From contig MTEI01000006.1 in NCBI GenBank assembly GCA_002083775.1, positions 62,321 to 126,320 of the forward strand: DNA of 64,000 nt, read 5' to 3'. This document shows, in pieces, positions 1-64,000 of the stretch. Within the stretch, counting starts at the first letter, position 1; the number at the start of each line of letters is the position of its first letter. Origin of the DNA: Rhodoferax ferrireducens. GTDB taxonomy: Bacteria > Pseudomonadota > Gammaproteobacteria > Burkholderiales > Burkholderiaceae_C. Both the position numbers and the translations under genes were made by a program. The notes below the pieces were generated by a model, which worked only from the letters and a program-made list of their open reading frames with translations, did no database searches and was not told the origin of the DNA.

Positions 1-224
1 GCAATAGCGGCCCGGTGCCTTTGATGGATTTCATTGGCTGTATTGAAAAGGCACTCGGTAAAACCGCCGACAAACGCCTGTTGCCGATGCAGCCTGGCGA
101 TGTGGCCGCCACCTTTGCCAGCACCACCGCCCTGAACGACTGGGTGGGTTTTTCGCCCAGCACACCCTTGCAGGACGGCATCGACTGTTTTGTGGCCTGG
201 TACCGCGATTACTACCAGGTTTAA
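1..224 (+). CDS. NAD-dependent sugar-nucleotide epimerase (UDP-glucuronate 4-epimerase-like), C-terminal fragment; the 5' end is outside the window
   Basis: The frame is open from base 3 (NSGPVPLMDFIGCIEKALGK...LPMQPGDVAATFAS...FVAWYRDYYQV). The LPxQPGDV and WYRDYY C-terminal motifs are typical of WcaG/UDP-glucuronate epimerase family tails. Confidence 0.7.
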   Translation, partial: NSGPVPLMDFIGCIEKALGKTADKRLLPMQPGDVAATFASTTALNDWVGFSPSTPLQDGIDCFVAWYRDYYQV

Positions 225-228
225 ATCC

Positions 229-318
229 CTCTCATCCCGACCCCCGGATCGGGTCCGGGGCAGGCTCTGATCCGGGATCCATAGATTTCAGGTCAAGCCC
301 GCATTGACAGTCATGAGG
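229..318. repeat. GC-rich REP-like hairpin cluster (locus R1)
   Basis: Units tcatcccg...ccggg...gatccgggatccat and caagcccgcattgacagtcatg are related to the units at 4709, 10971, 31104, 34174, 42532 and 62954. Confidence 0.6.
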
Positions 319-376
319 ACACTGCGCGGCAGCTGAAACCATATCAAAACACAACAAATATGTTTAAACTCCAGCC

Positions 377-559
377 ATGAACTCCCATGAATTCAAGCGC
401 TGGCTGACAAAGCAGGGTGTGACCTTTGGCCCCGCCAAGGGTTCACACATCAAGCTTTATTTTGGGGACAAGCAATCCATCTTGCCCATGCACAGTGCCG
501 ACCTCAAAACCGGCACGGTAGAGGGCATCAAGAAGCAACTCGGTCTGAAAGGAAAATAA
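377..559 (+). CDS. hicA: Type II toxin-antitoxin system HicA-family toxin (mRNA interferase)
   Basis: 60 aa with the KGSH...H...DLKTGTVEGIKKQLGL pattern typical of HicA/YcfA. It lies 3 nt upstream of a HicB-like ORF. Confidence 0.85.
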   Translation: MNSHEFKRWLTKQGVTFGPAKGSHIKLYFGDKQSILPMHSADLKTGTVEGIKKQLGLKGK

Positions 560-562
560 GCC

Positions 563-982
563 ATGTTGGACTACCCTGTCATCCTTCAAGCGCAGCCCGA
601 AGGTGGGTTCGTTGTGACATTTCCCGATGTGCCGCAAGCCATTACCCAGGGCGAAGACGAAGACGAAGCCTTGCTCTACGCCATCGATGCGCTGGAAACC
701 GCGTTGTCGTTTTATGTGGATGATCGCAAGGCCTTGCCCACGCCCAGCAAGCCCAAACGTGGTCAAAAAACCGTGCGCCCCAGTCCGCTTGAATGCGCCA
801 AACTGGGCGTGTACCAAGCGATGACGGAGCAAGGTATCAAAAAATCCGAACTGGCCCGCCGCCTGAACTGGCATGTTCCCCAGGTTGACCGTCTTTTTGA
901 CTTGCGGCACGCCTCCAAATTTGAGCAAATTCAGATGGCCGCCACTGTGCTGGGCAAGCGACTGGTTCTGAGCGTGGAATAA
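563..982 (+). CDS. hicB: HicB-family antitoxin with C-terminal HTH
   Basis: N-terminus YPVILQAQPEGGFVVTFPDVPQAITQGEDEDEAL matches the HicB fold signature. C-terminus GIKKSELARRLNWHVPQVDRL is an XRE-like HTH. Tightly coupled to hicA. Confidence 0.85.
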   Translation: MLDYPVILQAQPEGGFVVTFPDVPQAITQGEDEDEALLYAIDALETALSFYVDDRKALPTPSKPKRGQKTVRPSPLECAKLGVYQAMTEQGIKKSELARRLNWHVPQVDRLFDLRHASKFEQIQMAATVLGKRLVLSVE

Positions 983-997
983 CTGTGACTGCCCAAG

Positions 998-1474
998 TCA
1001 CTGGGCTCGCCATGACACATTCGATGCCAGCAAGCCTTTGACCCCGGCCTCAATCAGGTCCAGCGCACGCTCAAAGCCGGCCAAATCACCGTAGTAGGGG
1101 TCGGGCACCTCAGCCACCCCCAGATCTGGCGCAAACGACAACAGCAGCCGCAGCTTGCCTTGTGTGGCTGGTGGTGCCAGCCGCTTGAGAGCCGCCAGAT
1201 TGGCCTCATCCATGGCCAGCATCAGATCGAAACGCTCAAAGTCTTGCGCAGTCACCTGCCGCGAGCGGGTTTTGACGGCTGCATAACGACGTTTGAGCAA
1301 CGTTGCCTGTGCCCGGGCATCCATGCGTTTGCCGCCCTGTTGCGCGTGGGTCCCGGCCGACTCAAACTTCCAGTCAGCGGCGCAGCCCTGGCTTCGGGCA
1401 AGGTGCTGGGCCACCGCGCAGGCCATGGGAGAGCGGCACACATTGGCCATGCATACCAGGAGGACTTGGGTCAT
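998..1474 (-). CDS. Low-molecular-weight protein-tyrosine phosphatase (Wzb-like)
   Basis: P-loop motif VCMANVCRSPMA (CX5R(S/T)) plus the DPYYG acid motif. ORF 998..1744 was trimmed to ATG at 1474 (MTQVLLVC...); the upstream extension is Arg/Gly-rich junk. Confidence 0.85.
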   Translation of the reverse strand: MTQVLLVCMANVCRSPMACAVAQHLARSQGCAADWKFESAGTHAQQGGKRMDARAQATLLKRRYAAVKTRSRQVTAQDFERFDLMLAMDEANLAALKRLAPPATQGKLRLLLSFAPDLGVAEVPDPYYGDLAGFERALDLIEAGVKGLLASNVSWRAQ

Positions 1475-1517
1475 GGCGCGGAATTCTATCGATGCAAGGG
1501 CCATGGGGCCGACAACA

Positions 1518-1533
1518 GGGCCGGGAAGTTGCT
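1518..1533 (+). promoter_or_regulatory. Candidate sigma-54 (-24/-12) promoter upstream of the LolA-like gene
   Basis: gGGCCGGGAAGTTGCt has GG and GC separated by the canonical spacing (GG-N10-GC), with TTGC at -12. It lies ~98 nt upstream of ATG 1631. The -24 half is imperfect. Confidence 0.3.
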
Positions 1534-1630
1534 GCTTCTTGTGCTCTACAAGCCAAGCGCATGTGAGTAAACTGCGCGGGTTGGCGCTCACACCGCAAGG
1601 CCCCCTTTTTGACCCCCCCGGAGTTACCGC

Positions 1631-2428
1631 ATGAAACTGCACCGACTGTCGCTTCTTTTGCTCGGCTGGCTGGTGAGCGCCGTGGCTTTGGCGCAAGGCA
1701 GCGCGCCACCCAACACACAGCCGAATGCCCAAACCATGCTGCAAGCCAGCGACGCGGTGCGCAACCCCGACAAACCTTTTGGCGTGACGGTGACGCTGAT
1801 CGAATACCGGGACGGCAAACAGACCGACACCAGCACGCTGGGCAGCTACGCCAAATCGGACGCACGCAGCGGCCAGTTCCGCACCCTGATCCGTTTTGTG
1901 GCACCAGCGCGCGACGAAGGCAAGCTGATGCTCAAGGCCGGTAACGACTTCTGGTTTTACGACCCGGCCAGTAGGGCCAGCGTGCGCCTGTCACCCCAGC
2001 AGCGGCTGATGGGTCAGGCCTCCAACGGCGACGTGGTCACGGTGAATCTGGCCAAGGACTACCAGGCCAAGGTGGGGCTGGAAGAAGAGATCACGGACGG
2101 CAACCGCCAAAAGCGCCGCACCACCCGCCTGGACCTGAGCGCCAGCGGGCCGGATGCCAGTTACAACCGCATCGAACTGTGGGTGGACAGCGCCAACCAC
2201 CAGCCGCTCAAAGGCAAGTTTTACTCCGAGAGCGAGCGCCTGCTCAAAACCGTGTATTACCGGCGCTACCAAAACCAGCTGGGCAAGGAGCGCCCCACCG
2301 AGATGGTGATCATTGACGGGCTGGACACCAAATGGGTAACGGTGATGCGCTACGCTGACTTTGTGTTCCGCGATGTGCCTGAAGTATGGCTGCAACGCGA
2401 CTATTTGCCCAACTTCAAGCCGGAATAA
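1631..2428 (+). CDS. Outer-membrane lipoprotein-sorting (LolA-like) family periplasmic protein
   Basis: Signal peptide MKLHRLSLLLLGWLVSAVALAQG. The body (FWFYDPASRASVRLSPQQRLMGQASNGD...) resembles LolA-like/DUF1329-type proteins. Confidence 0.65.
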   Translation: MKLHRLSLLLLGWLVSAVALAQGSAPPNTQPNAQTMLQASDAVRNPDKPFGVTVTLIEYRDGKQTDTSTLGSYAKSDARSGQFRTLIRFVAPARDEGKLMLKAGNDFWFYDPASRASVRLSPQQRLMGQASNGDVVTVNLAKDYQAKVGLEEEITDGNRQKRRTTRLDLSASGPDASYNRIELWVDSANHQPLKGKFYSESERLLKTVYYRRYQNQLGKERPTEMVIIDGLDTKWVTVMRYADFVFRDVPEVWLQRDYLPNFKPE

Positions 2429-2433
2429 GTTAT

Positions 2434-3714
2434 ATGAAAAAACATGCTCTAGCCCTTATATCTATTGCGTTAATAGCTCCCGTTTTCGCAGCAGATGTCT
2501 CTGAAGACGACGCACTGAACCTGGCCGACACCACGGCCGAGAGCACCAAAGTCGAGACCACCGACTGGCGCATCTTTACCGAGGCTGCCGCTGGCCGCAG
2601 CACCGTGCATGAGTGGCCGCTGCCGGATCGCCATGCCAACACCCAACGCCTGTCGCTGGACCTGCTGTTTGACAAAAAGCTCACCCCCGCGCTGCGCGCC
2701 GTGTTGTCGAACCGGCTGGACCTGAACCACCAACCCGACGCATTGGGCCAGCAAACCGTGAATACCCTGAAGGAAGCCTACCTGGGCTGGCAGCCGCAAA
2801 GCGACCGCGTGCTGGACATCGGGCGCATCAACGTGCGTTACGGCGCGGCCATGGGTTACAACCCGACCGACTTTTTCCGCGAGGGGGCCAACCGCGCCAT
2901 CACCTCGTTTGACCCCAACGCCATCCGCGAAAACCGCATGGGCACCGCCATGCTGCGCGGCCAGACCTTATGGGCCGGCGGCGCGCTGACCGCCATCTAC
3001 GCGCCCAAAGTGTCGGACGCGCCGAACAACGGCGACTGGAGCGCTGACTTTGGCTCCACCAACAACCGCAACCGCTGGCTGCTGGCCGCCAGCCACCAAC
3101 TGGCCGACAACGTCAACCCGCAGGTGGTGCTGTACGGCGATGAGCGCCAGCCGGTGCAGATGGGTCTGAACCTGGCCATGCTGGTCAATGACGCCACCGT
3201 GGCGCATGTGGAATGGTCGGGCGGGCGGCAAAAAAACCTGCTGGCGCAAGCCCTGCCGCTGGCACCTGGCGTGTCGCAAGACGAGGTGTTTCGCAACCGC
3301 GTGGCAGCTGGCATGACCTACACCAGCGCCAGCAAGCTGTCTCTCACAGCGGAATACCACTACAACGGGGCCGCAGTGGACGAGGCGGTGTGGAACGCGT
3401 TACGCACCAGTTCGGTGATGGATTACGCCAGCTATCGGTACCTGGTTGAAGAGCAACTTGACCTGACCACCCGCCACGCAGCGTTTTTGCGCGCCAGCTG
3501 GCAGGATGCGTTCATCAACAAACTGGATCTGACCGCCATGCTGCGCTACAACCTGGATGACGACAGCAAGTTGTCGTGGCTGGAAGCGCGTTACCGGTTT
3601 GACAAGTCTGAGATCGCCCTGCAGTGGCAACTGGCCAGCGGTAACGACAGCTCGGACTACGGTGCCATGGCCCAGCGCCGCAGCATTCAAGCTTTGTTCC
3701 GTTACTACTACTAG
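2434..3714 (+). CDS. Putative outer-membrane beta-barrel protein partnered with the LolA-like protein
   Basis: ORF trimmed to ATG 2434 (MKKHALALISIALIAPVFA signal peptide), 5 nt after the upstream stop. Alternating hydrophobic pattern and aromatic C-terminus ...ALFRYYY. Family not recognised. Confidence 0.5.
   Translation: MKKHALALISIALIAPVFAADVSEDDALNLADTTAESTKVETTDWRIFTEAAAGRSTVHEWPLPDRHANTQRLSLDLLFDKKLTPALRAVLSNRLDLNHQPDALGQQTVNTLKEAYLGWQPQSDRVLDIGRINVRYGAAMGYNPTDFFREGANRAITSFDPNAIRENRMGTAMLRGQTLWAGGALTAIYAPKVSDAPNNGDWSADFGSTNNRNRWLLAASHQLADNVNPQVVLYGDERQPVQMGLNLAMLVNDATVAHVEWSGGRQKNLLAQALPLAPGVSQDEVFRNRVAAGMTYTSASKLSLTAEYHYNGAAVDEAVWNALRTSSVMDYASYRYLVEEQLDLTTRHAAFLRASWQDAFINKLDLTAMLRYNLDDDSKLSWLEARYRFDKSEIALQWQLASGNDSSDYGAMAQRRSIQALFRYYY
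2446..2478. repeat. AT-rich palindromic repeat, copy A (inside CDS, encodes the signal peptide)
   Basis: gctctagcccttatatctattgcgttaatagct is alignable with the reverse complement of copy F (36571-36612). Confidence 0.75.
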
Positions 3715-3737
3715 ATGGCCAGTGCTATATCAAAAAG

Positions 3738-3770
3738 AGCTATCAGCCCTTATGGGACAAGGGCTAGAGC
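3738..3770. repeat. AT-rich palindromic repeat, copy B (covers the last codons and stop of the SLT gene)
   Basis: agctatcagcccttatgggacaagggctagagc has stem agccctt/aagggct. The stop codon of the minus-strand CDS (3750-3752) sits in the loop. Confidence 0.75.
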
Positions 3771-4688
3771 CTGTTTTGGCTTATAAGTAGACTGCGGCTT
3801 GAGGTTTTTCATGACCAGCGACGGCGAGCTGACTTTGCCCTCAAACGGATGGTGCGAGCCGCCAAAGGCGCGTAGCACCCGTTTGACATAGTTGCGTGTT
3901 TCCAGATACGGCGGCACACCTTTGTAGCGGTCCACGGTGCCCTCACCGGCGTTGTAGGCGGCCGCCACCAGCGCCACATCGCCCTCAAAATACGCCAGCA
4001 ACCAGCGCAGATAGGTCAGCCCGCCGCGAATGTTCTGCGCCGGATCAAAGGCGTTTTTGACGTTGAAACGCGCGCTGGTTTCCGGAATGAGCTGCATCAG
4101 GCCCTGGGCGTTTTTGGGCGACACGGCCTGCGGGTTGAAGTTGGACTCGGCGGCAATGATGGCCAGCGCCAGTTGCGGCGCCACCTGGAAACGCGGTGCC
4201 ATCTGGCCCACCAGCTTGAAGATGCTTTTGGGTGCGATCAGGCTGTAGTCCACCGGCGTCCAGGTCGCCATCTGAAGCTCCACGGGTAGCGGCTCGGGCT
4301 CGCGCATGCAGTCAGGCATGTCGGGCAGCACGTCGGCGAATTTGTCAGCCAGACGCCTGGCCGTCTCGATGCCCTGCTCAGCTGCGGCCTGAAACAGGTA
4401 GGCCGCCCGGCCGTCGTGGCGTGGCACACCGCGGCCGTTGGCGTACATCCAGCCCAGGTTGTACTGCGCGTCACGGTCGCCCTGCCGCGCTGCTTCGCAA
4501 TACAAATTGGCCGCCAGCAGCGGGTCGCGCCGCACGCCCTCGCCGTTTTCATAGGCCAGCGCTTGCGCAAACAGGCTGGCCTGCGCCGCGCCCCCCGGGG
4601 CGTTGTCCTGCGCCAAACACGCTGGCGCACACAGTGCACCCGCTAGCAGCGGCAAGCAGAAGGATCGAAGCAGGGACGTTGACAACAT
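3750..4688 (-). CDS. Lytic transglycosylase (SLT domain) with N-terminal Sel1-type repeats
   Basis: Signal peptide; Sel1-like segments YENGEGVRRDPLLAANLYCEAARQGDRDAQYNLGWMYANGRGV; SLT catalytic region AIIAAESNFNPQAVSPKNAQGLMQL...AAYNAGEG. Confidence 0.8.
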   Translation of the reverse strand: MLSTSLLRSFCLPLLAGALCAPACLAQDNAPGGAAQASLFAQALAYENGEGVRRDPLLAANLYCEAARQGDRDAQYNLGWMYANGRGVPRHDGRAAYLFQAAAEQGIETARRLADKFADVLPDMPDCMREPEPLPVELQMATWTPVDYSLIAPKSIFKLVGQMAPRFQVAPQLALAIIAAESNFNPQAVSPKNAQGLMQLIPETSARFNVKNAFDPAQNIRGGLTYLRWLLAYFEGDVALVAAAYNAGEGTVDRYKGVPPYLETRNYVKRVLRAFGGSHHPFEGKVSSPSLVMKNLKPQSTYKPKQALALVP

Positions 4689-4708
4689 GGCTGCATGCTA
4701 ACTTTTCT

Positions 4709-4788
4709 GATTGCGGATGTCATGCCGGACCTGATCCGGCATCCATGAATGCAGGGTCATGGATTGCGGATCAAGTCCGCAATGACAG
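4709..4788. repeat. GC-rich REP-like hairpin cluster (locus R2)
   Basis: gtcatgccggacctgatccggcatccatga plus tcatggattgcggatcaagtccgcaatgac; each unit is an inverted repeat. Confidence 0.7.
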
Positions 4789-4825
4789 CCACAGAGGTCC
4801 AAAATGGTTCTGCGCCCATGGAAAT

Positions 4826-5914
4826 TCAGCGCAACTTTTTGCCCAGCCAATGCTTGAGCCAGGCCATCAGGCCAGCGGGCGTACGCCAGTTAAAAGCGAC
4901 CAGGCCCCAGCGCTCGCGCCGGTGCGACATCCAGTCACGCTTGTAGGCGTCGTCACCTGTGAGGTAGTCCACCTCGTGCACCTGATCGATGTCCAACACG
5001 TGCTGCATCAACTTGGCTGTGAGCACCGAGCCCGCTGAAAAGCGTCCAAACCCTTCCACATAGGCCAGCTTGAAAATATTGGCTTTACCACCTTGAACCA
5101 GCCACAGCTGCGCGGCGATGGCCTGACCGTCAAGCTTGAGCACACCCAGGCGCAGCCAGCCCTGCACTGCGGCCATGCGCGCCAACGCCGGGATGAACTG
5201 ACGGTTGGGCTCAGGACCTTTCCAGCTTTTTTGGTAGACCGCGACAAAGTCGCCAATGGCGGCCTCCAGACTCGCGTCAGGCTGTTGCTGAATGTCCACT
5301 TGCCACGCACCCTGGCGCGTCAACCGGCGCTGGCCGCGTTCAATGCTGTGTCGCAACGCGGAAGGCAGGCCTTGAAAATAGTCAGCAAACGGTCGCCCTG
5401 CCACCTGCAGGTACCAGTTGCCAAAACAAAAGTAGCGGTCCACCGCGTAACCCGCCTGGCGCAAAGCCGCCTGAAAGCCGTCAAAAAATGTGGTTTGCGG
5501 ATCCATCGGGTCCAACATCAGCACCGGCCAGCGCTTGGGGTGCTGCCATAGAGCCTGGGCCAGCGCCTTCCAGTGTGCTGCACCCGGCTGCACAACAACG
5601 CCTTCACTCGCTGCCTGCCAGACCATGGGCATATACAGGCTGCTGTAGTAATTGCTCAGGCCGGTAAGCTTGGGGCCCGAGAGCAGCGGCAGGCACACCA
5701 CCGGGCCGCTGCGCCAGTCTCCCGCCTGCCACAGCTGGCAAACTGCTTCGCTCTGGCTCGCAGCATCCAGCCCAAACGCGGCCAAATTCTCAAACCAGGC
5801 CAAGGTGCCAAAGACATCAGTGGGTGCCATGCTGGGCGGCACGGTGCCCTGCTGGTCAAGCAGCGCCTGCAAACTGGCAAAGTTGTCCAGAATCTGGATG
5901 GCGGGTAGGCTCAC
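4826..5914 (-). CDS. GNAT-fold acyltransferase (Acetyltransf_6/CelD/FemAB-like), probably the PEP-CTERM-system-associated FemAB-related protein
   Basis: C-terminal half ...WLRLGVLKLDGQAIAAQLWLVQGGKANIFKLAYVEGFGRFSAGSVLTAKLMQHVLD...VDYLTGDDAYKRDW is typical of this family. Its position in an exosortase A locus supports the call. Confidence 0.6.
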   Translation of the reverse strand: MSLPAIQILDNFASLQALLDQQGTVPPSMAPTDVFGTLAWFENLAAFGLDAASQSEAVCQLWQAGDWRSGPVVCLPLLSGPKLTGLSNYYSSLYMPMVWQAASEGVVVQPGAAHWKALAQALWQHPKRWPVLMLDPMDPQTTFFDGFQAALRQAGYAVDRYFCFGNWYLQVAGRPFADYFQGLPSALRHSIERGQRRLTRQGAWQVDIQQQPDASLEAAIGDFVAVYQKSWKGPEPNRQFIPALARMAAVQGWLRLGVLKLDGQAIAAQLWLVQGGKANIFKLAYVEGFGRFSAGSVLTAKLMQHVLDIDQVHEVDYLTGDDAYKRDWMSHRRERWGLVAFNWRTPAGLMAWLKHWLGKKLR

Positions 5915-5943
5915 GCGGGTCTTTCTGGCAAGGGGGGCAGTTC

Positions 5944-5960
5944 ACTGGTTATCATAACCA
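5944..5960. promoter_or_regulatory. Perfect 8+8 palindrome CTGGTTAT-c-ATAACCAG in a divergent intergenic region (candidate operator)
   Basis: Seen directly. It lies between the divergent GNAT/FemAB-like gene (start 5914) and the ACP gene (start ~6006-6039). Confidence 0.3.
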
Positions 5961-6005
5961 GCGCCCGCCGGCCCGCCCTACTGGCAGCCGGACGGGCGGG
6001 GCGGT

Positions 6006-6290
6006 TTGCCCCGTACAGAGACTGATCAAGGAGGCGTGGTGAGCATAGAGACTGATGTTCTGAGGATTCTGGACAGCGTGCTGAGCCTGCAAGGGCGTAG
6101 CGCCAGCCTGCGGCGCGACACGCCCTTGCTGGGCGCCCTGCCAGAACTCGACTCCATGGCGGTGCTGGGCATCATCACCGCGTTGGAAGAGCGTTTTGCC
6201 TTCGTCATCCATGACGACGAGATCGACAGCGCTGTTTTTGCCACGCTGGGCTCGCTGATTGATTTTGTGACCGGCAAACTGGCTGACTAA
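6006..6290 (+). CDS. Acyl carrier protein (exosortase A-locus type)
   Basis: Phosphopantetheine-site motif LPELDSMAVLGIITALE; ~85-94 aa. The start is uncertain: ATG 6006, or GTG 6039 just after GGAGG at 6030-6034. Confidence 0.75.
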   Translation: MPRTETDQGGVVSIETDVLRILDSVLSLQGRSASLRRDTPLLGALPELDSMAVLGIITALEERFAFVIHDDEIDSAVFATLGSLIDFVTGKLAD

Positions 6291-6305
6291 ACCGCATCCA
6301 GCTCC

Positions 6306-7151
6306 ATGATGCCACCCGCCGCGACCCTGCAAGCGTTCTTTTTGGACGCTGAACATGGCCAGCGCTTTTGTCTGCTGCACACCCCGCCCGCCAGCCAGCC
6401 GGTGCTGGGGCATGTGGTGTACGCGCACCCGTTTGCCGAAGAGATGAACGCCTCCCGGCGTATGGCCGCCTTGCAGGCACGCGCCCTGGCGCAGGCTGGC
6501 TTTGCCGTGTTGCAGATGGATTTGATGGGCTGTGGTGACAGCACCGGTCACTTTGAAGAGGCCAACTGGGCCGCCTGGGTGGACGATGTGGCCCTGGCCC
6601 GGCGCTGGATGTGTGAACACTGGCCGGGCGTGGCCTGGCTTTGGGGCTTGCGTGCCGGCGGCTTGCTGGCAGCGCAGGTGTGCAGGCAGGAAAAAACGCC
6701 TGGCAGGCTGCTGCTGTGGCAACCGGTGCTGTCCGGCAAGCAGCACCTGCACCAGTTTTTGCGGCTGCAAATGGCCGGTGATATTGCCCGCGGTGAGCCG
6801 AACCGGGGTACGTCACGCCTGATGCACTTGCTGGAAAAAGGTGAATCGGTCGAGGTGGCGGGTTACAGCGTGTCTGCCGCGCTGGCGCAAGGCATGGCGC
6901 AGGCCGATCTGGATGGCCTGCCCGCTGGCACCCAGATCATCAGCCTGGAGCTGGGCAGTGCCAGCACAGACCCCGTTTCACCCGCGCTGGCGGCGCAGCT
7001 GCAGCGCTGGCAGGCTGCAGGCTGCAGCACCGTGGCCAACGTGGTGCCGGGTGCCGACTTCTGGCAAATGCAGGAGTGCCCTGACAGCCCGGCCTGGGTA
7101 ACCACCAGTTTGCAGGCCTTGTCCGCCAACCCTGCCGGGGGCGCGCCTTGA
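6306..7151 (+). CDS. Alpha/beta-fold hydrolase, exosortase A system-associated pair, member 1 (Arg at the nucleophile-elbow position)
   Basis: HPFAEEMNASRRM...MDLMGCGDS...WLWGLRAGGLLAA. It is paralogous to the next ORF. Which of the two named families (hydrolase 1 or 2) it belongs to was not determined. Confidence 0.7.
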   Translation: MMPPAATLQAFFLDAEHGQRFCLLHTPPASQPVLGHVVYAHPFAEEMNASRRMAALQARALAQAGFAVLQMDLMGCGDSTGHFEEANWAAWVDDVALARRWMCEHWPGVAWLWGLRAGGLLAAQVCRQEKTPGRLLLWQPVLSGKQHLHQFLRLQMAGDIARGEPNRGTSRLMHLLEKGESVEVAGYSVSAALAQGMAQADLDGLPAGTQIISLELGSASTDPVSPALAAQLQRWQAAGCSTVANVVPGADFWQMQECPDSPAWVTTSLQALSANPAGGAP

Positions 7152-8005
7152 ATTTCACCGACCAACCCGTGGTGATGCCCTGCGCAGGGGCGTCACTGGT
7201 CGGCATCATCTCGCAGCCAGAGCAGCCCGCCACACTGGGGATGGTGATGGTGGTGGGCGGGCCGCAATACCGCGTGGGCAGCCACCGGCAATTTGTGTTG
7301 TTGGCGCGTTGCCTGGCCAGCGCAGGTTTTCCCGTCATGCGTTTCGACCACCGCGGCCTGGGCGACAGCAGCGCTGAGCGCATGCCGTTTGACGCCATCC
7401 ATGCAGACATCAGCGTGGCGCTGGACACCCTGCAGCGCGCTTGCCCCAGCGTGCAGAGCGTGGTGCTTTGGGGTCTGTGCGACGGTGCGTCGGCTGCGCT
7501 GTTGTACAGCGGACAACGCGACGACCCGCGGGTGGCAGGCCTGTGCCTGCTCAACCCCTGGGTGCGCTCAGATGTCACACTGGCGCGCACACGTATCAAA
7601 CATTACTATGCCGGGCGCTTGCTGGAGCCGTCGTTCTGGCGGCGGCTGTGGCAAGGCCAATTTGACTGGCGGACCTCGCTGGCGGACCTGTGGCAAAGCC
7701 TGCAAGCCCTGCGCCCGGAGCCACCGTCCACCCAGCCCGAGCCGTCCTTCCAACACAACATGGCCCTGGCACTGCGCCATTTTCCGGGCCAGGTGCTGCT
7801 GCTGTTGAGCGAGCGCGATTACACCGCGAAGGAATTTCTGGAATGCGCCCAGAGCGACCCAGTCTGGCAAGGCCTGTTGCAGCGCCCACAATTGGAGCGT
7901 GTCGATGTGGCCGATGCCGACCACACCTTCTCCAGAGTCATCTGGCGCGCGGCGGCTGAACAGGCGGTGTTGGGCTGGATGCGGCGTCTGGAAGTGCAGG
8001 TCTGA
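7148..8005 (+). CDS. Alpha/beta-fold hydrolase, exosortase A system-associated pair, member 2 (GxCxG elbow)
   Basis: TTG start overlaps the upstream stop by 4 nt. VVGGPQYRVGSHRQF...RFDHRGLGDS...VLWGLCDGASAALLY. Confidence 0.7.
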   Translation: MNFTDQPVVMPCAGASLVGIISQPEQPATLGMVMVVGGPQYRVGSHRQFVLLARCLASAGFPVMRFDHRGLGDSSAERMPFDAIHADISVALDTLQRACPSVQSVVLWGLCDGASAALLYSGQRDDPRVAGLCLLNPWVRSDVTLARTRIKHYYAGRLLEPSFWRRLWQGQFDWRTSLADLWQSLQALRPEPPSTQPEPSFQHNMALALRHFPGQVLLLLSERDYTAKEFLECAQSDPVWQGLLQRPQLERVDVADADHTFSRVIWRAAAEQAVLGWMRRLEVQV

Positions 8006-8060
8006 ATCACCTGGCCGCAGAAAGCTCTGCGGACACCACCAGCCTGTAAGATGGCTGGCC

Positions 8061-9689
8061 ATGTCGTCAGCCACCTTATTACCCGATCTCATCACCCTGG
8101 CGGCGCAGCGTTGCCCGGAGGCTGTGGCCTTGACCTGCGGCCCGGCGCACTGGAACTATGCCGCCTTGTCGGAATCGATGACCGCGTTCACCTCGGGCCT
8201 GCTGCAGCTGGGTCTGCAACGCGCCGACCGGGTGGGCATCTATGTGGAAAAGCGTTTGGAGGCGGTGGTGGCCAGTTTTGCTGCGCCACTGGCAGGGGCG
8301 GTGTTTGTGCCGATTAACCCCTTGCTCAAAGCGGCCCAGGTGGCGCACATCCTGCGCGACTGCCATGTGCGCGTGCTGGTGACATCGCCAGAGCGGTTGG
8401 CAACACTCGGCCCCATCTTGCGCGACTGCCCGGACCTGCAGCATGTGGTGCTGTGCGGGCGGACCGATCCGCCGCACACTAGGGGTCACTGGGTCGCCCA
8501 CACTTGGCAAGATGTGTCGAGCAGCCCCCCGGCAAATGGCCACCGGGTCATTGACGCCGACCTGGCCGCCATTTTGTACACCTCGGGCAGCACCGGCCAG
8601 CCCAAGGGCGTGATGCTGTCGCACCGTAATCTGGTGATGGGTGCCAAAAGTGTGGCCTCGTATCTGGAAAACCAGCCCGATGACACCCTGCTGGCGGCGC
8701 TACCTCTGTCGTTTGACGCGGGTTTCAGCCAGCTCACCACCGCTTTTCTTGTCGGTGCGCGGGTGGTGTTGCTCAATTACCTGTTGCCACGCGATGTGCT
8801 CAAGGCGCTGGCAGACGAAAAAGTCACCGGTCTGACCGCCGTTCCGCCGCTGTACCTGCAGCTGGCTGCACAGGACTGGCCCGAGGGCACCGGCGCGCAC
8901 TTGCGTTATTTCGCCAATACCGGCGGCCACTTGCCGCGTGACACGTTGGCCAAGTTGCGCCAGCGCCTGCCGCAAGCCAAGCCGTATTTGATGTACGGCC
9001 TGACCGAAGCCTTTCGCTCCACCTACCTGCCACCACAGGATGTGGACCGCAAACCCAACTCGATCGGCCAAGCCATTCCCAACGCCGAGGTGCTGGTGCT
9101 GCGCCCTGACGGCACGCCTTGCGCCACCGATGAGCCGGGCGAGCTGGTGCACCGCGGTGCGCTGGTGGCGCTGGGTTACTGGAACGATGCCGAGAAAACG
9201 GCCGAGCGCTTCAAACAGTTGCCCTTCTCCACGCCAGGCCGCCCAGCAGGCTTGCAATTGCCGGAAGTGGCGGTTTTTTCAGGCGACACGGTGCGCCGGG
9301 ATGCTGAGGGCTATCTGTATTTTGTCGGGCGGCGCGACGAGATGATCAAGACCTCGGGCTACCGGGTCAGCCCCACTGAAGTGGAAGACATCCTCTACGC
9401 CACGCAGCTCGTTGGTGAATGCGTCGCCTTTGGGGTGCCGCATGAGATGCTCGGACAAACTATACAAATCATAGCTACTCGCCCTTTATTCATAAGGGCT
9501 GAAGGCCAAAAAGACTTGATTTCTGAGTGCCGCAGCAGGATGCCCGCCTACATGCTGCCCGCCGGTATTGAGTGGGTGAACGGTCCGTTGCCACGTAACG
9601 CCAATGGCAAAATTGACCGTGCCACACTGGCGTGCGACTGGCTGGCGCACCATACTCATGCCACGCCAACCACAACCTCCGGGAGATGA
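8061..9689 (+). CDS. Acyl-CoA ligase (AMP-forming), exosortase A system-associated type
   Basis: ORF trimmed to ATG 8061 (MSSATLLPDLITLAAQRCPEAVAL). AMP-binding motifs ILYTSGSTGQPKGVMLSHRN, YGLTEA, GDTVRRDAEGYLYFVGRRDEMIKTSGYRVSPTEVE and NGKIDR. Confidence 0.85.
   Translation: MSSATLLPDLITLAAQRCPEAVALTCGPAHWNYAALSESMTAFTSGLLQLGLQRADRVGIYVEKRLEAVVASFAAPLAGAVFVPINPLLKAAQVAHILRDCHVRVLVTSPERLATLGPILRDCPDLQHVVLCGRTDPPHTRGHWVAHTWQDVSSSPPANGHRVIDADLAAILYTSGSTGQPKGVMLSHRNLVMGAKSVASYLENQPDDTLLAALPLSFDAGFSQLTTAFLVGARVVLLNYLLPRDVLKALADEKVTGLTAVPPLYLQLAAQDWPEGTGAHLRYFANTGGHLPRDTLAKLRQRLPQAKPYLMYGLTEAFRSTYLPPQDVDRKPNSIGQAIPNAEVLVLRPDGTPCATDEPGELVHRGALVALGYWNDAEKTAERFKQLPFSTPGRPAGLQLPEVAVFSGDTVRRDAEGYLYFVGRRDEMIKTSGYRVSPTEVEDILYATQLVGECVAFGVPHEMLGQTIQIIATRPLFIRAEGQKDLISECRSRMPAYMLPAGIEWVNGPLPRNANGKIDRATLACDWLAHHTHATPTTTSGR
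9471..9505. repeat. AT-rich palindromic repeat, copy C (in-frame inside the acyl-CoA ligase)
   Basis: atagctactcgccctttattcataagggctgaagg is translated as IIATRPLFIRAEG. Confidence 0.75.
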
Positions 9690-10942
9690 ATCGCACCATG
9701 CCAGACGCCCCGCACCCCCTGCCCCAACATGCCCCCATGACCCAGTTTGCGGTGAGCCACGGCGAGTTGATGCCCGGCGGGGAACGCTTGACCACCCTGG
9801 CAGCGCGGGTGGGGCAAACACCGTTTTACGCCTACGGTCGGTCACAACTGCGCCAGCGCATCACCGAACTGCGCCAGACTCTGCCGCCAAAGATCCGACT
9901 GCACTACGCCATGAAGGCCAACCCCATGCCCGCACTGGTGGGGTTCATGGCGGGCCTGGTGGATGGCTTGGACGTAGCCTCGGCAGGTGAGTTGAAGGTG
10001 GCGCTGGATACAGGCATGAGCCCCAAGCAGATCAGCTTTGCTGGCCCGGGCAAGCGCGATGCCGAGCTGCGCCAGGCTGTGGCCGCCGGGGTGCTGGTGA
10101 ACATTGAATCGTTTCGCGAGGTGGACGTGCTGGCCCAGGCGTCGCAGACGCTGGGCTTGCCCGCCCGCGCGGCGGTGCGCATCAACCCCGACTTTGAGCT
10201 CAAAAGCTCCGGCATGAAAATGGGCGGCGGCCCCAAACCGTTTGGTGTGGACGTGGAACAAGTGCCCACCTTGCTTGCCAACATGGGCCGCGCCGGTCTG
10301 AGCTTTGAGGGGTTTCACCTCTACCCGGGCTCGCAAAGCCTGCAGGCCGAAGCCATATGCGAGGCGCTGCAGCAGTCTTTTGACCTGGCGGTGCGCCTGT
10401 CACAACACGCCCCCGACAAGGTGCGGGTGCTGAACCTCGGCGGTGGCCTGGGTGTGCCGTATTTTCCGGGTGACAAACCGCTGGATTTGAAACCCATTGC
10501 CGAGCAATTGGAGCGCTTGCTGCAGCTGGGCCAGGCCCAGTTGCCACAAGCCACCCTGGCGCTGGAACTTGGGCGCTACCTGGTGGCCGAGGCAGGCATT
10601 TACGTGACCCGGGTGGTGGACCGCAAGCGTTCGCGCGACCAGGTGTACCTGGTAGCCGACGGCGGCTTGCATCACCATCTGGCGGCAACCGGCAACTTTG
10701 GCCAGGTGTTGCGCAAAAACTACCCGGTGGCCATCGGCAACAAAATGGATGCACCCGCCAGCCAAGTCACCACCGTGGTGGGGCCGTCCTGCACGCCATT
10801 GGACGTGCTGGCTGAGCGCCTGCTGCTGCCTGAAGCTCAGGTGGGTGACCTGGTGGTGGTGTTCCAGTCTGGCGCTTATGGTGCCAGCGCCAGCCCGCAC
10901 CAGTTTCTGGCACACCCGCCTTGTGTTGAGGTGCTGGTTTAG
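9686..10942 (+). CDS. PLP-dependent decarboxylase (Orn/DAP/Arg fold type III), exosortase A system-associated type
   Basis: ATGA start/stop overlap with the ligase and GGGAG upstream. PLP-lysine motif LHYAMKANP; GGGLGVPY; the C-terminal beta-domain is typical of DAP-decarboxylase-like enzymes. Confidence 0.85.
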   Translation: MNRTMPDAPHPLPQHAPMTQFAVSHGELMPGGERLTTLAARVGQTPFYAYGRSQLRQRITELRQTLPPKIRLHYAMKANPMPALVGFMAGLVDGLDVASAGELKVALDTGMSPKQISFAGPGKRDAELRQAVAAGVLVNIESFREVDVLAQASQTLGLPARAAVRINPDFELKSSGMKMGGGPKPFGVDVEQVPTLLANMGRAGLSFEGFHLYPGSQSLQAEAICEALQQSFDLAVRLSQHAPDKVRVLNLGGGLGVPYFPGDKPLDLKPIAEQLERLLQLGQAQLPQATLALELGRYLVAEAGIYVTRVVDRKRSRDQVYLVADGGLHHHLAATGNFGQVLRKNYPVAIGNKMDAPASQVTTVVGPSCTPLDVLAERLLLPEAQVGDLVVVFQSGAYGASASPHQFLAHPPCVEVLV

Positions 10943-10970
10943 CGTGACAAAGCGATGCTGTCGTCTTGTG

Positions 10971-11026
10971 GTTGTCATCCCGGATGTGGTTGTCATCCCG
11001 GACTCGATCCGGGGACGCAATGACAG
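10971..11026. repeat. GC-rich REP-like hairpin cluster (locus R3)
   Basis: gttgtcatcccggatgtggttgtcatcccggactcgatccggggacgcaatgacag. Confidence 0.7.
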
Positions 11027-11064
11027 TCCCCTTTCAAGCGCCGAGGTGATTGATTGAGTCCGCC

Positions 11065-13038
11065 ATGACAGCCAAAGGCCATGCATCGGCCTGGCTGGTC
11101 GCTGCAGTCTGCCTGGTGGCGGGGCTGGCGATGGCTGGGCATCATCCTGTGGCGCCCCTTCTGGGCTTGGCGCTGGTGTGCCTGTCCTGCTGCCTGACCG
11201 CCTGGCAGCCCAGGCTTTGGCTTTGGCTGGTGCCTGCCTGCTTGCCCTGGCTGAACTTTTCGCCTTGGACCGGTTGGTTGGTTTTTGAAGAATTTGACAT
11301 CCTGCTGCTGGGCACGCTGGCCGGGGGCTACGCCCGTCTGGCCTGGGAAGCCCGACACGGCGGTGTGCGCTCGCCGCCTTCCCGCACGGCAACGGGGCTG
11401 ATCACGCTGGTGCTGCTGTCAGCCGGGCTGGCCTTGTGGCGGGGGTTTGCTGATGCAGGTGGCCTGCGTTTTAACTGGTTTGCCAATTACAGTGACGCCC
11501 TCAACAGCTGGCGTATCTTCAAGAGCCTGGGCCTGGCTGCCCTGTTCATTCCCTTGCTTGGCCGCGAGGTGCACCAGGCCCGGCAACGCGCGCCAGCCCT
11601 TTTAGCCTGGGGTGTCATCAGCGGTTTGGCGCTGGTGGTGCTGTCCACCTTGTGGGAACGCGCCGCCTTCCCGGGTCTGCTGGATTTTTCAGCGCCCTAC
11701 CGCACGGTGGCGCTATTTTGGGAAATGCACGTCGGTGGCGCGGCCATCGACGCCTATCTGGCCCTGACTGCACCGTTTGTGGTGTGGGCGCTGCATGCCA
11801 CGCGACGCCCAGCCTTGTGGGCGGCACTGGCTGTGCTGGCCGTTTTGGTGGGCTATACCTGCCTGACCACTTTCGCCCGCGGGGTTTACCTGGCGGTGGT
11901 CGCCCCATTGATGTTGCTGGCCTTTTTTCTGTGGTTGCAAAACCACGCGCGCCACGGCCGCAGCGCCTGGCAAGGCCTGCAGCACCAGCGCGGCGCGCCC
12001 GGCTGGCGGCTTAAAGCCAGCGTGCTGCTGTCGGTCACCCTGGTGCTGGAAGTGGTCGGCGTACTGGAAGGCGGCACCTTCATGCAGGAACGCATGGCCA
12101 GCGCCGAACAAGACCTGTCCAGCCGGGTGGAACACTGGAAAAACGGCGTTGGCCTGCTCGACGGCCCGGCAGACTGGCTACTGGGCAAGGGTCTGGGGCG
12201 CCTGCCTGCCAACTACGCTGCCCAGGTGCCGGGCGAAGAGTTTCCCGGTGACGCCAGGCACCAGATGGCGCCCGGGAAGCAGATCGTCGAGCAGTTTGTC
12301 ACGCTTTACGGCCCCAAAAGCCAACCCGAACTGGGGGGTGTTTTTGAATTGACGCAGCGCGTTGCTTTGACGGAGCCTGGGGGTTACCGGGTGCAGATGG
12401 ATGTCCGGGTCAGCGAAGAAACCCGTTTTGAGCTGTATCTGTGCGAGCGGCACCTGTTGTATGACCGGGCTTGCCAGGCGGCGTTTGTGCGCGTCAAACC
12501 CGCCGGGGGCGTTGGCCCCTTGGCCTGGCAGCCCCTGAACTTGGCCCTGCATGGCGACGCCCTGGGGCGCGGCAGCTGGTTCGCACCGCGGCTGAAAATG
12601 TTTTCTATCTCGGTGGTCGATGCCGCAAGTCGTGCCGATGTGGACAACATCCGCTTGACCAGCCCACGCGGGCAGCCGGTCTTGGCCAATGGCGATTTTT
12701 CTGCCGGCCTGTCACATTGGTTCCCCGCAGCGCAGTCCTATTTTGTGCCCTGGCATCTGGACAACCTGTTTCTGGAAATCTTGGTGGAGCGCGGCGCGGT
12801 AGGCTTGCTGGCATGGTTACTGCTGGTGAGTTATGCGCTGTGGCATTTGGTCCTGGGGCGCGCCAGACTGGTACCGCTGGCGCCTTATCTGGCAGCGTCG
12901 CTGATGGCGGTGCTGGTGGTGGGGCTGGTGAGCAGCGTGATGGATGTGCCGCGCGTGGCGTTCCTTTTTTTCATGCTTATATTCCTCTCGATTGAATGCA
13001 CAAGGACAAGCGCAACTGCGCAAGCCAAGCCACTTTGA
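11065..13038 (+). CDS. O-antigen ligase/Wzy_C-like polytopic membrane protein (probable exosortase A-associated O-glycosylation ligase) with a large inserted soluble domain
   Basis: Multiple TM helices, with a ...GKGLGRL ... HLDNLFLEILVERGAVGLLAWLL Wzy_C-type signature. A ~190-aa non-membrane insert separates the two motif halves. Start taken at ATG 11065. Confidence 0.65.
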   Translation: MTAKGHASAWLVAAVCLVAGLAMAGHHPVAPLLGLALVCLSCCLTAWQPRLWLWLVPACLPWLNFSPWTGWLVFEEFDILLLGTLAGGYARLAWEARHGGVRSPPSRTATGLITLVLLSAGLALWRGFADAGGLRFNWFANYSDALNSWRIFKSLGLAALFIPLLGREVHQARQRAPALLAWGVISGLALVVLSTLWERAAFPGLLDFSAPYRTVALFWEMHVGGAAIDAYLALTAPFVVWALHATRRPALWAALAVLAVLVGYTCLTTFARGVYLAVVAPLMLLAFFLWLQNHARHGRSAWQGLQHQRGAPGWRLKASVLLSVTLVLEVVGVLEGGTFMQERMASAEQDLSSRVEHWKNGVGLLDGPADWLLGKGLGRLPANYAAQVPGEEFPGDARHQMAPGKQIVEQFVTLYGPKSQPELGGVFELTQRVALTEPGGYRVQMDVRVSEETRFELYLCERHLLYDRACQAAFVRVKPAGGVGPLAWQPLNLALHGDALGRGSWFAPRLKMFSISVVDAASRADVDNIRLTSPRGQPVLANGDFSAGLSHWFPAAQSYFVPWHLDNLFLEILVERGAVGLLAWLLLVSYALWHLVLGRARLVPLAPYLAASLMAVLVVGLVSSVMDVPRVAFLFFMLIFLSIECTRTSATAQAKPL

Positions 13039-13092
13039 ATTGTCATTTTTGTTGTGATAATGTTTCAAAAATCAAGCTCTTAGGGTTCGTTC

Positions 13093-13659
13093 ATGAAAAT
13101 TACCGTGATTGGCACCGGCTACGTTGGCTTGGTGTCTGGGACTTGTCTGGCCGAGGTGGGTAACGATGTGTTGTGCCTGGATCTTGACCCCGCCAAGATC
13201 AAAATTCTGGAAGAAGGTGGCATCCCTATCTTCGAGCCTGGCTTGCAGGACATGGTCAAACGCAATGTGGCTGCCGGCCGGTTGCACTTCACCACAGATA
13301 TTGAGCGCGCCGCCCCTTTCGGCACCGTCCAGTTCATAGCGGTAGGCACGCCGCCAGACGAAGATGGCTCGGCCGACATGAAATACGTCACGGTTACAGC
13401 TTACGATCCGGTGGCCAGCACCGAGGCCAAACATTGTTTTCCCGATGAGCCCGCTTTGCGCTATGCCGACAACCAGAGCGCTGCTTTGGAAAATGCGGAT
13501 GCGCTGGTGATCGTCACTGAATGGAAGGAATTTCGCAGCCCGGACTTTGCCATGCTCAAGACCCGTCTCAAGGCACCGGTCATTTTTGATGGTCGTAACT
13601 TGTACGACCCAAAAATGGTTCACGACCTGGGTTTTGAGTATTCAGCGATTGGTCGTTAG
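13093..13659 (+). pseudogene. ugd: UDP-glucose 6-dehydrogenase remnant with an in-frame internal deletion (N-terminal ~97 aa fused to C-terminal ~90 aa)
   Basis: N-terminus [26 protein letters not shown]...[19 protein letters not shown] runs directly into VTAYDPVA...[18 protein letters not shown]...[12 protein letters not shown]...GFEYSAIGR. Total length is 188 aa versus ~440-470 aa for intact enzymes. The central/catalytic-Cys region is absent. Confidence 0.8.
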
Positions 13660-13731
13660 ACCATGCCCACCGGTTCAAGGTCCACGACTCGTTAGAAGTC
13701 ACAGATACCGGCCCGAGCTGCGGAGGAAGTC

Positions 13732-15102
13732 ATGATCAAAATTTTCAACCACTACTTTCATAAGCGAACGCTGTTTCAGATCGGGCTCGATCTGCTGCTG
13801 TTGTTGTTGATTTCGCTGATCACCTCCACAGCACATGAAACACGGCCTGCGGCCTTTGGTGTGGGGGCGGCGGTGACGTTCCTGATACTCGCTGGCAGCA
13901 TGATGGTGCTGAGCTTCAGCCTGGGGTTTTACCAGCGGGTTCACAACCGCTCTTTGGGCCAGTCCAGCGCGCGCGCAGTTTTGGCCCTGTTGTGCATGTC
14001 GCCCATCATTTTGGCTTTGTCCTCCCGCTATGCCGATGCCAGGTCGTTCGCGTTGACCCTACTGTCTGCTGTTTCACTTTTGCTGTTGCTGCGCGTATAT
14101 GTGATGCATTTCACTCCGCGCAACCTGATGCGGCAGCGGGTGCTGGTATTTGGTACTGGCGCACGCGCGCGCATGGTGGGCACCGCGCTGCTCAAATCAG
14201 ACCCCAGTGTGGACCTGGTGGGTTATTACGCCGGACCCAACGAGCAAGAGGCCATGGTGTCTGCCTGGGGACTGCTGTCCATGACCAACTCGCTGACAGA
14301 TATCGTCAAGGATCAACAGGTCGATGAAATTGTGGTGGCCCTGTCAGAGCGACGTGGTGGGAGCATGCCCCTGCGTGAGTTGCTGGACTGCAAGTTGCAG
14401 GGCGTCAAGGTGGTGGACATTGCCACTCACTTTGAGCGCACGCTGGGGCAAATCCGCCTGGAGTCGCTGTCGGCAGGCTGGCTGATTTTTGGTGATGGCT
14501 TTGGCACGGGGTGGCTCCGGGCAATGATCAAGCGGCTGTTTGACATCGTGTCCGCCATCATCCTGATTGTGTTGGCCTTGCCGGTGATGCTGCTCACTGC
14601 GGTTCTGATCTTGCTGGAGGATGGCTTTCCCATCCTGTATTTTCAGGAACGCGTGGGGCAGAACGGTCGCCTGTTCAATGTGGTGAAGTTCCGCAGCATG
14701 CGCACTGATGCTGAAAAGGACGGCAAACCACGCTGGGCACAAGCAAAAGATGACCGGGTGACGCGGGTTGGCCGGGTCATTCGCAAGCTGCGTATTGACG
14801 AACTGCCGCAATTGTTCAGTGTGCTGGCAGGTGCCATGAGCATGGTGGGGCCACGCCCGGAGCGCCCCTTCTTTGTCGACAAGCTGACGCAGGAGATTCC
14901 GTATTACGCCATTCGCCACAGTGTCAAGCCGGGTGTGACCGGCTGGGCACAGGTGCGTTACCAATATGGCTCCTCGGTGGAGGATGCGGCCGAAAAACTG
15001 CAGTACGACCTGTATTACGTCAAGAACCACTCTTTGCTGCTGGACATCGTGGTGATGTTCGAGACCATCGGTGTGGTGGTGATGCGCAAAGGCGCACAGT
15101 AG
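13732..15102 (+). CDS. Polyprenyl-phosphate glycosyl-1-phosphate transferase (bacterial sugar transferase; XrtA/PEP-CTERM-system priming transferase type)
   Basis: N-terminal TM helices. C-terminal KRLFDIVSAIILIVLALPVMLL...ILYFQERVGQNGRLFNVVKFRSM...DDRVTRVGRVIRKLRIDELPQLFSVLAGAMSMVGPRPERP. Confidence 0.85.
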   Translation: MIKIFNHYFHKRTLFQIGLDLLLLLLISLITSTAHETRPAAFGVGAAVTFLILAGSMMVLSFSLGFYQRVHNRSLGQSSARAVLALLCMSPIILALSSRYADARSFALTLLSAVSLLLLLRVYVMHFTPRNLMRQRVLVFGTGARARMVGTALLKSDPSVDLVGYYAGPNEQEAMVSAWGLLSMTNSLTDIVKDQQVDEIVVALSERRGGSMPLRELLDCKLQGVKVVDIATHFERTLGQIRLESLSAGWLIFGDGFGTGWLRAMIKRLFDIVSAIILIVLALPVMLLTAVLILLEDGFPILYFQERVGQNGRLFNVVKFRSMRTDAEKDGKPRWAQAKDDRVTRVGRVIRKLRIDELPQLFSVLAGAMSMVGPRPERPFFVDKLTQEIPYYAIRHSVKPGVTGWAQVRYQYGSSVEDAAEKLQYDLYYVKNHSLLLDIVVMFETIGVVVMRKGAQ

Positions 15103-15115
15103 CGCCCTTGCCATC

Positions 15116-17227
15116 ATGAACAGCGGCAACCTGGATTTGACCGCCTGGAGCGGTGGCCTGGCTGGGTTTTTTTACGCTGTATTTGCGCTGCGTCTGCTGC
15201 AGGCCGGGTACCTCCAGCGCCCACGCGAAGCCTCCAAAATAGCGGTGCTGGCCGCCGTGGCGCTGAGCGCCTTGTGGGGCGTAGCCTCCCTGATGCTGGT
15301 GCTTAACCCATCGCCCGCAACTTGGCTACTGACCACGCTGGCAGACCAGTTGCGTTACGCCGCTTGGTTCGCATTTTTGCTGACGCTGCTGCGCACCAAT
15401 CGCCCTGCCAAGGGCATGAGCGGTACCAGCAGCTTGTTGATCTGGGCCGTGATGCTGGCGGCCGCGGGTCCACTGGCGCTGGGTCTGGCCGTGCTGGATG
15501 TAGGCGCTCTGGGTGACCCGGCGCGCTGGATTTTGTTCAGTGCCATGGCCATGCCGGTGTTTGCGCTGGTACTGCTGGAACAAGTGTTTCGCAACGCCAC
15601 CGAAGATTCGCGCTGGAACATCAAGCCCTTGTCGCTTGGTCTGGCTGGGGCGTTCCTGTTTGATTTGTACCTGTTTTCACAAGCCGTCCTGTTCAACCGC
15701 CCGGATGACGATGCGTTGAGTATTCGCGGCGGGGTGCACGCACTGATGATGCCGCTGCTGCTGCTGTCGAGCACCCGGCGCAGCGACTGGATTGCCAAGA
15801 TTCAGCTCTCGCCCAAGGCGGCGTTCCACTCGGCCACGCTGCTGATGGCGGGCATTTACCTGATTTTTATCTCGGGCGTAGGTTATTACGTGCGCTACTT
15901 TGGGGGAGAGTGGGGGCGTGCGCTGCAGCTGGGGCTGGTGGTGTTTGCCCTGATTCTGCTGGTGATATTGGCGCTCTCGGGCACCATCCGCGCGAAGCTG
16001 CGCATTTTCCTGGGCAAACATTTTTTCCGTTACCGTTATGACTACCGCGAAGAGTGGCTCAAGTTCACCCGCGCCCTCTCAGCCCAAAATTCCCCCCAAG
16101 CGCTGGGTCAGCAAGTGGTGCGCGGCCTGGCCGAAATGGTGGAAAGCCCCGGCGGCGGCTTGTGGTTGCGCGTCAAAGGCGAGCCCGCCTTCACCCAGAC
16201 CGCGCGCTGGAACATCGGGCAGGCAGATGACAAAGAAGCCATCGACTCGCCCATGTGCCAATACCTGGCCGATGGCGGCAAGCTGATCAATCTGGAAGAC
16301 TACCGGTCATTTTCCCGGCGCTACGGCTCGCTCAAGATTCCGGTCTGGCTGCAGGAACTCCCCCAAGCATGGCTGGTGGTGCCGTTGATGGTGGGCAGCG
16401 AACTGATCGGTTTTATGGTGCTAGCCAGCGCACGCACACCGTTTGAAGTGAACTGGGAGGTCAATGATCTGCTCAAAACCGCCAGCCAGCAGGCGGCCAG
16501 CTACCTGGCACAAATGCAGGCCACCGAGGCCTTGCTGGAAGTGCGCAAGTTTGACGCCTTCAACAAGATGTCGGCGTTTGTAGTGCATGACCTGAAAAAC
16601 ATCGTCACCCAGCTCTCGCTGATGATGAAAAACGCCAAACGACTCAGCGGTAACCCCGAGTTTCAGCAGGACATGCTGATGACGGTTGAAAACTCATTGG
16701 AGCGCATGCGCCAGCTGATGCTGCAACTGCGCGAGGGTGCCACCCCGCCGGGCAAGGCATTTGGTGTCAACTTGAGCGCCATCATCACGCGGGTGCAAGC
16801 GGTGGCTGCTGCACGCGGGCGCACCCTGGAAGTCGAGGCCGTTGAGTCGATCAACGCGCGCGGGCATGAAGAGCGTCTGGAGCGCATCATTGGCCACGTG
16901 GTGCAAAATGCTTTTGATGCCACCGACCCTAGTGGGCACGTATGGCTCTGGCTGGAGCGAGCTGGCGGCCAAGCCCGCATTGTGGTGAAAGACACGGGCC
17001 AGGGCATGACGCAGGACTTCATCCGGGAGCGGCTTTTCAAGCCTTTTCAGACCACCAAGCAGGCGGGTATGGGTATTGGTGCGTATGAAAGTTATCAGTA
17101 TGTGCAGGAATTAGGTGGCAAGATTGAGGTTCAGAGCGAAGTCAACCAAGGAACCACTGTGACGCTGTTGTTGCCGTTGTTTGAAACCCAGAAGACCTCC
17201 GATCTTCATTCCGTGGAAAGTGCATGA
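15116..17227 (+). CDS. prsK: XrtA/PEP-CTERM system histidine kinase PrsK
   Basis: ~8 N-terminal TM helices, a GAF-like middle region, H-box FVVHDLKNIVTQLSL, and ATPase motifs (VVQNAFDAT, KDTGQGM, GMGIGAYE). It is followed with a 4-nt overlap by a sigma-54 activator and a TPR lipoprotein. Confidence 0.85.
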   Translation: MNSGNLDLTAWSGGLAGFFYAVFALRLLQAGYLQRPREASKIAVLAAVALSALWGVASLMLVLNPSPATWLLTTLADQLRYAAWFAFLLTLLRTNRPAKGMSGTSSLLIWAVMLAAAGPLALGLAVLDVGALGDPARWILFSAMAMPVFALVLLEQVFRNATEDSRWNIKPLSLGLAGAFLFDLYLFSQAVLFNRPDDDALSIRGGVHALMMPLLLLSSTRRSDWIAKIQLSPKAAFHSATLLMAGIYLIFISGVGYYVRYFGGEWGRALQLGLVVFALILLVILALSGTIRAKLRIFLGKHFFRYRYDYREEWLKFTRALSAQNSPQALGQQVVRGLAEMVESPGGGLWLRVKGEPAFTQTARWNIGQADDKEAIDSPMCQYLADGGKLINLEDYRSFSRRYGSLKIPVWLQELPQAWLVVPLMVGSELIGFMVLASARTPFEVNWEVNDLLKTASQQAASYLAQMQATEALLEVRKFDAFNKMSAFVVHDLKNIVTQLSLMMKNAKRLSGNPEFQQDMLMTVENSLERMRQLMLQLREGATPPGKAFGVNLSAIITRVQAVAAARGRTLEVEAVESINARGHEERLERIIGHVVQNAFDATDPSGHVWLWLERAGGQARIVVKDTGQGMTQDFIRERLFKPFQTTKQAGMGIGAYESYQYVQELGGKIEVQSEVNQGTTVTLLLPLFETQKTSDLHSVESA

Positions 17228-18582
17228 CCTCAGAAAAATCTCGCCCATTGATGATCGTTGAAGACGATCTGGCGCTGCAAAAGCAGATCAAGTGGTCACT
17301 GGACCGCTTTGAGACGGTCACCGCCAGCGACCGCGAGAGTGCGCTGCTGCAGTTGCGCAAGAGCCTGCCTGCCGTGGTGACGATGGACCTGGGCCTGCCG
17401 CCCGATGCAGATTCGGTGTCGGAAGGCTTCAAGCTGCTGGAACAGATCATGGCGTTTGACCCCGACATCAAGGTCATCGTACTCACCGGCCAGAACGACC
17501 AGACCAACGCCCTGCGCGCCGTCGCCATGGGCGCTTATGATTTTTTTGCCAAGCCGTTTGAGCCGGAGTTGCTGAACCTGACGGTGGAGCGCGCTTTCCG
17601 GCTGTTTGAACTACAGGCTGAAAACAAGCGCCTGCGCGCCCTGCACCAGCCCGACGCGCTGGCTGGCCTAACCACCCGCGACCCGATGATGATGCGCATC
17701 TGCCGCACCATCGAAAAAGTGGCCAGCAGCAACGCCACCATCATGCTGCTGGGTGAAAGTGGCACCGGCAAGGAAGTGCTGGCGCGCGGATTGCACCAGA
17801 CCTCACCGCGGCGGGCCGAGAAGTTTGTGGCCATCAACTGCGCCGCCATCCCCGAAAACCTGCTGGAAAGCGAACTCTTTGGCTACGAGAAAGGCGCTTT
17901 TACCGGCGCTGCCAAGACCACGTTGGGCAAGATCGAGACGGCCAATGGCGGCACCTTGATGCTGGATGAAATTGGCGATTTGCCCTTTCAGTTACAGGCC
18001 AAGCTGCTACGTTTTTTGCAGGAACGCACCATTGAGCGCGTGGGTGGCCGGCAAGAGATCGCGGTGGATGTGCGCATCATCTGCGCCACGCATCAAGACC
18101 TGATGGCATTGGCCAAGGAAAACAAGTTTCGCGAAGACCTGTATTACCGGCTGGCCGAAATTGTGGTCAACATCCCTCCGCTGCGCGAGCGCGTGGGCGA
18201 CTCAGCCTTGCTGGCGCACGCCTTTGCGCGCAGGTTTGCCCAGGAGCAAAACCGCAGCTCCCTGACGCTGAGCGACGATGCGGTCAAGGCCATTGAGCAG
18301 CACACCTGGCCCGGCAACATCCGCGAGCTGGAAAACTGCATCAAACGCGCCGTGATCATGGCCGATGGCAACCAGATCACCCGTGAAGATGTGGGCCTGC
18401 GCCCCGCCAGCGACGCGCTCGACACGTCGCTGGACTTGCGCGTGATCCGTGACAACGCTGAAAAAACCGCTATTCTGGCGGCTCTTGGCCGGGTCAATGG
18501 CAATGTACTCAAGGCCGCCGAGTTGCTTGGCGTGAGCCGCCCCACGCTGTACGATTTGATGCACCGGCTCGGGTTGAAATAG
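17224..18582 (+). CDS. prsR: PEP-CTERM-box response regulator PrsR (REC + sigma-54 AAA+ activator + HTH)
   Basis: REC domain (VVTMDLGLPPD). AAA+ motifs GESGTGKE, ESELFGYEKGAFTGA and RVGG. C-terminal Fis-type HTH AAELLGVSRPTLYDLM. Confidence 0.9.
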   Translation: MTSEKSRPLMIVEDDLALQKQIKWSLDRFETVTASDRESALLQLRKSLPAVVTMDLGLPPDADSVSEGFKLLEQIMAFDPDIKVIVLTGQNDQTNALRAVAMGAYDFFAKPFEPELLNLTVERAFRLFELQAENKRLRALHQPDALAGLTTRDPMMMRICRTIEKVASSNATIMLLGESGTGKEVLARGLHQTSPRRAEKFVAINCAAIPENLLESELFGYEKGAFTGAAKTTLGKIETANGGTLMLDEIGDLPFQLQAKLLRFLQERTIERVGGRQEIAVDVRIICATHQDLMALAKENKFREDLYYRLAEIVVNIPPLRERVGDSALLAHAFARRFAQEQNRSSLTLSDDAVKAIEQHTWPGNIRELENCIKRAVIMADGNQITREDVGLRPASDALDTSLDLRVIRDNAEKTAILAALGRVNGNVLKAAELLGVSRPTLYDLMHRLGLK

Positions 18583-18619
18583 GTCCGTCTTTCCAATAAG
18601 TTCCATTCAGGGGTTGATC

Positions 18620-21394
18620 ATGTCTTTCAAAAAATATCCAACGCGCGCGGCACTGTCTGCACTGCTGATGTCTTTGCTGCTGGTAGCCTGTGGCGACAAG
18701 CCCGAGGCCATGATCAGCTCTGCCAAAGACTATCTGGCCAAAAATGACAGCAAGGCGGCCGTCATCCAGATCAAGAACGCGCTGCAAAAAAACCCCGACA
18801 TGCCCGAAGCCCGCTATCTGCTGGGCAAAACGCTGCTGGACCAGGGTGATGCCGTAGGGGCTGAGACCGAGCTACGCAAGGCCTTGGCGCTCAACTACCC
18901 AGCAGACCCCGTCTTGCCGCTGCTGGCCAATGCGCTGCTGGCGCAGGGTCAGGCCAAGAAACTCACTGAAGAGTTTGGCAAAGTCACCCTGACCGACCAA
19001 ACCGCCCAAGGCGGCTTTTTGACCAGCCTGGCAACGGCCTACGCGGCACAGGGCCAGACAGAACCAGCGCAAGCGTCACTTGATGCTGCATTGGCCGCCA
19101 CACCAGACTACGCGCCAGCCAAGCTGATTCAGGCGCGCCAAAAAGGGGGCCAGCGCGACTTTGACGGTGCGCTGGCGCTGGCTGAAGAGATCATTGCCAA
19201 GACACCAGACAGCTTCGATGCCTGGAAGCTCAAGGGTGACCTGCTGCGCTACGCCAAAAATCAGCCCACTGAGGCGCTAGCGGCCTACCGCAAGTCGGTA
19301 GAGATCAAGCCAGACTTTATGGCGGGCCAGGCCGCCGTGGTCACCTTGTTGCTGCAACAAAACAACCTGACCGATGCGGCCAGCCAGATGGAGCAGCTGA
19401 AAAAAGTCGCCCCCAACCATCCGCAAACCAAATTCCTTCAAGCCAATCTGGCCTACCAGCAAAAAGACCTGAAGTCTGCGCGCGAGCTGGTTCAGGAGGT
19501 CATGAAAGCAGCACCCAACAACGTGCAGGGTTTGCAGTTGGCTGGCGCCATTGAGCTGCAGCTCAACGCCCCGGTGCAGGCTGAAGCCTATTTGAGCAAG
19601 GCATTGCAAGCCGCGCCAGGCCTGCCGCTGGCCCGGCGCTTGCTGGTCATGACGTATTTGCGTACTGGTCAGCCCGACAAAGCCCTGGCCACCCTGAAAC
19701 CCGGCCTGACCGGCGACAACATCGACCCCGGCCTCTACCCTGTGGCGGGTGAGGTCTATCTGCAAAACAATGACGTCAAAAAGGCGGAAGAATATTTCAC
19801 CAAGGCATCCCAGCAAGACCCCAAAAACGCCAGAAACCGCACATCATTGGCGTTGACGCACATGATCGGCGGGCGTGTGGACAGCGCCTTTGATGAGCTG
19901 CAAGACATCGCCGCCTCAGACACTGGCACCACTGCCGACATGGCCTTGATCAGCGCCCATCTGCGCCGCCAAGACCTGGACAAAGCCCTGAAAGCCATTG
20001 ACGGCCTAGAGAAAAAACAGCCTGACAAACCCCTGGCCGCCAACCTGCGCGGGCGCGTGCTGCTGGCCAAGCGTGACGTGGCGGGCGCACGCAAGAGCTT
20101 TGAGCGTGCCTTGCAGATTGACCCGATGTTTTTCCCGGCGGTAGCCAGCCTGGCCGGGCTGGACCTGGCCGACAAAAAACCGCAGGATGCCAAAGCCCGC
20201 TTTGACGCCGTGCTGGCCAAAGACCCCAAAAATGCCCAGGCCCTGCTGGCGCAAGCCGAGTTGGCCGCCCGCTCTGGCGCCACCAAGGAAGAAGTGGGCA
20301 AACTGATCACCAACGCCGTCAGCGCCAACCCGACTGAAGCGGCGCCGCGCCTGCTGCTGATCGATTTCCACCTGCGCAACAAAGACCTGAAACAAGCCAC
20401 CTCTGCCGCGCAGGACGCGGTAGCCGCCCTGCCCGACAACCCGGAAGTGCTCGATGCACTCGGCCGTACCCAGCAAGCCGCAGGTGAATTTAACCAAGCC
20501 ATTGCCAGCTACAACAAGTTGGCTGGCATGCAACCCCTGTCCCCCCAGCCCTATTTGCGCCTGGCCGATGTGCACATGGCCAACAAAGACAAGACCGCTG
20601 CCGCTGCCAGCCTGCGCAAGGCGCTGGACATCAAACCCGACCTGCAGCAAGCCCAACGCGGCACCATCCTGCTGGACATGGACGGCAAAAACATCCCTGG
20701 CGCGCTTGCCACCGCCAAAACCATGCAAAAACAGGATCCAAAAGGTGCAGTGGGTTATGTGCTGGAAGGCGACATCAACGCCTCGCAAAAAAACTGGGAC
20801 GCAGCTGCCAGCGCCTACCGGACCGGCCTGAAGCAAGTCACCTCAGCTGAGTTGGCCGTCAAACTGCACTTGGTGTTGCAGGTGGCAGGCAAAACGGCAG
20901 AAGCCGAAAAATTTTCAGCTACCTGGCAACGCGAACAGCCCAAAGACGCCAGCTTTCTGCTGTACTTGGGTGACGGTGCCATTGCCAGCAAAGACTACGC
21001 TGGCGCCGAAAAACTTTACAGCCGGGTGACCCAGCTGCAGCCCGACAAAGCAGTTGCCTTTAACAACCTAGCCTGGGTCACTGCCCGACTGAACAAGGAT
21101 GGCGCTATCGCCCTGGCCGAAAAAGCCAACGCACTCGCCCCGAATCAACCGGCATTCATGGACACTCTGGCGGTGCTACTGTCAGACAAGGGCGAATACG
21201 CCAAAGCACTGGAGGTGCAAACCAAAGTGGTCAACCTGCAGCCGCAAAACCCGGTGTTCAAGCTGAACCTAGCCAAGATTCACATCAAGGGCGGCAAGAA
21301 GGACCTGGCCCGGGTGCAACTGGATGAGCTGAGCAAGCTGGGGGACAAGTTTGCGGGGCAGAAAGAGGTGACGGAGTTGATGCAGGGGTTGTGA
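18620..21394 (+). CDS. prsT: PEP-CTERM system TPR-repeat lipoprotein PrsT
   Basis: Lipobox LLLVAC at the N-terminus (start taken at ATG 18620). ~920 aa of consecutive TPR units. Synteny after prsK-prsR. Confidence 0.85.
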   Translation: MSFKKYPTRAALSALLMSLLLVACGDKPEAMISSAKDYLAKNDSKAAVIQIKNALQKNPDMPEARYLLGKTLLDQGDAVGAETELRKALALNYPADPVLPLLANALLAQGQAKKLTEEFGKVTLTDQTAQGGFLTSLATAYAAQGQTEPAQASLDAALAATPDYAPAKLIQARQKGGQRDFDGALALAEEIIAKTPDSFDAWKLKGDLLRYAKNQPTEALAAYRKSVEIKPDFMAGQAAVVTLLLQQNNLTDAASQMEQLKKVAPNHPQTKFLQANLAYQQKDLKSARELVQEVMKAAPNNVQGLQLAGAIELQLNAPVQAEAYLSKALQAAPGLPLARRLLVMTYLRTGQPDKALATLKPGLTGDNIDPGLYPVAGEVYLQNNDVKKAEEYFTKASQQDPKNARNRTSLALTHMIGGRVDSAFDELQDIAASDTGTTADMALISAHLRRQDLDKALKAIDGLEKKQPDKPLAANLRGRVLLAKRDVAGARKSFERALQIDPMFFPAVASLAGLDLADKKPQDAKARFDAVLAKDPKNAQALLAQAELAARSGATKEEVGKLITNAVSANPTEAAPRLLLIDFHLRNKDLKQATSAAQDAVAALPDNPEVLDALGRTQQAAGEFNQAIASYNKLAGMQPLSPQPYLRLADVHMANKDKTAAAASLRKALDIKPDLQQAQRGTILLDMDGKNIPGALATAKTMQKQDPKGAVGYVLEGDINASQKNWDAAASAYRTGLKQVTSAELAVKLHLVLQVAGKTAEAEKFSATWQREQPKDASFLLYLGDGAIASKDYAGAEKLYSRVTQLQPDKAVAFNNLAWVTARLNKDGAIALAEKANALAPNQPAFMDTLAVLLSDKGEYAKALEVQTKVVNLQPQNPVFKLNLAKIHIKGGKKDLARVQLDELSKLGDKFAGQKEVTELMQGL

Positions 21395-21477
21395 GGCTGT
21401 CGATTTTTTTTACAATTTTGGTTTTTCTTCCTCGATTTGATGTGAAAAACCGATGCAAATCAGCAAGTTGTCCATAT

Positions 21478-21494
21478 CGGCACGAAAAGTGCTT
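21478..21494 (+). promoter_or_regulatory. Sigma-54 (-24/-12) promoter candidate upstream of the Tat-protein/PqqD/kinase/NTase cassette
   Basis: cGGCACGaaaagTGCtt matches TGGCACG-N4-TTGCW in GGCACG, spacing and TGC. It lies ~108 nt upstream of GTG 21601 and downstream of the sigma-54 activator gene prsR. Confidence 0.5.
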
Positions 21495-21600
21495 AGTCCA
21501 TCAGAAATCAGCGGTTGCTCGGCATACCTAGCGCCCAGTCCGATTTGAGGTTTTCTTTTTTGAATGAAGTCGCTTATATCGGCGATGCAAAGGAACGGAT

Positions 21601-22218
21601 GTGAGTGATAAAAATTCCCAAATCGATGAGAAAATTTCTGTGAAAGAAAAGCTTTCACCACCCTCGTTAGAGCGTCGCCGTGCTCTTTTTAGAGGTGCAG
21701 GAAAAGGGGCTGCCGTCTTAGGGGCAGTCGTGCCGTTGCATACATTGGCAGGCGAAACTCTGCTGACATTTGATGGCAAACACCATTGCAGTATTTCTGG
21801 CATGCATTCCGGCGTCCACTCTAAAACGCCCACCAATTCACCCGTGTGCGGGGGCTACAGCCCAGGTTGGTGGGGGCAAGTTGAGAACGGAAGCAATCCA
21901 CCAGCGCCGAGAAGAACCTGGCCAGCTCTTCCAGGTGGTCTAACTTACAACTCGCCGACAATAGACACCTTTTCAAAACATACGCTAGCAAACAATCCAA
22001 CACTGTTTCAGGTGATGGCTAGCTCGTTGCCAGGCACGAACTATTCAAGCACCGATGAATTTCACTGGATTTGTGCTTGGTTAAACGCGCTCTCCAATAG
22101 TTTTAACTTTCCCTATACAGGCGACCAAGTGTTGGGTTTCTATCGGTCGGCAATTCCTGGTGTTTACGATGACGCCTTGAAATTCTTCAGTGACTATATG
22201 GAGACACACACTCCTTGA
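21601..22218 (+). CDS. Hypothetical secreted protein with a twin-arginine (Tat) signal; family not recognised
   Basis: GTG start 5 nt after AAGGAA. SLERRRALFRGAGKGAAVLGAVVPLHTLA|GE is a Tat-type signal. The mature part carries HHCSISGMHSGVHS, CGGYSPGWWGQ and WICAWLNA. Low-GC codon usage. Confidence 0.55.
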   Translation: MSDKNSQIDEKISVKEKLSPPSLERRRALFRGAGKGAAVLGAVVPLHTLAGETLLTFDGKHHCSISGMHSGVHSKTPTNSPVCGGYSPGWWGQVENGSNPPAPRRTWPALPGGLTYNSPTIDTFSKHTLANNPTLFQVMASSLPGTNYSSTDEFHWICAWLNALSNSFNFPYTGDQVLGFYRSAIPGVYDDALKFFSDYMETHTP

Positions 22219-22272
22219 AGCAGCTAGGGCCTAGGGGTTACTGATGCCCCAGAGAATCAACTTCTTGTTCGC

Positions 22273-22551
22273 ATGTTGTGGCGGCTGAACTCACTCGTCA
22301 AGCTCAGTTGGCGGCATTGGCAAAATGAATGGGTGGTTTTTGATGCGGGGTCAGGTCATACCCACCAGATGGATGCCCTTACGGCGGCCACCTTGATGAC
22401 GGTCGAAGCAGGGGAACTGGAAATGTCGGAACTGGTTACCCAAGTCTCTCAGACCGTGTCCATCGAGTTAAATCCAGAACTTGCCCTTACTGTCCAGGAA
22501 ATCCTTGGCCGATTGGTGGCAGTGGGTTTGGTTACTTCGACCTGCGAATGA
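22273..22551 (+). CDS. PqqD-family protein (RiPP-recognition-element-like; HPr-rel-A system type)
   Basis: 92 aa. W..W....VVFDAGSGHTHQMDALTAATLM...ELVTQV...VQEILGRLVAVGLV follows the PqqD pattern. Confidence 0.75.
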   Translation: MLWRLNSLVKLSWRHWQNEWVVFDAGSGHTHQMDALTAATLMTVEAGELEMSELVTQVSQTVSIELNPELALTVQEILGRLVAVGLVTSTCE

Positions 22552-23465
22552 CATTGTCAGAATTGAGCTTGGCTGAAGTCAAGTCCAGGCTTTGCGGTAC
22601 TGGCCTCGTCATTCGCACCGGGTCCTTCATCTTTCGTATTCAGTCCCGTATCCCATCTATAGCAGACGGTTTAGCGTTGCTCTATCCGGAATACCCGTTG
22701 TTAGCCGACGATCAATTTGTTGACTTTACTGTCGCCTTGTCACCAAGTGCTGGCATACGGCGATGGTGGCGGTCTCAAGTAAGGTTCGTGTATGACGGGG
22801 AAAGTCCCTTTGCCATGCTGCCGATTGACCATGCCTTTCCACTGATGGAATGGGCTATGAACTGGTGCATCTCTACCCAAGCCCACCACTACTTGACGCT
22901 ACACGCAGCTGTGATCGAGAAGGGTGGGCATGCCGTGATCATGCCAGCACCGCCCGGCTCTGGAAAGAGCACCTTGTGTGCTGCCTTGATCCATCGGGGC
23001 TGGCGTTTGCTGTCCGACGAGTTGGCGCTGATCTCACTCACCAACGGTATGCTCACACCCTTGGTCCGGCCGGTTAGTTTGAAAAACCAGTCGCTTCAGG
23101 TGATACAGACATTTGCCCCGGAATCGATCTTGAATCAGGTTACACACGACACATCCAAAGGCTCAGTCAGCCACATGAAGGTCCCCGTGAACCACGTGCG
23201 ACGCATGAACGAGTTTGCAAAACCCCGTTGGGTCGTTTTCCCGAAATACCTGTCAAATGCGCCTGCACGGCTGAGCTCCCGACCCAAAGCCAACAGCATG
23301 CTGGAATTGGGGCGTAATTCATTCAATTACACGGTTCATGGGCAAACGGGCTTTGAACTCCTTGCGGATGTGGTCTCCAACAGCGATTGTTATGACTTCA
23401 GTTACAGCCAGTTGGATGACGCTGTCGCGGTATTCGACGACCTCGCCGCTAACGCAGTGTCATGA
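22548..23465 (+). CDS. HprK-related kinase A (HPr-kinase-like P-loop serine kinase)
   Basis: 4-nt overlap with the PqqD-like gene. LHAAVIEKGGHAVIMPAPPGSGKSTLCAALIHRGWRLLSDELALI is an HPr kinase C-terminal-type P-loop region. Confidence 0.8.
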   Translation: MTLSELSLAEVKSRLCGTGLVIRTGSFIFRIQSRIPSIADGLALLYPEYPLLADDQFVDFTVALSPSAGIRRWWRSQVRFVYDGESPFAMLPIDHAFPLMEWAMNWCISTQAHHYLTLHAAVIEKGGHAVIMPAPPGSGKSTLCAALIHRGWRLLSDELALISLTNGMLTPLVRPVSLKNQSLQVIQTFAPESILNQVTHDTSKGSVSHMKVPVNHVRRMNEFAKPRWVVFPKYLSNAPARLSSRPKANSMLELGRNSFNYTVHGQTGFELLADVVSNSDCYDFSYSQLDDAVAVFDDLAANAVS

Positions 23466-24553
23466 CGCAAGACCTTTTGTCCAGAATTTGGGCGCATGAG
23501 AATTCACAACCTCTCTTCACGCTTAGGGAGTGGGAAGTGGTGCTTGGGCAGGCGCGCCAAGCACGGCTGCTGGGTCGCTTGGCCCAGCACCATGTCGATC
23601 ACGGTTGGATGTCACATGTGCCTGAACAGCCCAAGCTCTACCTTGAAGGCGCTCTGCGGCTGCTGGACCGACAGCATTACGAAGTGCAATGGGAAGTCAA
23701 CTGCATTGAACGCGCTCTGGAACGGGTTTCTTGCCCCGTCGTGATGCTTAAGGGTGCGGCTTATTTTGTGGCTGCATTGCCGCCCCGCCTGGGTCGACTC
23801 TTTTCGGATGTTGACATCATGGTGCCGCAGACGTTCCTGCCGCAAGTGGAAGGGGCCTTGTTTAGGGCAGGCTGGCTCAGCAACGAGCAAGATGCCTACA
23901 ACCAACGCTATTACCGCGTTTGGATGCACGAGATCCCGCCCCTGAAGCACGTCCAGCGCCAAACCGTGATTGATGTCCACCACACCATCACGCCGCCGAC
24001 GTCGCGCTTCAAGGTCGACGGCAGGATGCTTTTGGAAAAAATTCAATCTGTTGCCGGTTCTGAGCTGCTCTTCGTTCTGTCGCCTGCCGACATGGTGTTG
24101 CACAGCGCTGTCCACTTGTTCCAAGAAGGAGAGTTTGAACGAGGTCTGCGCGATCTGCTAGACCTCAAAGACTTGTTACAGCACTTTTCCAGGCAATCAG
24201 ATTTCTGGCTGTCACTGTTTGACCGGGCAGACCAACTTGGCCTGCAAATTCCGTTGTTTCATGCGTTATTTCACATCCAGCGCTTGTTTAGCTATGCGGC
24301 ACCGGAAAAATTCCAAAAACGCATCGCGCACCTTGCACCACCTGCTCCCGCGCGGGTGGTGATGGCGTGGCTTCTTGAACTGGCGTTGCGGCCTGCGCAC
24401 CCAAGCTGCAACACCCGCTGGACGGGTCTGGCGCGCTGGCTCTTGTATGTCCGATCACACGCATTGCGAATGCCTATGCATCTGGCGATACCGCATTTGA
24501 TTCGTAAGGCCTGGATGCAGCGTTTCCCAAATCCGAAAGAAACTCAGCCTTAG
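23462..24553 (+). CDS. Uncharacterised nucleotidyltransferase (NTP_transf_5-like)
   Basis: 4-nt overlap with the kinase gene. VMLKGAAYFVAALPPRLGRLFSDVDIMVP...VIDVHHTITPP matches the family's G-x...SDxD and H-H motifs. Confidence 0.7.
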   Translation: MTQDLLSRIWAHENSQPLFTLREWEVVLGQARQARLLGRLAQHHVDHGWMSHVPEQPKLYLEGALRLLDRQHYEVQWEVNCIERALERVSCPVVMLKGAAYFVAALPPRLGRLFSDVDIMVPQTFLPQVEGALFRAGWLSNEQDAYNQRYYRVWMHEIPPLKHVQRQTVIDVHHTITPPTSRFKVDGRMLLEKIQSVAGSELLFVLSPADMVLHSAVHLFQEGEFERGLRDLLDLKDLLQHFSRQSDFWLSLFDRADQLGLQIPLFHALFHIQRLFSYAAPEKFQKRIAHLAPPAPARVVMAWLLELALRPAHPSCNTRWTGLARWLLYVRSHALRMPMHLAIPHLIRKAWMQRFPNPKETQP

Positions 24554-24655
24554 GTTCACGACCAAACGGCATTTTTTACAAACGCCTCAGGCGCGCTGAT
24601 GCCTGCGATCACCCTTCTCCGTCCCGCATCCCCCACAGCCGATAATCCCGCCCCT

Positions 24656-26632
24656 ATGGCACTCATCACCTTACTTGACGCCCAGCTGGCATTTGGGCAT
24701 GTCGCGTTGCTCGACCACGCTGATTTTTCTTTGGAGACGCAGGAACGCGTGGGGCTGATTGGCCGCAACGGCGCGGGCAAATCGTCCATGCTCAAAATCC
24801 TGGGCGGCATGGACAAACCCGATGACGGCACGACACAGGTGCAAAACAACACCCGCATCGCCTACGTAGCGCAAGAGCCGCAGCTTGACGCAGACGCTAC
24901 GATATTTGAAGCTGTCAGCGTCGGTCTGGCAAGGGTTAGAGCCCTGATTGACGAATATTCTGAAGGCCATGGCGACCTGGACGCGATGCAAAGCGAAATT
25001 GAGTCGCTGGACGGCTGGAACTGGGAGCAACGCGTGGGTGAAACGCTGCACCGCCTGCATCTGGCGCCCGACGCGATTGTCAGCACGCTCTCCGGCGGCA
25101 ACAAGAAGCGCGTGGCGCTGGCGCAGGCGCTGGTGTCTGCGCCCGACGTATTGCTGCTGGACGAACCCACCAATCACCTGGACCTGGACAGCATCGAATG
25201 GCTCGAAGGCCTGCTGTGCGAGTTCAAGGGCAGCATGATCTGCATCACCCACGACCGCTCCTTTCTGGACAACGTGGCCACGCGCATCGTCGAGCTGGAC
25301 CGGGGCAAATTGCTTTCGTATCCCGGCAATTTCGCCGCTTATCTGCTTCAAAAAGAAGAGCAACTGGCGCAAGAGGCGGTGATCAACGCGCGCGCCGACA
25401 AGCTGCTGGCCCAAGAAGAAATCTGGATTCGCAAAGGTGTGGAAGCGCGCCGCACCCGCGCCCAGGCGCGCATCGTGCGGCTGGGCGAACTGCGTGCCAA
25501 GCACCAGGCCCGGCGTGAGGCGGTGGGCAGCGTGAACATGGATGTGGTCACCGGCGGTGCCAGCGGCAAGCTGGTGGCTGAGCTGACGCACGTGTCGAAG
25601 AGCTTTGGCGAGCGCAAAATCGTTGACGACTTCTCCGCTACCATCCTGCGCGGCGACAAGATCGGCCTGCTCGGCCCCAACGGCGCGGGCAAAACCACGC
25701 TGCTCAAACTCATTCTGGGCGAACTCAAAGCCGACCCGGCACCGGCCAACTCCCCCGCGCCCGAACCTGGCCACAGCCCCTGGGGCACGGTGCGCCAGGG
25801 GGCCAACATTTCGGTGGCGTATTTCGACCAGATGCGCAACGCGCTGGACCTGGACGCCACGCTGGAAGACTTCATCAGCCCCGGCAGCGAGTGGATCGAA
25901 ATCGGCAACCAGAAAAAACACGTCAAAAGTTACCTGGGTGATTTCTTGTTCTCACCCGCACGGGCGAACTCCCCGGTGCGCAGTTTGAGCGGTGGCGAGC
26001 GCAACCGGCTGCTGCTGGCGCGCCTGTTTGCCCGCCCGGCCAACGTGCTGGTGCTCGATGAGCCCACCAATGACCTGGACATTGACACACTGGAATTGCT
26101 GGAAGACCTGCTGCAAAACTACGATGGCACGGTGTTTCTGGTCAGCCATGACCGCACCTTTCTCGACAACGTGGTCACCAGCACCATCGCGTTTGAAGGT
26201 GACGCCAAGTGGCGCGAGTACGAAGGCGGCGTGACCGACTGGTTGGTGCAAAGCAGGCGCGCTGCCGAGCTGGCCAAAGTTAAGGGTCAAAAAGGCCCCA
26301 AGCCCTTTCACTACGAGCGCGAGCAGCTATTAAAGAAAGAGCAAACTACGACTGTTGAGCCCGTCGCCGCCGTGCCGCCAGCGCCCACCGCAGCAACCGC
26401 CAAAACGCGCAAGCTCAGTTTCAAGGAGCAGCGTGAACTGGATGCGCTGCCCGCCTTGATTGCCGCGCTGGAAGCCGAGCAGCAAGAGGCCAACACCCAG
26501 CTCGCCGACGGCAGCCTCTACGCCGTGGACAACGCCCGCGCGTTGAAACTGGCCACCCGCAGCGCACAGATTGACGATGAACTGCTGGCCGCGCTGGAGC
26601 GCTGGGAAACGCTGGGCAGCAGCGCTGGCTGA
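24656..26632 (+). CDS. uup: ABC-F family ATPase (Uup-like), two ABC domains plus a C-terminal coiled coil
   Basis: Trimmed to ATG 24656. Two Walker A motifs (GRNGAGKSS, GPNGAGKTT), two signature motifs (LSGGNKKR, LSGGERNR) and a linker with QEEIWIRKGVEARRTR. Confidence 0.85.
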   Translation: MALITLLDAQLAFGHVALLDHADFSLETQERVGLIGRNGAGKSSMLKILGGMDKPDDGTTQVQNNTRIAYVAQEPQLDADATIFEAVSVGLARVRALIDEYSEGHGDLDAMQSEIESLDGWNWEQRVGETLHRLHLAPDAIVSTLSGGNKKRVALAQALVSAPDVLLLDEPTNHLDLDSIEWLEGLLCEFKGSMICITHDRSFLDNVATRIVELDRGKLLSYPGNFAAYLLQKEEQLAQEAVINARADKLLAQEEIWIRKGVEARRTRAQARIVRLGELRAKHQARREAVGSVNMDVVTGGASGKLVAELTHVSKSFGERKIVDDFSATILRGDKIGLLGPNGAGKTTLLKLILGELKADPAPANSPAPEPGHSPWGTVRQGANISVAYFDQMRNALDLDATLEDFISPGSEWIEIGNQKKHVKSYLGDFLFSPARANSPVRSLSGGERNRLLLARLFARPANVLVLDEPTNDLDIDTLELLEDLLQNYDGTVFLVSHDRTFLDNVVTSTIAFEGDAKWREYEGGVTDWLVQSRRAAELAKVKGQKGPKPFHYEREQLLKKEQTTTVEPVAAVPPAPTAATAKTRKLSFKEQRELDALPALIAALEAEQQEANTQLADGSLYAVDNARALKLATRSAQIDDELLAALERWETLGSSAG

Positions 26633-26639
26633 AAACCGC

Positions 26640-27143
26640 CTACAACTGCGCCAGCGGAATGCTGCCGGTGGACTCGTCGGCTTTGAGCAGGGTGATGAGT
26701 TTGGCCAGATCACGATCCAGCTGTGCCAGCGTCTGCGCGGGCAGTTTGTCCAGCGCCTCAGGCAACACCCCTTCAAACGGACCCGGTACCTTGGCCAGCA
26801 GCGTCAAGGCCTCGGGCAGCGCCACCAGCTGCACCTGACGCTTGTCGGCGTGGCCCTTGTCGGCGCGGATCAAGCCTTTTTGCAACAAGCCCTTGACCAG
26901 GTTGCTGGCGGTGGATTGGTGCACATCCATGCCGCGCGCCAGCTCGCCCAGACCGATGCCTGGCTGATCACGGATCAGGCTCAGCGCCCACACCTGCGCA
27001 CCGCCCAGCCCCACCTGTTTTTCCACCTGCTTGAAGTGGGTGCGCACGGCATTGAACACCACGCGGAAACGGCGCAGCACCACGGCGGTGGGCACACGCG
27101 GCGGGCTGGCAGGGCTTGGGGTCGGCATAAAACCTCGGCGCAA
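26640..27143 (-). CDS. MarR-family transcriptional regulator
   Basis: Winged-HTH region VWALSLIRDQPGIGLGELARGMDVHQSTASNLVKGLLQKGLIRADKGHADKRQVQL. Confidence 0.8.
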   Translation of the reverse strand: MRRGFMPTPSPASPPRVPTAVVLRRFRVVFNAVRTHFKQVEKQVGLGGAQVWALSLIRDQPGIGLGELARGMDVHQSTASNLVKGLLQKGLIRADKGHADKRQVQLVALPEALTLLAKVPGPFEGVLPEALDKLPAQTLAQLDRDLAKLITLLKADESTGSIPLAQL

Positions 27144-27234
27144 ATGGAAACTGCACCATCATAGTGCCGCCGGGCTGCGTTTGCAGGCTGACGGCTGTTG
27201 GCAGCCACACCGGGTGGTGCCGATGGCGCGGCTT

Positions 27235-27993
27235 TCAGGCCACGTCGACCCCACCTGTGAGCAATTCGCGGCGCACCAGCCGGGTCATCAGATCCTCAAA
27301 GGTGTAAAAACCCGGTTCGCACTCTGCCAGTTGGCTCAGTGCAAACGCCGCACCAGTGCCAAAGGCGCGCCGCTCGATCGAGTTATGAATCAAGCGCACC
27401 GTCTGGTACGGAAAGCCAAAGATCACCTCGTGGTGGCCGACGATGCCTCCCAGACGCAGCGAGGTGATGCGCTCGTCTTGCACCTCCAGGCTCTGGGCAA
27501 TCTTGCGCGCCGTGCCAGACACCTCCGGCTTCTCGCGAAAGTGCTGCTCCAGAATCTCGACGTCGGCAAACGGGGCGATCTTGCGCAGCAGCTTGCCCGC
27601 CATGATCAGAAAGTTGATGCCCACGGTGATGTTGGGCGAGCACATCACCCGGGTGCTCTCGCCCAGCTTGTGCGCGTAATTCAGGTCTTCCGGGCTGTAG
27701 GCCGAGATGGCGCTCACCAGCATCAGCTGGCGCTGGGCCAGGGCCTCGCCGTAAGCGTGCAGGCTCTCAGCCTGCGAAAAATCCACCAGTGCATCGACCG
27801 GATGCGCATCCAGCCAAGGGCCCCAATCTGCTGCGCCCAAGCTGACGATAGGAATATCGGTCTCGGGCAGAGTGGCTGCCTGCTGGGCAGATTTACGCGC
27901 AATCCAGCACAATTCAAAACGCGGATCAGCCCGCAACACCTGCGCCACCGCCTGCCCGGCTTTGCCGTAACCCACCAAACCGACTTTGATCAT
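27235..27993 (-). CDS. DapB-like NAD(P)-binding reductase (dihydrodipicolinate reductase family paralogue)
   Basis: Trimmed to ATG 27993. MIKVGLVGYGKAGQAV Rossmann motif; ...SPNITVGINF...EQHFREKPEVSGTA... resembles the DapB C-terminal domain. Confidence 0.55.
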   Translation of the reverse strand: MIKVGLVGYGKAGQAVAQVLRADPRFELCWIARKSAQQAATLPETDIPIVSLGAADWGPWLDAHPVDALVDFSQAESLHAYGEALAQRQLMLVSAISAYSPEDLNYAHKLGESTRVMCSPNITVGINFLIMAGKLLRKIAPFADVEILEQHFREKPEVSGTARKIAQSLEVQDERITSLRLGGIVGHHEVIFGFPYQTVRLIHNSIERRAFGTGAAFALSQLAECEPGFYTFEDLMTRLVRRELLTGGVDVA

Positions 27994-28143
27994 GTTGTGC
28001 TCCTCTTTATATTCCGCAGTGTGAACCACTCGCGTTACATTTGGCCCAATATATCAAATTGCATTTGATTCAATGTACTTTTCCGCGCCGCAACCTGAAG
28101 ACGCACCGCGCCTTGGTGACAGACCGGTGCGGCACCCGCCTGC

Positions 28144-29484
28144 ATGAAAATTGACGACGGCAGCGCCAATCTGCTCCACGCCATCCGCAACGACCTGAAC
28201 GACTGGCAGGTATGGGCTGGCCGTGCGGTGGTGATCGGCTTTGCCGCGCTGGCGGGCCTGGTGGTGGTGGCCTTCACCTGGATGACCGAGTACGCCTTTG
28301 GCTGGTTTGAGCGCCTGCATGGCGCCTATGGCTGGGCCCCGTTGATCTGGTCGCCGCTGTGCGCGGCTTCCATCGTCTGGGTGATGCGCCGTTATGTGGT
28401 GGGCGCGGCGGGCTCGGGCATACCGCAGGTGATGGCCGCGCTGGACGCGAGTGTGGCCCCGGCGCAGCGCAGTTTGTATGTGTCGCTCAAACTCACGGTG
28501 GCCAAGATGGCGCTGGCCACCTGGGGCCTGTTGGGCGGCCTGTCTTTGGGGCGCGAAGGGCCTTCGGTGCAAATTGCCGCCGGGGTGATGCACCACGCCC
28601 GGCACTACCTGCCCAAACGCTCGCAGGTGTCTGAGCATGGTTTGCTGATGGCTGGCGGCGCAGCGGGCATTGCCGCTGCGTTCAACACGCCGCTGGGTGG
28701 CATCATGTTTGCCATCGAAGAGCTGTCGCGCAGGCCCGAGCAGCGCAACAGCGGCCTGCTGCTGGCGGCGATTGTGCTCAGCGGCCTGATGGCGGTGTCG
28801 GTGTACGGCAATGCCACCTACTTTGGCCGCATCCGGGTGGACCAGTTCAGTCTGGCCCTGCTGTGGCCGGGACTGCTGCTGGCGGTGGCTTGCGGGCTGG
28901 TGGGCGGGCTGTTTGCCCGGGTGCTGCTGCTGTCGGTGCGGGGGGATTCGGCCGACCGCTTCAGCCGCTGGCGCCAGCGCTCACCGGTGGCTTTTGCCGC
29001 CGCCTGCGGGCTGGTGCTGGCGGTGATCGGGCTGGTCAGCCACGGCAGCACTTTTGGCACCGGCTACGCTGCCAGCCGCGCCATGCTCGACGGCGAGCAC
29101 CACGCCGAGCCGCTGTACACGCTGCTCAAATTCATGGCCACCTGGATCACTGCCTGGGCGGGCGTGCCGGGCGGCATCTTTGCACCGGCGTTGTCGATTG
29201 GCGGCTCCTTGGGCAACGACATCGCCCAGCTCACCCACTACGCCAATGCGCCCACGCTGATTGCGCTGGGCATGGCCGGGTTTCTGGCGGCAGTGACGCA
29301 GGCGCCGCTGACAGCGTTCATCATCGTCATGGAAATGGTCGACGGCCACGCGCTGGTGCTCAGTTTGATGGCCAGCACCATGGTGGCCAGCGGGGTGTCG
29401 CGGCTGCTGTGTGTGCCGCTGTACCAGGCGCTGGCGCAACTGCAGTTGCAGCGCCTGCCACCCACCGCGCCCCCGGCAGGCTAA
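28144..29484 (+). CDS. ClC-family voltage-gated chloride channel/antiporter
   Basis: Selectivity motifs GSGIPQV, GREGPSVQIAAG and GIFAPALSIGG; polytopic membrane protein. Confidence 0.85.
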   Translation: MKIDDGSANLLHAIRNDLNDWQVWAGRAVVIGFAALAGLVVVAFTWMTEYAFGWFERLHGAYGWAPLIWSPLCAASIVWVMRRYVVGAAGSGIPQVMAALDASVAPAQRSLYVSLKLTVAKMALATWGLLGGLSLGREGPSVQIAAGVMHHARHYLPKRSQVSEHGLLMAGGAAGIAAAFNTPLGGIMFAIEELSRRPEQRNSGLLLAAIVLSGLMAVSVYGNATYFGRIRVDQFSLALLWPGLLLAVACGLVGGLFARVLLLSVRGDSADRFSRWRQRSPVAFAAACGLVLAVIGLVSHGSTFGTGYAASRAMLDGEHHAEPLYTLLKFMATWITAWAGVPGGIFAPALSIGGSLGNDIAQLTHYANAPTLIALGMAGFLAAVTQAPLTAFIIVMEMVDGHALVLSLMASTMVASGVSRLLCVPLYQALAQLQLQRLPPTAPPAG

Positions 29485-29508
29485 AAAAAAGGAGCCCCGA
29501 AAGGCTCC
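29483..29508 (-). terminator. Rho-independent terminator for the minus-strand M14 peptidase gene
   Basis: GGAGCC-ccgaaa-GGCTCC hairpin (29491-29508), followed on the minus strand by a run of 8 T (29483-29490). It is 73 nt downstream of stop 29581. Confidence 0.6.
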
Positions 29509-29580
29509 AAACTCGCTTGCAATCCCGATTGCTAGAAGGAGAATGCGAGTTGAGTGTATTTGAACAAATGCAATTACAGG

Positions 29581-30459
29581 CTAGGGGTAAACCCTTTCCT
29601 CAACGACCTGAGCCAGCACCGGGTCGTCGGCTTCGGGCTGAACTGGCTGCTGAACGGGCAGGGTTTTGTCCATCCAGGCCAACAAATCACGCCACATGCG
29701 GGCCATCTCCGCGCTGCTGGGCGTGACCAGGGCATGGGGCAGCTCCACGGTCACCACCGGAATACCGCGCTGCACGCCGCTGAAATTACCCAACGAACCT
29801 GGAAACACCCCCACCTGGTCCAGGTACAGCCGACCGAGTTGGGTGGGCGGCATCACCGGGCCGTCAAAGTCCAGCACGCCATAGGGCGCATGAATGCTGA
29901 CGATCAGCTGCGGCTGAAAGCGCGCCATCTCGTCATACAAATAGCGCGACTCGGGCTCACTCAGCGGCTTGGGGCCGGGCCAGCGCCGCGGGTCTTTGCC
30001 GGTGCGCTGCTCCCAGTACACCTTGGTTTCGCGTTGCCAGTTTGGGGTGGGAAAGTTGCGGTTTAAATCAACACCGTGCGCGTTCATCCGTTGTGGCTTA
30101 CGGCGCATCAGGCCGTCGGGGTTGAGCACCGGGATGAAGCGCCAATGCGTTTGCAGCGGGGCGGCCTGCGCCATCTGCAACCAATGCAGCGCCACCGAGG
30201 CCGCCGACAACTCGTCGCCATGCATGGTGGCCACCACCAGCACGCGCCGCTGCGCCCCCGCCAAAGCCAGGTCGCGCAGCAGAATGGGGCGCCCCTGCAC
30301 ACTGCGCGCGGCGCTGGGTTTGAGATCGGCCGCGCGGCAAAGCGCCCGTGGCACATTCGGAATTTTTGTATAAAAATCGCTGCAAGCCCATATAGAATAA
30401 GGGCTAGTAGCTATACAAAATAAAGCAAACAGAGCGGAGCGTTTGAACCAGTCATGCAT
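29581..30459 (-). CDS. M14-family zinc carboxypeptidase (MpaA/murein-peptide amidase-like)
   Basis: Trimmed to ATG 30459. VVATMHGDELSAASVALHW...IPVLNPDGL...NAHGVDLNRNFP is the Zn-carboxypeptidase signature. The N-terminal signal peptide is encoded by repeat copy D. Confidence 0.75.
   Translation of the reverse strand: MHDWFKRSALFALFCIATSPYSIWACSDFYTKIPNVPRALCRAADLKPSAARSVQGRPILLRDLALAGAQRRVLVVATMHGDELSAASVALHWLQMAQAAPLQTHWRFIPVLNPDGLMRRKPQRMNAHGVDLNRNFPTPNWQRETKVYWEQRTGKDPRRWPGPKPLSEPESRYLYDEMARFQPQLIVSIHAPYGVLDFDGPVMPPTQLGRLYLDQVGVFPGSLGNFSGVQRGIPVVTVELPHALVTPSSAEMARMWRDLLAWMDKTLPVQQPVQPEADDPVLAQVVEERVYP
30383..30415. repeat. AT-rich palindromic repeat, copy D (encodes part of the M14 peptidase signal peptide)
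   Basis: caagcccatatagaataagggctagtagctata reads on the minus strand as CIATSPYSIWAC. Confidence 0.75.
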
Positions 30460-30554
30460 GGCCCGGATTCTAGGGAGGCCGCAGGCCATGTTTTCACCCG
30501 CCACATTGGCCTGCAGCCCACGCAGGCAGCGCAATATCGGGTAGATTCAGCGCG

Positions 30555-31073
30555 ATGTTTTCAATCTCCACCCGTTCCCAGGCGCAAGCGCCCGACTTCT
30601 CCAGCACCCAATTCCGTACTGCCCTGGGCATGTTTGCCACCGGCGTGACCATCGTCACCGCGCGCACGCCTGCGGGCGAGCTGGTGGGGCTAACGGCCAA
30701 TTCGTTCAATTCGGTGTCGCTCACGCCGCCGCTGGTGCTGTGGAGCCTGTCGCAGGCGGCCAGCGCCATGGACGCGTTCCGTCAGGGCTCGCATTACGCC
30801 ATCAACATCCTGGCGGCCGACCAACAGGCGCTGGCGCTGCGTTTTGCCGCACGCGGGGTGGACCGCTTTGCCGACCTGGATTTTTCTGAGGGGCGCAGCG
30901 GCGCGCCGCTGATTGCTGGCAGCGTGGCCACCTTTGAGTGCTTCAACCGCAGCCGTTATGAAGAAGGCGACCACGTGATTTTTGTCGGCGAGGTGGAATA
31001 CTGCAGCCACCGCGCCGGTGCTTCGCCGCTGCTTTACCACGGCGGCAAGTTTTACACCGAGCATCCCCTTTGA
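30555..31073 (+). CDS. Flavin reductase family protein (NAD(P)H-flavin oxidoreductase, HpaC-like)
   Basis: FRTALGMFATGVTIVTARTPAGELVGLTANSFNSVSLTPPLVLWSL is the Flavin_Reduct domain signature. Confidence 0.8.
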   Translation: MFSISTRSQAQAPDFSSTQFRTALGMFATGVTIVTARTPAGELVGLTANSFNSVSLTPPLVLWSLSQAASAMDAFRQGSHYAINILAADQQALALRFAARGVDRFADLDFSEGRSGAPLIAGSVATFECFNRSRYEEGDHVIFVGEVEYCSHRAGASPLLYHGGKFYTEHPL

Positions 31074-31103
31074 CGTGATAGACATTGCCAGCCATCCGTT
31101 CGG

Positions 31104-31152
31104 CTGTCATGCTTTTGGTTGTCATCCCGGACCTGTTCCGGGATCCATGAAC
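31104..31152. repeat. GC-rich REP-like hairpin (locus R4)
   Basis: gctgtcatgcttttggttgtcatcccggacctgttccgggatccatga. Confidence 0.7.
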
Positions 31153-31194
31153 GGGTGTGATTCAAAGTGATGTATGGCTTGGGGAGCTAGTCCG

Positions 31195-31390
31195 AGGCAT
31201 TGGCTTACGCTGTGGCTTGCGGCTGTGGTTTTCGGTTGGGATAAATGGCGCGGCGACCGGGTCAGGCGCATGCGGTTTTGGGGCGCAATCACGCGCGGGG
31301 TTGGGGTGGTGGTACGCGCAGGGCCGTTGACGCGCGCCTTGTGCCCCAAAGCCCGGTCGCCTAACCCAATCACCGCGCCCGAGACGTTGT
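31195..31390. repeat. ~190-bp element, left copy (internally palindromic)
   Basis: ggcgaccgggtcaggcgcatgcggttttggggcgcaatcacgcgcgggg...cgcgcgccttgtgccccaaagcccggtcgcctaacccaatcacc matches the reverse complement of 31610-31810 over most of its length. Confidence 0.65.
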
Positions 31391-31549
31391 TGGCAAAGCA
31401 GGCGGGGGGGGAAGGCGAAGGCAACGACAAAAGTAAATGCAAAGGCGAAGGTCTGGCGATGTTTATCACACAGTAAACGCCCAGACTTGAGGGGCGAGTT
31501 GGTTGACTGATGTATCAAGCGCCTTGAGTACACCTTTAGACTCAAATTT

Positions 31550-31585
31550 ATAGCTGCTAGCCCGTACTGCTAAAGGGCTAGAGGC
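31550..31585. repeat. AT-rich palindromic repeat, copy E (intergenic)
   Basis: atagctgctagcccgtactgctaaagggctagaggc. Confidence 0.75.
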
Positions 31586-31609
31586 ACTTTTTTCTTAAAA
31601 CAACCTCAC

Positions 31610-31810
31610 GATGACTCACATGCCTCGGGCAGGGTGATTGGGTCAGGTGACCGGGCTTTGGGTGGCAAGGCGCGCGTCTGAGGTACTGGCTTACTGAGAC
31701 ATCAGCCCCGCGCGTGATTGCTACCCAAAACCGCACGCACCTGACCCGGTCGCCCTGCCATGTGCAAAAGCCAGCCACAACACGCGAAAGCCAGCCACCA
31801 AAAAAAAGAG
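31610..31810. repeat. ~190-bp element, right copy (inverted relative to 31195-31390)
   Basis: The reverse complement reads ...ggcagggcgaccgggtcaggtgcgtgcggttttgggtagcaatcacgcgcgggg...cgcgcgccttgccacccaaagcccggtcacctgacccaatcacc. Confidence 0.65.
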
Positions 31811-31886
31811 GGATCGCTGTCAAAACACACAACTTTGAATCACATCCTCCAGGAACCCAGAGCCATGGATGCCGGGTCGTGGCCCG

Positions 31887-31958
31887 GCATGACATCCTGC
31901 ATGACAACCTGCATGACATCCTGCGTGACATCCGGCATGGCAGCCGATATGACAACCC
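31887..31958. repeat. Tandem dodecamer repeat, 6 units (GCATGACATCCT-like), adjoining REP-like locus R5 (31862-31886)
   Basis: Units in order: gcatgacatcct, gcatgacaacct, gcatgacatcct, gcgtgacatccg, gcatggcagccg, atatgacaaccc. Confidence 0.75.
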
Positions 31959-32075
31959 TTTCTTTCACGTCAAAACAGCGCCGCATTTGACGTTTGATCT
32001 GACTTGAAAACATCTGTCAGAAAGCTTGTCGCGAGCGTAAACTAATGGTTCACAACTTCACAACACGAGCCATTT

Positions 32076-34130
32076 ATGAGCGTCAAACCATCTGAAAAAA
32101 TCCGTGCTGTGGCCTTGGTGGGCCATGGGTCTGTCGGTAAAACCACGCTGGTGGAGAGCCTGCTGGCCGCCACCGGCACCATTGCCAGCCGTGGCACGGT
32201 GGAAAAGGGCAACACCGTCTGCGACTTTGACCCGATTGAAAAACAACTTGGCCACTCGCTGCAATCCTCGTTGGTCAGCCTGACCAGCGCCGACACGCGC
32301 ATCCACCTGCTTGACACGCCTGGCTACCCTGACTTTGCGGGCCAGGCCATTGGCGCGCTGGCCGCCGCCGACACCGCCCTGATTGTGATCAGCGCGCAAA
32401 CCGGCATCGAACTCACCACCGAGCGCATGTTCACCCTGGCCGGTGAGCGCGGCCTGTGCCGCATGATTCTCATCAACAAGATCGACGCTGACAACCTGGA
32501 CCTGGGCGCGCTGGTGGACGACATCCGGGAGCGCTTTGGCAAGCAGTGCCTGCTGCTGGACCTGCCCACCAAACACGCGCAAGAGGTGGTGGAACTGCTC
32601 GGCCATGACGACGGCGAGAGCGACTTTGCCAGCGTGGCTGCCGCGCACCGCGCGCTGATCGACCAACTGATTGAAGAAGACGACGACCTGATGGCGCGGT
32701 ATCTGGAAGACGGCTTGGAGCCCAGCCCGCAGGAGTTGCACGCACCATTTGAAAAAGCGCTGCGCGCCGGACACCTGATCCCGATCCTGTTTGTCTCCGC
32801 CAAAACCGGTGCCGGCGTGCCCCAGCTGCTGGACGCGCTGGTCAAGCTGGCACCCAACCCGGCAGAAGGCAACCCGCAGCCGTTTTACAAGGGTGAGCCC
32901 GGTGCCGAGCCCGTCGGCTTTGCCGCGCAGCCGGACGACGCGCTGCATGTGCTGGCGCATGTGTTCAAGGTGGTGGTGGACCCGTTCATTGGCAAGGTGT
33001 GCGTGTTTCGCGTGCACCAGGGCACGGTGCGCAAAGATGCGCAGCTGTTTGCCGGTTCAGGCAAGCGCCCGTTCAAGGTCAACCACCTGTACCAGCTGCA
33101 AGGCAAAGACTATGTCGAGGTCGAAGCCTTGGTGCCCGGCGACATTGGCGCGGTGGCCAAGGTGGATGACATCGCATTTGACAGCGTGCTGCATGACTCG
33201 CATGACGAAGACCACATCCACTTGAAACCGCTGGCCTTCCCGCAACCCATGCAGGGCCTGGCAGTGCAAACCCAGCGCAAGGGCGACGAGCAGCGGCTGT
33301 TTGAAATTCTGCACAAGCTCGAACTCGAAGACCCGTGCTTCACTGTGGAGCGCCACCCCGGCACCAACGAAACCGTGATCCGTGGCCTGGGCGACATGCA
33401 CCTGCGCGCCAAGATGCTGCGCATGCAGCAACAGTTCAAGCTGGAACTCACCACCAGCGAGCCGCAGATCGCCTACCGCGAAACCATTCTGGGCAACGCC
33501 GAGGGCCACTGCCGCCACAAGAAACAAAGCGGCGGCGCCGGTCAGTTTGGCGAGGTATTTCTGCGTGTCGAGCCACTGGCGCGTGGTGCAGGGTTTGAGT
33601 TTGAAGACGTGGTCAAAGGTGGTGCCATTCCTGGCGTGTTCATGCAGGCGGTCGAAAAAGGCGTGCAGCAGGCGCTGGCCGAGGGCGCCGTGGCGGGTTT
33701 CCCCCTGCACGATTTGCGCGTGACCGTGTACGACGGCAAAACCCACGCGGTGGACGGCAAAGAGGTCGCGTTTGTGGCCGCCGCCCGCAAAGCCACGCTG
33801 GAAGCCGTGCGCGCGGCCAAACCCATTGTGTTGGAGCCGGTGGTGACCATTGAGGTGGTGGCACCCGAGTCTGCCATTGGTGACCTGACCGGTGACCTGG
33901 CCAGCAAACGCGGCCACATCACCGGCACCCAGCCGCGCCCGATGGGCACCGTGGCCATCAGCGGCCAGATGCCGCTGGCCGAGCTGGGCGACTACCAGAG
34001 CCGCCTGAAGTCTCTCACCGGCGGCCAGGGCTCGTACAGCCTGACTTTTTCGCACTACGCCCAGGTGGGTGACGATACCCAGGCCAAACTCGCCAGCGCC
34101 TTCAAGCCCGGCAACCTGGCGGATGATTGA
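32076..34130 (+). CDS. Elongation factor G paralogue (EF-G2-like translational GTPase)
   Basis: G1 motif GHGSVGKTT, DTPGYPDF and NKID, plus EF-G domains II-V (e.g. GDMHLRAKMLRMQ, HKKQSGGAGQFG). 684 aa. Confidence 0.85.
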   Translation: MSVKPSEKIRAVALVGHGSVGKTTLVESLLAATGTIASRGTVEKGNTVCDFDPIEKQLGHSLQSSLVSLTSADTRIHLLDTPGYPDFAGQAIGALAAADTALIVISAQTGIELTTERMFTLAGERGLCRMILINKIDADNLDLGALVDDIRERFGKQCLLLDLPTKHAQEVVELLGHDDGESDFASVAAAHRALIDQLIEEDDDLMARYLEDGLEPSPQELHAPFEKALRAGHLIPILFVSAKTGAGVPQLLDALVKLAPNPAEGNPQPFYKGEPGAEPVGFAAQPDDALHVLAHVFKVVVDPFIGKVCVFRVHQGTVRKDAQLFAGSGKRPFKVNHLYQLQGKDYVEVEALVPGDIGAVAKVDDIAFDSVLHDSHDEDHIHLKPLAFPQPMQGLAVQTQRKGDEQRLFEILHKLELEDPCFTVERHPGTNETVIRGLGDMHLRAKMLRMQQQFKLELTTSEPQIAYRETILGNAEGHCRHKKQSGGAGQFGEVFLRVEPLARGAGFEFEDVVKGGAIPGVFMQAVEKGVQQALAEGAVAGFPLHDLRVTVYDGKTHAVDGKEVAFVAAARKATLEAVRAAKPIVLEPVVTIEVVAPESAIGDLTGDLASKRGHITGTQPRPMGTVAISGQMPLAELGDYQSRLKSLTGGQGSYSLTFSHYAQVGDDTQAKLASAFKPGNLADD

Positions 34131-34173
34131 GCCGTGGCAAGGCCTGCCTGCATGCGCCTGGCCTTCACGTGTT

Positions 34174-34244
34174 TGTCATTGCGGGCTTGACCCGCAATCC
34201 ATGACCCCGAAGGCATGGATCCCGGGTCGGCGCCCGGGATGACA
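34174..34244. repeat. GC-rich REP-like hairpin pair (locus R6; cleanest copy of both unit types)
   Basis: tgtcattgcgggcttgacccgcaatccatga + catggatcccgggtcggcgcccgggatgaca. Confidence 0.75.
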
Positions 34245-34325
34245 AGCCCGACCACCCAGTCAACCCGCGCCACAATGTCAACCCGGCCAGCCAAACAAGC
34301 CAGCCAGCCAAATCTACTCTTCGCT

Positions 34326-34883
34326 ATGACCCACCAAACCCTGCTGATCTACTCCACCATTGACGGCCACACGCGCCACATTTGCGAGCGCATGAAATTT
34401 GTCATGACTGCGATGGGCCAAAACGTGACCCTGGTACCGCTGGACCAGGCCGAGGCTTTGAGCCTGGACAAGTTCCAGCGCGTGGTGATTGGCGCCAGCA
34501 TCCGCTACGGCAAACACCGCCCGCAGGTGGCCGAATTCATCAAAAAGCACCGGCCGGTGCTGGATCGCAAGGCCAACGCGCTGTTTTCCGTCAACGTGGT
34601 GGCACGCAAACCCGAAAAAAACCAGCCGCACACCAATCCTTACATGGTCAAGCTGCTACAACAATTGGGCTGGAAACCGCAGCTGGCCGGCGTGTTTGCC
34701 GGGCGACTGAACTACCCGGCGCTGGGGTTTGTGGACAAACAGATGATCCGCTTCATCATGCTCATCACCAAAGGCCCGACCGACCCGACGCAGGCGTTTG
34801 AGTTCACCGACTGGGCGGCGGTGGAGACCTTTGCGCAACAGGTGTGTGCGCTGCCCGTACCGGGTGCACCGGCGAATCAATAG
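34326..34883 (+). CDS. hemG: Menaquinone-dependent protoporphyrinogen IX dehydrogenase HemG (flavodoxin-like)
   Basis: Trimmed to ATG 34326. LLIYSTIDGHTRHI...VVIGASIRYGKHRPQVAEFIKKH...LFSVNVVARKPEKN...TDW is collinear with E. coli HemG motifs. Confidence 0.88.
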   Translation: MTHQTLLIYSTIDGHTRHICERMKFVMTAMGQNVTLVPLDQAEALSLDKFQRVVIGASIRYGKHRPQVAEFIKKHRPVLDRKANALFSVNVVARKPEKNQPHTNPYMVKLLQQLGWKPQLAGVFAGRLNYPALGFVDKQMIRFIMLITKGPTDPTQAFEFTDWAAVETFAQQVCALPVPGAPANQ

Positions 34884-34910
34884 ACAGCTTGCGCCATACC
34901 GCCACCAGAC

Positions 34911-37574
<2,664 letters not shown>

Positions 37575-37709
37575 CAATGCTAGCCTAGCATGAACCGCCC
37601 GCCCGGCCTTTGACCCAGGCCAGCGAACGCGGCTTTGGCGGTGAATAATGGGCACCTTTACCCGGCTATAGTCTTGAGCCAATGTCCGTTGATGTGATGG
37701 AGTGCCCAT

Positions 37710-39725
37710 ATGCCTGACAACTGTGCGCTACCTGGCGCTGCCGAGTTGGCCAAAAGCCAGCAACGGCTGGCGCTATTTGAGGCCGTGTTTGAGGAAATTC
37801 CCGATGTCATTGTGTTGAAAGACGCCAAGGGTGACTTTCTGTTGTGCAACCAGACGCTCGCCAGGCTCTACAACACCACGCCCGAGGCCATGGTGGGCAA
37901 GCATGATGGTGATTTTGGCGTGCCCCAGGACGTGGCCGATGGTTTCAGGGCGAATGTGTTGGGCATCATGGCGCGCGGCGAAACCGAGGTGGTGTTTGAA
38001 GACAGCCGCAATGCCATCACCGGCGAGATCCGGCATTTCAAATCCATCAAGCGGCCGTTCAAGGACGCCCACGGCAACAACCAGATTCTGGTGATTGCCC
38101 ACGACATCACCGATGTGGTGCGCGCGCAGCAGCAGGTGGCACAAAGCGAACAGCGCCTGCAAGAGGTGATGACCGCCACCCGTGAAGGCATCTGGGACTG
38201 GCATGTGGCCAGTGGCCGGGTGGTGCATAACCAGCAGTGGTACCGCATTCTGGGCTTTGCCGAGGGCGAGATCACCGGCCATGTGGACGCGTTTTCAGCA
38301 CGCATTCACCCTGACGACAAACCGCTGGTGTGGCAGCGCTTGCGCCAGTTGCTCAGCGGTGAGCGGGAGTTTTACAACTCCGAGCACCGCATGCTGTGCA
38401 AGGACGGCAGCATCATCTGGGTGCTGGACCGCGGCCGGGTGGCCGAGCGCAATGCCCAGGGCGAGCCCGCGCGGGTGGTGGGCACCTATGTGGACATCAG
38501 CGAGCGCAAACGCCACGAGCTGGAGCTGAACCACGCGCTGGCGTTGGCGCAGTCAGCCACGCGCGCCAAAAGCGACTTTCTGGCCACCATGAGCCACGAG
38601 CTGCGCACCCCGCTCAACGGTATTTTGGGCATGGCACAGCTGCTGCTGATGCCCGGGCTGGCCGAGTCAGACCTGAGCAACCACGCGCGTACCATTTTGA
38701 GTTCGGGCCAGACGCTGCTGGGCTTGCTCAACGACTTGCTGGACTTGTCCAAGGTCGAGGCGGGCAAGCTCAAGCTGGTCCACGTGCCGTTCAGCCCGCG
38801 GCTGCTGCTGAGCGACACCGCCGCGGTCTTTGCGCCGTTGGCCCAGGTCAAAGGGGTGCAACTGCAGATCAGCAGCCAGGGCCTGCAGCACGACAACTAT
38901 TGGGGCGACAACAACCGCTTGCAGCAGATGCTGGCCAACTATGTCAGCAACGCCGTCAAGTTCACCGCCCAGGGCTCGGTGAAAGTGGAGGTGACGCATC
39001 AGAGTGACCCAGCGGGTCAGGCCTGGCTGGAATTTTCGGTGCAAGACAGCGGCATGGGCATTGCCGCCGACCAGCAGGCGCTGCTGTTTCAGCCCTTTAC
39101 CCAGGCCGACAGCTCCTCCACCCGGCAATTTGGTGGCACCGGCCTGGGACTGTCGATTGTGGCCAGAATGGCCGAGCTGATGGGCGGCCAAGTGGGTCTG
39201 CAGAGCCAGCTCGGAGAGGGCTCACGCTTCTGGTTTCGCGTGCCAGCGCTGGTACCACCGACGTCAATGGCCACCCCCGCGCTCAGCCCGCCGGTGGCCG
39301 CACCTCTAACCCGGGCAGCCCAAAGCAGCGCCACCCCGCTGCGGGGGCGCGTGCTGGTGGCAGAAGACAATGCGGTCAACCGCATGGTGATCCAGGCGCT
39401 GCTCAACAGCGTCGGGCTGCAGGCCGAGTATGTTGAAAACGGCCACGCCGCCTTTGAGGCGGTGCGACACGGTCCACGCTTTGACCTGATCCTGATGGAC
39501 GTGCAAATGCCGTTGATGGACGGTCAACAGGCCACCCGCTGCATCCGCCAGTGGGAAGCCGACAGCGGCGCGGCGCGCACCAGCATCATCGCCTTGACCG
39601 CCGGCGCCTTCGCCGAAGACCGGCAGCGCTGCGCCGAGGCTGGCATGGACGACTTTTTGACCAAACCCATCGACCGCGCCGCCCTGACACAGACGCTCAG
39701 GCGCTGGCTGGCGGGCGCCGCTTGA
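37710..39725 (+). CDS. Cytoplasmic hybrid sensor histidine kinase/response regulator (2x PAS, HisKA, HATPase, REC), paralogue of the divergent neighbour
   Basis: PAS segments; H-box MSHELRTPLNG; DSGMGI and GGTGLGLSIV; REC AEDNAVNR...LILMDVQMPLMDG. The transmitter is highly similar to that of 34911..37574. Confidence 0.8.
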   Translation: MPDNCALPGAAELAKSQQRLALFEAVFEEIPDVIVLKDAKGDFLLCNQTLARLYNTTPEAMVGKHDGDFGVPQDVADGFRANVLGIMARGETEVVFEDSRNAITGEIRHFKSIKRPFKDAHGNNQILVIAHDITDVVRAQQQVAQSEQRLQEVMTATREGIWDWHVASGRVVHNQQWYRILGFAEGEITGHVDAFSARIHPDDKPLVWQRLRQLLSGEREFYNSEHRMLCKDGSIIWVLDRGRVAERNAQGEPARVVGTYVDISERKRHELELNHALALAQSATRAKSDFLATMSHELRTPLNGILGMAQLLLMPGLAESDLSNHARTILSSGQTLLGLLNDLLDLSKVEAGKLKLVHVPFSPRLLLSDTAAVFAPLAQVKGVQLQISSQGLQHDNYWGDNNRLQQMLANYVSNAVKFTAQGSVKVEVTHQSDPAGQAWLEFSVQDSGMGIAADQQALLFQPFTQADSSSTRQFGGTGLGLSIVARMAELMGGQVGLQSQLGEGSRFWFRVPALVPPTSMATPALSPPVAAPLTRAAQSSATPLRGRVLVAEDNAVNRMVIQALLNSVGLQAEYVENGHAAFEAVRHGPRFDLILMDVQMPLMDGQQATRCIRQWEADSGAARTSIIALTAGAFAEDRQRCAEAGMDDFLTKPIDRAALTQTLRRWLAGAA

Positions 39726-40912
39726 GCGATCAGGCAGCGCGCCTGCGGGTGCTTGGCGCGGGCATTTTCAGCCTGGTGCTGGTGCTGGGTGTGGCGCGTT
39801 TCTCTTACACACCGCTGCTGCCGCTGATGCAGCAGCAAGCCGGGCTGGGCGTGGCGGCTGCAGGCTGGCTGGCAGCCATCAACTACGCGGGTTACCTGAG
39901 CGGCGCGCTGATTGCCTCGCAAATCAGCGACCTGGTGCTCAAAGACAAGCTGTACCGCATCGGCATGGTGCTGGCGGTGCTGAGTACGCTGCTGATGGGG
40001 CTGACCACCAACGTCATCGTCTGGGCCGTGTCGCGTTATGTGGCCGGGCTGTGCAGCGCGGCGGGCATGCTGCTGGGCACCGGGCTGATTCTGAACTGGC
40101 TGATACGCCACAACCACCGCAGTGAGCTGGGCATCCATTTCTCAGGCATCGGGCTGGGCATTGCCGGCTGCTCGGCCACGGTGATGCTGCTGCACCCGGC
40201 GCTGGACTGGCGCGAACAATGGTGGGCCTTTACCGCACTGGGCTGCCTGCTGCTGGTGCCCGCCCTGGCCTGGTTGCCGCGCCCGGATACCACCGGCCTG
40301 ACGACCAGTGGCCAGAAGATGGTGGACAACCCGCCCAGCAGCTTGTACCTGCGGGTGTTCATGGCGGCGTATTTCTGCGCCGGGTTTGGGTATGTGGTGA
40401 GCGCCACGTTCATTGTGGCCATCGTCAACCAGCTGCCGGGGTTGGCGGGTCAGGGCAACCTGGCGTTTTTGGCGATTGGCCTGGGTGCTGCCCCGGCCTG
40501 CATCAACTGGGACTTTATCGCCCGGCGCACCGGCGACCTGAACGCGCTGATCTTGGCGGCAGTACTGCAAATTGTCGGCATCCTGCTGCCGGTGCTGGTG
40601 GGCGGGCTGATTCCGACGCTGTTTGGCGCGTTGCTGTTTGGCGGCACCTTCATCGGCATGGTCAGCCTGGTGCTGAGCATGGCCGGGCGCTACTACCCCA
40701 CCAAACCCGCCAAGATGATGGGCAAGATGACCTTGAGTTACGGTGTGGCGCAGATCATCGGCCCGGCCATCACCGGGCAACTGGCGGTGCAGCTGGGCAG
40801 CTACAACGCCGGGCTGTACTTTGCCGCCGGGGTGATGGCGGTGGGTACCGCACTGCTGCTGGTGCTGAAGTGGGTGGAGCGGCGGGATGCGCGGGCCAAG
40901 CTGACGTTGTAG
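39722..40912 (+). CDS. YbfB/YjiJ-family MFS-type membrane protein
   Basis: LGVARFSYTPLLPLMQQQAGLGVAAAGWLAAINYAGYLSGAL is characteristic of the family; 12 predicted TM segments. The start is uncertain: TTG 39722 overlapping the upstream stop, or GTG 39749. Confidence 0.65.
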   Translation: MSDQAARLRVLGAGIFSLVLVLGVARFSYTPLLPLMQQQAGLGVAAAGWLAAINYAGYLSGALIASQISDLVLKDKLYRIGMVLAVLSTLLMGLTTNVIVWAVSRYVAGLCSAAGMLLGTGLILNWLIRHNHRSELGIHFSGIGLGIAGCSATVMLLHPALDWREQWWAFTALGCLLLVPALAWLPRPDTTGLTTSGQKMVDNPPSSLYLRVFMAAYFCAGFGYVVSATFIVAIVNQLPGLAGQGNLAFLAIGLGAAPACINWDFIARRTGDLNALILAAVLQIVGILLPVLVGGLIPTLFGALLFGGTFIGMVSLVLSMAGRYYPTKPAKMMGKMTLSYGVAQIIGPAITGQLAVQLGSYNAGLYFAAGVMAVGTALLLVLKWVERRDARAKLTL

Positions 40913-40925
40913 TGACGCTGTCGGG

Positions 40926-42194
40926 CTACACCACGCCACGCGCGCGCAACGCGGCGATGTCGGCGGGTTTCAGCCCCAACTCACCCAGCACTTCATCCGT
41001 ATGTTCGCCTAGGCTGGGTGGCGCACGGCGCAGCACCGGCGGCGTGGCGCTCAAGCGCAGGGGGCTGGCGACGGTGTTGACAGTGGTTTGAATTGATATT
41101 TTCTCAGTAGCTACTTGCCCTTTATCTATAAGCGCTAGAGGCTGTTTTATCACTAAACCACGGGCTTGAACCTGGGCGTCGGCAAAGGCTTGTGCCATGT
41201 CGTTGATCGGGCCGCAGGGCACGGCTTTGTCCTCCAGCAGCGTGGTCCAGTCAGCCGTGCTGCGGGTGCGTGTCACCGGCAGCATCAGCGCGATGAGCGC
41301 CTCTCGGTTTTGCACGCGCAGGGTGTTGCTGGCAAAACGTGCGTCTGCCGCCCACTCGGGGTGGCCTGCGGCTTCGCAAAAGCGGGCGAACTGGCCGTCG
41401 TTGCCGATGGCCAGCAGCATCGAGCCGTCCAAGGTGGCAAAGGTCTGGTACGGCGCAAGGCTGGGGTGGGTGTTGCCTTGGCGCTGCGGCACTTTGCCGG
41501 TGTTCAGAAAACCCGCCGCCTGATTGGCCAGCACCGCCATGCCCACGTCGAGCAGCGCCATGTCGATGTGCTGGCCTTCGCCCGTGGTGTGGCGCGCCTC
41601 GACAGCCGCCAGGATGGCGCTGGTGGCGTAGATGCCGGTGAGAATGTCCACCAGCGCCACACCCATGCGCATGGGGCCGCCACCGGGTTGGTCGTCGGCG
41701 TGGCCGGTGATGCTCATCAGGCCGCTCATGGCCTGGATCATCAGGTCGTAACCGGCGCGCTCGGCATACGGGCCGGTCTGACCGAAACCGGTGACCGAGC
41801 AGTAGATCAGGCGCGGATTGATTTCCTTCAGGCTCTGGTAGTCCAGCCCGTATTGCTTCAGGCCACCGACCTTGAAGTTTTCCACCAGGATATCGCTGCT
41901 GGCGGCCATCTGGCGGATCAGCGCCTGGCCTTCGGGTTGGGCCATGTCCAGCGTGATGGCGCGTTTGTTGCGGTTGCAGGCGGTGAAGTAAGTCGCCTCG
42001 GTGGTGTCGTTGCCCTCAGCGTCTTTCAAAAACGGCGGGCCCCAGTGGCGCGTGTCGTCCCCGGCGCCCGGGCGCTCGACCTTGATCACGTCGGCACCCA
42101 GGTCGGCCAGCATCTGCGTGCACCACGGGCCAGCCAACACGCGGGAGAGGTCGAGAACTTTGAGGTGGGAGAGGGCGGCGGGTTGGGGGATCAT
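40926..42194 (-). CDS. CaiB/BaiF family III CoA-transferase (probable glutarate/succinyl-CoA transferase partner of GcdH)
   Basis: LKVLDLSRVLAGPWCTQMLADLGADVIKVERPGAGDDTRHWGPPF N-terminal signature; C-terminal ...LGEHTDEVL; downstream of gcdH. Confidence 0.85.
   Translation of the reverse strand: MIPQPAALSHLKVLDLSRVLAGPWCTQMLADLGADVIKVERPGAGDDTRHWGPPFLKDAEGNDTTEATYFTACNRNKRAITLDMAQPEGQALIRQMAASSDILVENFKVGGLKQYGLDYQSLKEINPRLIYCSVTGFGQTGPYAERAGYDLMIQAMSGLMSITGHADDQPGGGPMRMGVALVDILTGIYATSAILAAVEARHTTGEGQHIDMALLDVGMAVLANQAAGFLNTGKVPQRQGNTHPSLAPYQTFATLDGSMLLAIGNDGQFARFCEAAGHPEWAADARFASNTLRVQNREALIALMLPVTRTRSTADWTTLLEDKAVPCGPINDMAQAFADAQVQARGLVIKQPLALIDKGQVATEKISIQTTVNTVASPLRLSATPPVLRRAPPSLGEHTDEVLGELGLKPADIAALRARGVV
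41108..41142. repeat. AT-rich palindromic repeat, copy G (in-frame inside the CoA-transferase)
   Basis: gtagctacttgccctttatctataagcgctagaggc reads on the minus strand as QPLALIDKGQVAT. Confidence 0.75.
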
Positions 42195-42422
42195 GATCTT
42201 GTGTCGCTGTCTTTGCTGTGGTGAGTGGAAACCAGCTGGTTTGCGTTGTCAGGCTTGCTTTTGCGGCTGGTTACACGGGGTTATGTTCTTGGACGGACTG
42301 GCGATTTTGGTGGGTCGTCGAAGCAAAAGACCAAAACCCGAGATGCAACAGCGGAGCTCTCATAGAAGTTTGCCACCTGGATTGGTCTTCAAGGCCTTTG
42401 CACACCAATGAAGCGTGCTGCA

Positions 42423-42495
42423 GCGGGTGGGGTATGGGGCCCCGCCGATTTCTGGGCCTTTGACAGTATGAGGCGGGGCTCCATACCCCACCCGC
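42423..42495. repeat. Long near-perfect inverted repeat (24-nt arms, 1 mismatch, 25-nt loop) between gcdH and the CoA-transferase gene
   Basis: The arms are gcgggtggggtatggggccccgcc (42423-42446) and ggcggggctccataccccacccgc (42472-42495). Confidence 0.75.
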
Positions 42496-42531
42496 TGCCA
42501 CCACAGACGTTGGCAACCCGACAACCTGGGT

Positions 42532-42563
42532 TCATGGATTGCCGATCGGAGTCCGCAATGACA
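42532..42563. repeat. GC-rich REP-like hairpin (locus R7)
   Basis: tcatggattgccgatcggagtccgcaatgaca. Confidence 0.65.
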
Positions 42564-42610
42564 GACTCAACGTCGTGTGTCATCGAGGCAGCCAACCCAG
42601 ACTCAACAAA

Positions 42611-43804
42611 TCAGCAAAAGGCCTGAATCCCGGTCTGCGCGCGCCCCAGAATCAGCGCATGGATATCGTGCGTACCCTCATAGGTGTTCACCACCTCCAG
42701 GTTCACCAGATGCCGCGCCACACCAAACTCGTCACTGATGCCGTTGCCACCCATCATGTCGCGCGCCATGCGGGCCACATCCAGCGCCTTGCCACATGAA
42801 TTGCGCTTCAAAATCGATGTGATTTCCACTGCCGCCGTGCCTTCATCCTTCATGCGGCCCAGGCGCAGGCAGCCTTGCAGGCCGAGCGCGATGTCGGTCT
42901 GCATGTCGGCCAGCTTCTTTTGAATCAACTGGTTAGCTGCCAGCGGGCGACCAAACTGCTGGCGGTCCATCACGTACTGGCGCGAACGCAGCCAGCAGTC
43001 TTCTGCCGCACCTAGAGCACCCCAGGCAATGCCGTAGCGCGCGCTGTTCAGACAGGTAAACGGGCCTTTGAGGCCTTGCACTTCCGGAAAAGCGTTTTCT
43101 TCCGGGCAAAACACACCGTCCATGACGATCTCGCCGGTGATGCTGGCGCGCAGGCCCACCTTGCCGTGGATCGCCGGGGCGCTCAGGCCCGCTGCGCCTT
43201 TGTCCAGCACAAAACCGCGAATCGGGCCGACGGTGCCGGACTCGGACACTTCTTTCGCCCAGACCACAAACACGTCGGCGATCGGCGAGTTGGAAATCCA
43301 CATCTTGTTGCCGCTGAGCTTGTAACCGCCCGGCACCTTGTGGGCGCGGCTGAGCATGCTGGCCGGGTCACTCCCGTGGTTGGGTTCGGTCAGGCCGAAG
43401 CAGCCAATCCACTCACCGGTAGCGAGTTTGGGCAGGTATTTCTGGCGCGTGGCCTCATTGCCAAACTCGTAAATCGGCAGCATCACCAGCGAACTTTGCA
43501 CACTCATCATGCTGCGGTAGCCACTGTCCACACGCTCCACCTCGCGGGCGATCAGGCCGTAGGCGACGTAGTTCAGGCCGGGGCCGCCGTAGGTCTCGGG
43601 GATGGTTGGCCCCAGCAAACCGAGCTCACCCATCTCACGGAAGATGGCCGGGTCGGTCTGCTCGTTGCGAAACGCCTGGATCACACGCGGCTGCAGTTTG
43701 TCCTGGCAATAGGCGGCGGCGGCCTCCTTGACCATGCGTTCGTCATCGCTGAGCTGTTGCTCCAGCAAAAAGGGGTCTTGCCAGTTGAAGGATGCGTGGG
43801 CCAT
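42611..43804 (-). CDS. gcdH: Glutaryl-CoA dehydrogenase
   Basis: N-terminus [20 protein letters not shown]...; acyl-CoA dehydrogenase motifs [14 protein letters not shown] and ...[14 protein letters not shown]; 397 aa. Confidence 0.85.
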
Positions 43805-43966
43805 GGGTATCTCCAGAAATCGGTGATCAGAAGTTGATCACCACATGCTAACGCGGCTCAGGCGGACGGTAAAACGATTTGTTGTCACTCAGATATGCGT
43901 TTTCAGCATGATTAGCTATTCAAGATAGTCGCAAGATCATTTTGACTCTTGTAGTCAGAGTGGCAA

Positions 43967-43998
43967 CTAGCCGTTATCTAAAAAGGGCTGACAGCTAT
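43967..43998. repeat. AT-rich palindromic repeat, copy H (intergenic, in the gcdH/LysR divergent promoter region)
   Basis: ctagccgttatctaaaaagggctgacagctat. Confidence 0.6.
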
Positions 43999-44055
43999 CA
44001 ATAGCATATTAATTCAATCGCTAGCTCCAGGAATGATGTGTACATTACGCACACC

Positions 44056-44970
44056 ATGCGCAGAAAAATCCCTTCCCTTCAGGCCCTGGCCTGCTTTGAT
44101 GCCGCCGCCCGCCACGAGAGCTACACCCGCGCCGCGCAGGAGCTAGCACTCACCCAAGGCGCGGTGTCGCGCCAGATCACCGCGCTGGAAGAATTTGTGG
44201 GCGTGGCACTTTTTCGCCGCACCCGCCACGGCGTGCTGCTGACTGCCAGCGGGCGCGACTACGCCACCCAAGTGGCCAGCCGCCTGGCCGCGCTGGAGCA
44301 GGACACGCTCGACGTGATGAGCCACCAGGGACTGGGCCAGGTGCTGCAACTGGCGGCCGTGCCGACTTTCGCCACGCGCTGGCTGATTCCGCGCCTGCCT
44401 GAATTCAAGGCGCAGCACAGCGACATCACCGTGCACATCGAGACCCGCACCCGGCCTTTCATGTTTGCCGATACGCCGTTTGATGCCGCCCTGTTTGCTG
44501 GGACGCCCGAGCAGGTGACCAACTGGGCAGGCACGCGGGCGATCAAGCTGCTTGACGAGGTGGTGCTGCCGGTGTGCGCCCCTGGCCTGCTGCAAGGCGC
44601 ACCCAGCCTGTCGCCCGAAGCCATGGCCGATTTGCCGCTGTTGCAGCAAAGCACCCGACCCCTGGCCTGGCGGCAGTGGTTTGAGGCCCAGGGCGTGGCC
44701 GCGCCGCAAGCCCTCTCAGGTGCGCGCTTTGAGTTGTTTTCCATGACCGCCGCCGCTGCCGTGCATGGCCTGGGCGTGGCGCTGGTGCCCAAGCTGCTGG
44801 TCGATGAGGAACTGGCACGCGGTGATCTGGTGGTGGCCTGCGACCAGCCGCTGCCCAGTGACCGCGCCTATTACCTGGTGCGCCCGGAGCGCGATGACAA
44901 CGCGCCAGCGACGCAGATTTTTCTCGACTGGCTGATGTTGGCTGCGACCCCAGAGCCCGTGCTAAGCTGA
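44056..44970 (+). CDS. LysR-family transcriptional regulator, divergent from gcdH (GcdR-like)
   Basis: Trimmed to ATG 44056. HTH LQALACFDAAARHESYTRAAQELALTQGAVSRQITALEE, followed by a LysR substrate-binding domain. Confidence 0.85.
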   Translation: MRRKIPSLQALACFDAAARHESYTRAAQELALTQGAVSRQITALEEFVGVALFRRTRHGVLLTASGRDYATQVASRLAALEQDTLDVMSHQGLGQVLQLAAVPTFATRWLIPRLPEFKAQHSDITVHIETRTRPFMFADTPFDAALFAGTPEQVTNWAGTRAIKLLDEVVLPVCAPGLLQGAPSLSPEAMADLPLLQQSTRPLAWRQWFEAQGVAAPQALSGARFELFSMTAAAAVHGLGVALVPKLLVDEELARGDLVVACDQPLPSDRAYYLVRPERDDNAPATQIFLDWLMLAATPEPVLS

Positions 44971-45002
44971 TGCCACTTGCTTAAACCATTTGGAGCGCAC
45001 TT

Positions 45003-46145
45003 ATGCCCGCACTGCTTTCCACCATCGACCCTAACGGCCTGCTTGAATACTCGGTGGTCTATACCGACCGCGCCCTGAACCACATGTCCAAGCGTTTTCA
45101 GGGCGCCATGCGCGACATCTCCAGCATCCTGAAAGAGGTGTACCACGCCAAATCCGCCATCATCGTGCCCGGCAGCGGCACCTTTGGCATGGAAGCCGTG
45201 GCGCGCCAATTTGCCCACGGCAAAAAGGTGCTGGTGATCCGCAACGGCTGGTTCAGCTTCCGCTGGTCGCAGATTTTTGACATGGGCAAGATCCCGTCAG
45301 AGACCATCGTGCTCAAGGCCCGCCGGGTGAACGACAGCAGCCAGTCGCCCTGGATTCCGTGCCCGATTGAAGAGGCCGTGGCCACCATCCGCGCGGAGAA
45401 ACCCGCCATGGTGTTTGCACCGCACGTGGAAACCTCCAGCGGCATGATGCTGCCCGACAGCTACATCCGCGCGCTGGCCGACGCCGTGCATGAGGTGGGT
45501 GGCATGATGGTGCTGGACTGCGTGGCCTCGGGCACCATCTGGGTCGATATGCAGGCCACCGGGGTCGATGTGCTGGTGACCGCGCCACAAAAAGGCTGGA
45601 GCGGCACGCCCTGCTGCGCCATGGTCATGCTCAGCGACCACGCGCGCTCTGCCATTGATAGCACTACCAGCAGCAGCTACGCCTGCGACCTGAAGAAATG
45701 GCTGCAGATCATGGAGACGTATGAGAGCGGTGCCCACGCCTACCACGCCACCATGCCCACCGACGCACTGGTCAGCCTGCGCGCGGTGATGCAGGAAGCG
45801 CGGGATTACGGTTTTGAGAAAGTGCGCGCCGAACAGGCCGAGCTGGGTGCCAAAGTGCGCGCGCTCATGGAGGCCCGGGGCCTGCCAAGCGTGGCCGCCC
45901 CAGGCTTCAAGGCCCCCGGCGTGGTGGTGAGTTACACCACCGACCCCGACATCCAGAACAGCAAGAAGTTTTTGGCGCTGGGTCTGCAAACCGCCACCGG
46001 CGTGCCGCTGCAGTGCGACGAACCGGCCGACTTCATGACCTTCCGGGTGGGCCTGTTCGGCCTGGACAAGCTGCACAACGTCGATCGCACAGTGGCCACG
46101 CTGGCGGGTGCGCTGACCGAGCTGGGCTTTCGCGGGCATCGGTAG
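45003..46145 (+). CDS. Class V (AGXT/PhnW-like) PLP-dependent aminotransferase
   Basis: GSGTFGMEAVARQF...VLDCVASG...VTAPQKGWSG matches the class V fold-type I pattern, with the PLP lysine in the PQKG context. Confidence 0.7.
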   Translation: MPALLSTIDPNGLLEYSVVYTDRALNHMSKRFQGAMRDISSILKEVYHAKSAIIVPGSGTFGMEAVARQFAHGKKVLVIRNGWFSFRWSQIFDMGKIPSETIVLKARRVNDSSQSPWIPCPIEEAVATIRAEKPAMVFAPHVETSSGMMLPDSYIRALADAVHEVGGMMVLDCVASGTIWVDMQATGVDVLVTAPQKGWSGTPCCAMVMLSDHARSAIDSTTSSSYACDLKKWLQIMETYESGAHAYHATMPTDALVSLRAVMQEARDYGFEKVRAEQAELGAKVRALMEARGLPSVAAPGFKAPGVVVSYTTDPDIQNSKKFLALGLQTATGVPLQCDEPADFMTFRVGLFGLDKLHNVDRTVATLAGALTELGFRGHR

Positions 46146-46527
46146 TTGCGCCCTACCGCGCTGCCAGCAACGGCAACAAGGTTATCGCCACAGCACCACA
46201 ATCGCGTTTTATGTCCTGTCAACACCCCCCACCCAAAAAGCCGCTTGACGCACGCCGCTTTGTCGAAAAAACCAGCTGGTTGCGCCCCTACACACGCTGG
46301 GCCACACGTGTCTCGCTGAATTCTCCCGGCTGGCTGCCCAGCGCGGTGCGCAACGCGCCTTTGAAACTGTCGTCGCTGATCCTGCGCGGCTACCACCGCG
46401 CGCTGAAGTAGTCACCACCGGCTACCCGCAGAAACATTCTTTACCCGCGCTTTACACGCCTGCGACGCCCCTGCGCCACACGGCGGGCACCATGAAGGCC
46501 TGTTCAACACACCTGAAGGTGAATCTC

Positions 46528-47271
46528 ATGAAAAAGCCCCTCTTACTGATTGCCGCACTGGCTGCCAGCTCCCTGGGTTTCGCCCAGGAAGTGGGCCGAG
46601 TGATTTCTGCCACCCCGGTGCTGGAGCAGGTTGGCGTGCCGCGTCAGGTGTGCTCTGTGGAGCAAGTGCAGGTGCAGCAGCGCAATTCGGGCGCCGGTGC
46701 GGTCATGGGTGCCATTGCCGGCGGTGCCATGGGCAACGCCGTTGGCGACGGCAGCGGTCGCGCGGTGGCCACCATGATCGGCCTGATGGGCGGCGCCATT
46801 CTGGGTGATCGCATCGAGGGCGGCTCGGCCACCCAGTTGCAAAACGTGCAACGCTGCAGCACCCAGACTTTTTATGAGAACCGCACCGTGGCCTACAACG
46901 TGGTCTATGAATACGCGGGCAAGCGCTACCAGACGCAAATGTCCGACGACCCTGGCCCCACCCTCCGCCTGAACATCAGCCCGATGGGGACAAGCATGGC
47001 GCCCGCTGTGCCCGCCCGCACGGTGATTTATGACGAGCCGGTGCGCGTGGTGAGACAAGCCCCGGTGATGGTCATGCCCACAGTCCACCTGCAGTTCGAC
47101 AACCGGGCCTGGCGCCAGCCGCATCCGGTGGTGGTGGCCCAGGTGGACCGGTACAACGACCACCGCCTGGAGCAGCGTGTCGATCGCCGCCTGGACCGAC
47201 GTGATGACCGTCGGGACGACCGCCGTGACGACTGGCAAGACAAGCACCGCGACTGGCGCGACGGACGTTAA
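46528..47271 (+). CDS. Glycine-zipper 2TM domain outer-membrane lipoprotein-like protein with an Arg/Asp-repeat tail
   Basis: Trimmed to ATG 46528 (signal MKKPLLLIAALAASSLGFA). Glycine zipper GAVMGAIAGGAMGNAVGDGSGRAVATMIGLMGGAILG. Tail DRRLDRRDDRRDDRRDDWQDKHRDWRDGR. Confidence 0.7.
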   Translation: MKKPLLLIAALAASSLGFAQEVGRVISATPVLEQVGVPRQVCSVEQVQVQQRNSGAGAVMGAIAGGAMGNAVGDGSGRAVATMIGLMGGAILGDRIEGGSATQLQNVQRCSTQTFYENRTVAYNVVYEYAGKRYQTQMSDDPGPTLRLNISPMGTSMAPAVPARTVIYDEPVRVVRQAPVMVMPTVHLQFDNRAWRQPHPVVVAQVDRYNDHRLEQRVDRRLDRRDDRRDDRRDDWQDKHRDWRDGR

Positions 47272-47738
47272 AAAACCCCGGGTATCAAGCGTTTGCACCG
47301 CAGGCAGTAGGCAGCGTACTGCGGGTGGTGCTCGCGCAGCCACTGCTCTTCGAGCGTGGCCTTGGCCAGCAGGGTGGCAAGAAGCGCCAGCCACAGCCCC
47401 CAGGCCAACCAACCCCCAGGCACACAGGCCATGGCCGCAGCACTGAGCAAAACAGTGGTGTACATCGGGTGACGCATCAGCCGATAAGGCCCGCTGGTGA
47501 CCAGCACGCCGCGGGCTTTGGGCTCGGGGTGCACATTGAAGTTACCCATGCGGTTGTGTAGCAAGGTCCAGCCACCCAGCAGCCCGGAGAGCGCCAGCAG
47601 CCCCCAACAGATCAGTCCGGCTTGGCCAAGCAAAACGCTTGGCAACACCAACATCCCCAGCCAGGTCAGCAGGCCGAACTGCAGTAGCACCAGCAGGTAG
47701 CCAAGAAGATGACGGTTTGGAAAATCAGAAATGGGCAT
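47268..47738 (-). CDS. ICMT/phospholipid-methyltransferase-family membrane protein
   Basis: Four TM helices and the motif GPYRLMRHPMYTTVLL typical of isoprenylcysteine carboxyl methyltransferase-like proteins. Confidence 0.7.
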   Translation of the reverse strand: MPISDFPNRHLLGYLLVLLQFGLLTWLGMLVLPSVLLGQAGLICWGLLALSGLLGGWTLLHNRMGNFNVHPEPKARGVLVTSGPYRLMRHPMYTTVLLSAAAMACVPGGWLAWGLWLALLATLLAKATLEEQWLREHHPQYAAYCLRCKRLIPGVF

Positions 47739-47748
47739 GGTCCCGATG

Positions 47749-48801
47749 TTACGGGGTCATGGCAGCCTTCGTGCCCTTCAGTTCGACCTGAACGCGGCGG
47801 TTGGGCAGCAGGCAGTCTTGCAATTGCACCGGTGTGGTGAACTTGGCTTGGCAAGCTTCAACTTGCTCAGTGTCCCCTTTGGCCTCCACGGCGATCGACG
47901 ACACGGTCAAGCCCTGCGCCAGCAGCAGATCACGCACCGCCTCCACCCGCTTTTGCGACAGTTGCTGGTTGTAGTCCTTGTTGCCCGTGCTGTTCAATCG
48001 GTCGGCGTGGCCGGTGAGCGAAAGCGATTCGACGCGGATGCCCTGTTGTTTGACCTGTAGCACCAGCGCATCAAGCGCAGCACGGCTATCACTGCGGATA
48101 TGCCCAGCGCCCGACTGGTCAAAGTCGAACAGCACCAGGGCCGACAAGGCCACAGGCACCGGTGGCAGAACAGCCGCTACAACTTCAGGAGCTGCTGGCG
48201 CTTTTGGACACTGGGCTACCAGCACATTAGCTTGTGCAAGCAGATCTTCCGCTATTTGCACATAGGGTTTGGCATGCCGCCACTGCTGCTGGTTGAATTC
48301 GTTGCCCGCGTGCACCAGCTCAACCTCGGCGCACGCCACCTGGGGCCAGGCGCACTGGAAACCGCTGTCTTTCTTGATCGCATCGGTTCGCGCCCACAAG
48401 TCCGGACGAAGGCGCACTGCACCATTGACCAGCGGTGTCTCCAGCGGCAGGGGTTGCGCCTTATTTTCCAGCGCGATGATGAGTTTTTCGGACTCGCTCA
48501 ACGCCTCCTGCGGGAACGCACTGCGGTCATTGCGGCTGTATTCCTGCAGCGACACATCCAGCCAGCACTGCGCCTTGCTCAGGTGATAGTCGCGCACCGG
48601 CACTCCCCGCTCATTGAGCTGGTGAATGCGCTCCTGCAGGGCCAGGTAGGCCTGGTGGTCGGCATGGATGGCGGTATCCGAGATGCGCTGTGCCTGTGGC
48701 GTGAGCTGCGTCGTGGCGGTACCTGCCCCTTGTGCCCAGGCCTGCGCACAGCCCAGGCCGATGCCCAGCAGGGCCACGATGGAAAGAGTGGTTTTGTTCA
48801 T
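47749..48801 (-). CDS. OmpA-family protein (helical N-terminal domain + C-terminal OmpA peptidoglycan-binding domain)
   Basis: Signal peptide. C-terminal LFDFDQSGAGHIRSDSRAALDALV...LTGHADRLNSTGNKDYNQQLSQKRVEAVRDLLLAQG. Confidence 0.8.
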   Translation of the reverse strand: MNKTTLSIVALLGIGLGCAQAWAQGAGTATTQLTPQAQRISDTAIHADHQAYLALQERIHQLNERGVPVRDYHLSKAQCWLDVSLQEYSRNDRSAFPQEALSESEKLIIALENKAQPLPLETPLVNGAVRLRPDLWARTDAIKKDSGFQCAWPQVACAEVELVHAGNEFNQQQWRHAKPYVQIAEDLLAQANVLVAQCPKAPAAPEVVAAVLPPVPVALSALVLFDFDQSGAGHIRSDSRAALDALVLQVKQQGIRVESLSLTGHADRLNSTGNKDYNQQLSQKRVEAVRDLLLAQGLTVSSIAVEAKGDTEQVEACQAKFTTPVQLQDCLLPNRRVQVELKGTKAAMTP

Positions 48802-48834
48802 GATGAAGACTCTGAGAAATGGGTTGGGTGGTCT

Positions 48835-51800
48835 TTAACGGTCCATCGCGCGGTTGATCGCCTGGTTGCTGCCGACAAACAGGTTTTGATCAAACTTGAA
48901 CCGCAAACGCACATAGAAACCGTCGCGGGTGTATTCGTAACCAGACAGGTCGCTGTCGGCGGCAAAGCCGGTGTGGTTGTAACCCGCTGAGAGCCACAGG
49001 TTCTGCTTGACCAAATAACCCACCTCCAGCCCCAGCGCGTGCTGTCGGGCACCGTACTGACCCACCTGCATAGCGGCCATTAGCCCCAGGTCCCAGTTCT
49101 CGGTCACGTCATAGACCAGTCTGCCTGAATACAACTGCGCCCTGAAGCCATCCGACACGCCATTTTCAAACCGGTCTTTCTGCCACTTGGCAGCAAAACG
49201 CCCGGTCAGCCACCAAGGGCGCGACGGATGGTAGTCGGCGTGCATCGACACAATGTGCGCGCGCGTGCTGACTGAGCCCGTGGTGGCGTTGCTGTCGTCC
49301 TGCTCGGTCTTGTATTCGTACTTGGCCAGGGCATTGATACGGTTGGTGTCGGTGTCGCGATAGGCTACCCCCACCTGCACGCGGTCCTGGAATACGCCGC
49401 CACGGGTTTCATAGCTGGTTTTCAGGAGGTAGTTGCGCGCCAGAAAAGTCCAGTCGCGGTTGATCTTGCGTGCTGCCATCACCTGCCACAGCGTGGTGTT
49501 GAAGGCCTCGTTGTCGGCTGTGGTTTCCACGTCACCGCTGATGCGGTGCTCCAGCTTGGTGGAACCGCGCCACAGCGGGTGTGCGGTGTAGTCCAGTCCG
49601 ACCGACACCGCCTGTGTGGTGGGTGCCGCGCCAGACACCACCTGCGTCCACTCATAAGCCGTGTTGACGCGAAGACCTGGCTGCAGGTCCCAGCCATTGC
49701 GCACGCCCGAAGCCAGTTGCGTGTCGGCCCCGCTGAGCGCATCACGCAGCCGGTATTCGCTGAACAGCTGTGTGTCGCGCCAATACGAGGTGTCCACGCC
49801 AAACACCAGCGCGTTGGTGGTGCTGTCAGTGGTGGTCACGGCATTGGTCGCAGACAAACCGGTCTGGTGCTCGGCCCGGGCATACAGCCGGGTGCGTTCG
49901 GCCAGCACATAGTCGCCGCCCAATGCATAGCGATTGCGCGGCTCGCCGGCGATATCGTTTTCAATCTCGCCACCCAGCGTCAGCCGCTCGGTGGCTTTGA
50001 AGCCCAGGCCCACGCGCACCGTGTCACTGCTCAGGCCATTCAGGCTGGTGCTGGTCGGCGTGGCAAGCAGGCCGCCGTTCTGGATTTGCGGCAAACCGGT
50101 GACCGGGTCAATGGTCTGGTTGCCAAAACCCACCGCGCCACCGGCCGCCCCGGTGGCAATGCTGCCGGTCAGCCCCGACGTTGAGGCAAAGGGGGATGCC
50201 GAACTGCTGGACAGCGTGCCCGCCGATTGACGCACCGCGCGCAAACCCGCATCCAGCGTGAGGCGGTCGCTGAGCTTGATGTTCAAGCCCACCAGCGCTG
50301 CATCTCGGTCGGCCGCGCCCGGGTTGCGGTCTTCACTGCGCTGCAACTCGGCATAAAGCTTGGCCGTGTCGGTGACTTTGACCGAACCGCGCAGCAATGC
50401 TTCAGCCTTGCCGCCGGTCAGGGGTGAGGCCAAGTTGTTGAAAGTGGGGTCAGACTGGCCGATAAACACCCTACCTTCGGTACGCTCCCCCTCATGCGCC
50501 AGTTCCACCCGCCAGGCGTTACCACTGACATCGCCGCTGCTGGCTGCCAGGCCCGGCAGAGTGGACTGGTTCACCGAGTTGGTGTTGACCGTGCCCGAGG
50601 TGCGCGCCACTTCGGCCACCAGCACCGTGCCGGTGGCGATCCGCCAGCTCAGGTTGGCACTGCTCAGGCGGTTGGCGGCCAGCGGGTTCTGGTCCTCCAC
50701 CACCGAGCCACCCACCTCCCACTGGTCGTTGATCCGCAACTGGCCGTCGGCCCCCACCACCCAGAAGGCATCACCGCCCTGATCCACCTCATAGCTCACC
50801 CGCAACGACACGGGGTTGAGATCGGGATCCAGCGAAGGCAGAAACTGGTTAAGCACAATGCGCCCACTGAACGGCTCAAAGCTGTAGTCCGCCAACGCGG
50901 CCAAAGGCCGGGTGCTGAGAATGCGCGCCGGTGCGTTACGGTCACGCACCAGCACCTCCACCTTTTCAGTGCCCACCACCGCGCCGCCATTGCGCAGCCC
51001 ATAAGGGCCGCTGCCCTGACTGGCAAACTCTTCAATGACCTGGCGCAAAGTGTCATTAATAGCGAAGACATTGCCCTTGATGCTCTCTTTGTCATAGTGC
51101 CAGCGCACGCCAGTGGCGCTGCGGTTGTAGACACCCAGGCTGCGCTGCTGGATGGACGCCACCGCCCCGCCGCCGCTGCGCTGGCTGAAACCGTCACCGG
51201 TGACAAAGTCACCATAAAGCAGATAGCTCTTGCCCTTGTCCACCCGCACATACAGCGCACTGGCCGACTTGGCATCTTCACCTTTGAGCGACGCGTCGCC
51301 ATACACCGGGTAAAAGGCATCGGGCTGGATGTCTGACAGAAGCCGCGAGCGCACTTCTTTGTCAGAGTCATAAGCCGCGGTCAACAAGTACTCGCCCTTG
51401 ACCACACCCTTCAGGAAAAACGCGGTGCGTACGGCAGCGCTGTTACCGTCACCAAAGACGCGGCTGAACCGTTCAATCTCGCGCTCAAACCCGTCGTTGG
51501 TGCGCGCCGGTGTCAGCACGCTGCCACTGCCGCTGAGGTTGATCACGCCTTCAATCAAGCCAGCAGCCACCATGTTGCGCATATCGGGCACAAAACTCAC
51601 CACACCCGATGCCTCTTGCCCCCCCACGGTTACCCGCAGTTTGACGTCTTGCGGATTCATGGGGGCCAGCAGGCTGAAACGCGCCATGCCCTGGCGGACC
51701 TCCAGTTGCACACCCGGTGTGGTGCGGTCGGCATCGCGCGCGCCGGGGCCGGCCTCGTCGGTCGATGCGCCGGGCAACAAGATGCGCCCGCCAGTGGTTT

Positions 51801-52182
51801 CCAACGTGGCAAACACGCTGTTGGCCAGCGGCTTGCCATCCTGCCCCAGCACCCGCACGGTCACCGCCACGGCGGTTTGACCATCAGCCGGTACACCGTT
51901 GCGGGCCACTTCCACCACCAAATGGGCAGCATTGGCGTTGACGCTGTAGTCCACCCCTTCTACCTGGGCTTTCAGCACCGTGCTTTGCTGGCCGGGCTGC
52001 GCACCTGCCGGATTGGCCAGCGGGTAGAGCGACTGGGTGGTCTGTGACCAAACTGCTGGGTGGGACAGGGCAAAAAGCGTCGCCAGCGCCAGGGCGTGAA
52101 CGCGAAAGTGATTGCGGGTGTTCAGACGGGCGGTGCTGCGCATGGGGGTCGTCTTGTCGAGGCGGTTTGAATTAGCGTGCAT
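48835..52182 (-). CDS. Large putative outer-membrane protein: N-terminal Ig-like (Big-type) domain followed by a long beta-strand-rich region
   Basis: Start is ATG 52182 (11-nt overlap with the upstream stop) or ATG 52143 (MRSTARL...ALATLFALSHPAVWSQ signal). An invasin-like Ig segment is GVPADGQTAVAVTVRVLGQDGKPLANSVFATLETTGG. The C-terminal ~600 aa show alternating-residue strands typical of beta-barrels. Family not recognised. Confidence 0.5.
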   Translation of the reverse strand: MHANSNRLDKTTPMRSTARLNTRNHFRVHALALATLFALSHPAVWSQTTQSLYPLANPAGAQPGQQSTVLKAQVEGVDYSVNANAAHLVVEVARNGVPADGQTAVAVTVRVLGQDGKPLANSVFATLETTGGRILLPGASTDEAGPGARDADRTTPGVQLEVRQGMARFSLLAPMNPQDVKLRVTVGGQEASGVVSFVPDMRNMVAAGLIEGVINLSGSGSVLTPARTNDGFEREIERFSRVFGDGNSAAVRTAFFLKGVVKGEYLLTAAYDSDKEVRSRLLSDIQPDAFYPVYGDASLKGEDAKSASALYVRVDKGKSYLLYGDFVTGDGFSQRSGGGAVASIQQRSLGVYNRSATGVRWHYDKESIKGNVFAINDTLRQVIEEFASQGSGPYGLRNGGAVVGTEKVEVLVRDRNAPARILSTRPLAALADYSFEPFSGRIVLNQFLPSLDPDLNPVSLRVSYEVDQGGDAFWVVGADGQLRINDQWEVGGSVVEDQNPLAANRLSSANLSWRIATGTVLVAEVARTSGTVNTNSVNQSTLPGLAASSGDVSGNAWRVELAHEGERTEGRVFIGQSDPTFNNLASPLTGGKAEALLRGSVKVTDTAKLYAELQRSEDRNPGAADRDAALVGLNIKLSDRLTLDAGLRAVRQSAGTLSSSSASPFASTSGLTGSIATGAAGGAVGFGNQTIDPVTGLPQIQNGGLLATPTSTSLNGLSSDTVRVGLGFKATERLTLGGEIENDIAGEPRNRYALGGDYVLAERTRLYARAEHQTGLSATNAVTTTDSTTNALVFGVDTSYWRDTQLFSEYRLRDALSGADTQLASGVRNGWDLQPGLRVNTAYEWTQVVSGAAPTTQAVSVGLDYTAHPLWRGSTKLEHRISGDVETTADNEAFNTTLWQVMAARKINRDWTFLARNYLLKTSYETRGGVFQDRVQVGVAYRDTDTNRINALAKYEYKTEQDDSNATTGSVSTRAHIVSMHADYHPSRPWWLTGRFAAKWQKDRFENGVSDGFRAQLYSGRLVYDVTENWDLGLMAAMQVGQYGARQHALGLEVGYLVKQNLWLSAGYNHTGFAADSDLSGYEYTRDGFYVRLRFKFDQNLFVGSNQAINRAMDR

Positions 52183-55100
52183 CGCTGGCCCCTGTGCGAG
52201 GTGTTACCAACGGCTGGCTGGCAGAGTCGGTACCCTGCTGCGGATAGGCTGGCGGCTTGCTTCTGAAGCGCAGCGCTGGCCCGGCAGGTCGCTCGGTCTC
52301 TACCGAGCGCACCTCACCCTGGCTGCGCCGGGCCTTGACCTGTTCCAGCACCTGGTTGGCGCAACTGCCTTCAACGAAGTCACCCCGATGCAGTTCTCCA
52401 TTTTTCAGATCCAAAAACAGGCTGTCGGCATCGCCCAGATTGCGGTTGCTGGATGTCGTCAGGCGCGAGCCGGTTGGCAGCGTGCTGGGGTCCGCGGTAA
52501 GCACATGGCTGCGCGGCGTGATGCCGCAGCGGCTGTACTTGCCCTCCACATCGGTCACCACAAAGTGGCCGTCCGAGAAGTACAAGCGCACACCGGGAAT
52601 GCCCAGCTCTTCAGGGTCCTGAATATGGTTGTTGTTGCAATCCACAAACACCTTGCCCAGCAGGCAGGCGTCGGTGGTGAAGACACCGCCGGTGACTTGG
52701 ACCTTATATTGGGCGGCGTTGGACTGCACGCTGTTGGCAATGGGCAGCAAGGCGGCATTGAGACAACCAGCGGTCACGCTGCACCCATGCGCCTGCGCTG
52801 TGTTGATGCCACCACCTTGCATCGCACCCACACCCACGCGCACACGGTACTGCAGCTTGATCACTTGCGGTGCCGTGCCTGTGGCATTGGTGGAACCACG
52901 CAACTGGCCGAGGTTGAAGCCAAGCACCGGGCCGAGTCCGCCAGACGGATCGGCAGCGGGCACCCCGTTGATCTGTACGGTACCGCGCACCAGGGTGAAA
53001 CCGGCTGGCAAACGGTCTCTTACGGTGACCTGCGGCAGCAAGCCAGACGAAATCAGCCGCACTTCAACGGTGTACCGCACGGTGTCGCCCACTTCTACAA
53101 GCCGCTTGTCACCGGTCTTGCTGATCACAAACCCATTACCCGACAACGGGTCCAAAGGAATGTGGTTGTTGAGCACATTCGCCGAGCCGCTGGACAAATT
53201 GAACACCGCGTAATACTGGGTGCTGCCTTGGTTGGTGGCATTGAAGCCACTGGTGTTGGACGGGCAGGCAGATGGCGCATGCAAGGTGGACGCAGTGGTT
53301 GGTGCCGCGTCACTTGTTTGCACCAAGGCAGGCGCGGGCGCTGCTCCCACCGTCAAGGTGTTTGTGCAGACAGGAATCAGCGCCGAAGGTAGCGTGGAAT
53401 AGCCACCTGGGTAGGTCGTCACAGCCAACTGGTAGTCCCCCGCCGGTGCCGACGGATTCAGCAGGAACTGGTACAGACCATCAGCACCGGTGGTAAAGCT
53501 GGCTTGCCCACCGACCAGATCGGTCACCGGGTTGAAACCTGCCGGCCCGCTGACGGTAACCACAGCGCCTGCCACAGGTTGACGGGTGATCGCGTCATAC
53601 ACCACACCCGCCGGATCAATCGGCAGACTTTGCTCAATGGTGGTCGTACCCGAGGTGAAGGTCAGGTTGGACAAAGTGCCGTCCGTGACCACAGCGCCCG
53701 CCGGGTTGGCACCCGAACGGATACCCGTGCCAACCGCTGTGGTTCCAGAGTTTGTGCCACTAGTGAAGCTCGTACCGCTTTCATTAGGTACGGCGCGGCC
53801 CCAGATCAACCCGGTCACCGGGTGACGAAAGCGAATCTGATAACCAGAGCCGGGTGCCAGACTGCTCAAGATGTAGGTGCCATCAGCAGCGCTGGTGGTG
53901 GAGCCCACCAGCACACCACTGAGCAGCAGTTCCACCGTCCAGCCCGCCTGGCCTACATCGTTGATACCCGCGACATAGGCACGGTCATGGTCCTTGTCCA
54001 GCCACACCCGCCCTGTCACGGCAGCGGTCGTTGCTACCGCAACAGGAACTGTAGCCGTGTTGTTACCGGTCAAGCCAGCGGGCTCTCCGCCCCCCGATAT
54101 GACTGCCGAATTGGTCAGAATCTGTCCTTCCAGGCCAGCGGCCACAGCAACCCGCGCAGTGATGGGCTGGCCAGTGGAGGCCGCACCAATCACGCTACTA
54201 CTGGTACAGGTGAAGGCACCGGCTCCAATTGCGCCTAAACAACTCCAGCCAATACCACTGGGCGTTTGAGCCACGGTGATGCCTGCTGGCAAGGTGTCGA
54301 CTACCGTGATGACGCCGCTGGTAGCGACAGACCCAACATTGCTGGGTGTGATGGTGTAGTAACCGGTTGAACTGCCAGCCGCAAAGCTGGACGGGCTGTG
54401 GGTTTTCACAATGGCCAGATCCGGCGCTGGCCCTGGTACCTCAGCAAAGTTGTTGTCGGCAGACACGATGTTGGAGCCCGCCAGGTTGATGACCGAAATG
54501 ACACTGGGCGCGGTGCCTGTGCCCGTGGCCGTGCCGCCGGCGCTGCCTGCGGTGGTCGTGCCGTTGGTGGTTCCCGACGGCTGCGCAGGCTGTGTCACCG
54601 TGTAGCCACTGCCATTGGACTCGGGCAGGTTGGCAAAGCTGTAGCGGCCATCACTGCCGGTGGTGGTAGTGCGCGTGACAGGGTTGCCATTGACATCCGT
54701 GCCTGTGAGGTTGATCGTCTGGTTAGGCAAGCCATAGTCGGAGCCATTGGGCGTGCCGCTGTTGTCATAGTCCACAAACACGCGGCCCGAGAGGGTGCGC
54801 CCGTTGGGAATCTCGGCAAAGTTGTTCGCACTAGAAGCCGTATTGGGTGGCAAAACAATTTTGGTCGTGGTACCAATGGTGCTAGGCAGCGTAGTCACCG
54901 CAGTGACGGTGCCCGGTGTCCCGCCATTGGCCACCGTGCCAGCGCTTGTGATGCCGCTGGAAGTACCCGCAGGCTGCACGGGTTCGCGCACCGAGTAGCT
55001 GCCGGGTGCCAGACCGGTAAAGCTGTAGTTTCCTGAAGCGTCGGTGGTCGTGGTGGCAATGACCGTGCCGCTACTGTTCAACAATTCAATCGATACCCCG

Positions 55101-58100
55101 CTGATGCCTGCGTCCGCACCGTTTTGAGTGCCATTGTTGTTCTGGTCCAGAAACACCGTGCCCGACAGGCTGGACGGAATCACTTCGGCAAAGTTGTTGT
55201 TGGGTGAGCCACTGACCGAGCTGCCGCTGCCTGCACCCAGAACAATGCTGGCAATCTGGCTGCTGGTCGCCGTCGGGTTGGATGCAGCGCCAGCTGTACC
55301 CGTGCTGCCAGAAACGGACGTGATGCTGCCCGCCACGCTGGTTCCATTGGTGGTTCCGGTGGGCTGAGCAGGCTGGCACACTGAGTATGTGCCCGCAGCC
55401 AGGCCTGAAAAAAGATAGTTTCCCAGTGCGTCTGTGCTGAAAGGATTGGTCAATCCGACCTGGGAAACCAGAGCACCTGAACAGTCCGCACCATTGCGCA
55501 GTTCAATCGACACACCGCCAAGAGGTGTGTCAGTACCCGACTCATAAGTGCCATTGGGCGTGACGTTGTTGTCGGCAAACACCCGTCCAGAAACATAGCC
55601 CAGCGTGCTGATGGCCAGCGGTGCATTGGCTGGCTGCTGGTTGTTGCCCAGGTTGGTCACCAGCGCACCGGCGGGAATGTTGTTGGTGTAATCGCCTGGC
55701 GTTGCGCCGGTGAGATCGACTTCAATGTAACAACCTGCCGCAGGCACGGTAGAGCCGCTGGCCAGACTCACCGATCCACTGCCAGCTGGGGCGGTAATGC
55801 TTCCCACACCTGAACCACATGTCGTCGCAATGTTTGGCGTTGGCGCGACCACAATGTTTCCGGGTGCCGTCGGCAACGTGTCGGTGAACACCGAGCTCAA
55901 AATCAGCGCACTGGCGTTGGCGTTGCCAATCTCGATCCGCAGTCTGGCAACACCATTGGGCGGGATCACGGCAGGCGTGAATTGCTTGGCCACGGTGGGT
56001 GGTGTCGAAATGATCAGCTCTGCGCGGGTCGGGTCTTCGTTGGACACACCCTCAAACGTGGTCACACTTCCTGAAGGCAGGGTATTGACGTAGTTGCCGG
56101 AAATATTGCTCAACACATCCACCGTGACCAGGCAGGACCCGTTGGCAGGCACGGTGGCCCCGGTCAGACGCACCGTGGTGCTCGACGCGCTGGCTGTCAC
56201 CACGCTGGATGCACAGGTGGTATTGGCGTTGGGCGTGGTAGCGACCACGAGATTGGTGGGCAGGGTATCGGTGAAGCTGGCTGCTGTGAGTGCCTGCGCG
56301 TTCGGGTTGTCCAGGCGAATGGTCAGGGTGGCGGGTGCGCCGGGAGATTTGCTGTCACTGCCCGTGGTGAAACCTGCCGGATTACCTGCATCCAGGGTTT
56401 TGGCGCTGAACGCCTTGTGGATCACCAGTGGCGCTTTGGCACGCAAGGTGTCACTGGCGGGTTGCGAATTGGTGACTGGCGTACCACCGATGACGGCTGA
56501 TATGGCACTGACTGGAATGGTGTTGACGTAGTCACCTGCTGCGCTAACCAATACGTCAATTTCTGCAAAACACGATGCTGATACACCGCCCGAGGCAGCG
56601 GCAATGCTGGCACCTGTGATTTGCACCGAGCTTGTGGTGGGTGCCGAAACCGTGGCACCGGTGCAGGTGGTTGTCGGGTTGGCACCTGCTGGCACGGTCA
56701 CACCCGCAGGCAAGTTGTCTGTAACAGACAGATTTGTCACCGGCTGGGCGGTCGGGTTGTACACGGTGATGCGCAAACGCGAACGCTCACCCGGCTTCAC
56801 CACATTGGGCGTGAATTGCTTGGCGATTCCTACATTGCTTTGGGTGGTCAGGCTGGTGGTGGCCTGGCCACTGTTGCTCAGGCCCTGATTCGTGACAATG
56901 GCATTGGCAGGAATAAAGTTGGTGATGCCACCGACGGCGGTGGACGTGACATTCACTGTCAGCGTGCAACTGGCGTTGGCCGCCAAAGACGCGCCACTCA
57001 GAGACACAGAGGCTGCCCCCGGGACAGCGGTCACTACACCACTGGGGCAGGTGGTTGACGCAGTCGGGGTGGGTGCCACCACCATGCCGTTGGCTGCTGC
57101 GCCCGCTGTGCCGTCCGCCGTGAAATAGTCAGTCAAACTGAGATTGGAGACGGCCACGCTGCCATTGTTGACGGTGATGGTCAACTGGCTCACCTGCCCG
57201 GGAAATGTCAGCGTGCTCGGATTGGTGGCCTTGGCAACAGTCATGCTGTTCGGGGGCGAGTAGGTCAAAGTGCCTGTCACAGCGGTCTGGTTACTGACAC
57301 CACCGTTCGCCGTGATGTTGCCCGCGGGAAGGGTGTTGGTCCAGTTCGCCGAACCTGTGGCAATGACATCAAACACCAGGTCGCAGGTACTGGCACCAGC
57401 AATGGTGGCACCTGCCAGGCTGATGGTGCTGGCACCAGCCACTGCCGTGATAGACGTGCTGCCACTGCAGGTGGTGTAGGGATTGGCCGGACTGGCTAGC
57501 ACCATGCCGGTGGGCAGCGGATCGGTCAACGCCACACCCGTGAGCGCCAAGGCACCTGAATTGACCAGCCGGATGGTCACGGTGGACTTGCCACCTGATG
57601 CCACCGAAGCGGGGTTAAACCCCTTGCTGCATGGGGATGAAGCGCTACACAAAGAAGAGTTGAATGTGATGCCTACGTTGGCCGTCACTGGCCCCACATT
57701 GTTGGCAACCGTGCCATTTGCGTAAGTCTGCGACCCCGTCACCGAAGCCGTGTTGGTATAAACCCCGGCCGGGGCGATCACATCCACCTGCAAATTGCAG
57801 GTACCCGCCGCACCGGTGCCGCCACTGGCACGCGCTGGTATGGTGGCGCCATTCATCTGCACCGACGTACTGCCTGCCACGGCTGTGATCACCGGACTGC
57901 CACCGCAGGTGGTTGCCGCATTGGCCGGGCTGGCTACACGCATCTGACCACCACCCGCAGCGGCTAAAGGCAGGTTGTCACTGATGGCGACGCTGGTCAA
58001 TGCGTTTACCGACAGGTTGGACATGCTGATCGTCATGCGGGTGATGGCACCCTCATTCAGCGGACCGGCAGGGCTGAAGGATTTGGCAACAGAAATTACC

Positions 58101-59956
58101 GACGCCACAGTGCCTATTACCGTGTTTGACGCGCCGCCATTGCAAACATTGCCGCTTCCTGGGTTGTAGCAAACACTGCCAACACCCAACTGGTTTGTGT
58201 AAGCGTTGCCGGACACCGCCGAGGTGGCGGTCATGGCCCAAAAAGTCGCTGTGCAACTGCCGGGGCTTGTGGCGCTGCTGCGCTGCGGTACCGTTGACAC
58301 CGTCAAATTGGCAGCTCCATCACCCAATGCGCTGGAGGTAGATATGGTGGGGCTCCCTGAAGTACAAGTCACCGTTGGCGTGTAGTTGATACTGCCAATG
58401 GTCCCGGTCAAGAACGTCTGCCCGCTAGCCAACGTGTCAGCAATCGTGACATTGGCCATATCGGTGGCAGACCAGTTTTGTACCGTCACTTGGTATTTCA
58501 CCGGACTTCCGGGGGCGGCATTGGTGGGTACAGGAGCCGCCTTGCTGATACTGAACGTGTCGTAAATGGTCACCGTCGCGCTGGTGGCCTGACTAACGAT
58601 GGCCGGGTTACCCACATCGATCACACCTTGTGACAAGCTATTGGTGAAGGCTTGCGGTGTGTTCGCTGTTTGCAGTGTCCCGATGAAGCCGATGGTGACC
58701 GTACAGCTTCCATTTGCGGGGATTGTTCCGCCTGAAAGCGAAACGCCTTCACTACCCCCTGCCAGCGCTGCGCTTCCGCCACACGTCGTCGCCGCGCTTG
58801 TGGCAGTCAGACCAAATATGCCACCTGTTATGGCATCAATAGGACTGTCAGTGAAACTGGCTGGCAAGGCATTGGGTCCGTTGTTGGTCAGGGTAATAAC
58901 AAACGTGCCGGCTTCTCCAGCAGCCAGTGACAACGGTCCAGTCTTGGACACTGCCAGAGGAGAACGCACTGTGACGCTGCGTGTGGCATCGGCAGCCGCC
59001 GGTATGCCCACATCGTTGAAAAATTGGGTGGACGCATCGATGACGTTACTTTGGGTGAGGCTGTACTGGCCACCAGTGTTAGCTGCGTCAACGGCCACCG
59101 CGATCGTGCATGACCCGTTGGCGGCAATCGTCCCCCCGGTCACACTTAATGAGGTGGCTCCGGCTAACACTGCCGGTGAAAAGGTGGGGTTAACTGCGCC
59201 CGATCCCGAACAGGTCGCGGTCGCGGTAGGTGTCGCAGCCACCTTGATCGTCGATGGAAAGACATCGGTCAACCCAATGCCAGTCATTGCCACCGGATTG
59301 GGATTGGTGATGGTGATGGTCAACGCAGTAGCTGCCCCACCCAGGGTCAGCGTAGAACTTCCAAAGTTCTTGGCGATGGTGGGTTTGGCAAACGCGCTAA
59401 CGTTGATGCTCTGGCTGACGGCACCTGAGTTGGACACCGCGCCACCATCATTGCCTGTAACGGCAAAACTATTGATGGCATAAAGGTAGGTTGCCGTACC
59501 ACCAGAGTCCGTTCCTGCCGTAACCGGAATATCAATCACGCAACTACCGTCCGTGGAACCTGATCTGGCGGGGATGCTTCCGCCTGACAAGACAATCGAT
59601 TGCAAACCAACTGTGGTGTCAACCGATCCTGTCGTGGCTACTGAGCCGCTTGCATTCGCACAACTGTAGTTCGGTGTGCCCGCCACCTTCAAACCATTCG
59701 GCAAAGTGCCCGGCAGCGAGTTGAAAAATCCAACTGCGGTGATCGGATTGGTGGTGTTACTGTTGGAAAGTGTGATCCGCAGTGTTGTGACCTCACCAGG
59801 ATAAATATTCGTCAGCGCCGAGGGCGCCAAAGTCACCGACGCAGCCAGCCCCGCCCAAGCTGATTGGAAACCAGCCAGCGCAATAAGAAGCACCACCGCT
59901 TTAGTCGCGCCAGATTTCGTCCAGTCCGCCGTTCTCACCCGATTCCAGATACTCAT
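52172..59956 (-). CDS. Giant repetitive surface protein (~2,594 aa): DUF11/'conserved repeat domain' array plus SdrD-B/Cna-B-like domains
   Basis: Trimmed to ATG 59956 (MSIWNRV...AVVLLIALAGFQSAWA). There are more than 10 divergent ~120-130-aa repeats with ...TLTITL.N.G... cores (roughly 59800-55600). Four units of SGRVF.D.N.NG..D..E.G..GV.I.L....G......T...G.Y.F..L..G.Y.V lie at roughly 55600-53900, and a further DUF11 unit plus an SdrD-like unit lie near the C-terminus. Confidence 0.8.
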   Translation of the reverse strand: MSIWNRVRTADWTKSGATKAVVLLIALAGFQSAWAGLAASVTLAPSALTNIYPGEVTTLRITLSNSNTTNPITAVGFFNSLPGTLPNGLKVAGTPNYSCANASGSVATTGSVDTTVGLQSIVLSGGSIPARSGSTDGSCVIDIPVTAGTDSGGTATYLYAINSFAVTGNDGGAVSNSGAVSQSINVSAFAKPTIAKNFGSSTLTLGGAATALTITITNPNPVAMTGIGLTDVFPSTIKVAATPTATATCSGSGAVNPTFSPAVLAGATSLSVTGGTIAANGSCTIAVAVDAANTGGQYSLTQSNVIDASTQFFNDVGIPAAADATRSVTVRSPLAVSKTGPLSLAAGEAGTFVITLTNNGPNALPASFTDSPIDAITGGIFGLTATSAATTCGGSAALAGGSEGVSLSGGTIPANGSCTVTIGFIGTLQTANTPQAFTNSLSQGVIDVGNPAIVSQATSATVTIYDTFSISKAAPVPTNAAPGSPVKYQVTVQNWSATDMANVTIADTLASGQTFLTGTIGSINYTPTVTCTSGSPTISTSSALGDGAANLTVSTVPQRSSATSPGSCTATFWAMTATSAVSGNAYTNQLGVGSVCYNPGSGNVCNGGASNTVIGTVASVISVAKSFSPAGPLNEGAITRMTISMSNLSVNALTSVAISDNLPLAAAGGGQMRVASPANAATTCGGSPVITAVAGSTSVQMNGATIPARASGGTGAAGTCNLQVDVIAPAGVYTNTASVTGSQTYANGTVANNVGPVTANVGITFNSSLCSASSPCSKGFNPASVASGGKSTVTIRLVNSGALALTGVALTDPLPTGMVLASPANPYTTCSGSTSITAVAGASTISLAGATIAGASTCDLVFDVIATGSANWTNTLPAGNITANGGVSNQTAVTGTLTYSPPNSMTVAKATNPSTLTFPGQVSQLTITVNNGSVAVSNLSLTDYFTADGTAGAAANGMVVAPTPTASTTCPSGVVTAVPGAASVSLSGASLAANASCTLTVNVTSTAVGGITNFIPANAIVTNQGLSNSGQATTSLTTQSNVGIAKQFTPNVVKPGERSRLRITVYNPTAQPVTNLSVTDNLPAGVTVPAGANPTTTCTGATVSAPTTSSVQITGASIAAASGGVSASCFAEIDVLVSAAGDYVNTIPVSAISAVIGGTPVTNSQPASDTLRAKAPLVIHKAFSAKTLDAGNPAGFTTGSDSKSPGAPATLTIRLDNPNAQALTAASFTDTLPTNLVVATTPNANTTCASSVVTASASSTTVRLTGATVPANGSCLVTVDVLSNISGNYVNTLPSGSVTTFEGVSNEDPTRAELIISTPPTVAKQFTPAVIPPNGVARLRIEIGNANASALILSSVFTDTLPTAPGNIVVAPTPNIATTCGSGVGSITAPAGSGSVSLASGSTVPAAGCYIEVDLTGATPGDYTNNIPAGALVTNLGNNQQPANAPLAISTLGYVSGRVFADNNVTPNGTYESGTDTPLGGVSIELRNGADCSGALVSQVGLTNPFSTDALGNYLFSGLAAGTYSVCQPAQPTGTTNGTSVAGSITSVSGSTGTAGAASNPTATSSQIASIVLGAGSGSSVSGSPNNNFAEVIPSSLSGTVFLDQNNNGTQNGADAGISGVSIELLNSSGTVIATTTTDASGNYSFTGLAPGSYSVREPVQPAGTSSGITSAGTVANGGTPGTVTAVTTLPSTIGTTTKIVLPPNTASSANNFAEIPNGRTLSGRVFVDYDNSGTPNGSDYGLPNQTINLTGTDVNGNPVTRTTTTGSDGRYSFANLPESNGSGYTVTQPAQPSGTTNGTTTAGSAGGTATGTGTAPSVISVINLAGSNIVSADNNFAEVPGPAPDLAIVKTHSPSSFAAGSSTGYYTITPSNVGSVATSGVITVVDTLPAGITVAQTPSGIGWSCLGAIGAGAFTCTSSSVIGAASTGQPITARVAVAAGLEGQILTNSAVISGGGEPAGLTGNNTATVPVAVATTAAVTGRVWLDKDHDRAYVAGINDVGQAGWTVELLLSGVLVGSTTSAADGTYILSSLAPGSGYQIRFRHPVTGLIWGRAVPNESGTSFTSGTNSGTTAVGTGIRSGANPAGAVVTDGTLSNLTFTSGTTTIEQSLPIDPAGVVYDAITRQPVAGAVVTVSGPAGFNPVTDLVGGQASFTTGADGLYQFLLNPSAPAGDYQLAVTTYPGGYSTLPSALIPVCTNTLTVGAAPAPALVQTSDAAPTTASTLHAPSACPSNTSGFNATNQGSTQYYAVFNLSSGSANVLNNHIPLDPLSGNGFVISKTGDKRLVEVGDTVRYTVEVRLISSGLLPQVTVRDRLPAGFTLVRGTVQINGVPAADPSGGLGPVLGFNLGQLRGSTNATGTAPQVIKLQYRVRVGVGAMQGGGINTAQAHGCSVTAGCLNAALLPIANSVQSNAAQYKVQVTGGVFTTDACLLGKVFVDCNNNHIQDPEELGIPGVRLYFSDGHFVVTDVEGKYSRCGITPRSHVLTADPSTLPTGSRLTTSSNRNLGDADSLFLDLKNGELHRGDFVEGSCANQVLEQVKARRSQGEVRSVETERPAGPALRFRSKPPAYPQQGTDSASQPLVTPRTGASDAR

Positions 59957-60162
59957 AGTGCGCACTCTTTTCTTAATGCCAACGTCATCAAAACCGCCAC
60001 CAGACCAAAACCGGAGCATGGTAGTTGACAAAACACTGACCGGCTCTTTTGCATAGCAAAATCAAATGCGTTTTTGTAGACAAGTTGGCAATTCGGTCAC
60101 CGGCGGGCAGCATCGCTGCCCTGGCAAGCGGGTTATCGCTTACCCGTAGTCACCCCGTTTTC

Positions 60163-60178
60163 TGGCACGAAACTCGCT
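60163..60178 (+). promoter_or_regulatory. Sigma-54 (-24/-12) promoter candidate upstream of the ABC transporter operon
   Basis: TGGCACGaaacTCGCt has a perfect -24 TGGCACG, canonical spacing and -12 (T)CGC. It lies ~87 nt upstream of ATG 60265. Confidence 0.4.
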
Positions 60179-60264
60179 TCGCCCCCTAGAATAAGTTGAC
60201 CAACTGGTTAGCTTCTTGCTCCTCAAGCTGCTTTTTGGTGCAAATTCTCCCCTTTCCTGTGCCC

Positions 60265-61092
60265 ATGAACCACCCTGAAGATTCACCCATCCTGTCCAAG
60301 CTCACGCCGCCCGCTGGTGGCAGGCTGGCGGTCGAGATTCGCAACGCCAGTGTGGTCTACCAGACCGCCGACACGCCGGTCCACGCGCTGGCGAACATCG
60401 ATTTCAACATTCATGAAGGCGAATTCGTCTCGCTGATCGGCCCCTCGGGCTGCGGCAAAACCACACTGATGCGTGTCATTGCCGACCTGGAACCCATCAG
60501 CGCGGGCCAGGTGTTGGTGAACGGCGTGACCCCGCATGAGGCGCGGCTGGCCCGCGCTTACGGCTATGTGTTTCAGGCCCCGGCGCTGTTTCCGTGGCGC
60601 AATGTGTTGGCCAATGTGACCTTGCCGCTGCAAATTCAGGGCCGCACCAAGTCAGACGCCAAGGTGATCGCCCAGGAGCATCTGGAGCGCGTTGGCCTCA
60701 AGGGTTTTGAGAGCAAGTACCCATGGCAACTCTCCGGCGGCATGCAGCAGCGCGTGTCGATTGCCCGCGCCCTGTCGTTTGAGCCGAAGATTTTGATGAT
60801 GGACGAGCCGTTTGGCGCGCTGGACGAAATCACCCGCGACCGCCTGAACGAACAACTCCAGCAGCTCTGGCAGCGCGAGCGCCGCACGGTGGTGTTTGTG
60901 ACGCACTCGATTGCCGAGGCGGTGTATTTGTCCACCAAGATCGTGGTGATGTCGCCGCGCCCGGGGCGCATCGTGAAAATCATCGACTCGCCGCTGCCTG
61001 ATGACCGGCACCTTGGCCTGCGCGACACCCCGGAGTTCATCGCCGTGGCGCACGAGGTGCGCGAGGCGCTGGCCGAAGGTCACCATGACTAA
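60265..61092 (+). CDS. ABC transporter ATP-binding protein (NitT/TauT nitrate/sulfonate/bicarbonate family)
   Basis: Trimmed to ATG 60265. Walker A GPSGCGKTT, signature LSGGMQQRV, Walker B ILMMDEPFGALD. Confidence 0.85.
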   Translation: MNHPEDSPILSKLTPPAGGRLAVEIRNASVVYQTADTPVHALANIDFNIHEGEFVSLIGPSGCGKTTLMRVIADLEPISAGQVLVNGVTPHEARLARAYGYVFQAPALFPWRNVLANVTLPLQIQGRTKSDAKVIAQEHLERVGLKGFESKYPWQLSGGMQQRVSIARALSFEPKILMMDEPFGALDEITRDRLNEQLQQLWQRERRTVVFVTHSIAEAVYLSTKIVVMSPRPGRIVKIIDSPLPDDRHLGLRDTPEFIAVAHEVREALAEGHHD

Positions 61093-61981
61093 ACCGGTCA
61101 GTTTTTTACGCCAAATGCAGCACCAGGCCTTGCCAGTATTGGTTATTGCGCTCTTTATTTTGATCATCTGGTATTTGGGTGCCATCTGGATGAACGCAGC
61201 GGGCGCCATCGAGCGGGTGCTGCCGTCTGACGTGCCATGGACTTGGCAACAGCTGGTGGCGGCCACCATGGACATGCAGCGCCCGGTGCTGCCCACGCCG
61301 CATCAGGTGGCGCTGGATTTTTGGAGCAGTCTGGTCGATTGGCCCATCGATTCGCCGCGCAACCTGCTGTTTCATGTGGCGGTGACGGCTGAATCCACGC
61401 TGTGGGGCTTTGTGCTGGGCACCCTGCTGGGCCTGCTGCTGGCGGTGCTGATCGTGCATTCGCGCACGCTGGACCGCGCCTTGCTGCCATGGATCGTGGC
61501 CTCGCAAACGGTGCCGGTGCTGGCGATTGCACCGATTGTGCTGGTCATTTTGGGCAGTCTGGGCTTCTCGGGCGTGGCACCCAAGGCGGTGATTGCCATG
61601 TATTTGTGCTTTTTCCCGGTCACGGTAGCGATGGTACAGGGCCTGCGCTCGCCGCAGAAGATCGAGACCGAGATGCTGCACACCTACGCCGCCAGCCGCT
61701 GGCAGGCGCTGTGGCTGCTGCGCTTGCCCGCTTCGCTGCCGTTTTTGTTCCCCGCCCTGCGCGTGGGGATTGCCGCCGGGCTGGTGGGCGCGATGGTGGC
61801 CGAGCTGCCGACCGGCGCGGTCGCGGGCTTGGGCGCACGGCTGCTGACCGGCTCGTATTACGGCAACACGGTGCAGATCTGGTCAGCGCTGGTGATGTCG
61901 GCCCTGCTGGGCCTGGCGCTCACCCTGGCCGTGGCGGGGGTGGAGAAACTGGTGCTGAGCCGCCGTGGGGGCCAGGCATGA
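61085..61981 (+). CDS. ABC transporter permease (BPD_transp_1, NitT/TauT family), first of two
   Basis: Trimmed to ATG 61085, overlapping the ATPase stop. 6 TM segments. EAA-like loop ...EMLHTYAASRWQALWLLRLPASLPFLF. Confidence 0.8.
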   Translation: MTKPVSFLRQMQHQALPVLVIALFILIIWYLGAIWMNAAGAIERVLPSDVPWTWQQLVAATMDMQRPVLPTPHQVALDFWSSLVDWPIDSPRNLLFHVAVTAESTLWGFVLGTLLGLLLAVLIVHSRTLDRALLPWIVASQTVPVLAIAPIVLVILGSLGFSGVAPKAVIAMYLCFFPVTVAMVQGLRSPQKIETEMLHTYAASRWQALWLLRLPASLPFLFPALRVGIAAGLVGAMVAELPTGAVAGLGARLLTGSYYGNTVQIWSALVMSALLGLALTLAVAGVEKLVLSRRGGQA

Positions 61982-62937
61982 ACCCGCCATTAGCCAAAGC
62001 CCTGATCTTTCCGGTGTGCAGCTTGGTGGGTGCGAGCCTGCTGTTCATCCATCCGGCCGCGCAAGGCACGTTGCCTGAAGGCGGCTCGCCGGGCGCTTTT
62101 TTCTGGGTCGCCACGCTCTTCGTTGCGGCGCTAGCAGTGCAATCTGTGCGCCTGATGGCGGCACTGGACGGCAGCCGCTGGGTGGGCATGGCCACGGCGG
62201 CGCTGTTTGGCATCTGGATTATTTACTTCTGGCAACTGCTGGTGGTGGCCTTTGAGGTGCCGCGTGTGCTGCTGCCACCGCCGGGCCTCATCTTGCAATC
62301 CATCGGCGAGCACAGTGACATTTTGTGGGGCGACTTTGTGCAGACGGTACTCAAAGCCGTGCTGATTGGCTGGGCACTGGGCTCCGGCCTGGGCTTTGCC
62401 GTGGCGGTGGCCATTGACCGCCAGCCGTTTTTGCAGCGCGGGCTGCTGCCGCTGGCGTCGCTCACCAGCACCGTGCCGCTGGTGGCGGTAGCGCCAATAG
62501 CTGTCATGTGGTTTGGTTTTGAGTGGCCATCCAAAGCCGCCGTGGTGGTGCTGATGACGTTTTTCCCGATGCTGGTCTCCACGCTGGCCGGGCTCAAGGC
62601 TTCCGGCAAGCTGGAGCGCGAGCTGATGTACAGCTACGCCGCCAGCTACACCCGCACCCTGCTGGCGCTGCGCCTGCCATCTGCGCTGCCATTTATCTTT
62701 GGCGCGCTCAAGGTCAATGCCACGCTGGCGCTGATTGGGGCCATCGTGGCGGAATTTTTTGGCTCACCCACCGCTGGTCTGGGTTTCCGGATTTCAACCG
62801 AAGCCTCGCGCATGAACATGCCGCTGGTCTGGAGCGCGATTGTGGTGGCAGCGGTCACCGGCTCGCTGGCCTATGCGGTGCTGGTCCAGTTTGAGCGGCG
62901 TGCGGCGTTTTGGCACCCTTCTGTGCGTGGCAAATAA
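61978..62937 (+). CDS. ABC transporter permease (NitT/TauT family), second of two
   Basis: ATGA overlap with the upstream stop. ...ELMYSYAASYTRTLLALRLPSALPFIF is paralogous to the previous permease. Confidence 0.8.
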   Translation: MNPPLAKALIFPVCSLVGASLLFIHPAAQGTLPEGGSPGAFFWVATLFVAALAVQSVRLMAALDGSRWVGMATAALFGIWIIYFWQLLVVAFEVPRVLLPPPGLILQSIGEHSDILWGDFVQTVLKAVLIGWALGSGLGFAVAVAIDRQPFLQRGLLPLASLTSTVPLVAVAPIAVMWFGFEWPSKAAVVVLMTFFPMLVSTLAGLKASGKLERELMYSYAASYTRTLLALRLPSALPFIFGALKVNATLALIGAIVAEFFGSPTAGLGFRISTEASRMNMPLVWSAIVVAAVTGSLAYAVLVQFERRAAFWHPSVRGK

Positions 62938-62953
62938 AGTGAACGTCCTCGGC

Positions 62954-63050
62954 CGTCATCCCGGACTTAAGGAGCCTGCCACGGGCCACGACCCGGGAGG
63001 ATCCATGCATTTCGGGGTCATGGATTGCGGGTCACGGCCCGCAATGACAG
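62954..63050. repeat. GC-rich REP-like hairpin cluster (locus R8)
   Basis: cgtcatcccggac...acccgggaggatccatg + gtcatggattgcgggtcacggcccgcaatgacag. Confidence 0.7.
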
Positions 63051-63091
63051 TTGTAGCTGGCCGTAGTGGCAGCGCAATACGAGCTACAGCC

Positions 63092-63113
63092 GCCTGCCAT
63101 GGCAGGCTTTTTT
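63092..63113 (+). terminator. Rho-independent terminator-like hairpin + T-run between the permease and SBP genes
   Basis: gcctgcc-at-ggcaggc followed by tttttt. Confidence 0.5.
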
Positions 63114-63178
63114 CATGTGTCGGGGCGGTTTCGCCGCCATTTAGTTTGTTTTTTCACCAACCCAAAGGAGCTTCTCCC

Positions 63179-64000
63179 ATGACTCGTACTTTTAAGTTCT
63201 CCAGCGGCCTGATGGCTGCCGTGTTGGCCGTCTGCGGCGTCACCGCCAGCATGAGCGCTACGGCGGCCGACAAGGTCACCGTGCAGCTCAAGTGGCTGCC
63301 GCAGGCGCAGTTTGCCGGCTACTACGTGGCGCAGAGCAAGGGCTACTACAAGGCCGAGGGGCTGGACGTGACCATCAAACCCGGTGGCCCGGACATCTCG
63401 CCGGTGCAAGTGATTGCAGGCAACGGTGCTGACGTGGTGGTGAACTGGATGCCCGACGCGCTGGCCGCACGCGAAGCCGGTGTGCCGCTGGTCAACATCG
63501 CCCAGGTGTTCAACCAGTCCGGCCTGATGCTGACCTGCAAAAAAGCCAGCGGCGTGAGCAGCCCGAAAGACTTCAAGGGCAAAACGCTGGGCGTGTGGTA
63601 CGGCGGTAACGAATACCCGTTCCTGAACTGGATGGCCAAGCTCGGCTACAAGCCCGGCACCGACATCAAGATCCTCAAACAAGGCTTCAACGTCGACCCG
63701 CTGCTGCAAAACCAGGCCGCCTGTATTTCGACCATGATCTACAACGAATACTGGCAGGTGGTGGACGCGGGCGTCAAAGAGAGCGATCTGGTGACCTTCT
63801 TCTATGAAAAAGAAGGCGTGGCTTCGCTGGAAGACGGCCTGTACGTGATGGAAGCCAAGCTGAAAGACCCGGCCTTTGTGGCACGCATGGGCAAGTTCCT
63901 CAAGGCCACCTTCAAGGGCTGGAATGACGCGGTGAAAGACCCGGCGGGTGCCGCCAAGATTGTGGTGGCCAACGACATGTCGGGCAGCGCCTCTGAGAAG
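63179..64000 (+). CDS. ABC transporter periplasmic substrate-binding protein (NMT1/THI5-like), 3' end outside the window
   Basis: AAAGGAG lies 9 nt upstream of ATG 63179. Signal MTRTFKFSSGLMAAVLAVCGVTASMSATAA. KVTVQLKWLPQAQFAGYYVAQSKGYYKAEGLDVTIKPGG is the family signature. The frame stays open to the window end, so it is absent from the ORF track. Confidence 0.8.
   Translation, partial: MTRTFKFSSGLMAAVLAVCGVTASMSATAADKVTVQLKWLPQAQFAGYYVAQSKGYYKAEGLDVTIKPGGPDISPVQVIAGNGADVVVNWMPDALAAREAGVPLVNIAQVFNQSGLMLTCKKASGVSSPKDFKGKTLGVWYGGNEYPFLNWMAKLGYKPGTDIKILKQGFNVDPLLQNQAACISTMIYNEYWQVVDAGVKESDLVTFFYEKEGVASLEDGLYVMEAKLKDPAFVARMGKFLKATFKGWNDAVKDPAGAAKIVVANDMSGSASEK

Follow-up and report, generated by a model that had tools for sequence, protein, structure and literature searches.

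A 64-kb stretch of DNA (the window) from a MAG labelled Rhodoferax ferrireducens carries a set of similar A/T-rich palindromes, several of which are translated as parts of proteins. An earlier note on this DNA had listed eight copies, placed most of them inside genes and likened them to the in-frame Rickettsia palindromic elements (RPEs). This raises the question of what kind of repeat is present here and how its copies came to be coding sequence.

Architecture of the repeat family

All eight listed copies (c1 to c8) were recovered, with cores as proposed (for instance c1 at 2446-2478), and they align with one another almost without gaps. Searching the window with up to 3 mismatches (<=3), the arm query ATAGCTRCTAGCCCTTAT gave 6 matches where 0.00 were expected and the arm query ATAAGGGCTAGAGGC gave 8 against an expectation of 0.83, with none of 100 shuffles giving more than 4. 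Half-site searches at the same threshold returned paired copies only, with no isolated half-sites in the window. The proposed dispersed palindromic family is thus real, as the arm searches lie far above chance and the same sites are occupied in independent assemblies. An unfiltered covariance model run on the window added only one marginal copy, c9 (26281-26336, minus strand, 24 bits, E=3e-4), giving a total of 8-9 copies in 64 kb. The description of the copies as A/T-rich patches in GC-rich DNA is borne out by a GC content of 0.34-0.45 in the 56-nt matches compared to 0.61 for the window.

The unit is longer than the ~35-50 bp first suggested and measures ~68 bp, i.e. a core of 37-39 bp with wings. 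The core comprises two 18-nt arms, ATAGCT-N-CTAGCCCTTAT and ATAAGGGCTAG-N-GGCC or -AGCTAT, and a 3-nt loop, and the unit is completed by a T-run and AT-rich wings. The T-run belongs to the consensus and is replaced by an A-run in a few copies, while arm length and the 3-nt loop are fixed across the family alignment. The two halves of the palindrome pair in register in 76% of cells; shifting one half by 1-3 columns lowers this to 27-51%. Across genera the arms are kept as sequence and not through compensatory change, a pattern more readily explained by shared ancestry or recognition by a protein than by a role confined to RNA structure. At orthologous sites 6/15 loop positions have changed compared to 7/80 in the right arm, demonstrating much less change in the arms than in the loop.

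Within the window the copies show neither strand polarity nor regular spacing. All matches are single units, with neighbouring copies 0.5-5 kb apart, and no inverted dimers at fixed spacing are found among the matches in the window and the relatives' sequence. The ends read ATAGCT... and ...GGCC or AGCTAT and carry no GTAG or CGTC tetranucleotide; GTAG occurs in the repeat only within the stem of the N=A variant. No Rfam covariance model matches the window at its gathering score or the intact copies in L004 or L052 at E<=1. The earlier note had been aware of no described equivalent, and our search of the literature likewise found no description of this repeat family.

Distribution, position and predicted hairpins

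A search of 185,579 species genomes gave 55 exact matches, and the whole palindrome is present in 51/55. All 51 full palindromes lie in Comamonadaceae or Burkholderiales-labelled records, and the family is confined to Comamonadaceae. We found ~75 copies in 406 kb of sequence from relatives, and the density is ~1 per 7-17 kb. The view that the copies lie mostly inside genes holds for the window but not for the family, where 57/67 classifiable copies are extragenic and 10/67 fall within ORFs. The extragenic placements (25 tandem co-oriented, 12 tandem anti-oriented, 17 convergent and 3 divergent) show enrichment between convergent and tandem genes and scarcity between divergent ones. Gene 3' ends lie at a median of 27 nt from the copies and 5' ends at 85 nt (Mann-Whitney p=0.015). 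Tandem copies are preferentially co-oriented (25:12, p=0.047), with one third of the same-direction copies oriented against transcription. Thus, the family is mainly extragenic and located just past stop codons, which corresponds to REP- or terminator-like and not gene-invading behaviour.

Intact copies are predicted to fold at -17 to -30 kcal/mol and are followed by Ts (L052, -29.9 kcal/mol, z=-6.5; L004, -18.4; c2, -18.4; c5, -17.2; c4, -17.0, z=-3.1), while most of the in-gene copies in the window no longer form a hairpin. A simple consensus terminator scan called no copy; the mismatched stems and AT-rich arms are unusual for terminators. Position and structure suggest a role as an intrinsic terminator.

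Two of the window copies, c5 and c8, are intergenic. The c5 copy (31544-31599, plus strand, 59 bits) lies in a ~1-kb non-coding stretch between the genes for a flavin reductase (30555-31073) and EF-G (32076-34130) and combines a hairpin with a T6 run; the close relative L079 lacks ~700 nt in this region. The degenerate c8 (43949-44004, minus strand, 45 bits) occupies the divergent gap between an acyl-CoA dehydrogenase gene (42611-43804, minus) and a LysR gene (44038-44970, plus), and no hairpin was found for it in the fold test. L059 and L058 have degenerate counterparts in the corresponding gap, the site scores 22.7 bits in L079, and Polaromonas lacks ~85 nt here. At one intergenic site, close species that differ in the presence of the element show a ~105-nt difference including it, with CCAAG(AG) repeats at the edges, so that the indel exceeds the ~68-bp unit. 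No transposase genes were found in the sampled neighbourhoods with clustered copies (L013 and L022), whose genes encode Fic, glyoxalase, toxin-antitoxin and M23 peptidase proteins.

Copies within genes

Six of the eight copies had been assigned to coding ORFs with an open frame. This is correct for c1, c3, c4, c6 and c7, each entirely enclosed in a long, GC3-rich ORF with identifiable domains and spanned by gene annotations in public assemblies; c2 instead supplies a gene end and its stop. The reading CTA-GCC-CTT (L-A-L) is confirmed for c1, c2, c6 and c7. In this frame the intact element meets its own TAA, and L-A-L copies therefore carry a mutated second arm or end there, as c2 does. The stop codons already recognised in some frames of the core thus limit the frames that can be used. 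The translated copies encode signal-peptide cores, one membrane helix and loops.

Three copies lie at gene ends. The c2 copy (3730-3785, plus strand, 57 bits, core at 3738) is located between the convergent ORF 2434-3714 (plus) and an SLT transglycosylase gene (3750-4688, minus), and its right arm provides the last 7 codons of the latter, read ...QALALVP, together with its TAA stop. Compared with its orthologues in BLA1 and R. antarcticus, the window SLT protein has 17 additional residues, and in BLA1 the element lies ~30 nt past the SLT stop. From this comparison, c2 appears to have become coding through loss of the SLT stop and reading into the adjacent extragenic copy; this read-through is the only length gain in the window. 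The c1 copy (2431-2486, minus strand, covariance match of 43 bits) is antisense to its host ORF 2434-3714 (plus). Its T-run and right arm encode the signal-peptide start MKKHALALISIALIA, its left arm is degenerate, and it forms no hairpin above shuffled controls. The signal peptide has equal length (+/-1) in the orthologues L065 and L077 and 17-22 aa in distant orthologues. The c4 copy (30365-30420, minus strand, 54 bits, core at 30383) is read in sense as MHDWFKRSALFALFCIATSPYSIWAC in the N-terminal signal peptide of an M14 peptidase gene (29581-30459, minus). L079 and L059 have the element at this position too (40 and 47 bits, respectively), so that it lies in the signal peptide in three species.

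The remaining copies are internal. The c3 copy (9465-9520, plus strand, 47 bits, core at 9471) is translated in sense as IATRPLFIRAEGQ in an exosortase-A-associated acyl-CoA ligase gene (ORF to 9689). No indel is seen at this position among 120 orthologues, and the ligase exceeds solved ANL enzymes by no more than 3 aa. The site is occupied in BLA1 (45.8 bits), R. antarcticus (31.7) and T118 (20.5), where the gene keeps the element ends with the rare codons ATA and AGA at ~70% protein identity. The c6 copy (36565-36620, plus strand, 53 bits, core at 36571) is antisense in a hybrid sensor kinase gene (34911-37529, minus) and encodes the start of a transmembrane helix (16 residues). Helix length is constant and no indel is found in orthologues and homologues down to ~40% identity; c6 aligns base for base with the GC-rich orthologue L064, the L079 site scores 45.5 bits, and the T-run falls on pre-existing conserved codons for WQKW.

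The c7 copy (41101-41156, plus strand, 54 bits, core at 41108), antisense in a CaiB/BaiF CoA-transferase gene (40926-42194, minus), encodes the loop QPLALIDKGQVAT. This loop has the same length as that of Polaromonas (1:1), yet is 13 aa (39 nt) longer than that of the distant solved homologue 9br6. The site scores 58 bits in L079, 49.8 in L059 and 17.5 in R. lithotrophicus, with no match in Polaromonas. Only 6/39 sites differ between species whose four-fold-site difference is 0.30-0.35, while 27/39 differ from Polaromonas, with 0.39 at four-fold sites. The marginal c9 maps to the linker region encoded by an ABC-F ATPase gene (24599-26632, plus) and aligns 1:1 with the Polaromonas orthologue. 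Its middle is set by the conserved PFHYERE motif and only its flanks are closer to the element in the window than in Polaromonas; the counterpart in L079 scores 18.7 bits. Its resemblance to the element may be partial or fortuitous.

The sites of c3, c4, c6, c7 and c8 are common to other Rhodoferax species. Copies persist at the same sites across these species and decay slowly, and judged by their orthologous positions the tested intragenic copies are old.

Relation to known repeats and origin of the coding copies

The closest likeness is to the REP/BIME elements of Enterobacteria and Pseudomonas, which are short, imperfect, dispersed palindromes near 3' ends with occasional intragenic copies (PMC3733652). 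The Rhodoferax repeat shares the short imperfect palindrome, the many dispersed, mainly extragenic copies close to or overlapping gene 3' ends, the preference for convergent or same-direction genes and the occasional supply of a stop codon. Its core also corresponds in length and shape to the ~20-40 bp stem-loop palindrome of REPs. It differs in being an AT-rich repeat in a GC-rich genome, with a ~68-bp unit including T-run and wings, in lacking the GTAG/CGTC end tag of the REP superfamilies (Di Nocera et al. 2013) and in occurring as single units without the inverted dimers of BIME/REPIN. With RPEs it shares palindromic repeats translated in frame in change-tolerant segments of functional genes (c1, c3, c4, c6 and c7). 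RPEs are, in the account of Ogata et al. (2000, 2002, cited in PMC3733652), insertions that add residues. Compared by description and not by sequence, the present repeat differs in that its internal copies add none, in its mainly extragenic location and in its free-living betaproteobacterial host.

A further parallel concerns sequences that form stems after genes. Inverted pairs of DUS (Neisseria) or USS (Pasteurellaceae) form terminator stems after genes, and their in-gene copies leave length unchanged, favour particular frames and persist at orthologous positions, at a density of ~1 per kb. The Rhodoferax repeat resembles them in these respects, with terminator-like stems after genes, but differs in its density (~1 per 7-17 kb) and in having no isolated half-sites. 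Small intergenic repeats that occasionally give coding sequence are also exemplified by the enterobacterial mobile repeats RU-1/2/3 and ERIC, reported intragenically by Delihas (2007, PMC2759123), and by the Coxiella MITEs (PMC5896051); as far as these accounts describe them, they are MITE-like insertions of 100-170 bp with terminal inverted repeats, unlike the repeat studied here. Hot et al. (2011, PMC3110155) reported another dispersed repeat, BRE, from Rhodoferax, Polaromonas, Delftia and Bordetella, with some of its copies in coding sequence. With ~90 bp, 69% GC and often tandem copies it was rejected as the identity of the ~68-bp, AT-rich single unit. A GC-rich repeat of ~95 nt that adjoins two copies in L056 and L017 may be BRE.

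An artefact of chance, composition or MAG assembly is virtually out of the question: the window is from a MAG, and c9 and c1 are weak on one arm, but the shuffle controls (0.00 and 0.83 matches expected), the presence of copies at matching positions in independently assembled genomes and in isolates and the 51 full palindromes in other Comamonadaceae genomes refute it for the eight listed copies. We regard as quite improbable an RPE-like mobile element that transposes into genes and adds a peptide segment by in-frame insertion. Five copies are translated in frame in functional genes, restricted frames would be expected if only non-disruptive insertions survive, and the excess of the c7 loop over 9br6 and the ~105-nt intergenic difference with its CCAAG repeats are consistent with insertion. 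The insertion analogy nevertheless fails for c1, c3 and c6, given the signal peptide no longer than that of orthologues, the 120 indel-free ligases of near-ANL length and the constant helix, and for c7 against the equal-length Polaromonas loop. The mainly extragenic location also argues against it, and an intact insertion in the L-A-L frame would truncate the protein at the TAA of the element.

The length-neutral coding copies are what in-place evolution predicts for a DNA-level recognition site, bound or cleaved by a conserved Comamonadaceae protein (nucleoid-associated, a gyrase-type activity or a regulator) and kept or evolving wherever tolerated, including in coding sequence. The conservation of arm sequence beyond pairing across genera, the fixed arm length and loop, the slower change of the arms than of the loop, the rare-codon ends in the T118 ligase and the few changes in c7 relative to four-fold sites point in this direction. 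We nonetheless consider it unlikely, as there is no known candidate protein, old copies decay (c8, c7 in R. lithotrophicus and c6 in L064), strand polarity and regular spacing are lacking in the window, and the strong bias to positions after stop codons together with the attached T-run points to a role at the RNA level. Improbable, too, is that copies spread or renew through ectopic gene conversion or template switching, with existing sequence overwritten by an equally long stretch from another copy. Internal copies do match the length of orthologous non-element sequence, the 27/39 differences of c7 from Polaromonas exceed the 0.39 at four-fold sites and suggest replacement over divergence, the c6 T-run coincides with the older WQKW codons, and the c9 flanks are nearer to the element than in Polaromonas; gene conversion has been proposed for REP evolution (Higgins et al. 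1988, as cited in PMC3733652). Against this, all coding copies are ancient and none is caught in the act of spreading, the change may be gain or decay, the loop and helix alignments could mask an insertion with a compensating deletion, and the flanking homology normally needed is absent here.

We therefore lean, with moderate confidence, towards a REP-like, Comamonadaceae-specific family in which hairpin and U-run act as terminator or stabiliser and the in-gene copies are old by-products. Once transcribed, hairpin and U-run would form an intrinsic terminator or a 3'-end stabiliser, as proposed for REP elements. Copy number would have been raised by a copying mechanism, with a REP-type tyrosine transposase and recombinational copying as candidates. 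Terminal copies would have turned coding as a start or stop codon shifted into an adjacent extragenic copy, with c2 (stop loss), c4 (the signal peptide in three species) and c1 as putative cases of such recruitment. Internal copies would have been retained in tolerant segments (membrane helix, loops) with length unchanged, in stop-free frames and mostly without a hairpin, again as old by-products rather than fresh in-frame insertions.

The length-neutral internal copies are not accounted for by any known REP transposition mechanism. Overwriting without insertion would allow the repeat to enter coding sequence with protein length unchanged. It is conceivable, though doubtful, that such length-neutral overwriting (conversion, template switching) maintains the family and perhaps drives its spread, with the two open frames of the element repeatedly recruited as export signals. 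In the antisense frame the T-run reads Lys-Lys and the arm L-A-L-I-S-I, and in the sense frame the arm reads I-A-x-S-P-Y...W-A. If this were true, signal peptides and membrane-helix segments would recurrently derive from a REP-like element.

Anatomy and fold of the repeat

All eight AT-rich palindromic copies that the earlier note had listed were located in the window, with cores starting at 2446, 3738, 9471, 30383, 31550, 36571, 41108 and 43967 (c1 to c8), and the oriented copies align with hardly any gaps. The similarity that the note had described exceeds chance: a left-arm pattern with at most three mismatches gives 6 matches where 0.00 are expected, and a right-arm pattern gives 8 where 0.83 are expected. 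The G+C content of the element matches in the window is 34-45%, compared with 61% across the window. Scanning the window with filters off, using a covariance model for which 59 copies served as input, returned the eight copies and a single marginal extra (24 bits, E=3e-4; minus strand, 26281-26336). Beyond 44 kb the window has no repeat copies. That part holds an ORF of 2619 amino acids (52172-60031, minus strand) with a GC3 signal below that of neighbouring genes, publicly annotated with DUF7933, SdrD_B and SpaA-like repeat domains. The stretch 21400-24600 also contains zero copies; its GC is 0.42-0.55 versus 0.61 overall, its GC3 signal is weak, and it may be acquired DNA. A protein encoded in the window is also found on contig JAEMOF010000006.1 of a metagenome-assembled genome (GCA_017973875.1) whose proteins are labelled Rhodoferax ferrireducens.

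The core reads ATAGCT-N-CTAGCCCTTAT, a variable 3-nt loop, and ATAAGGGCTAG-N'-(GGCC or AGCTAT). Based on position-wise information and A+T content, the unit spans about 68 bp, beginning some 15 nt ahead of ATAGCT and ending some 53 nt past its first base, and includes a T-run directly after the right arm as well as AT-rich wings. The pairing register was set by hand and checked with slide controls: the hand-specified register pairs in 76% of cells, compared with 27-51% after shifting the partner by 1-3 columns. The arms are conserved at the sequence level, with compensatory change at the N/N' position only (T-A 14, G-C 12), and RNAalifold finds nothing more than a trivial 3-bp helix in the 59-copy alignment. 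Folding, which the note had proposed as a check, yields strong hairpins for intact copies, with -29.9 kcal/mol (z=-6.5) for a Comamonas copy (locus L052), -18.4 for one at another relative's locus (L004), -17.2 for c5 and -17.0 (z=-3.1) for c4. Most coding copies now fold no better than shuffled sequence. Among closely related Rhodoferax genomes the loop has changed at 6 of 15 positions, versus 7 of 80 in the unselected right arm, and therefore either the arms are constrained or the loop is hypermutable. Rfam contains nothing for the element (window at gathering score, intact copies at E<=1). A simple promoter/terminator scan called 0 copies, with promoter-like matches at chance level.

Distribution among genomes and relative to genes

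An exact search with ATAGCTNCTAGCCCTTAT in a collection holding a single genome for each of 185,579 species found 55 places, 51 of which carry the complete palindrome. All 51 belong to Comamonadaceae or to records labelled just Burkholderiales or Gammaproteobacteria, and the genera comprise Rhodoferax, Comamonas, Polaromonas, Simplicispira, Giesbergeria and Oryzisolibacter. The remaining four, in Enterococcus, Clostridium, Saprospiraceae and an unclassified 'bacterium' record, are probably chance matches because the second arm is absent. Independently of the exact pattern, the covariance model detects about 24 extra copies in 406 kb of relatives' DNA. Just two matches were obtained from a plasmid collection. 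One, on a Diaphorobacter sp. HDW4A plasmid (NZ_CP049911.1:107816-107865), is 82% identical to the consensus and lies under an annotated cobN; the other is on a Rhodoferax antarcticus plasmid (NZ_CP019241.1:14642-14681), with no listed gene over it. In the Comamonas metagenome-assembled genome a group II intron (L052:5301-7317; RF02012 106 bits, RF00029 64 bits) and a repeat copy are separated by about 4 kb.

We classified 67 copies using a GC3-based gene map. Between genes of the same direction, 25 copies are co-oriented and 12 anti-oriented (p=0.047 for this bias); 17 lie between convergent and 3 between divergent genes, and 10 are inside ORFs. The median distance to a facing gene 3' end is 27 nt, compared with 85 nt to a facing 5' end (p=0.015). 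None of the roughly 60 high-scoring copies in relatives is deep within a gene. This distribution fits a hairpin plus U-run acting at mRNA 3' ends, and the same kind of distribution has been described for REP (repetitive extragenic palindrome) elements (PMC3733652).

Coding copies, their length and their age

The claim that copies lie in frame within genes is borne out: c1, c3, c4, c6 and c7 are wholly inside genes, and c2 forms a gene end. The c1 copy codes for an exported protein's signal peptide, MKKHALALISIALIA, and c4 for the hydrophobic core and Cys-containing end of an M14 peptidase signal peptide, MHDWFKRSALFALFCIATSPYSIWAC, an arrangement also present in two other species. As in c4, the sense-frame repeat at two relatives' loci looks like a signal peptide (L039:3064-3149, VKRFFITIIFIATSPYYTWA; L050:3441-3530, MRHRILKSIALFLIAASPYINLAIA). 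The start of a membrane helix in a hybrid sensor kinase is encoded by c6, whereas c3 lies in the C-terminal domain of an exosortase-A-associated acyl-CoA ligase and c7 in a loop of a CaiB/BaiF CoA-transferase. The consensus has one open sense frame (I-A-x-S-P-Y-x-I-R-A-R-G-Q-F) and one open antisense frame. The L-A-L reading proposed in the note holds for c1, c2, c6 and c7. In the intact element this frame reaches the element's own TAA 15 nt further on; hence the second arm is altered in c1, c6 and c7, and c2 ends at that TAA. At 3750-3800, the final seven codons of an SLT transglycosylase gene (3750-4688, minus strand), together with its TAA stop, come from c2. Loss of the ancestral stop has let the gene run on into the repeat as far as the TAA there, which gives the protein 17 residues more than the orthologues of Rhodoferax sp. 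BLA1 and R. antarcticus have. In BLA1 the corresponding element lies about 30 nt past the SLT stop.

The resemblance to Rickettsia palindromic elements (RPE) that the note had drawn does not extend to insertion, as c1, c3 and c6 add no length compared with orthologues. For c3, no length difference is seen at the site among 120 orthologues (69-100% identity); I-A-T, from the first nine element bases, forms a strand that the protein family conserves, and the segment is at most 3 residues longer than in solved adenylate-forming enzymes. The c6 helix keeps its length across orthologues and across homologues with as little as about 40% identity, and the DNA aligns base for base with a 79%-identical orthologue. 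A gene-fusion origin of c6 was rejected, since domain order and helix are already the same in distant homologues from outside the family. The c1 signal peptide is no longer than in orthologues, close or distant.

Sites common to several species indicate that the coding copies are old and vertically inherited. At the c7 site the model gives 58 bits for a close relative, 50 for Rhodoferax sp. U11-2br and 17.5 for R. lithotrophicus; at the c3 site it gives 46 bits for BLA1, 32 for R. antarcticus and 20.5 for R. ferrireducens T118, whose copy retains both ends, including the rare codons ATA and AGA, on either side of a GC-rich middle. Copies c4, c6 and c8 are likewise common to other species at the same sites. 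No recent gain within a gene was observed among the compared relatives. At one intergenic site, about 105 nt (element and flanks) are present in BLA1 and absent in strain U2-2l. The difference is bounded by CCAAG repeats and adjoins a GC-rich repeat that also accompanies another copy 2.4 kb away, a pattern more in keeping with a larger segment gained or lost through recombination than with clean transposition. At both sites this GC-rich repeat, about 95 nt long (CAACAAGCGCCCAACC...CACGCGAACCCAAGAG), immediately precedes the AT-rich element (L056:3640-3740 and 1240-1340; L017:343-440 and 2740-2830), and it may be the beta-proteobacterial repeat element (BRE) of Hot et al. 2011.

Two further stretches of the window differ among relatives. 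About 1 kb at 31074-32075, between flavin reductase and EF-G genes, contains no convincing gene; some 700 nt of it are missing from the close relative (L079), an HD-domain gene occupies the position in Rhodoferax sp. U11-2br (L059), and the stretch may be a decayed gene remnant. The 416-bp gap between acyl-CoA dehydrogenase and CoA-transferase genes (42195-42610) holds a PhdYeFM antitoxin/PIN toxin pair in the close relative (L079:1856-2549) and is only 37 bp in Polaromonas (L060).

How the length-neutral internal copies arose admits several possibilities. One is replacement by conversion, another in-place evolution under DNA-level selection. The thirteen element-coded residues of c7 align one to one with those of an equally long, unrelated, GC-rich loop in Polaromonas; 27 of 39 bases differ, a higher level than the 0.39 at the gene pair's four-fold degenerate sites. 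A third possibility is an insertion that a later deletion compensated exactly. The c7 loop exceeds that of a distant solved homologue by 13 residues, so that an ancient insertion is possible for c7 alone.

Relation to known repeats and meaning

These repeats are best read as a REP-like hairpin family of terminator type that is specific to Comamonadaceae. The element falls under the general definition of REP but lacks the GTAG/CGTC tag and the dimer organisation, and no RAYT-type (REP-associated transposase) genes were seen beside clustered copies (L013, L022). RPE are insertions, which the copies inside genes are not, with c7 the one possible exception. BRE occur in Rhodoferax and Polaromonas, with some copies within genes (Hot et al. 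2011, PMC3110155); identity with them was rejected because they are GC-rich and about 90 bp long. An uptake-sequence identity was discarded because isolated half-sites are absent. In agreement with the note, which knew of no equivalent, text and core-sequence searches found no description of the family in the searchable literature; the sole sequence match is a Comamonas aquatica cloning primer overlapping a copy by chance.

In this Comamonadaceae hairpin family, the hairpin is predicted to terminate or stabilise transcripts, and coding copies would be by-products. Terminal copies may have been recruited as coding when start or stop codons shifted into adjacent extragenic copies, while internal copies would sit in tolerant segments with length unchanged. 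The length-neutral internal copies are the sole feature that goes beyond what REP or RPE are known to do.

Small palindromic repeats are common in bacteria, and for few families are multiplication and role known. The present family is easily recognised, occurs across a whole environmental bacterial family (Rhodoferax, Comamonas, Polaromonas and relatives), is old enough to be tracked at orthologous sites and includes coding copies without added protein length. Its AT-rich, rare-codon patches in GC-rich genes can mislead gene callers on start and stop codons, and they are a convenient marker of Comamonadaceae DNA. If length neutrality mirrors the origin of the copies, the repeat would have spread by a mode other than transposition, and non-coding repeats would be a route to signal-peptide and membrane segments.

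Follow-up and report, generated by a model that had tools for sequence, protein, structure and literature searches.

The first codons of the gene shown above are matched base for base by a segment of an unrelated kinase gene elsewhere in the window (the whole 64-kb stretch of Rhodoferax ferrireducens DNA analysed here). This raises the question of whether a mobile repeat can carry a ready-made signal peptide or transmembrane (TM) helix into the proteins of its host, as a first-pass annotation proposed on the basis of three copies, here called A, D and F. We find that A, D and F do belong to a repeat, each as a full-length copy, and that the hydrophobic coding segments over which they lie predate them. 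The repeat brought in no extra residues and gave rise to no new topology at these segments, since orthologues with GC-rich, repeat-free DNA keep the segment at the same position and with the same length.

The repeat family and its copies in the window

The resemblance between A and F reported in the first-pass annotation is real and correctly placed, and it extends further than was first noticed, matching a family profile over nearly its full length. The 15-mer TCTAGCCCTTATATC occurs exactly twice in the window, at 2448-2462 (+) and 36589-36603 (-); with up to three mismatches allowed, there are four matches against 0.19 expected. A repeat search of the window returned the A/F pair as 55 nt with 73% complementarity. 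The two copies also have in common a loop of low information content, CAAT[T/A]GATAT.

Both are full-length members of a dispersed family of ca. 63 nt and ca. 39% GC that is found across Comamonadaceae. The family is built of blocks whose order and spacing are fixed: ATAGCT, 17 nt, AAGGGCTAGAG(G/C)C, NN and a T-run, with a core that can be written as ATAGCT-N17-AAGGGCTAGAGGC and an optional upstream extension, GCTAT-N7-ATAGCT. The same order and spacing are seen in copy A (AGCT-N17-AAGGGCTAGAGCATGTTTTTT) and in copy F (ATAGCT-N17-AAGGGCTAGAGACCATTTTT, with GCTAC-N7-ATAGC upstream). In the antisense direction a single frame of the repeat is free of stops and gives (K)K-x-A-L-A-L-I...A-A-I; read in the sense direction, one frame gives I-A-T-S-P.

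A 65-column profile was built solely from 26 intergenic copies in other Comamonadaceae genera; its left half is independent of the pattern used for collecting these copies. The profile holds ca. 56 bits of information over the 65 columns (0.86 bits per position). Copies are single, not tandem, 63-65 nt in size, with a GC content of 32-49% (mean 39%). Scanning with AAGGGCTAGAGNNNNTTT retrieved at least 117 matching stretches; ca. 25 of 80 listed loci are from Comamonadaceae, and among the matches listed, every Comamonadaceae locus shows the full architecture. The apparent signal peptide ATGAAAAAAATGGCTCTAGCCC of locus L034 was considered as a further product of the repeat and rejected, the ORF being just 42 aa long.

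The window contains nine strong copies (Table 1), ca. one per 7 kb, and the family is both restricted taxonomically and dispersed in multiple copies. Copy E is the best match to the profile in the window; with the left half of the profile alone, F ranks fourth and A ninth among ca. 128,000 window positions. Copy I is weaker than the other intergenic copies. Six of the nine lie inside ORFs whose frame runs on into conserved protein motifs. At 27 loci from other Comamonadaceae the copies are almost all intergenic, and the high coding fraction seen here may be peculiar to this lineage or to this 64-kb window.

RNAalifold analysis of 22 copies yielded a helix of four pairs only, with no compensatory changes and no covarying hairpin, and an explanation of the family by RNA structure was dropped on this ground. 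The family is conserved as sequence blocks and not as a covarying hairpin. Some individual copies are able to pair. An Rfam scan of the whole window gave no match, and a literal sequence search of a collection of papers returned unrelated primers only. A plasmid collection searched with copy E contained no match, giving no sign that the repeat rides known plasmids.

Table 1. Strong repeat copies in the window and the genes that carry copies A, D and F
Feature	Position	Strand	Description
Copy A	2428..2492	- (canonical orientation)	nhmmer E = 3.3e-11, model positions 2-64; PWM 63.6 bits
Copy B	3724..3788	+	intergenic; nhmmer E = 6.9e-11
Copy H	9459..9523	+	in AMP-binding ORF; nhmmer E = 2.3e-6; left-half rank 1
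Copy J	26278..26342	-	in ABC-F ORF; nhmmer E = 3.8e-8; left-half rank 5
Copy D	30362..30426	-	in M14 peptidase gene; PWM 47.8 bits; left-half rank 2
Copy E	31538..31602	+	intergenic; nhmmer E = 7e-15; PWM 72.2 bits
Copy F	36559..36623	+	in hybrid kinase gene; nhmmer E = 5e-11, model positions 1-61
Copy G	41095..41159	+	in family III CoA-transferase ORF; nhmmer E = 1.2e-9
Copy I	43946..44010	-	intergenic, between divergent genes; nhmmer E = 5e-3; left-half rank 7
Probable beta-barrel gene	2434..3714	+	426 aa; no Pfam hit; follows TP_0789-like gene
M14 peptidase gene (MpaA-like)	29581..30459	-	Pfam PF00246, NCBIfam MpaA; start taken as ATG at 30459
Hybrid sensor kinase gene	34911..37574	-	periplasmic PhnD-like domain, TM2, PAS, HisKA, HATPase, receiver

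Coding copies and their codons

Copy A covers the start codon and codons 1-20 of a gene whose product, judging from its sequence, is probably a secreted, outer-membrane beta-barrel protein. The antisense reading of the copy is MKKHALALISIALIAPVFA, its T-run provides ATG-AAA-AAA at the gene start, and in the frame in which both A and F are read copy A yields KHALALISIALIA. The N-terminus has the features of a Sec signal peptide (MKKHALALISIALIAPVFA/AD), with a positively charged n-region, a hydrophobic core within the usual 10-20 residues and small residues at -3/-1; this and the other signal and TM calls rest on Kyte-Doolittle windows, inspection of n-, h- and c-regions, and orthologue alignments. 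Copy B adjoins the stop codon of the same gene and forms with A an inverted pair flanking it; the copy B site is also occupied in L013 and L015.

Copy F, likewise read antisense to the repeat, coincides with residues 324-342 of the hybrid kinase (TM2), placed between the Phosphonate-bd domain (40-282) and PAS (358-471). The only other hydrophobic segment of the kinase is formed by residues 13-31, which bears out the claim that the F segment is the sole helix between the periplasmic sensor and PAS. As expected of a TM helix, it has a hydrophobic core and flanking basic residues and is conserved in orthologues. Copy D falls within the part of the M14 peptidase gene that specifies the signal peptide and the start of the mature protein, and is read in the sense direction as ALFCIATSPYSIWACSDFYTK; the ORF contains CIATSPYSIWAC, and the leader has the makeup of a signal peptide (MHDWFKRSALFALFCIATSPYSIWA/C). 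Most aligned M14 orthologues begin at the Met equivalent to 30459, and the hydrophobic leader that most of them show ends at one shared, conserved Cys; in a few of the called proteins the N-terminus is truncated or extended. The ORF is intact in L016 despite many substitutions. The codons of A and D do spell the h-regions of two signal peptides and those of F the TM2 of the kinase, as had been noticed.

The notion of a "LALISI module", on the other hand, does not describe the family. Of the six coding copies, three (H, G and J) fall in regions of soluble proteins that are not hydrophobic, and the coding copies are read in three frames, namely LALI (A, F and G), IAT[S/R]P (D and H) and KPF (J). 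Copy H, which has decayed in its right half and lacks the T-run, is located in the C-terminal domain of an AMP-binding (acyl-CoA synthetase-like) ORF (7899-9689), with the sense reading TIQIIATRPLFIRAEGQKD; the length of this region differs from that of PDB homologues by at most 1-2 residues, and the copy is also present in L015. Copy J is read in frame as GQKGPKPFHYEREQLLKK in the linker of an ABC-F (Uup-like) ORF (24599-26632), where TAG of the core has been mutated to AAG in the frame used; it is also found in L016. Copy G, whose antisense reading is VIKQPLALIDKGQVATEKIS, is part of a family III CoA-transferase ORF (40926-42194) and occurs in L016 as well. It is the sole coding copy with extra length, ca. 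12 aa in a loop relative to ca. 50% identical homologues and PDB chains, and the loop is even longer in a 77% relative. Because of these residues, true insertion may also be possible in this repeat family.

Does the resemblance reside in the DNA or merely in the encoded peptides? The repeat score of the observed codons was evaluated conditionally on the amino acids, with window codon usage as the null. Copy A reaches 57.5 of possible 62.5 bits (P = 7e-13), copy F 62.0 of 62.6 bits (P = 6e-17) and copy D 47.8 of 48.9 bits (P = 1e-13); for copy H, P = 2e-13. With uniform synonymous usage as the null, P is 1e-7 to 3e-10 for A, F and D. The resemblance of A, F and D is at the DNA level, not at the protein level. 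In coding DNA, 5-10 sites scored above threshold, compared with 0.04-1.2 in synonymous-codon shuffles. A general AT3-richness of TM and signal segments in this genome was rejected as the cause: GC3 is 0.778 in hydrophobic windows and 0.770 elsewhere, and the repeat patches are GC3 outliers. When third positions within the repeat were compared for conservation with those beyond it, purifying selection was not clearly evident, the shared GC3 bias making the baseline high.

It is hardly credible that chance or ordinary codon bias, with AT-rich rare codons of signal peptides and TM helices mimicking a repeat, produced these copies: gene 5' ends do tend to be AT3-richer, and unrelated bacteria (Psychrobacter, L070; Legionella, L073) do have signal peptides in which the right-half pattern has arisen by chance, but the matches here are full-length, with the correct 17-nt spacing and an independent left half, and the conditional P values range from 1e-13 to 1e-17; if codons are taken as uniform, they are still 1e-7 to 1e-10.

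Orthologous sites and the origin of the coding copies

All 120 listed homologues of the beta-barrel protein with an intact N-terminus have a signal peptide of similar length (three truncated or fused calls were left out). Repeat-bearing genomes and the repeat-free outgroup L139, in which the site scores -53 bits, agree in having 74-75 nt between the stop codon of the upstream gene and the conserved EDDAL motif. The repeat itself measures 63 nt. Copy A persists at the orthologous site across the Rhodoferax clade.

At the F site, 55 kinase orthologues, out to Gammaproteobacteria, align with zero gaps through TM2. In L017 (82% identity over the N-terminal part queried) and L138 (73%), TM2 is specified by ordinary GC-rich codons, which can be aligned to the window sequence base by base, and the repeat score is 4.1 and -44.7 bits, respectively, versus 62.0 in the window; 13 of 21 residues are identical, position by position, between L017 and the window. 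A 98% relative, L140, carries a perfect CTAGCCC-N11-GGGCTAGCAGCTAT, i.e., CTAGCCC...GGGCTAG, and the window and L016 have a later C-to-A change in common. The L140 sequence indicates that copy F arrived as a canonical copy, and ISI at F is derived. The amino acids of L017 could encode a 56.7-bit copy, as expected of a favourable proto-site but equally of a copy in decay. The polarity at F is set by two outgroups, and parallel GC-ward amelioration of L017 and L138 could have wiped out an older copy in both. At the D site, each orthologue checked at the DNA level still resembles the repeat, even L137 with its 70% identity (P = 6e-9), so none among them represents a "before" state. Pairwise codon alignments contain no gaps inside the repeat region in any pair, and the orthologue alignments are free of gaps at A, F and D.

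Overall, length-neutral overprinting of permissive coding segments is the best reading, and one to which we give about an even chance of being correct. The repeat sequence would have entered these sites by a length-neutral event, possibly the templated replacement of a short patch, copied in a gene-conversion-like manner from another repeat copy, and selection would then have retained those replacements that the protein could tolerate. Templated copying is favoured over point-by-point convergence because A and F have their loop in common and because ISI at F is derived. Since both repeat-encoded peptides would be acceptable in h-regions, TM helices and surface strands or loops, coding copies could survive there. 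Against templated replacement, we know of no bacterial mechanism that replaces ca. 60 nt at a site with just ca. 64% prior identity, and no donor copy with an identical loop is present in 64 kb of this genome. A wider proposal, that the repeat spreads and stays in coding DNA by overwriting ca. 60 nt with length unchanged and uses hydrophobic segments and surface strands or loops as tolerant landing sites, is tentative and may well prove wrong.

We consider it unlikely that the copies arose by convergence through point substitutions, i.e., that a functional motif (protein-binding or uptake-like) was built and maintained by selection or molecular drive wherever it was tolerated. Such an origin would account for length-neutral, frame-restricted copies at poorly constrained residues, which resemble uptake sequences in coding DNA (PMC2817400), for blocks conserved across genera without RNA covariation, and for persistence at orthologous sites (A in the Rhodoferax clade, B in three genomes, D in all orthologues compared); coding DNA also holds more of the weaker, partial matches than expected. 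However, the information content of the family far exceeds that of known uptake cores, and six base-by-base builds in 64 kb are implausible. The non-consensus loop bases common to A and F, the fully canonical rather than intermediate copy in L140 and the low density of copies also speak against it.

Quite improbable is an ancient in-frame insertion of ca. 21 residues, followed by selected deletions that restored the length and left no net indel. Rickettsia does have palindromic elements that lie in frame inside genes (PMC10969869), and the extra loop residues at G, more numerous still in the 77% relative, suggest that coding DNA may receive insertions. It needs, however, near-exact and independent compensating deletions at A, F and H (and D), with the register restored on both sides, and the 13 of 21 residues at F that match L017 would be unexpected had the original codons been deleted.

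The original proposal, a mobile repeat inserted into or before genes and supplying a ready-made hydrophobic segment as a new signal peptide or TM helix, is very unlikely to hold. The copies are real and encode h-regions and TM2, the antisense KK-x-ALALI is a natural n- plus h-region, and at A the T-run even yields the start codon. Yet the orthologues already have the segment in the same place and with the same length, there are no gaps, the spacing is constant, and the repeat also occurs in soluble protein parts and in other frames. Repeat-free orthologues that lack the segment, the outcome that would have pointed to mis-annotated starts, were not seen: L017, L138 and L139 specify the same helix or signal peptide with ordinary codons. 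Hydrophobic segments are indeed over-represented among the coding copies, hosting 3/6 of them while making up 3.7% of 15-residue coding windows; this fits segments that are tolerant hosts of the repeat rather than its products. As a warning for annotation, a repeat in a hydrophobic segment is no evidence of newly acquired topology.

Comparison with known repeats and uptake sequences

Rickettsia palindromic elements (RPEs) and intragenic MITEs are, like the present repeat, short dispersed palindromic repeats found in frame in unrelated genes at positions tolerated by the fold (PMC10969869). RPEs are ca. 150 bp long and insert their own conserved peptide in one reading frame (PMC10969869), whereas the present copies are 63 nt long, use three frames and both orientations, and overlie pre-existing segments. 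The proteins are not lengthened at A, F and H nor, according to protein alignments, at D; only G has ca. 12 extra residues.

To our knowledge, no competence or uptake bias has been described for these bacteria. The repeat shares with the uptake sequences USS and DUS a length-neutral presence in genes, in compatible frames and at poorly conserved residues (Findlay and Redfield 2009, PMC2817400), as well as frequent occurrence in intergenic terminator-like settings and lineage dialects, here GGGCTAG versus GCGCTAG. USS and DUS cores are 9-12 nt long and occur ca. once per kb, in contrast to ca. 63 nt (ca. 56 bits) and ca. one copy per 7 kb for the present motif.

A dispersed repeat of Rhodoferax, Polaromonas, Acidovorax and Delftia, the beta-proteobacterial repeat element (BRE), was described by Hot et al. 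(2011) (PMC3110155). It was rejected as the identity of the present family on length and GC content, since BRE is 75-91 bp long, 64-79% GC and often tandem; the two are set apart by the published description of BRE, not by sequence (PMC3110155). Separate GC-rich repeats of the window may be nearer to BRE.

Here one DNA stretch has to meet a ca. 56-bit consensus and at the same time to encode a signal peptide, TM helix or enzyme strand that works, a case of dual constraint. If free of indels, remodelling of coding DNA by repeats would escape both insertion-based annotation and indel-based searches for intragenic elements.

REP sequences and REPINs occur in hundreds of copies, are mobilised by RAYT transposases, depend on a hairpin and are extragenic by definition. 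The present family resembles them as a set of short imperfect palindromes, mostly intergenic and often just downstream of genes, but differs in that no covarying hairpin emerged across genera from the 22 copies compared, although some copies can pair, and in the location of six of its nine window copies, which are within ORFs rather than extragenic. Overwriting, if true, would let a repeat propagate, and protein sequence turn over locally, in a way that has not been described for REP, MITE or RPE elements.

A dispersed repeat in the window

A scan of 185,579 species genomes with the pattern AAGGGCTAGAGNNNNTTT gave at least 80 loci, and about 25 among the 80 listed are from Comamonadaceae (Rhodoferax, Giesbergeria, Polaromonas, Simplicispira, Comamonas, Acidovorax). 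All Comamonadaceae loci listed have the same architecture: (GCTAT-N7-)ATAGCT, 17 nt, AAGGGCTAGAG(G/C)C, NN and a T-run. The family is conserved as sequence blocks; in the repeat copies RNAalifold detected no compensatory changes and just four pairs, all invariant, and Rfam gave no match for the window. Mean GC of the family is 39%, and that of the window is 61%, which is Rhodoferax-like. GC falls to 0.52-0.56 at 21001-25000 and 13001-14000 of the window, compared with ca. 0.62 elsewhere; possible reasons are recent acquisition and different constraints.

We built a profile of 65 columns (ca. 56 bits, or 0.86 bits per position) from 26 intergenic copies of other genera. A search of the window with this profile retrieved nine copies, and a repeat search of the window places 3729-3767, 30369-30407, 31543-31581 and 36564-36602 in one family (D4). 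The search pattern has no bearing on the left half of the profile, so the high left-half ranks identify A and F as full-length copies, not half-sites.

Repeat copies in the window. Left-half ranks are among ca. 128,000 window positions; in the codon test amino acids were fixed and synonymous codons drawn from the window's own usage.
Copy	Position	Host or setting	Profile E-value	Left-half rank	Codon score, observed/maximum (bits)	Codon P
A	2428-2492	beta-barrel gene (2434..3714), signal peptide	3.3e-11	9	57.5/62.5	7e-13
B	3724-3788		6.9e-11	13
H	9459-9523	AMP-binding enzyme, C-terminal domain; TIQIIATRPLFIRAEGQKD	2.3e-6	1
J	26278-26342	ABC-F protein, linker; GQKGPKPFHYEREQLLKK	3.8e-8	5
D	30362-30426	M14 peptidase, leader	1.6e-4	2	47.8/48.9	1e-13
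E	31538-31602	intergenic	7e-15	3
F	36559-36623	hybrid kinase (34911..37574, - strand), TM2	5e-11	4	62.0/62.6	6e-17
G	41095-41159	family III CoA-transferase, loop; VIKQPLALIDKGQVATEKIS	1.2e-9	6
I	43946-44010		5e-3	7

The whole beta-barrel gene is flanked by copies A and B, which are inverted relative to each other and 72% complementary over 50 nt (2430-2479 / 3737-3786; group I8 of the repeat search); B is retained in the same place in two loci of other genomes (L013 and L015). The intergenic region that holds copy E, downstream of a flavin reductase gene, is unusually dense in repeats: E is flanked by two long inverted repeats, nested one within the other (59 nt at 88%, 55 nt at 87%; I3, I6; 31245-31761), and followed by a tandem array with ca. 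six copies of a 12-nt unit, CCTGCATGACAT (D7; 31884-31955). Elsewhere, a 2619-aa ORF (52172-60031, - strand) with internal repeats of ca. 390 nt (D3, D6, D14) may encode a surface protein that is large and repetitive.

Coding copies and their codons

The beta-barrel gene, whose product has its closest named relative in Rhodoferax sp. U11-2br, reads atg aaa aaa cat gct cta gcc ctt ata tct att gcg tta ata gct from 2434, and the kinase copy reads aaa tgg tct cta gcc ctt ata tca att ggg ata gca gct on the reverse strand (36612-36571). The first-pass annotation had paired these sequences; they share an identical 15-mer found at only these two sites in the window (four matches at up to three mismatches, 0.19 expected), the full-length copies being recovered by the profile. 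Its translations of the copies were reproduced as given. The second of the kinase's only two hydrophobic segments, residues 324-342, separates the PhnD-like periplasmic domain from PAS and is, as had been noted, the only one there.

Observed codon scores of A, D and F are nearly the highest attainable, and P stays at 1e-7 to 3e-10 when synonymous codons are taken as equally frequent. Their match to the repeat is a property of the DNA. Mean GC3 in the window is 0.778 for hydrophobic 15-residue windows versus 0.770 for all others, so that AT-rich codons are not the norm in its TM and signal segments; the longest low-GC3 patches within genes mostly coincide with repeat copies. Coding DNA of the window contains 5, 7, 9 and 10 sites above 30, 20, 10 and 0 bits, compared with 0.04, 0.28, 0.62 and 1.2 in synonymous-codon shuffles. 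The observation that repeat copies encode signal and TM segments is confirmed and strengthened. Weaker partial matches in ORFs (22 to -5 bits; 24896-24960, 61102-61166, 17958-18022, 48176-48240) add to the excess over shuffles and could be decayed copies or proto-sites. The 18-nt pattern of the right half also has chance matches in unrelated bacteria, in signal peptides from Psychrobacter (L070) and Legionella (L073), e.g. MKLNKIALALVAVAAAP and KVALALIFFSALPTFTWA; K-x-A-L-A-L coding and the right half of the repeat therefore overlap in sequence space.

A hydrophobic LALISI module, as first proposed, is contradicted by copies H, G and J, which lie in ORFs of soluble proteins, and by the use of three frames: LALI (A, F, G; antisense to the repeat), IAT[S/R]P (D, H; sense) and a third in J, where the core TAG is changed to AAG as its frame demands. 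Copy H is followed in the same frame by the conserved P-R-N-A-N-G-K-I-D-R motif and is within 1-2 residues of PDB homologues in length. G alone has extra length (ca. 12 residues); the loop in question is even longer in a 77% relative. Signal or TM segments hold three of the six coding copies versus 3.7% of 15-residue coding windows (Kyte-Doolittle mean of at least 1.6; binomial estimate ca. 1e-3), and are therefore favoured hosts. In 27 loci of other Comamonadaceae nearly all copies are intergenic, and the high coding fraction may thus be peculiar to this lineage or window. Right halves with the T-run are strong in the four antisense coding copies A, J, F and G (25.8-42.5 bits) and weak in the two sense copies (D, 19.5; H, 2.6 bits), a contrast that, in small numbers, may fit selection against a terminator-like right half or T-run within transcripts.

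Orthologous sites and proposed entry of the repeat

All listed beta-barrel homologues with a complete N-terminus have a signal peptide of similar length, and A-L-A-L-[IL]-S-I-A-L is retained across the Rhodoferax clade (77-90% identity), the DNA being gct cta gcc ctt (L013, L078), gct aca gcc ctt (L015) or gct ctc gcc ctt (L001). The outgroup locus L139 (70% identity) scores -53 bits at the A site, with the same stop-ATG junction as the window (3 nt vs 5 nt) and 24 vs 23 codons before the conserved EDDAL motif. The stop-to-EDDAL distance is 74-75 nt in all sequences compared, though the repeat is 63 nt long.

TM2 is ungapped across 55 kinase orthologues, as far as Nitrincola and Thiomicrospira. 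It reads cgt ctg gcg ctg atg gtg att ggg ctg gca gcg gcg in L017 (82% identity for the N-terminal part queried) and tgg ctg gtg ctg agt gtt gcc acg ctg gcg gtg ctg in L138 (73%), both in base-for-base register with the window, and scores are 4.1, -44.7 and, in the window, 62.0 bits. Since the L017 protein sequence could encode a 56.7-bit copy, either TM2 was a very favourable proto-site or L017 carries a decayed copy. In a 98% relative (L140), ggg cta gca gct gives a perfect CTAGCCC-N11-GGGCTAG; the cta-to-ata change is later and common to the window and L016, a 94% relative. L016 also has ggg-to-gag in its F copy (9184-9244), which places Glu in mid-TM2 (ISIEIAAIV). Kinase DNA at 34964-36083 contains segments 73-83% similar to DNA at 38556-39687 in the divergent neighbouring hybrid kinase (37710-39725; I1, I2, I5), so the two are paralogous in their catalytic parts; the PhnD-like sensor and repeat-bearing TM2 occur in the first only.

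In most aligned M14 orthologues a hydrophobic leader runs up to the same conserved Cys, a few called proteins being N-terminally truncated or extended. L016 has many base differences at D, yet retains both ORF and hydrophobicity. All orthologues examined at the DNA level are repeat-like at D, down to R. lithotrophicus (70% identity; P = 6e-9), which indicates that D is old, and no pre-repeat state was seen among them.

Pairwise codon alignments contain no gaps within the repeat region in 13 of 13 comparisons. At A and F, repeat-free orthologues keep the hydrophobic segment, ungapped, which shows that it predates the copy. The suggestion that a portable module created new membrane or secreted topologies is refuted by these orthologues. 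At least four genes in this single 64-kb window have full-length 63-nt copies embedded without indels (A, D, F and H), and two other genes also contain coding copies (G, with its extra loop length, and J). Such embedding is unusual and, as far as could be found, undescribed.

We infer that the repeat entered these coding sites by length-neutral overprinting, preferably through templated replacement of the patch from another copy. This route would be favoured because the motif carries ca. 56 bits, the L140 copy is fully canonical rather than intermediate, A and F have the non-consensus loop CAAT[T/A]GATAT in common, and some of the changes toward the repeat at F alter the protein (M to I, V to S, L to I, A to I).

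Comparison with known repeats

REPs are extragenic hairpins; the present repeat differs from them in location and probably in structure. BRE (Hot et al.) are reported from the same bacterial families, some copies lying "entirely within coding sequences" (PMC3110155), but are 75-91 bp long and GC-rich (PMC3110155); length and GC, as described, set the repeat apart, and its identification as BRE was rejected. A second, GC-rich, intergenic family in the window (263-309, 4714-4792, 10987-11013, 31116-31142, 34169-34245, 42528-42564, 63011-63050; e.g. GGGTCATGGATTGCGGGTC...GCCCGCAATGACA and TGGTTGTCATCCCGGAC...GATCCGGG; D9, D15, I4, I12, I14) is nearer to BRE than the AT-rich family is, by composition only. 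RPEs add a peptide by inserting in frame (PMC10969869), whereas no peptide is added at A, F or H, nor, by protein alignments, at D. Uptake sequences are far shorter and denser, but they too are length-neutral and frame-restricted in coding DNA (PMC2817400), which is how the present repeat is placed.

Follow-up and report, generated by a model that had tools for sequence, protein, structure and literature searches.

A widespread operon beside the exosortase/PEP-CTERM regulators of Rhodoferax ferrireducens and its proposed role in modifying a protein with a Tat-type leader

Known systems and the layout of the locus

REMPs such as TorD, DmsD and NapD are small cytoplasmic proteins that hold their cognate twin-arginine signal peptide until maturation is done. 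In lasso peptides, the kinase PsmK phosphorylates a serine of the precursor and PsmN adds one or more hexoses onto this phosphate (PMC6993621, PMC9266682); the original prediction had correctly pointed to such tailoring by HprK-like kinases and nucleotidyltransferases. For PEP-CTERM genes, a bipartite box with a spacer of 62.8 ± 10.6 nt has been described (Haft 2006, PMC1569441), and RpoN dependence has been demonstrated experimentally for Aquincola pepA (PMC9850573). Lastly, NCBIfam calls the family of model TIGR04353 'HPr-rel-A system PqqD family peptide chaperone'. Our literature search found no paper mentioning the HPr-rel-A system, whose substrate, regulation and function are undescribed there; this agrees with the earlier statement that the name comes without a described substrate or function.

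Here, we analysed four genes within a window of 64,000 nucleotides, which is the whole stretch of DNA under study. Directly after the prsT stop codon at 21394 begins a cassette stretch with four intact, co-directional ORFs on the + strand (21601-24553, coordinates re-checked). They encode a 205-aa protein, ORF205 (21601..22218, GTG start), a 92-aa PqqD-family RRE protein (22273..22551), a 305-aa HprK-related kinase A (22548..23465) and a 363-aa NTP_transf_5 nucleotidyltransferase (23462..24553). The last three are linked by two 4-nt overlaps, 22548/22551 and 23462/23465, both of which read ATGA. With 52.6% G+C compared to 61.7% in the remaining window, the stretch 21395-24590 is the minimum among 609 sliding 3.2-kb windows, and the original description of a low-GC four-ORF cassette proved exact in its positions. 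The drop is not general, as the cassette-minus-flank difference averages -1.5% and the cassette is lower in only 43 of 68 loci.

The same four-gene order was found in more than 130 loci from many taxa, with kinase identities to the window kinase down to about 33%, and the placement relative to the prs genes differs from genome to genome. The four genes are a widespread, uncharacterised operon adjoining exosortase/PEP-CTERM regulators. It encodes neither a cyclase nor a protease, a short precursor gene of its own is likewise missing, and the loci compared do not share the small ORFs of the 5' region. The cassette had been predicted to lack all three; this stands for the cyclase and the protease, but the precursor gene is not really absent because the Tat-signal protein ORF205 can be seen as the precursor or substrate equivalent. 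This role of ORF205 had been missed, as had the Tat-type leader as the shared element of the family.

Genomic neighbourhood and promoter

Upstream of the cassette (15116..21394) lie the XrtA/PEP-CTERM regulatory genes prsK (15116-17227; TIGR02916, 822 bits), prsR (17224-18582; TIGR02915, 726 bits) and prsT (18614-21394; TIGR02917, 879 bits), all on the + strand and above the cut-offs. These are in turn preceded by EpsB_2, dCO2ase_PEP1, ligase_PEP_1 and hydr1/2_PEP. Across genomes, genes of the XrtA/PEP-CTERM locus occur within 10 kb of the cassette in approximately 34-37 of 69 loci, a strong enrichment that bears out the proposed tie to exosortase loci. The best reading makes the operon a member of the XrtA (exosortase A)/PEP-CTERM regulon.

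The 17-mer TGTCGATTTTTTTTACA at 21398..21414 (+), which ends in TTTACA, fits the description of motif 1 of the PEP-CTERM cis-element (Haft 2006) and is termed the PrsR-box here. It is followed, after a spacer of 63 nt, by a sigma-54 type -24/-12 element at 21478..21492 (+), cGGCACgaaaagTGC (the same site is also written CGGCACGAAAAGTGC), which lies 108 nt from the GTG start of ORF205, inside the published range. In the 64-kb window, the cassette box is the sole strong bipartite match. The sigma-54 site alone is not significant, with 144 two-mismatch matches in the window compared to about 150 expected; the predicted sigma-54-type promoter becomes convincing because it is paired with the upstream PrsR-box and conserved across loci. 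The element is present at the orthologous position in loci L001, L005, L007 and L011, and a site that agrees with the consensus at 9 or more of its 10 positions is present in 20 of 73 loci compared to 2.5% of random windows. Similarly, TGTCGG-N5-TTTACA is found upstream of the partner genes, i.e. the homologues or counterparts of ORF205, in 32/73 genome loci (39/4000 random windows) and in 25/47 distant loci (57/3000 random windows). The arrangement of both elements is present in 44-53% of loci and in 1-2% of random windows. It also occurs in 18 of the 32 loci that have no adjoining XrtA genes; in about half of the loci, the available DNA contains no PrsR-box and no XrtA neighbours.

PrsR, an enhancer-binding protein, presumably binds this 17-mer and would then be the activator of the cassette promoter. 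The proposed PrsR control agrees with a bipartite box that has the expected spacing and is conserved across loci, and regulation of the cassette by PrsR and sigma-54 is supported by these sequence patterns.

The partner protein and the three enzymes

An ORF205 homologue directly upstream of the PqqD-like gene was detected in all 75 genome loci, such that the conserved partner gene looked for in the original prediction exists; in distant metagenomic loci, a partner gene has this position in at least 51 of 55 cases. No NCBIfam or Pfam model matches ORF205. As the HMM search gave no family match to a PEP-CTERM sorting signal either, exosortase processing of ORF205 is not predicted.

The leader of ORF205 (aa 1-51, 21601..21753, +) consists of an extended polar n-region, the twin-arginine motif RRRALFR (aa 25-31, 21673-21693), an uncharged h-region and P-L-H-T-L-A-G, with HTLAG at 21739-21753. 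We read the P-h-h-h-T-L signature of the h-region as specific to this system, and a site resembling those of signal peptidase is also present. R25 and R26 are conserved at 96-98%, while T48 shows no variation in alignment A2 and reaches at least 90% conservation among 22 unrelated partners. The leader is disordered in the AF2 model. The TAT-signal models TIGR01409 and PF10518 stayed below significance on ORF205, and we therefore infer Tat export from the sequence pattern alone. Partners in distant systems keep one leader, RR[RK]-[LF]-x-[KR]...P-h-h-h-T-L-x-S...A...C (logo values: T21 0.92, L22 0.84, S24 0.84, C33 0.89), and their mature parts of 14 to 388 aa comprise one large family plus five or more others unrelated to it. 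Some partners are peptides of 60-61 aa, which are essentially the leader plus a Ser/Gly/Thr tail. A leader-only HMM of 42 positions had 92 matches in 31,870 six-frame segments (1.85 Mb), all of them partner genes. The leader of the window ORF205, a variant with an extra GxGKG, is not matched by the distant-leader HMM. We judge that the leader is probably more conserved than a generic Tat signal would be. By sequence, the element common to the partner family is a Tat-type leader and not a mature domain. In two loci (L145 and L163), two diverged partner genes stand in tandem before one enzyme set.

After the leader, ORF205 contains a Cys/Ser-rich segment (21787..21879, +) with C63-S-I-S66-G-M-H-S70-G-V-H-S74 followed by C83-G-G-Y-S-P-G-W-W-G-Q, and for the family as a whole, the consensus reads C-x-[ST]-P-S-G-F-x-S-G-N-x-S...C-x-G-x-x-P-G-Y-W. 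Over 165 sequences, S70 and S74 are conserved at 100%, S66 at 99%, C63 at 95% and C83 at 90%. The AF2 model has pLDDT <50 for residues 66-74, which suggests a flexible stretch, and pLDDT >90 for residues ~80-200 in the C-terminal domain, for which Foldseek returned no match in the PDB. The invariant serines in predicted disorder make this segment the likely location of candidate modification sites.

All three enzymes passed their specific family models, namely TIGR04353 (PqqD_rel_X; 46.8 bits, cut-off 35), TIGR04352 (HprK_rel_A; 395 bits, cut-off 200) and PF14907 (166 bits, cut-off 31), whereas the generic Pfam models PqqD and Hpr_kinase_C, which had also been proposed for the search, gave only sub-threshold scores. 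The motifs RRRALFR in ORF205, PAPPGSGKST in the kinase and FSDVDIMV in the nucleotidyltransferase are all present. The PqqD-like gene is always immediately upstream of the kinase gene, and both are naturally fused in P0215 and P0288. The kinase is assigned to Pfam family PF27840 'ScmC', and its family comprises 526 clusters at 50% identity (E<=1e-30). The P-loop of the kinase spans aa 133-142 (22944-22973), while H119 maps to 22896-22913 and D157/E158 to 23010-23021; H119, K140, D157 and E158 are invariant and equivalent to the lasso-kinase motif H-K-D-D. The nucleotidyltransferase gene adjoins the kinase gene in 80 of 80 genome loci, and both are fused in 9 of 150 representatives. Its Pol-beta-type motif FSDVDIMV is at aa 114-121 (23801-23824). 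The nearest folds to its AF2 model (pLDDT 89) are ANT(2'')-Ia, LnuA, MenT and CCA-adding enzymes, although these Foldseek matches are weak (E 4e-3 to 0.08). On visual inspection, the sequences of the three enzymes showed no signal peptide, thus modification should come before export.

Proposed function, alternatives and comparison with known systems

We consider it fairly probable that the cassette is a PrsR/sigma-54-controlled, RiPP-like operon for protein or peptide modification, whose enzymes modify ORF205 before its export by Tat. It is synteny and leader conservation that point to ORF205 as the substrate. The PqqD-like RRE would bind the leader, keep the substrate cytoplasmic in the fashion of a Tat-signal chaperone and present it to the kinase, which would phosphorylate at least one Ser/Thr hydroxyl. 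From this phosphate, the PF14907 nucleotidyltransferase would then build further by adding a nucleotide, a phosphodiester-linked sugar or both. This order of kinase and nucleotidyltransferase would parallel PsmK and PsmN acting on lasso-peptide precursors, and by this analogy the chemistry may be serine phosphorylation followed by extension; the target residue on ORF205 can be proposed from its conservation. The Tat pathway transports folded cargo, and the modified, folded product would be exported by this route and lose its leader to signal peptidase. This would account for the lack of a leader protease or exporter of its own in the cassette. The product may work in the periplasm or matrix alongside the PEP-CTERM/EPS machinery. 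T, L and S, which show the highest conservation within the leader, precede the presumed cleavage site; a modification placed on them would be cleaved off together with the leader, and the proposed mechanism leaves this unexplained. As judged from its sequence, the leader would be both RRE ligand and Tat signal. If this is true, a twin-arginine export signal doubles as a recognition tag for modification enzymes.

Synteny does not prove an enzyme-substrate relation, and the enzymes might act elsewhere, be it on PEP-CTERM proteins, on a small peptide that lacks annotation or on an EPS intermediate (sugar or lipid), with ORF205 as a co-regulated periplasmic accessory. As such an accessory it could be a binding protein, an enzyme or a matrix component. 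The nearest folds of PF14907 act on small-molecule or RNA hydroxyls, XrtA loci are polysaccharide loci, and a variant locus (L087) lacks the nucleotidyltransferase and continues into epimerase, NUDIX, 5'-nucleotidase and Wzx genes. Glycosylation of PEP-CTERM proteins has also been proposed (Haft 2006, PMC1569441). We nevertheless regard another substrate as rather unlikely. The RRE/PqqD-family protein implies a peptide ligand, as its NCBIfam name states, and no conserved small ORF is present elsewhere in the cassette. The leader is the sole feature common to unrelated partners, some of which have only a 14-30-aa tail behind it, a pattern that one would hardly expect of an accessory protein. 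Tandem partner genes and the many loci distant from any EPS gene also argue against it.

Proteins that receive their cofactor in the cytoplasm typically carry a Tat signal, and CitX/MdcG are nucleotidyltransferase-type enzymes that put phosphodiester-linked groups on serine. Following these models and TorD/NapD, the kinase and nucleotidyltransferase might attach a phosphodiester-linked prosthetic group to a conserved serine of the partner, which would be an apo-protein or the precursor of a peptide-derived cofactor, with the PqqD-like protein as proofreading chaperone. The Tat-type signal, the CitX/MdcG precedent for attachment to serine, the invariant Ser and Cys residues (Cys conservation 90-95% in the ORF205 family) and the confidently folded ORF205 domain without a PDB fold relative fit this idea. 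However, partners with a mature tail of 14-34 aa and no folded domain are ill-suited as carriers, the mature domains are unrelated between partner families, and no conserved cofactor-biosynthesis genes are nearby, so that we consider it quite unlikely. The lowest G+C in the window, the lasso-like B1/K/N genes without cyclase or protease and the variable position relative to the prs genes could instead indicate a decayed, horizontally acquired lasso cluster or a functionless island beside prsT. Intact, translationally coupled ORFs, gene order kept across many taxa, invariant catalytic residues and a conserved dedicated promoter make this very improbable, and the low G+C is not universal. Still less credible is an anti-phage or toxin module around a MenT-like nucleotidyltransferase: the MenT toxin is the second-best Foldseek match and nucleotidyltransferase/kinase combinations are known in defence systems, but PADLOC detected nothing in the cassette beyond a noise-level P-loop match, and no mobile-element or defence gene is prominent among the most recurrent neighbourhood clusters annotated. 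Stable chromosomal synteny with EPS genes, the PrsR-box promoter and the constant pairing of a secreted partner with the enzymes also speak against defence.

The window proteins are members of the HPr-rel-A system above the curated cut-offs and have the same PqqD-kinase-nucleotidyltransferase order; the database entries are protein names only, without substrate, regulation or function. In the model libraries and papers searched, the Tat-leader partner gene, the leader signature and the PrsR-box promoter were not found. With HprK/P, the cassette kinase has the P-loop and the following acidic motif in common, and its residues 117-176 gave weak profile matches to the HprK structures 1jb1 and 1ko7. 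Its N-terminal domain is different, there is no HPr/PTS context, and TIGR00679 (HprK/P) reached 20 bits compared to a cut-off of 240.

The lasso set of B1 (RRE), a PadeK/ThcoK/PsmK kinase and the uncharacterised PsmN contains the same three protein types. Lasso kinases phosphorylate a Ser hydroxyl of a leader-bearing precursor ahead of leader removal, and they share the catalytic H/K/D/(D or E) residues with the cassette kinase. The AF2 model of the cassette nucleotidyltransferase matches the same ANT(2'') structures as were cited for PsmN. In contrast to lasso clusters, the cassette has no lasso cyclase, B2 protease or ABC exporter, and its putative substrate has 205 aa (60-437 aa elsewhere) with a Tat-type signal instead of a lasso leader. 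Furthermore, the conserved serines of the ORF205 family are internal and not C-terminal, and the system appears PrsR/sigma-54-controlled in Proteobacteria with XrtA.

PEP-CTERM regulon genes (Haft 2006; pepA) have the same 17-nt motif, a spacer of ~63 nt, the -24/-12 element and a long 5' region. Like their products, ORF205 would be secreted, is Ser-rich and is encoded beside prs and XrtA genes, whereas its signal is Tat-type and three co-transcribed modification enzymes follow. Finally, the PqqD-like protein shares the concept of Tat proofreading chaperones, with putative binding of the signal peptide. In fold, however, PqqD/RRE proteins have no relation to TorD or NapD, and compared to REMP systems, maturation would be a covalent serine modification rather than the insertion of a redox cofactor.

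The cassette as a conserved four-gene unit

The cassette lies on the forward strand and consists of ORF205 (21601–22218, +), which has a GTG start and encodes 205 aa, followed by a PqqD-like gene (22273–22551, +; 92 aa), an HprK-related kinase gene (22548–23465, +; 305 aa) and a nucleotidyltransferase (NTase) gene of family PF14907 (23462–24553, +; 363 aa). Positions and both overlaps are exactly those of the original prediction. A gap of 206 nt separates the prsT stop (21394) from ORF205, and ORF205 is followed by a gap of 54 nt, while the PqqD/kinase and kinase/NTase junctions are ATGA overlaps (4 nt at PqqD/kinase). We found no convincing terminator or attenuator between ORF205 and the PqqD-like gene, nor after the NTase gene. 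Small ORFs of the 5' region (21391, 21453 and 21515) were considered as hidden precursors and rejected, as they are conserved in no locus.

All three enzymes truly belong to the HPr-rel-A system that is named in databases. The kinase matches TIGR04352 (HprK_rel_A) with 395.1 bits (curated cut-off 200; profile positions 2–280 of 280). The two genes adjoining it encode a PqqD-like protein that matches TIGR04353 (PqqD_rel_X) with 46.8 bits (cut-off 35; positions 1–74 of 74) and an NTase that matches PF14907 (NTP_transf_5) with 166 bits (cut-off 31.2). The expected family membership thus held for these three models, whereas the generic Pfam families PqqD and Hpr_kinase_C remained below cut-off. 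The kinase is not a true HPr kinase/phosphorylase: it reaches 20.4 bits against TIGR00679 (cut-off 240) and 18.1 bits against PF07475 (cut-off 33.3), with matches to the P-loop region alone. Likewise, a sequence search of the PDB returned matches for the kinase in the P-loop only and no match for the NTase. The AF2 model of the NTase (pLDDT 89) has weak fold matches to ANT(2'')-Ia, LnuA, MenT and CCA-adding enzymes. Kinase residues H119, K140, D157 and E158 and the NTase motif G98...D116-x-D118 are invariant, and no signal peptide was seen by eye in the three enzyme sequences.

To estimate the spread of the cassette, we ran a kinase profile against GTDB, with each species represented by a single genome. 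This yielded at least 539 relatives, and the best 80 loci were analysed. These are 49–73% identical and belong nearly all to Burkholderiales and Nitrosomonadales, with a few Gammaproteobacteria. The NTase gene directly follows the kinase gene in 80 of 80 genome loci. Furthermore, the original prediction had set out to look for a conserved partner gene, and an iterated ORF205 profile revealed an ORF205 homologue directly 5' of the PqqD-like gene in all 75 loci with upstream DNA. The cassette is a conserved four-gene unit. In one locus (L033, 8680–9751), the ORF205 homologue appears split over two or three frames, which could reflect a frameshift, a pseudogene or an assembly error.

An exhaustive kinase-profile search among 1.84 billion representative proteins resulted in 526 clusters at 50% identity (E<=1e-30). 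Gene fusions occur among the 150 best of these: kinase and NTase are joined in nine proteins of 687–722 aa (P0216, P0217, P0223, P0236, P0239, P0250, P0268, P0295 and P0297), and PqqD and kinase in two further proteins of 434 and 388 aa (P0215 and P0288). These fusions argue for a physically coupled enzyme set. We also compiled a distant sample from the contexts of distant representatives and 80 metagenomic loci found with a distant-kinase profile. The distant representatives are about 33–54% identical to the window kinase and keep the order partner-PqqD-kinase-NTase. A partner with the leader described below is present in 49 of the 55 distant loci with enough upstream DNA, and two more contain the Rhodoferax-type variant. 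Two loci have two diverged tandem partners before one PqqD-kinase-NTase set (L145, 2200–2859 and 3058–3651; L163, 2236–2874 and 3066–3647), and in two others the leader-bearing partner is located downstream of the enzymes (L082, 5888–6592; L123, 2914–3582). L082 also carries a PqqD-kinase fusion and has no EPS context, its neighbours being hemA, prfA and prmC. A variant locus (L087, 282–7535) encodes a 229-aa Tat-leader partner and the kinase but no NTase; the genes behind these two encode an NAD-dependent sugar epimerase, a NUDIX hydrolase, a 5'-nucleotidase and a Wzx-type flippase, a gene content that hints at sugar-nucleotide chemistry.

The drop in composition noticed earlier is real: G+C is 52.6% in 21395–24590 and 61.7% elsewhere in the window, and this region has the lowest G+C among 609 sliding 3.2-kb windows. 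As proof of recent transfer we rejected it, since the drop is not general to cassettes; it is a weak hint at most. Many cassettes of Comamonadaceae and Sphaerotilaceae (L013–L028, L068) have a G+C 5–10% below their flanks, whereas those of Massilia and Duganella (L039, L044, L052, L064) are 4–6% above. These opposite offsets suggest lateral exchange of the cassette between lineages.

Partner proteins and their shared leader

ORF205 matches no family in NCBIfam or Pfam. Conserved positions in its family include R25/R26 (about 96–99%), P45, T48-L49-A50, C63, S66, G67, S70 and S74 (serines 99–100%), C83-G-G-Y-S-P-G-W-W, W107-P108 and H155-W-I-C-A-W-L-N. The AF2 model consists of a mostly helical domain at about residues 80–200 (pLDDT >90) and a disordered N-terminus, and the invariant Ser motif (residues 66–74) has a pLDDT below 50. 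Foldseek detected no PDB relative (best E-value 4); the fold gives no functional clue. The conserved serines are internal, and the protein ends in ...FFSDYMETHTP. It does not match the PEP-CTERM signal (TIGR02595: PEP motif, TM helix and basic cluster); ORF205 thus falls outside the PEP-CTERM proteins, even though its predicted regulation resembles theirs.

By its sequence, ORF205 carries a predicted Tat-type signal. Its N-terminus, E-RRR-ALFR-GAGKGAAVLGAVVPLHTLA, agrees with the Tat motif (S/T-R-R-x-F-L-K-like), an uncharged h-region and an A-x-A-type c-region, and the twin-arginine consensus across partners is RR[RK][LF]x[KR]. Among 22 diverse partners, the curated model TIGR01409 reaches E=0.079 in one and PF10518 matches none. 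None of the 22 is recognised by NCBIfam or Pfam, where only sub-threshold echoes of Tat-signal-bearing proteins were seen.

Partners from distant loci differ in their mature parts. One type is ORF205-like, with the consensus C-x-[ST]-P-S-G-F-x-S-G-N-x-S...C-x-G-x-x-P-G-Y-W, and the mature domains of the further types fall into no fewer than five unrelated families. Full-size proteins, as opposed to peptides, are frequent among the partners, whereas a short type of 60–115 aa is essentially a signal peptide with a Ser/Gly/Thr-rich tail, e.g. ...RRRLIKSSVAALPVVLTISAGTARA-HGSTGSGSR. Common to all partners is the N-terminus: a long polar n-region, RR[RK]-[LF]-x-[KR] and ...P-h-h-h-T-L-x-S-x-P-x-x-A-x-x-x-C. 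A leader-only HMM of 42 positions found 92 matches (E<=0.01) among 31,870 six-frame segments (1.85 Mb). All of these are partner genes, and for 83 of the 92 the site just 5' of the PqqD-like gene was confirmed by coordinates. The leader logo (87 unique sequences) gives R 0.98, R 0.99, T21 0.92, L22 0.84, S24 0.84 and C33 0.89, which in our judgement probably exceeds the conservation of a generic Tat signal. The window leader RRRALFRGAGKGAAVLGAVVPLHTLAG is a subfamily variant and gives no match to the distant-leader HMM; it can be tied to the canonical leader by full-length family homology and by its RR and T48, which align with invariant positions of the latter.

Partner families other than the ORF205 type (in L087, L089, L090, L092, L096, L098, L106, L112, L113, L119, L128 and L164; also in L093, L099, L102, L127, L129 and L139) end in conserved Cys/Ser motifs near the C-terminus, for example S-C-[LWVD]-x-S-[VFI] (as SCLASV, SCWASF, SCWTSV and GCWSSV) and VAILS[ST]xSxxSL. 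Such motifs are reminiscent of C63-S-I-S66, the C-x-x-S of ORF205, as well as of the C-terminal Ser that is targeted by lasso kinases.

Promoter and genomic neighbourhood

A bipartite element has been described 5' of proteobacterial PEP-CTERM genes (Haft 2006, PMC1569441). It is intergenic and consists of a 17-nt motif 1 that ends in TTTACA, a spacer of 62.8 +/- 10.6 nt (range 32–92) and a sigma-54 -24/-12 motif (GG-N10-GC), which is followed by about 71 nt (range 23–221) to the start codon. In phylogenetic profile, the element agrees with PrsK, PrsR and PrsT. The region before ORF205 contains a motif 1 that fits this element, a putative PrsR-box (21398–21414, +; TGTCGATTTTTTTTACA), and after a 63-nt spacer the -24/-12 motif 2 (21478–21492, +; cGGCACgaaaagTGC), 108 nt from the GTG. 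Transcription would be predicted to start at about 21504. The original prediction had proposed a sigma-54-type promoter here. On the consensus alone this claim does not stand out from chance, with 144 matches in the window compared to about 150 expected, but the bipartite context and its conservation support it. This is the sole strong match to the bipartite PEP-CTERM box in the 64-kb window. Across genome loci, sigma-54 sites matching at least 9 of 10 positions precede the partner in 20 of 73, compared to 2.5% of random windows, and the full element (PWM and GG/GC) was found in 32 of 73 loci compared to 39 of 4000 random windows. The distant loci have it in 25 of 47 cases (57 of 3000 random windows), before several partner families and with spacers near 63, 75–77, 84–87 and 92–96 nt. 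Of 32 genome loci without an XrtA-locus gene within 10 kb, 18 nonetheless have the element. For a PEP-CTERM gene with the same architecture, RpoN dependence has been shown experimentally in Aquincola (PMC9850573). Judged from these sequence elements, the cassette is best described as a putative member of the PrsR/sigma-54 regulon, and we infer that its transcription depends on PrsR.

In the window, the genes upstream of the cassette are the classical exosortase-A-associated set: hydr2_PEP, hydr1_PEP, ligase_PEP_1, dCO2ase_PEP1, EpsB_2, PrsK, PrsR and PrsT all score above cut-off. The exosortase gene xrtA was not found among the window ORFs tested and is thus probably located outside the window. 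Between the XrtA-associated genes and epsB2 lies a 188-aa ORF (13093–13659, +) that matches UDP-glucose 6-dehydrogenase profiles (about 413–439 aa) only over their N-terminal ~100 residues and a second stretch, and is probably a truncated or frameshifted ugd. Three long ORFs in or beside the block (1631–2428, 2386–3714 and 11050–13038, all +) have no NCBIfam match (E<=1e-5), and an ORF at 4826–5914 (-) has a weak GNAT (BspF-like) match. Downstream of the cassette are unrelated genes, e.g. Uup, DapB-like, ClC, MpaA and EF-G. Further away, an adhesin-like protein of 2,619 aa (52172–60031, -) contains DUF11 repeats, an isopeptide-forming fimbrial domain and SdrC/D-like repeats; the gene is overlapped and followed by a 1,115-aa ORF (48835–52182, -) that has no family match.

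To survey the neighbourhood across species, all called genes of the 80 genome loci were clustered and the recurrent clusters annotated. The predicted enrichment beside exosortase loci was borne out, as XrtA-system genes occur within 10 kb in about 34–37 of the 69 loci with adequate flanks, compared to an estimated 1–2% for a random gene. These neighbours include EpsB_2, PrsK/R/T, the chain-length determinant TIGR03007, the outer-membrane protein TIGR03016, the export protein TIGR03027, the tyrosine kinase TIGR03018, the ATPase TIGR03015, the deacetylase TIGR03006 and the FemAB protein TIGR03019. In Thiobacillus, a few PrsR matches probably represent NtrC instead. The cassette and the prs genes are arranged variably: the order of the window recurs in L001, L007, L011 and L030, and seven Sphaerotilaceae-like loci have prsK(-) epsB2(+) cassette ... 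prsR(-). A frequent extra neighbour is a secreted serine protease of the S1/DegP-like type, about 265 aa long and lacking a PDZ domain. It occurs in 26 of the 80 genome loci (e.g. L004, L007, L011, L013, L014, L024, L027, L028, L030, L031 and L034, where it begins some 1.9 to 2.1 kb after the start of the kinase gene), in 7 of the 80 metagenomic loci and also in the distant L088 (3093–3920), and it often comes straight after the NTase gene. This protease could process the exported partner. The S1 protease, the chain-length determinant, the export protein and other recurrent neighbours are absent from the window. GNAT-like proteins that match only the uncharacterised PRK14852 recur near the cassette in about nine loci (L009, 6573–7910; L039, 15253–16014; and relatives).

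Proposed reading and comparison with known systems

A leader-bearing, putatively secreted partner always accompanies the translationally coupled enzymes, i.e. the peptide-recognition protein (RRE), the P-loop kinase and the Pol-beta-type NTase. The favoured reading is a RiPP-like module that modifies proteins or peptides. In this reading, the RRE would bind the Tat-type leader in the manner of a REMP, i.e. a Tat proofreading chaperone. The kinase would then phosphorylate Ser/Thr, with S66/S70/S74 or the leader T-L-x-S as candidates, and the NTase would add a nucleotide or sugar to this phosphate, which would thereby change from a phosphomonoester to a phosphodiester. The finished product would be exported by Tat and the leader then removed by signal peptidase. 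Such a route would explain both a cassette without protease and exporter and the conservation of a Tat and not a Sec signal. As a possible rather than a probable extension, we tentatively propose that these genes represent an unrecognised RiPP-like pathway class for peptides and proteins, in which the twin-arginine signal peptide is also the leader recognised by the RRE, and the general translocase and peptidase replace a dedicated exporter and leader protease. The phosphodiester on Ser would then be an activated NDP-Ser or a phospho-sugar. Outside the cytoplasm, the product may use the phosphodiester, e.g. for covalent linkage to the XrtA/PEP-CTERM exopolysaccharide matrix; a phosphodiester-activated Ser for ATP-independent periplasmic coupling is an attractive speculation. 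Such a pathway would have a wide distribution, with no fewer than 526 clusters at 50% identity and more than 500 GTDB species, and with substrates ranging from 60-aa peptides to 400-aa proteins. The modification chemistry and the biological role are what we infer from these comparisons.

Other explanations were weighed against the favoured reading. The enzymes might act on another target, with ORF205 a mere accessory protein; this is weakened by the observation that partners have only the leader in common and that a number of them consist of little else. Attachment of a prosthetic group or cofactor would be a sub-variant of the favoured reading, and the very short partners are hard to reconcile with it. 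A decayed lasso cluster or an inert island is strongly disfavoured, as the conservation of the cassette rules against it. We also considered an anti-phage defence or toxin module and rejected it, as PADLOC gave no match and the surroundings do not suit such a module.

The fourth gene, the Tat-type leader signature of heterogeneous partners, the fusions and the PrsR-box promoter appear to be undescribed. As the original prediction had suspected, no function is known to have been described for the trio: it is named in annotation databases, yet our literature searches returned no paper on the system, which occurs in thousands of environmental and wastewater Proteobacteria. If the proposed reading is true, the HPr-rel-A system acquires a substrate, encoded by the conserved fourth gene, RRE-dependent chemistry extends from small peptides to Tat-exported proteins, a RiPP-like system without its own protease and exporter is explained, and exosortase-associated matrix biology gains a new, possibly phospho-linked, protein component. 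The presumed regulatory input, PrsK/PrsR/sigma-54, is the circuit that activated-sludge bacteria require to form flocs and biofilms. The leader signature lends itself to direct mining with the 42-position HMM, which gave no off-target matches.

Among known systems, the cassette enzymes may be likened by analogy to the B1/K/N tailoring set of lasso peptides. There, the kinases PadeK, ThcoK and PsmK place a phosphate on a Ser of the precursor while it still bears its leader, and PsmN adds one or more hexoses on that phosphate, perhaps through true NTase activity with a host glycosyltransferase acting afterwards (PMC6993621, PMC9266682). The catalytic residues of the lasso kinases are H-K-D-D (PMC9266682), whereas the cassette kinase has H119, K140, D157 and E158. 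The ANT(2'')-Ia entries matched weakly by the window NTase model (5cfs and 4xje) are also those reported for PsmN. The lack of lasso enzymes noted earlier was confirmed: the cassette has only four ORFs of at least 60 aa, and neither an Asn-synthetase-like macrolactam synthetase (C) nor a transglutaminase-like B/B2 protease is among them. With no cyclase and no B2 protease, the cassette fails the defining features of lasso clusters. A lasso cluster also combines an RRE with a short precursor that has a C-terminal Ser; the cassette encodes an RRE and, as a candidate precursor equivalent, a 205-aa protein that has internal conserved Ser residues. In a generic RiPP pathway, clustered enzymes modify a leader-bearing precursor that an RRE recognises; the cassette has an RRE and a conserved, position-specific leader signature, while leader binding and modification of the partner are predicted steps.
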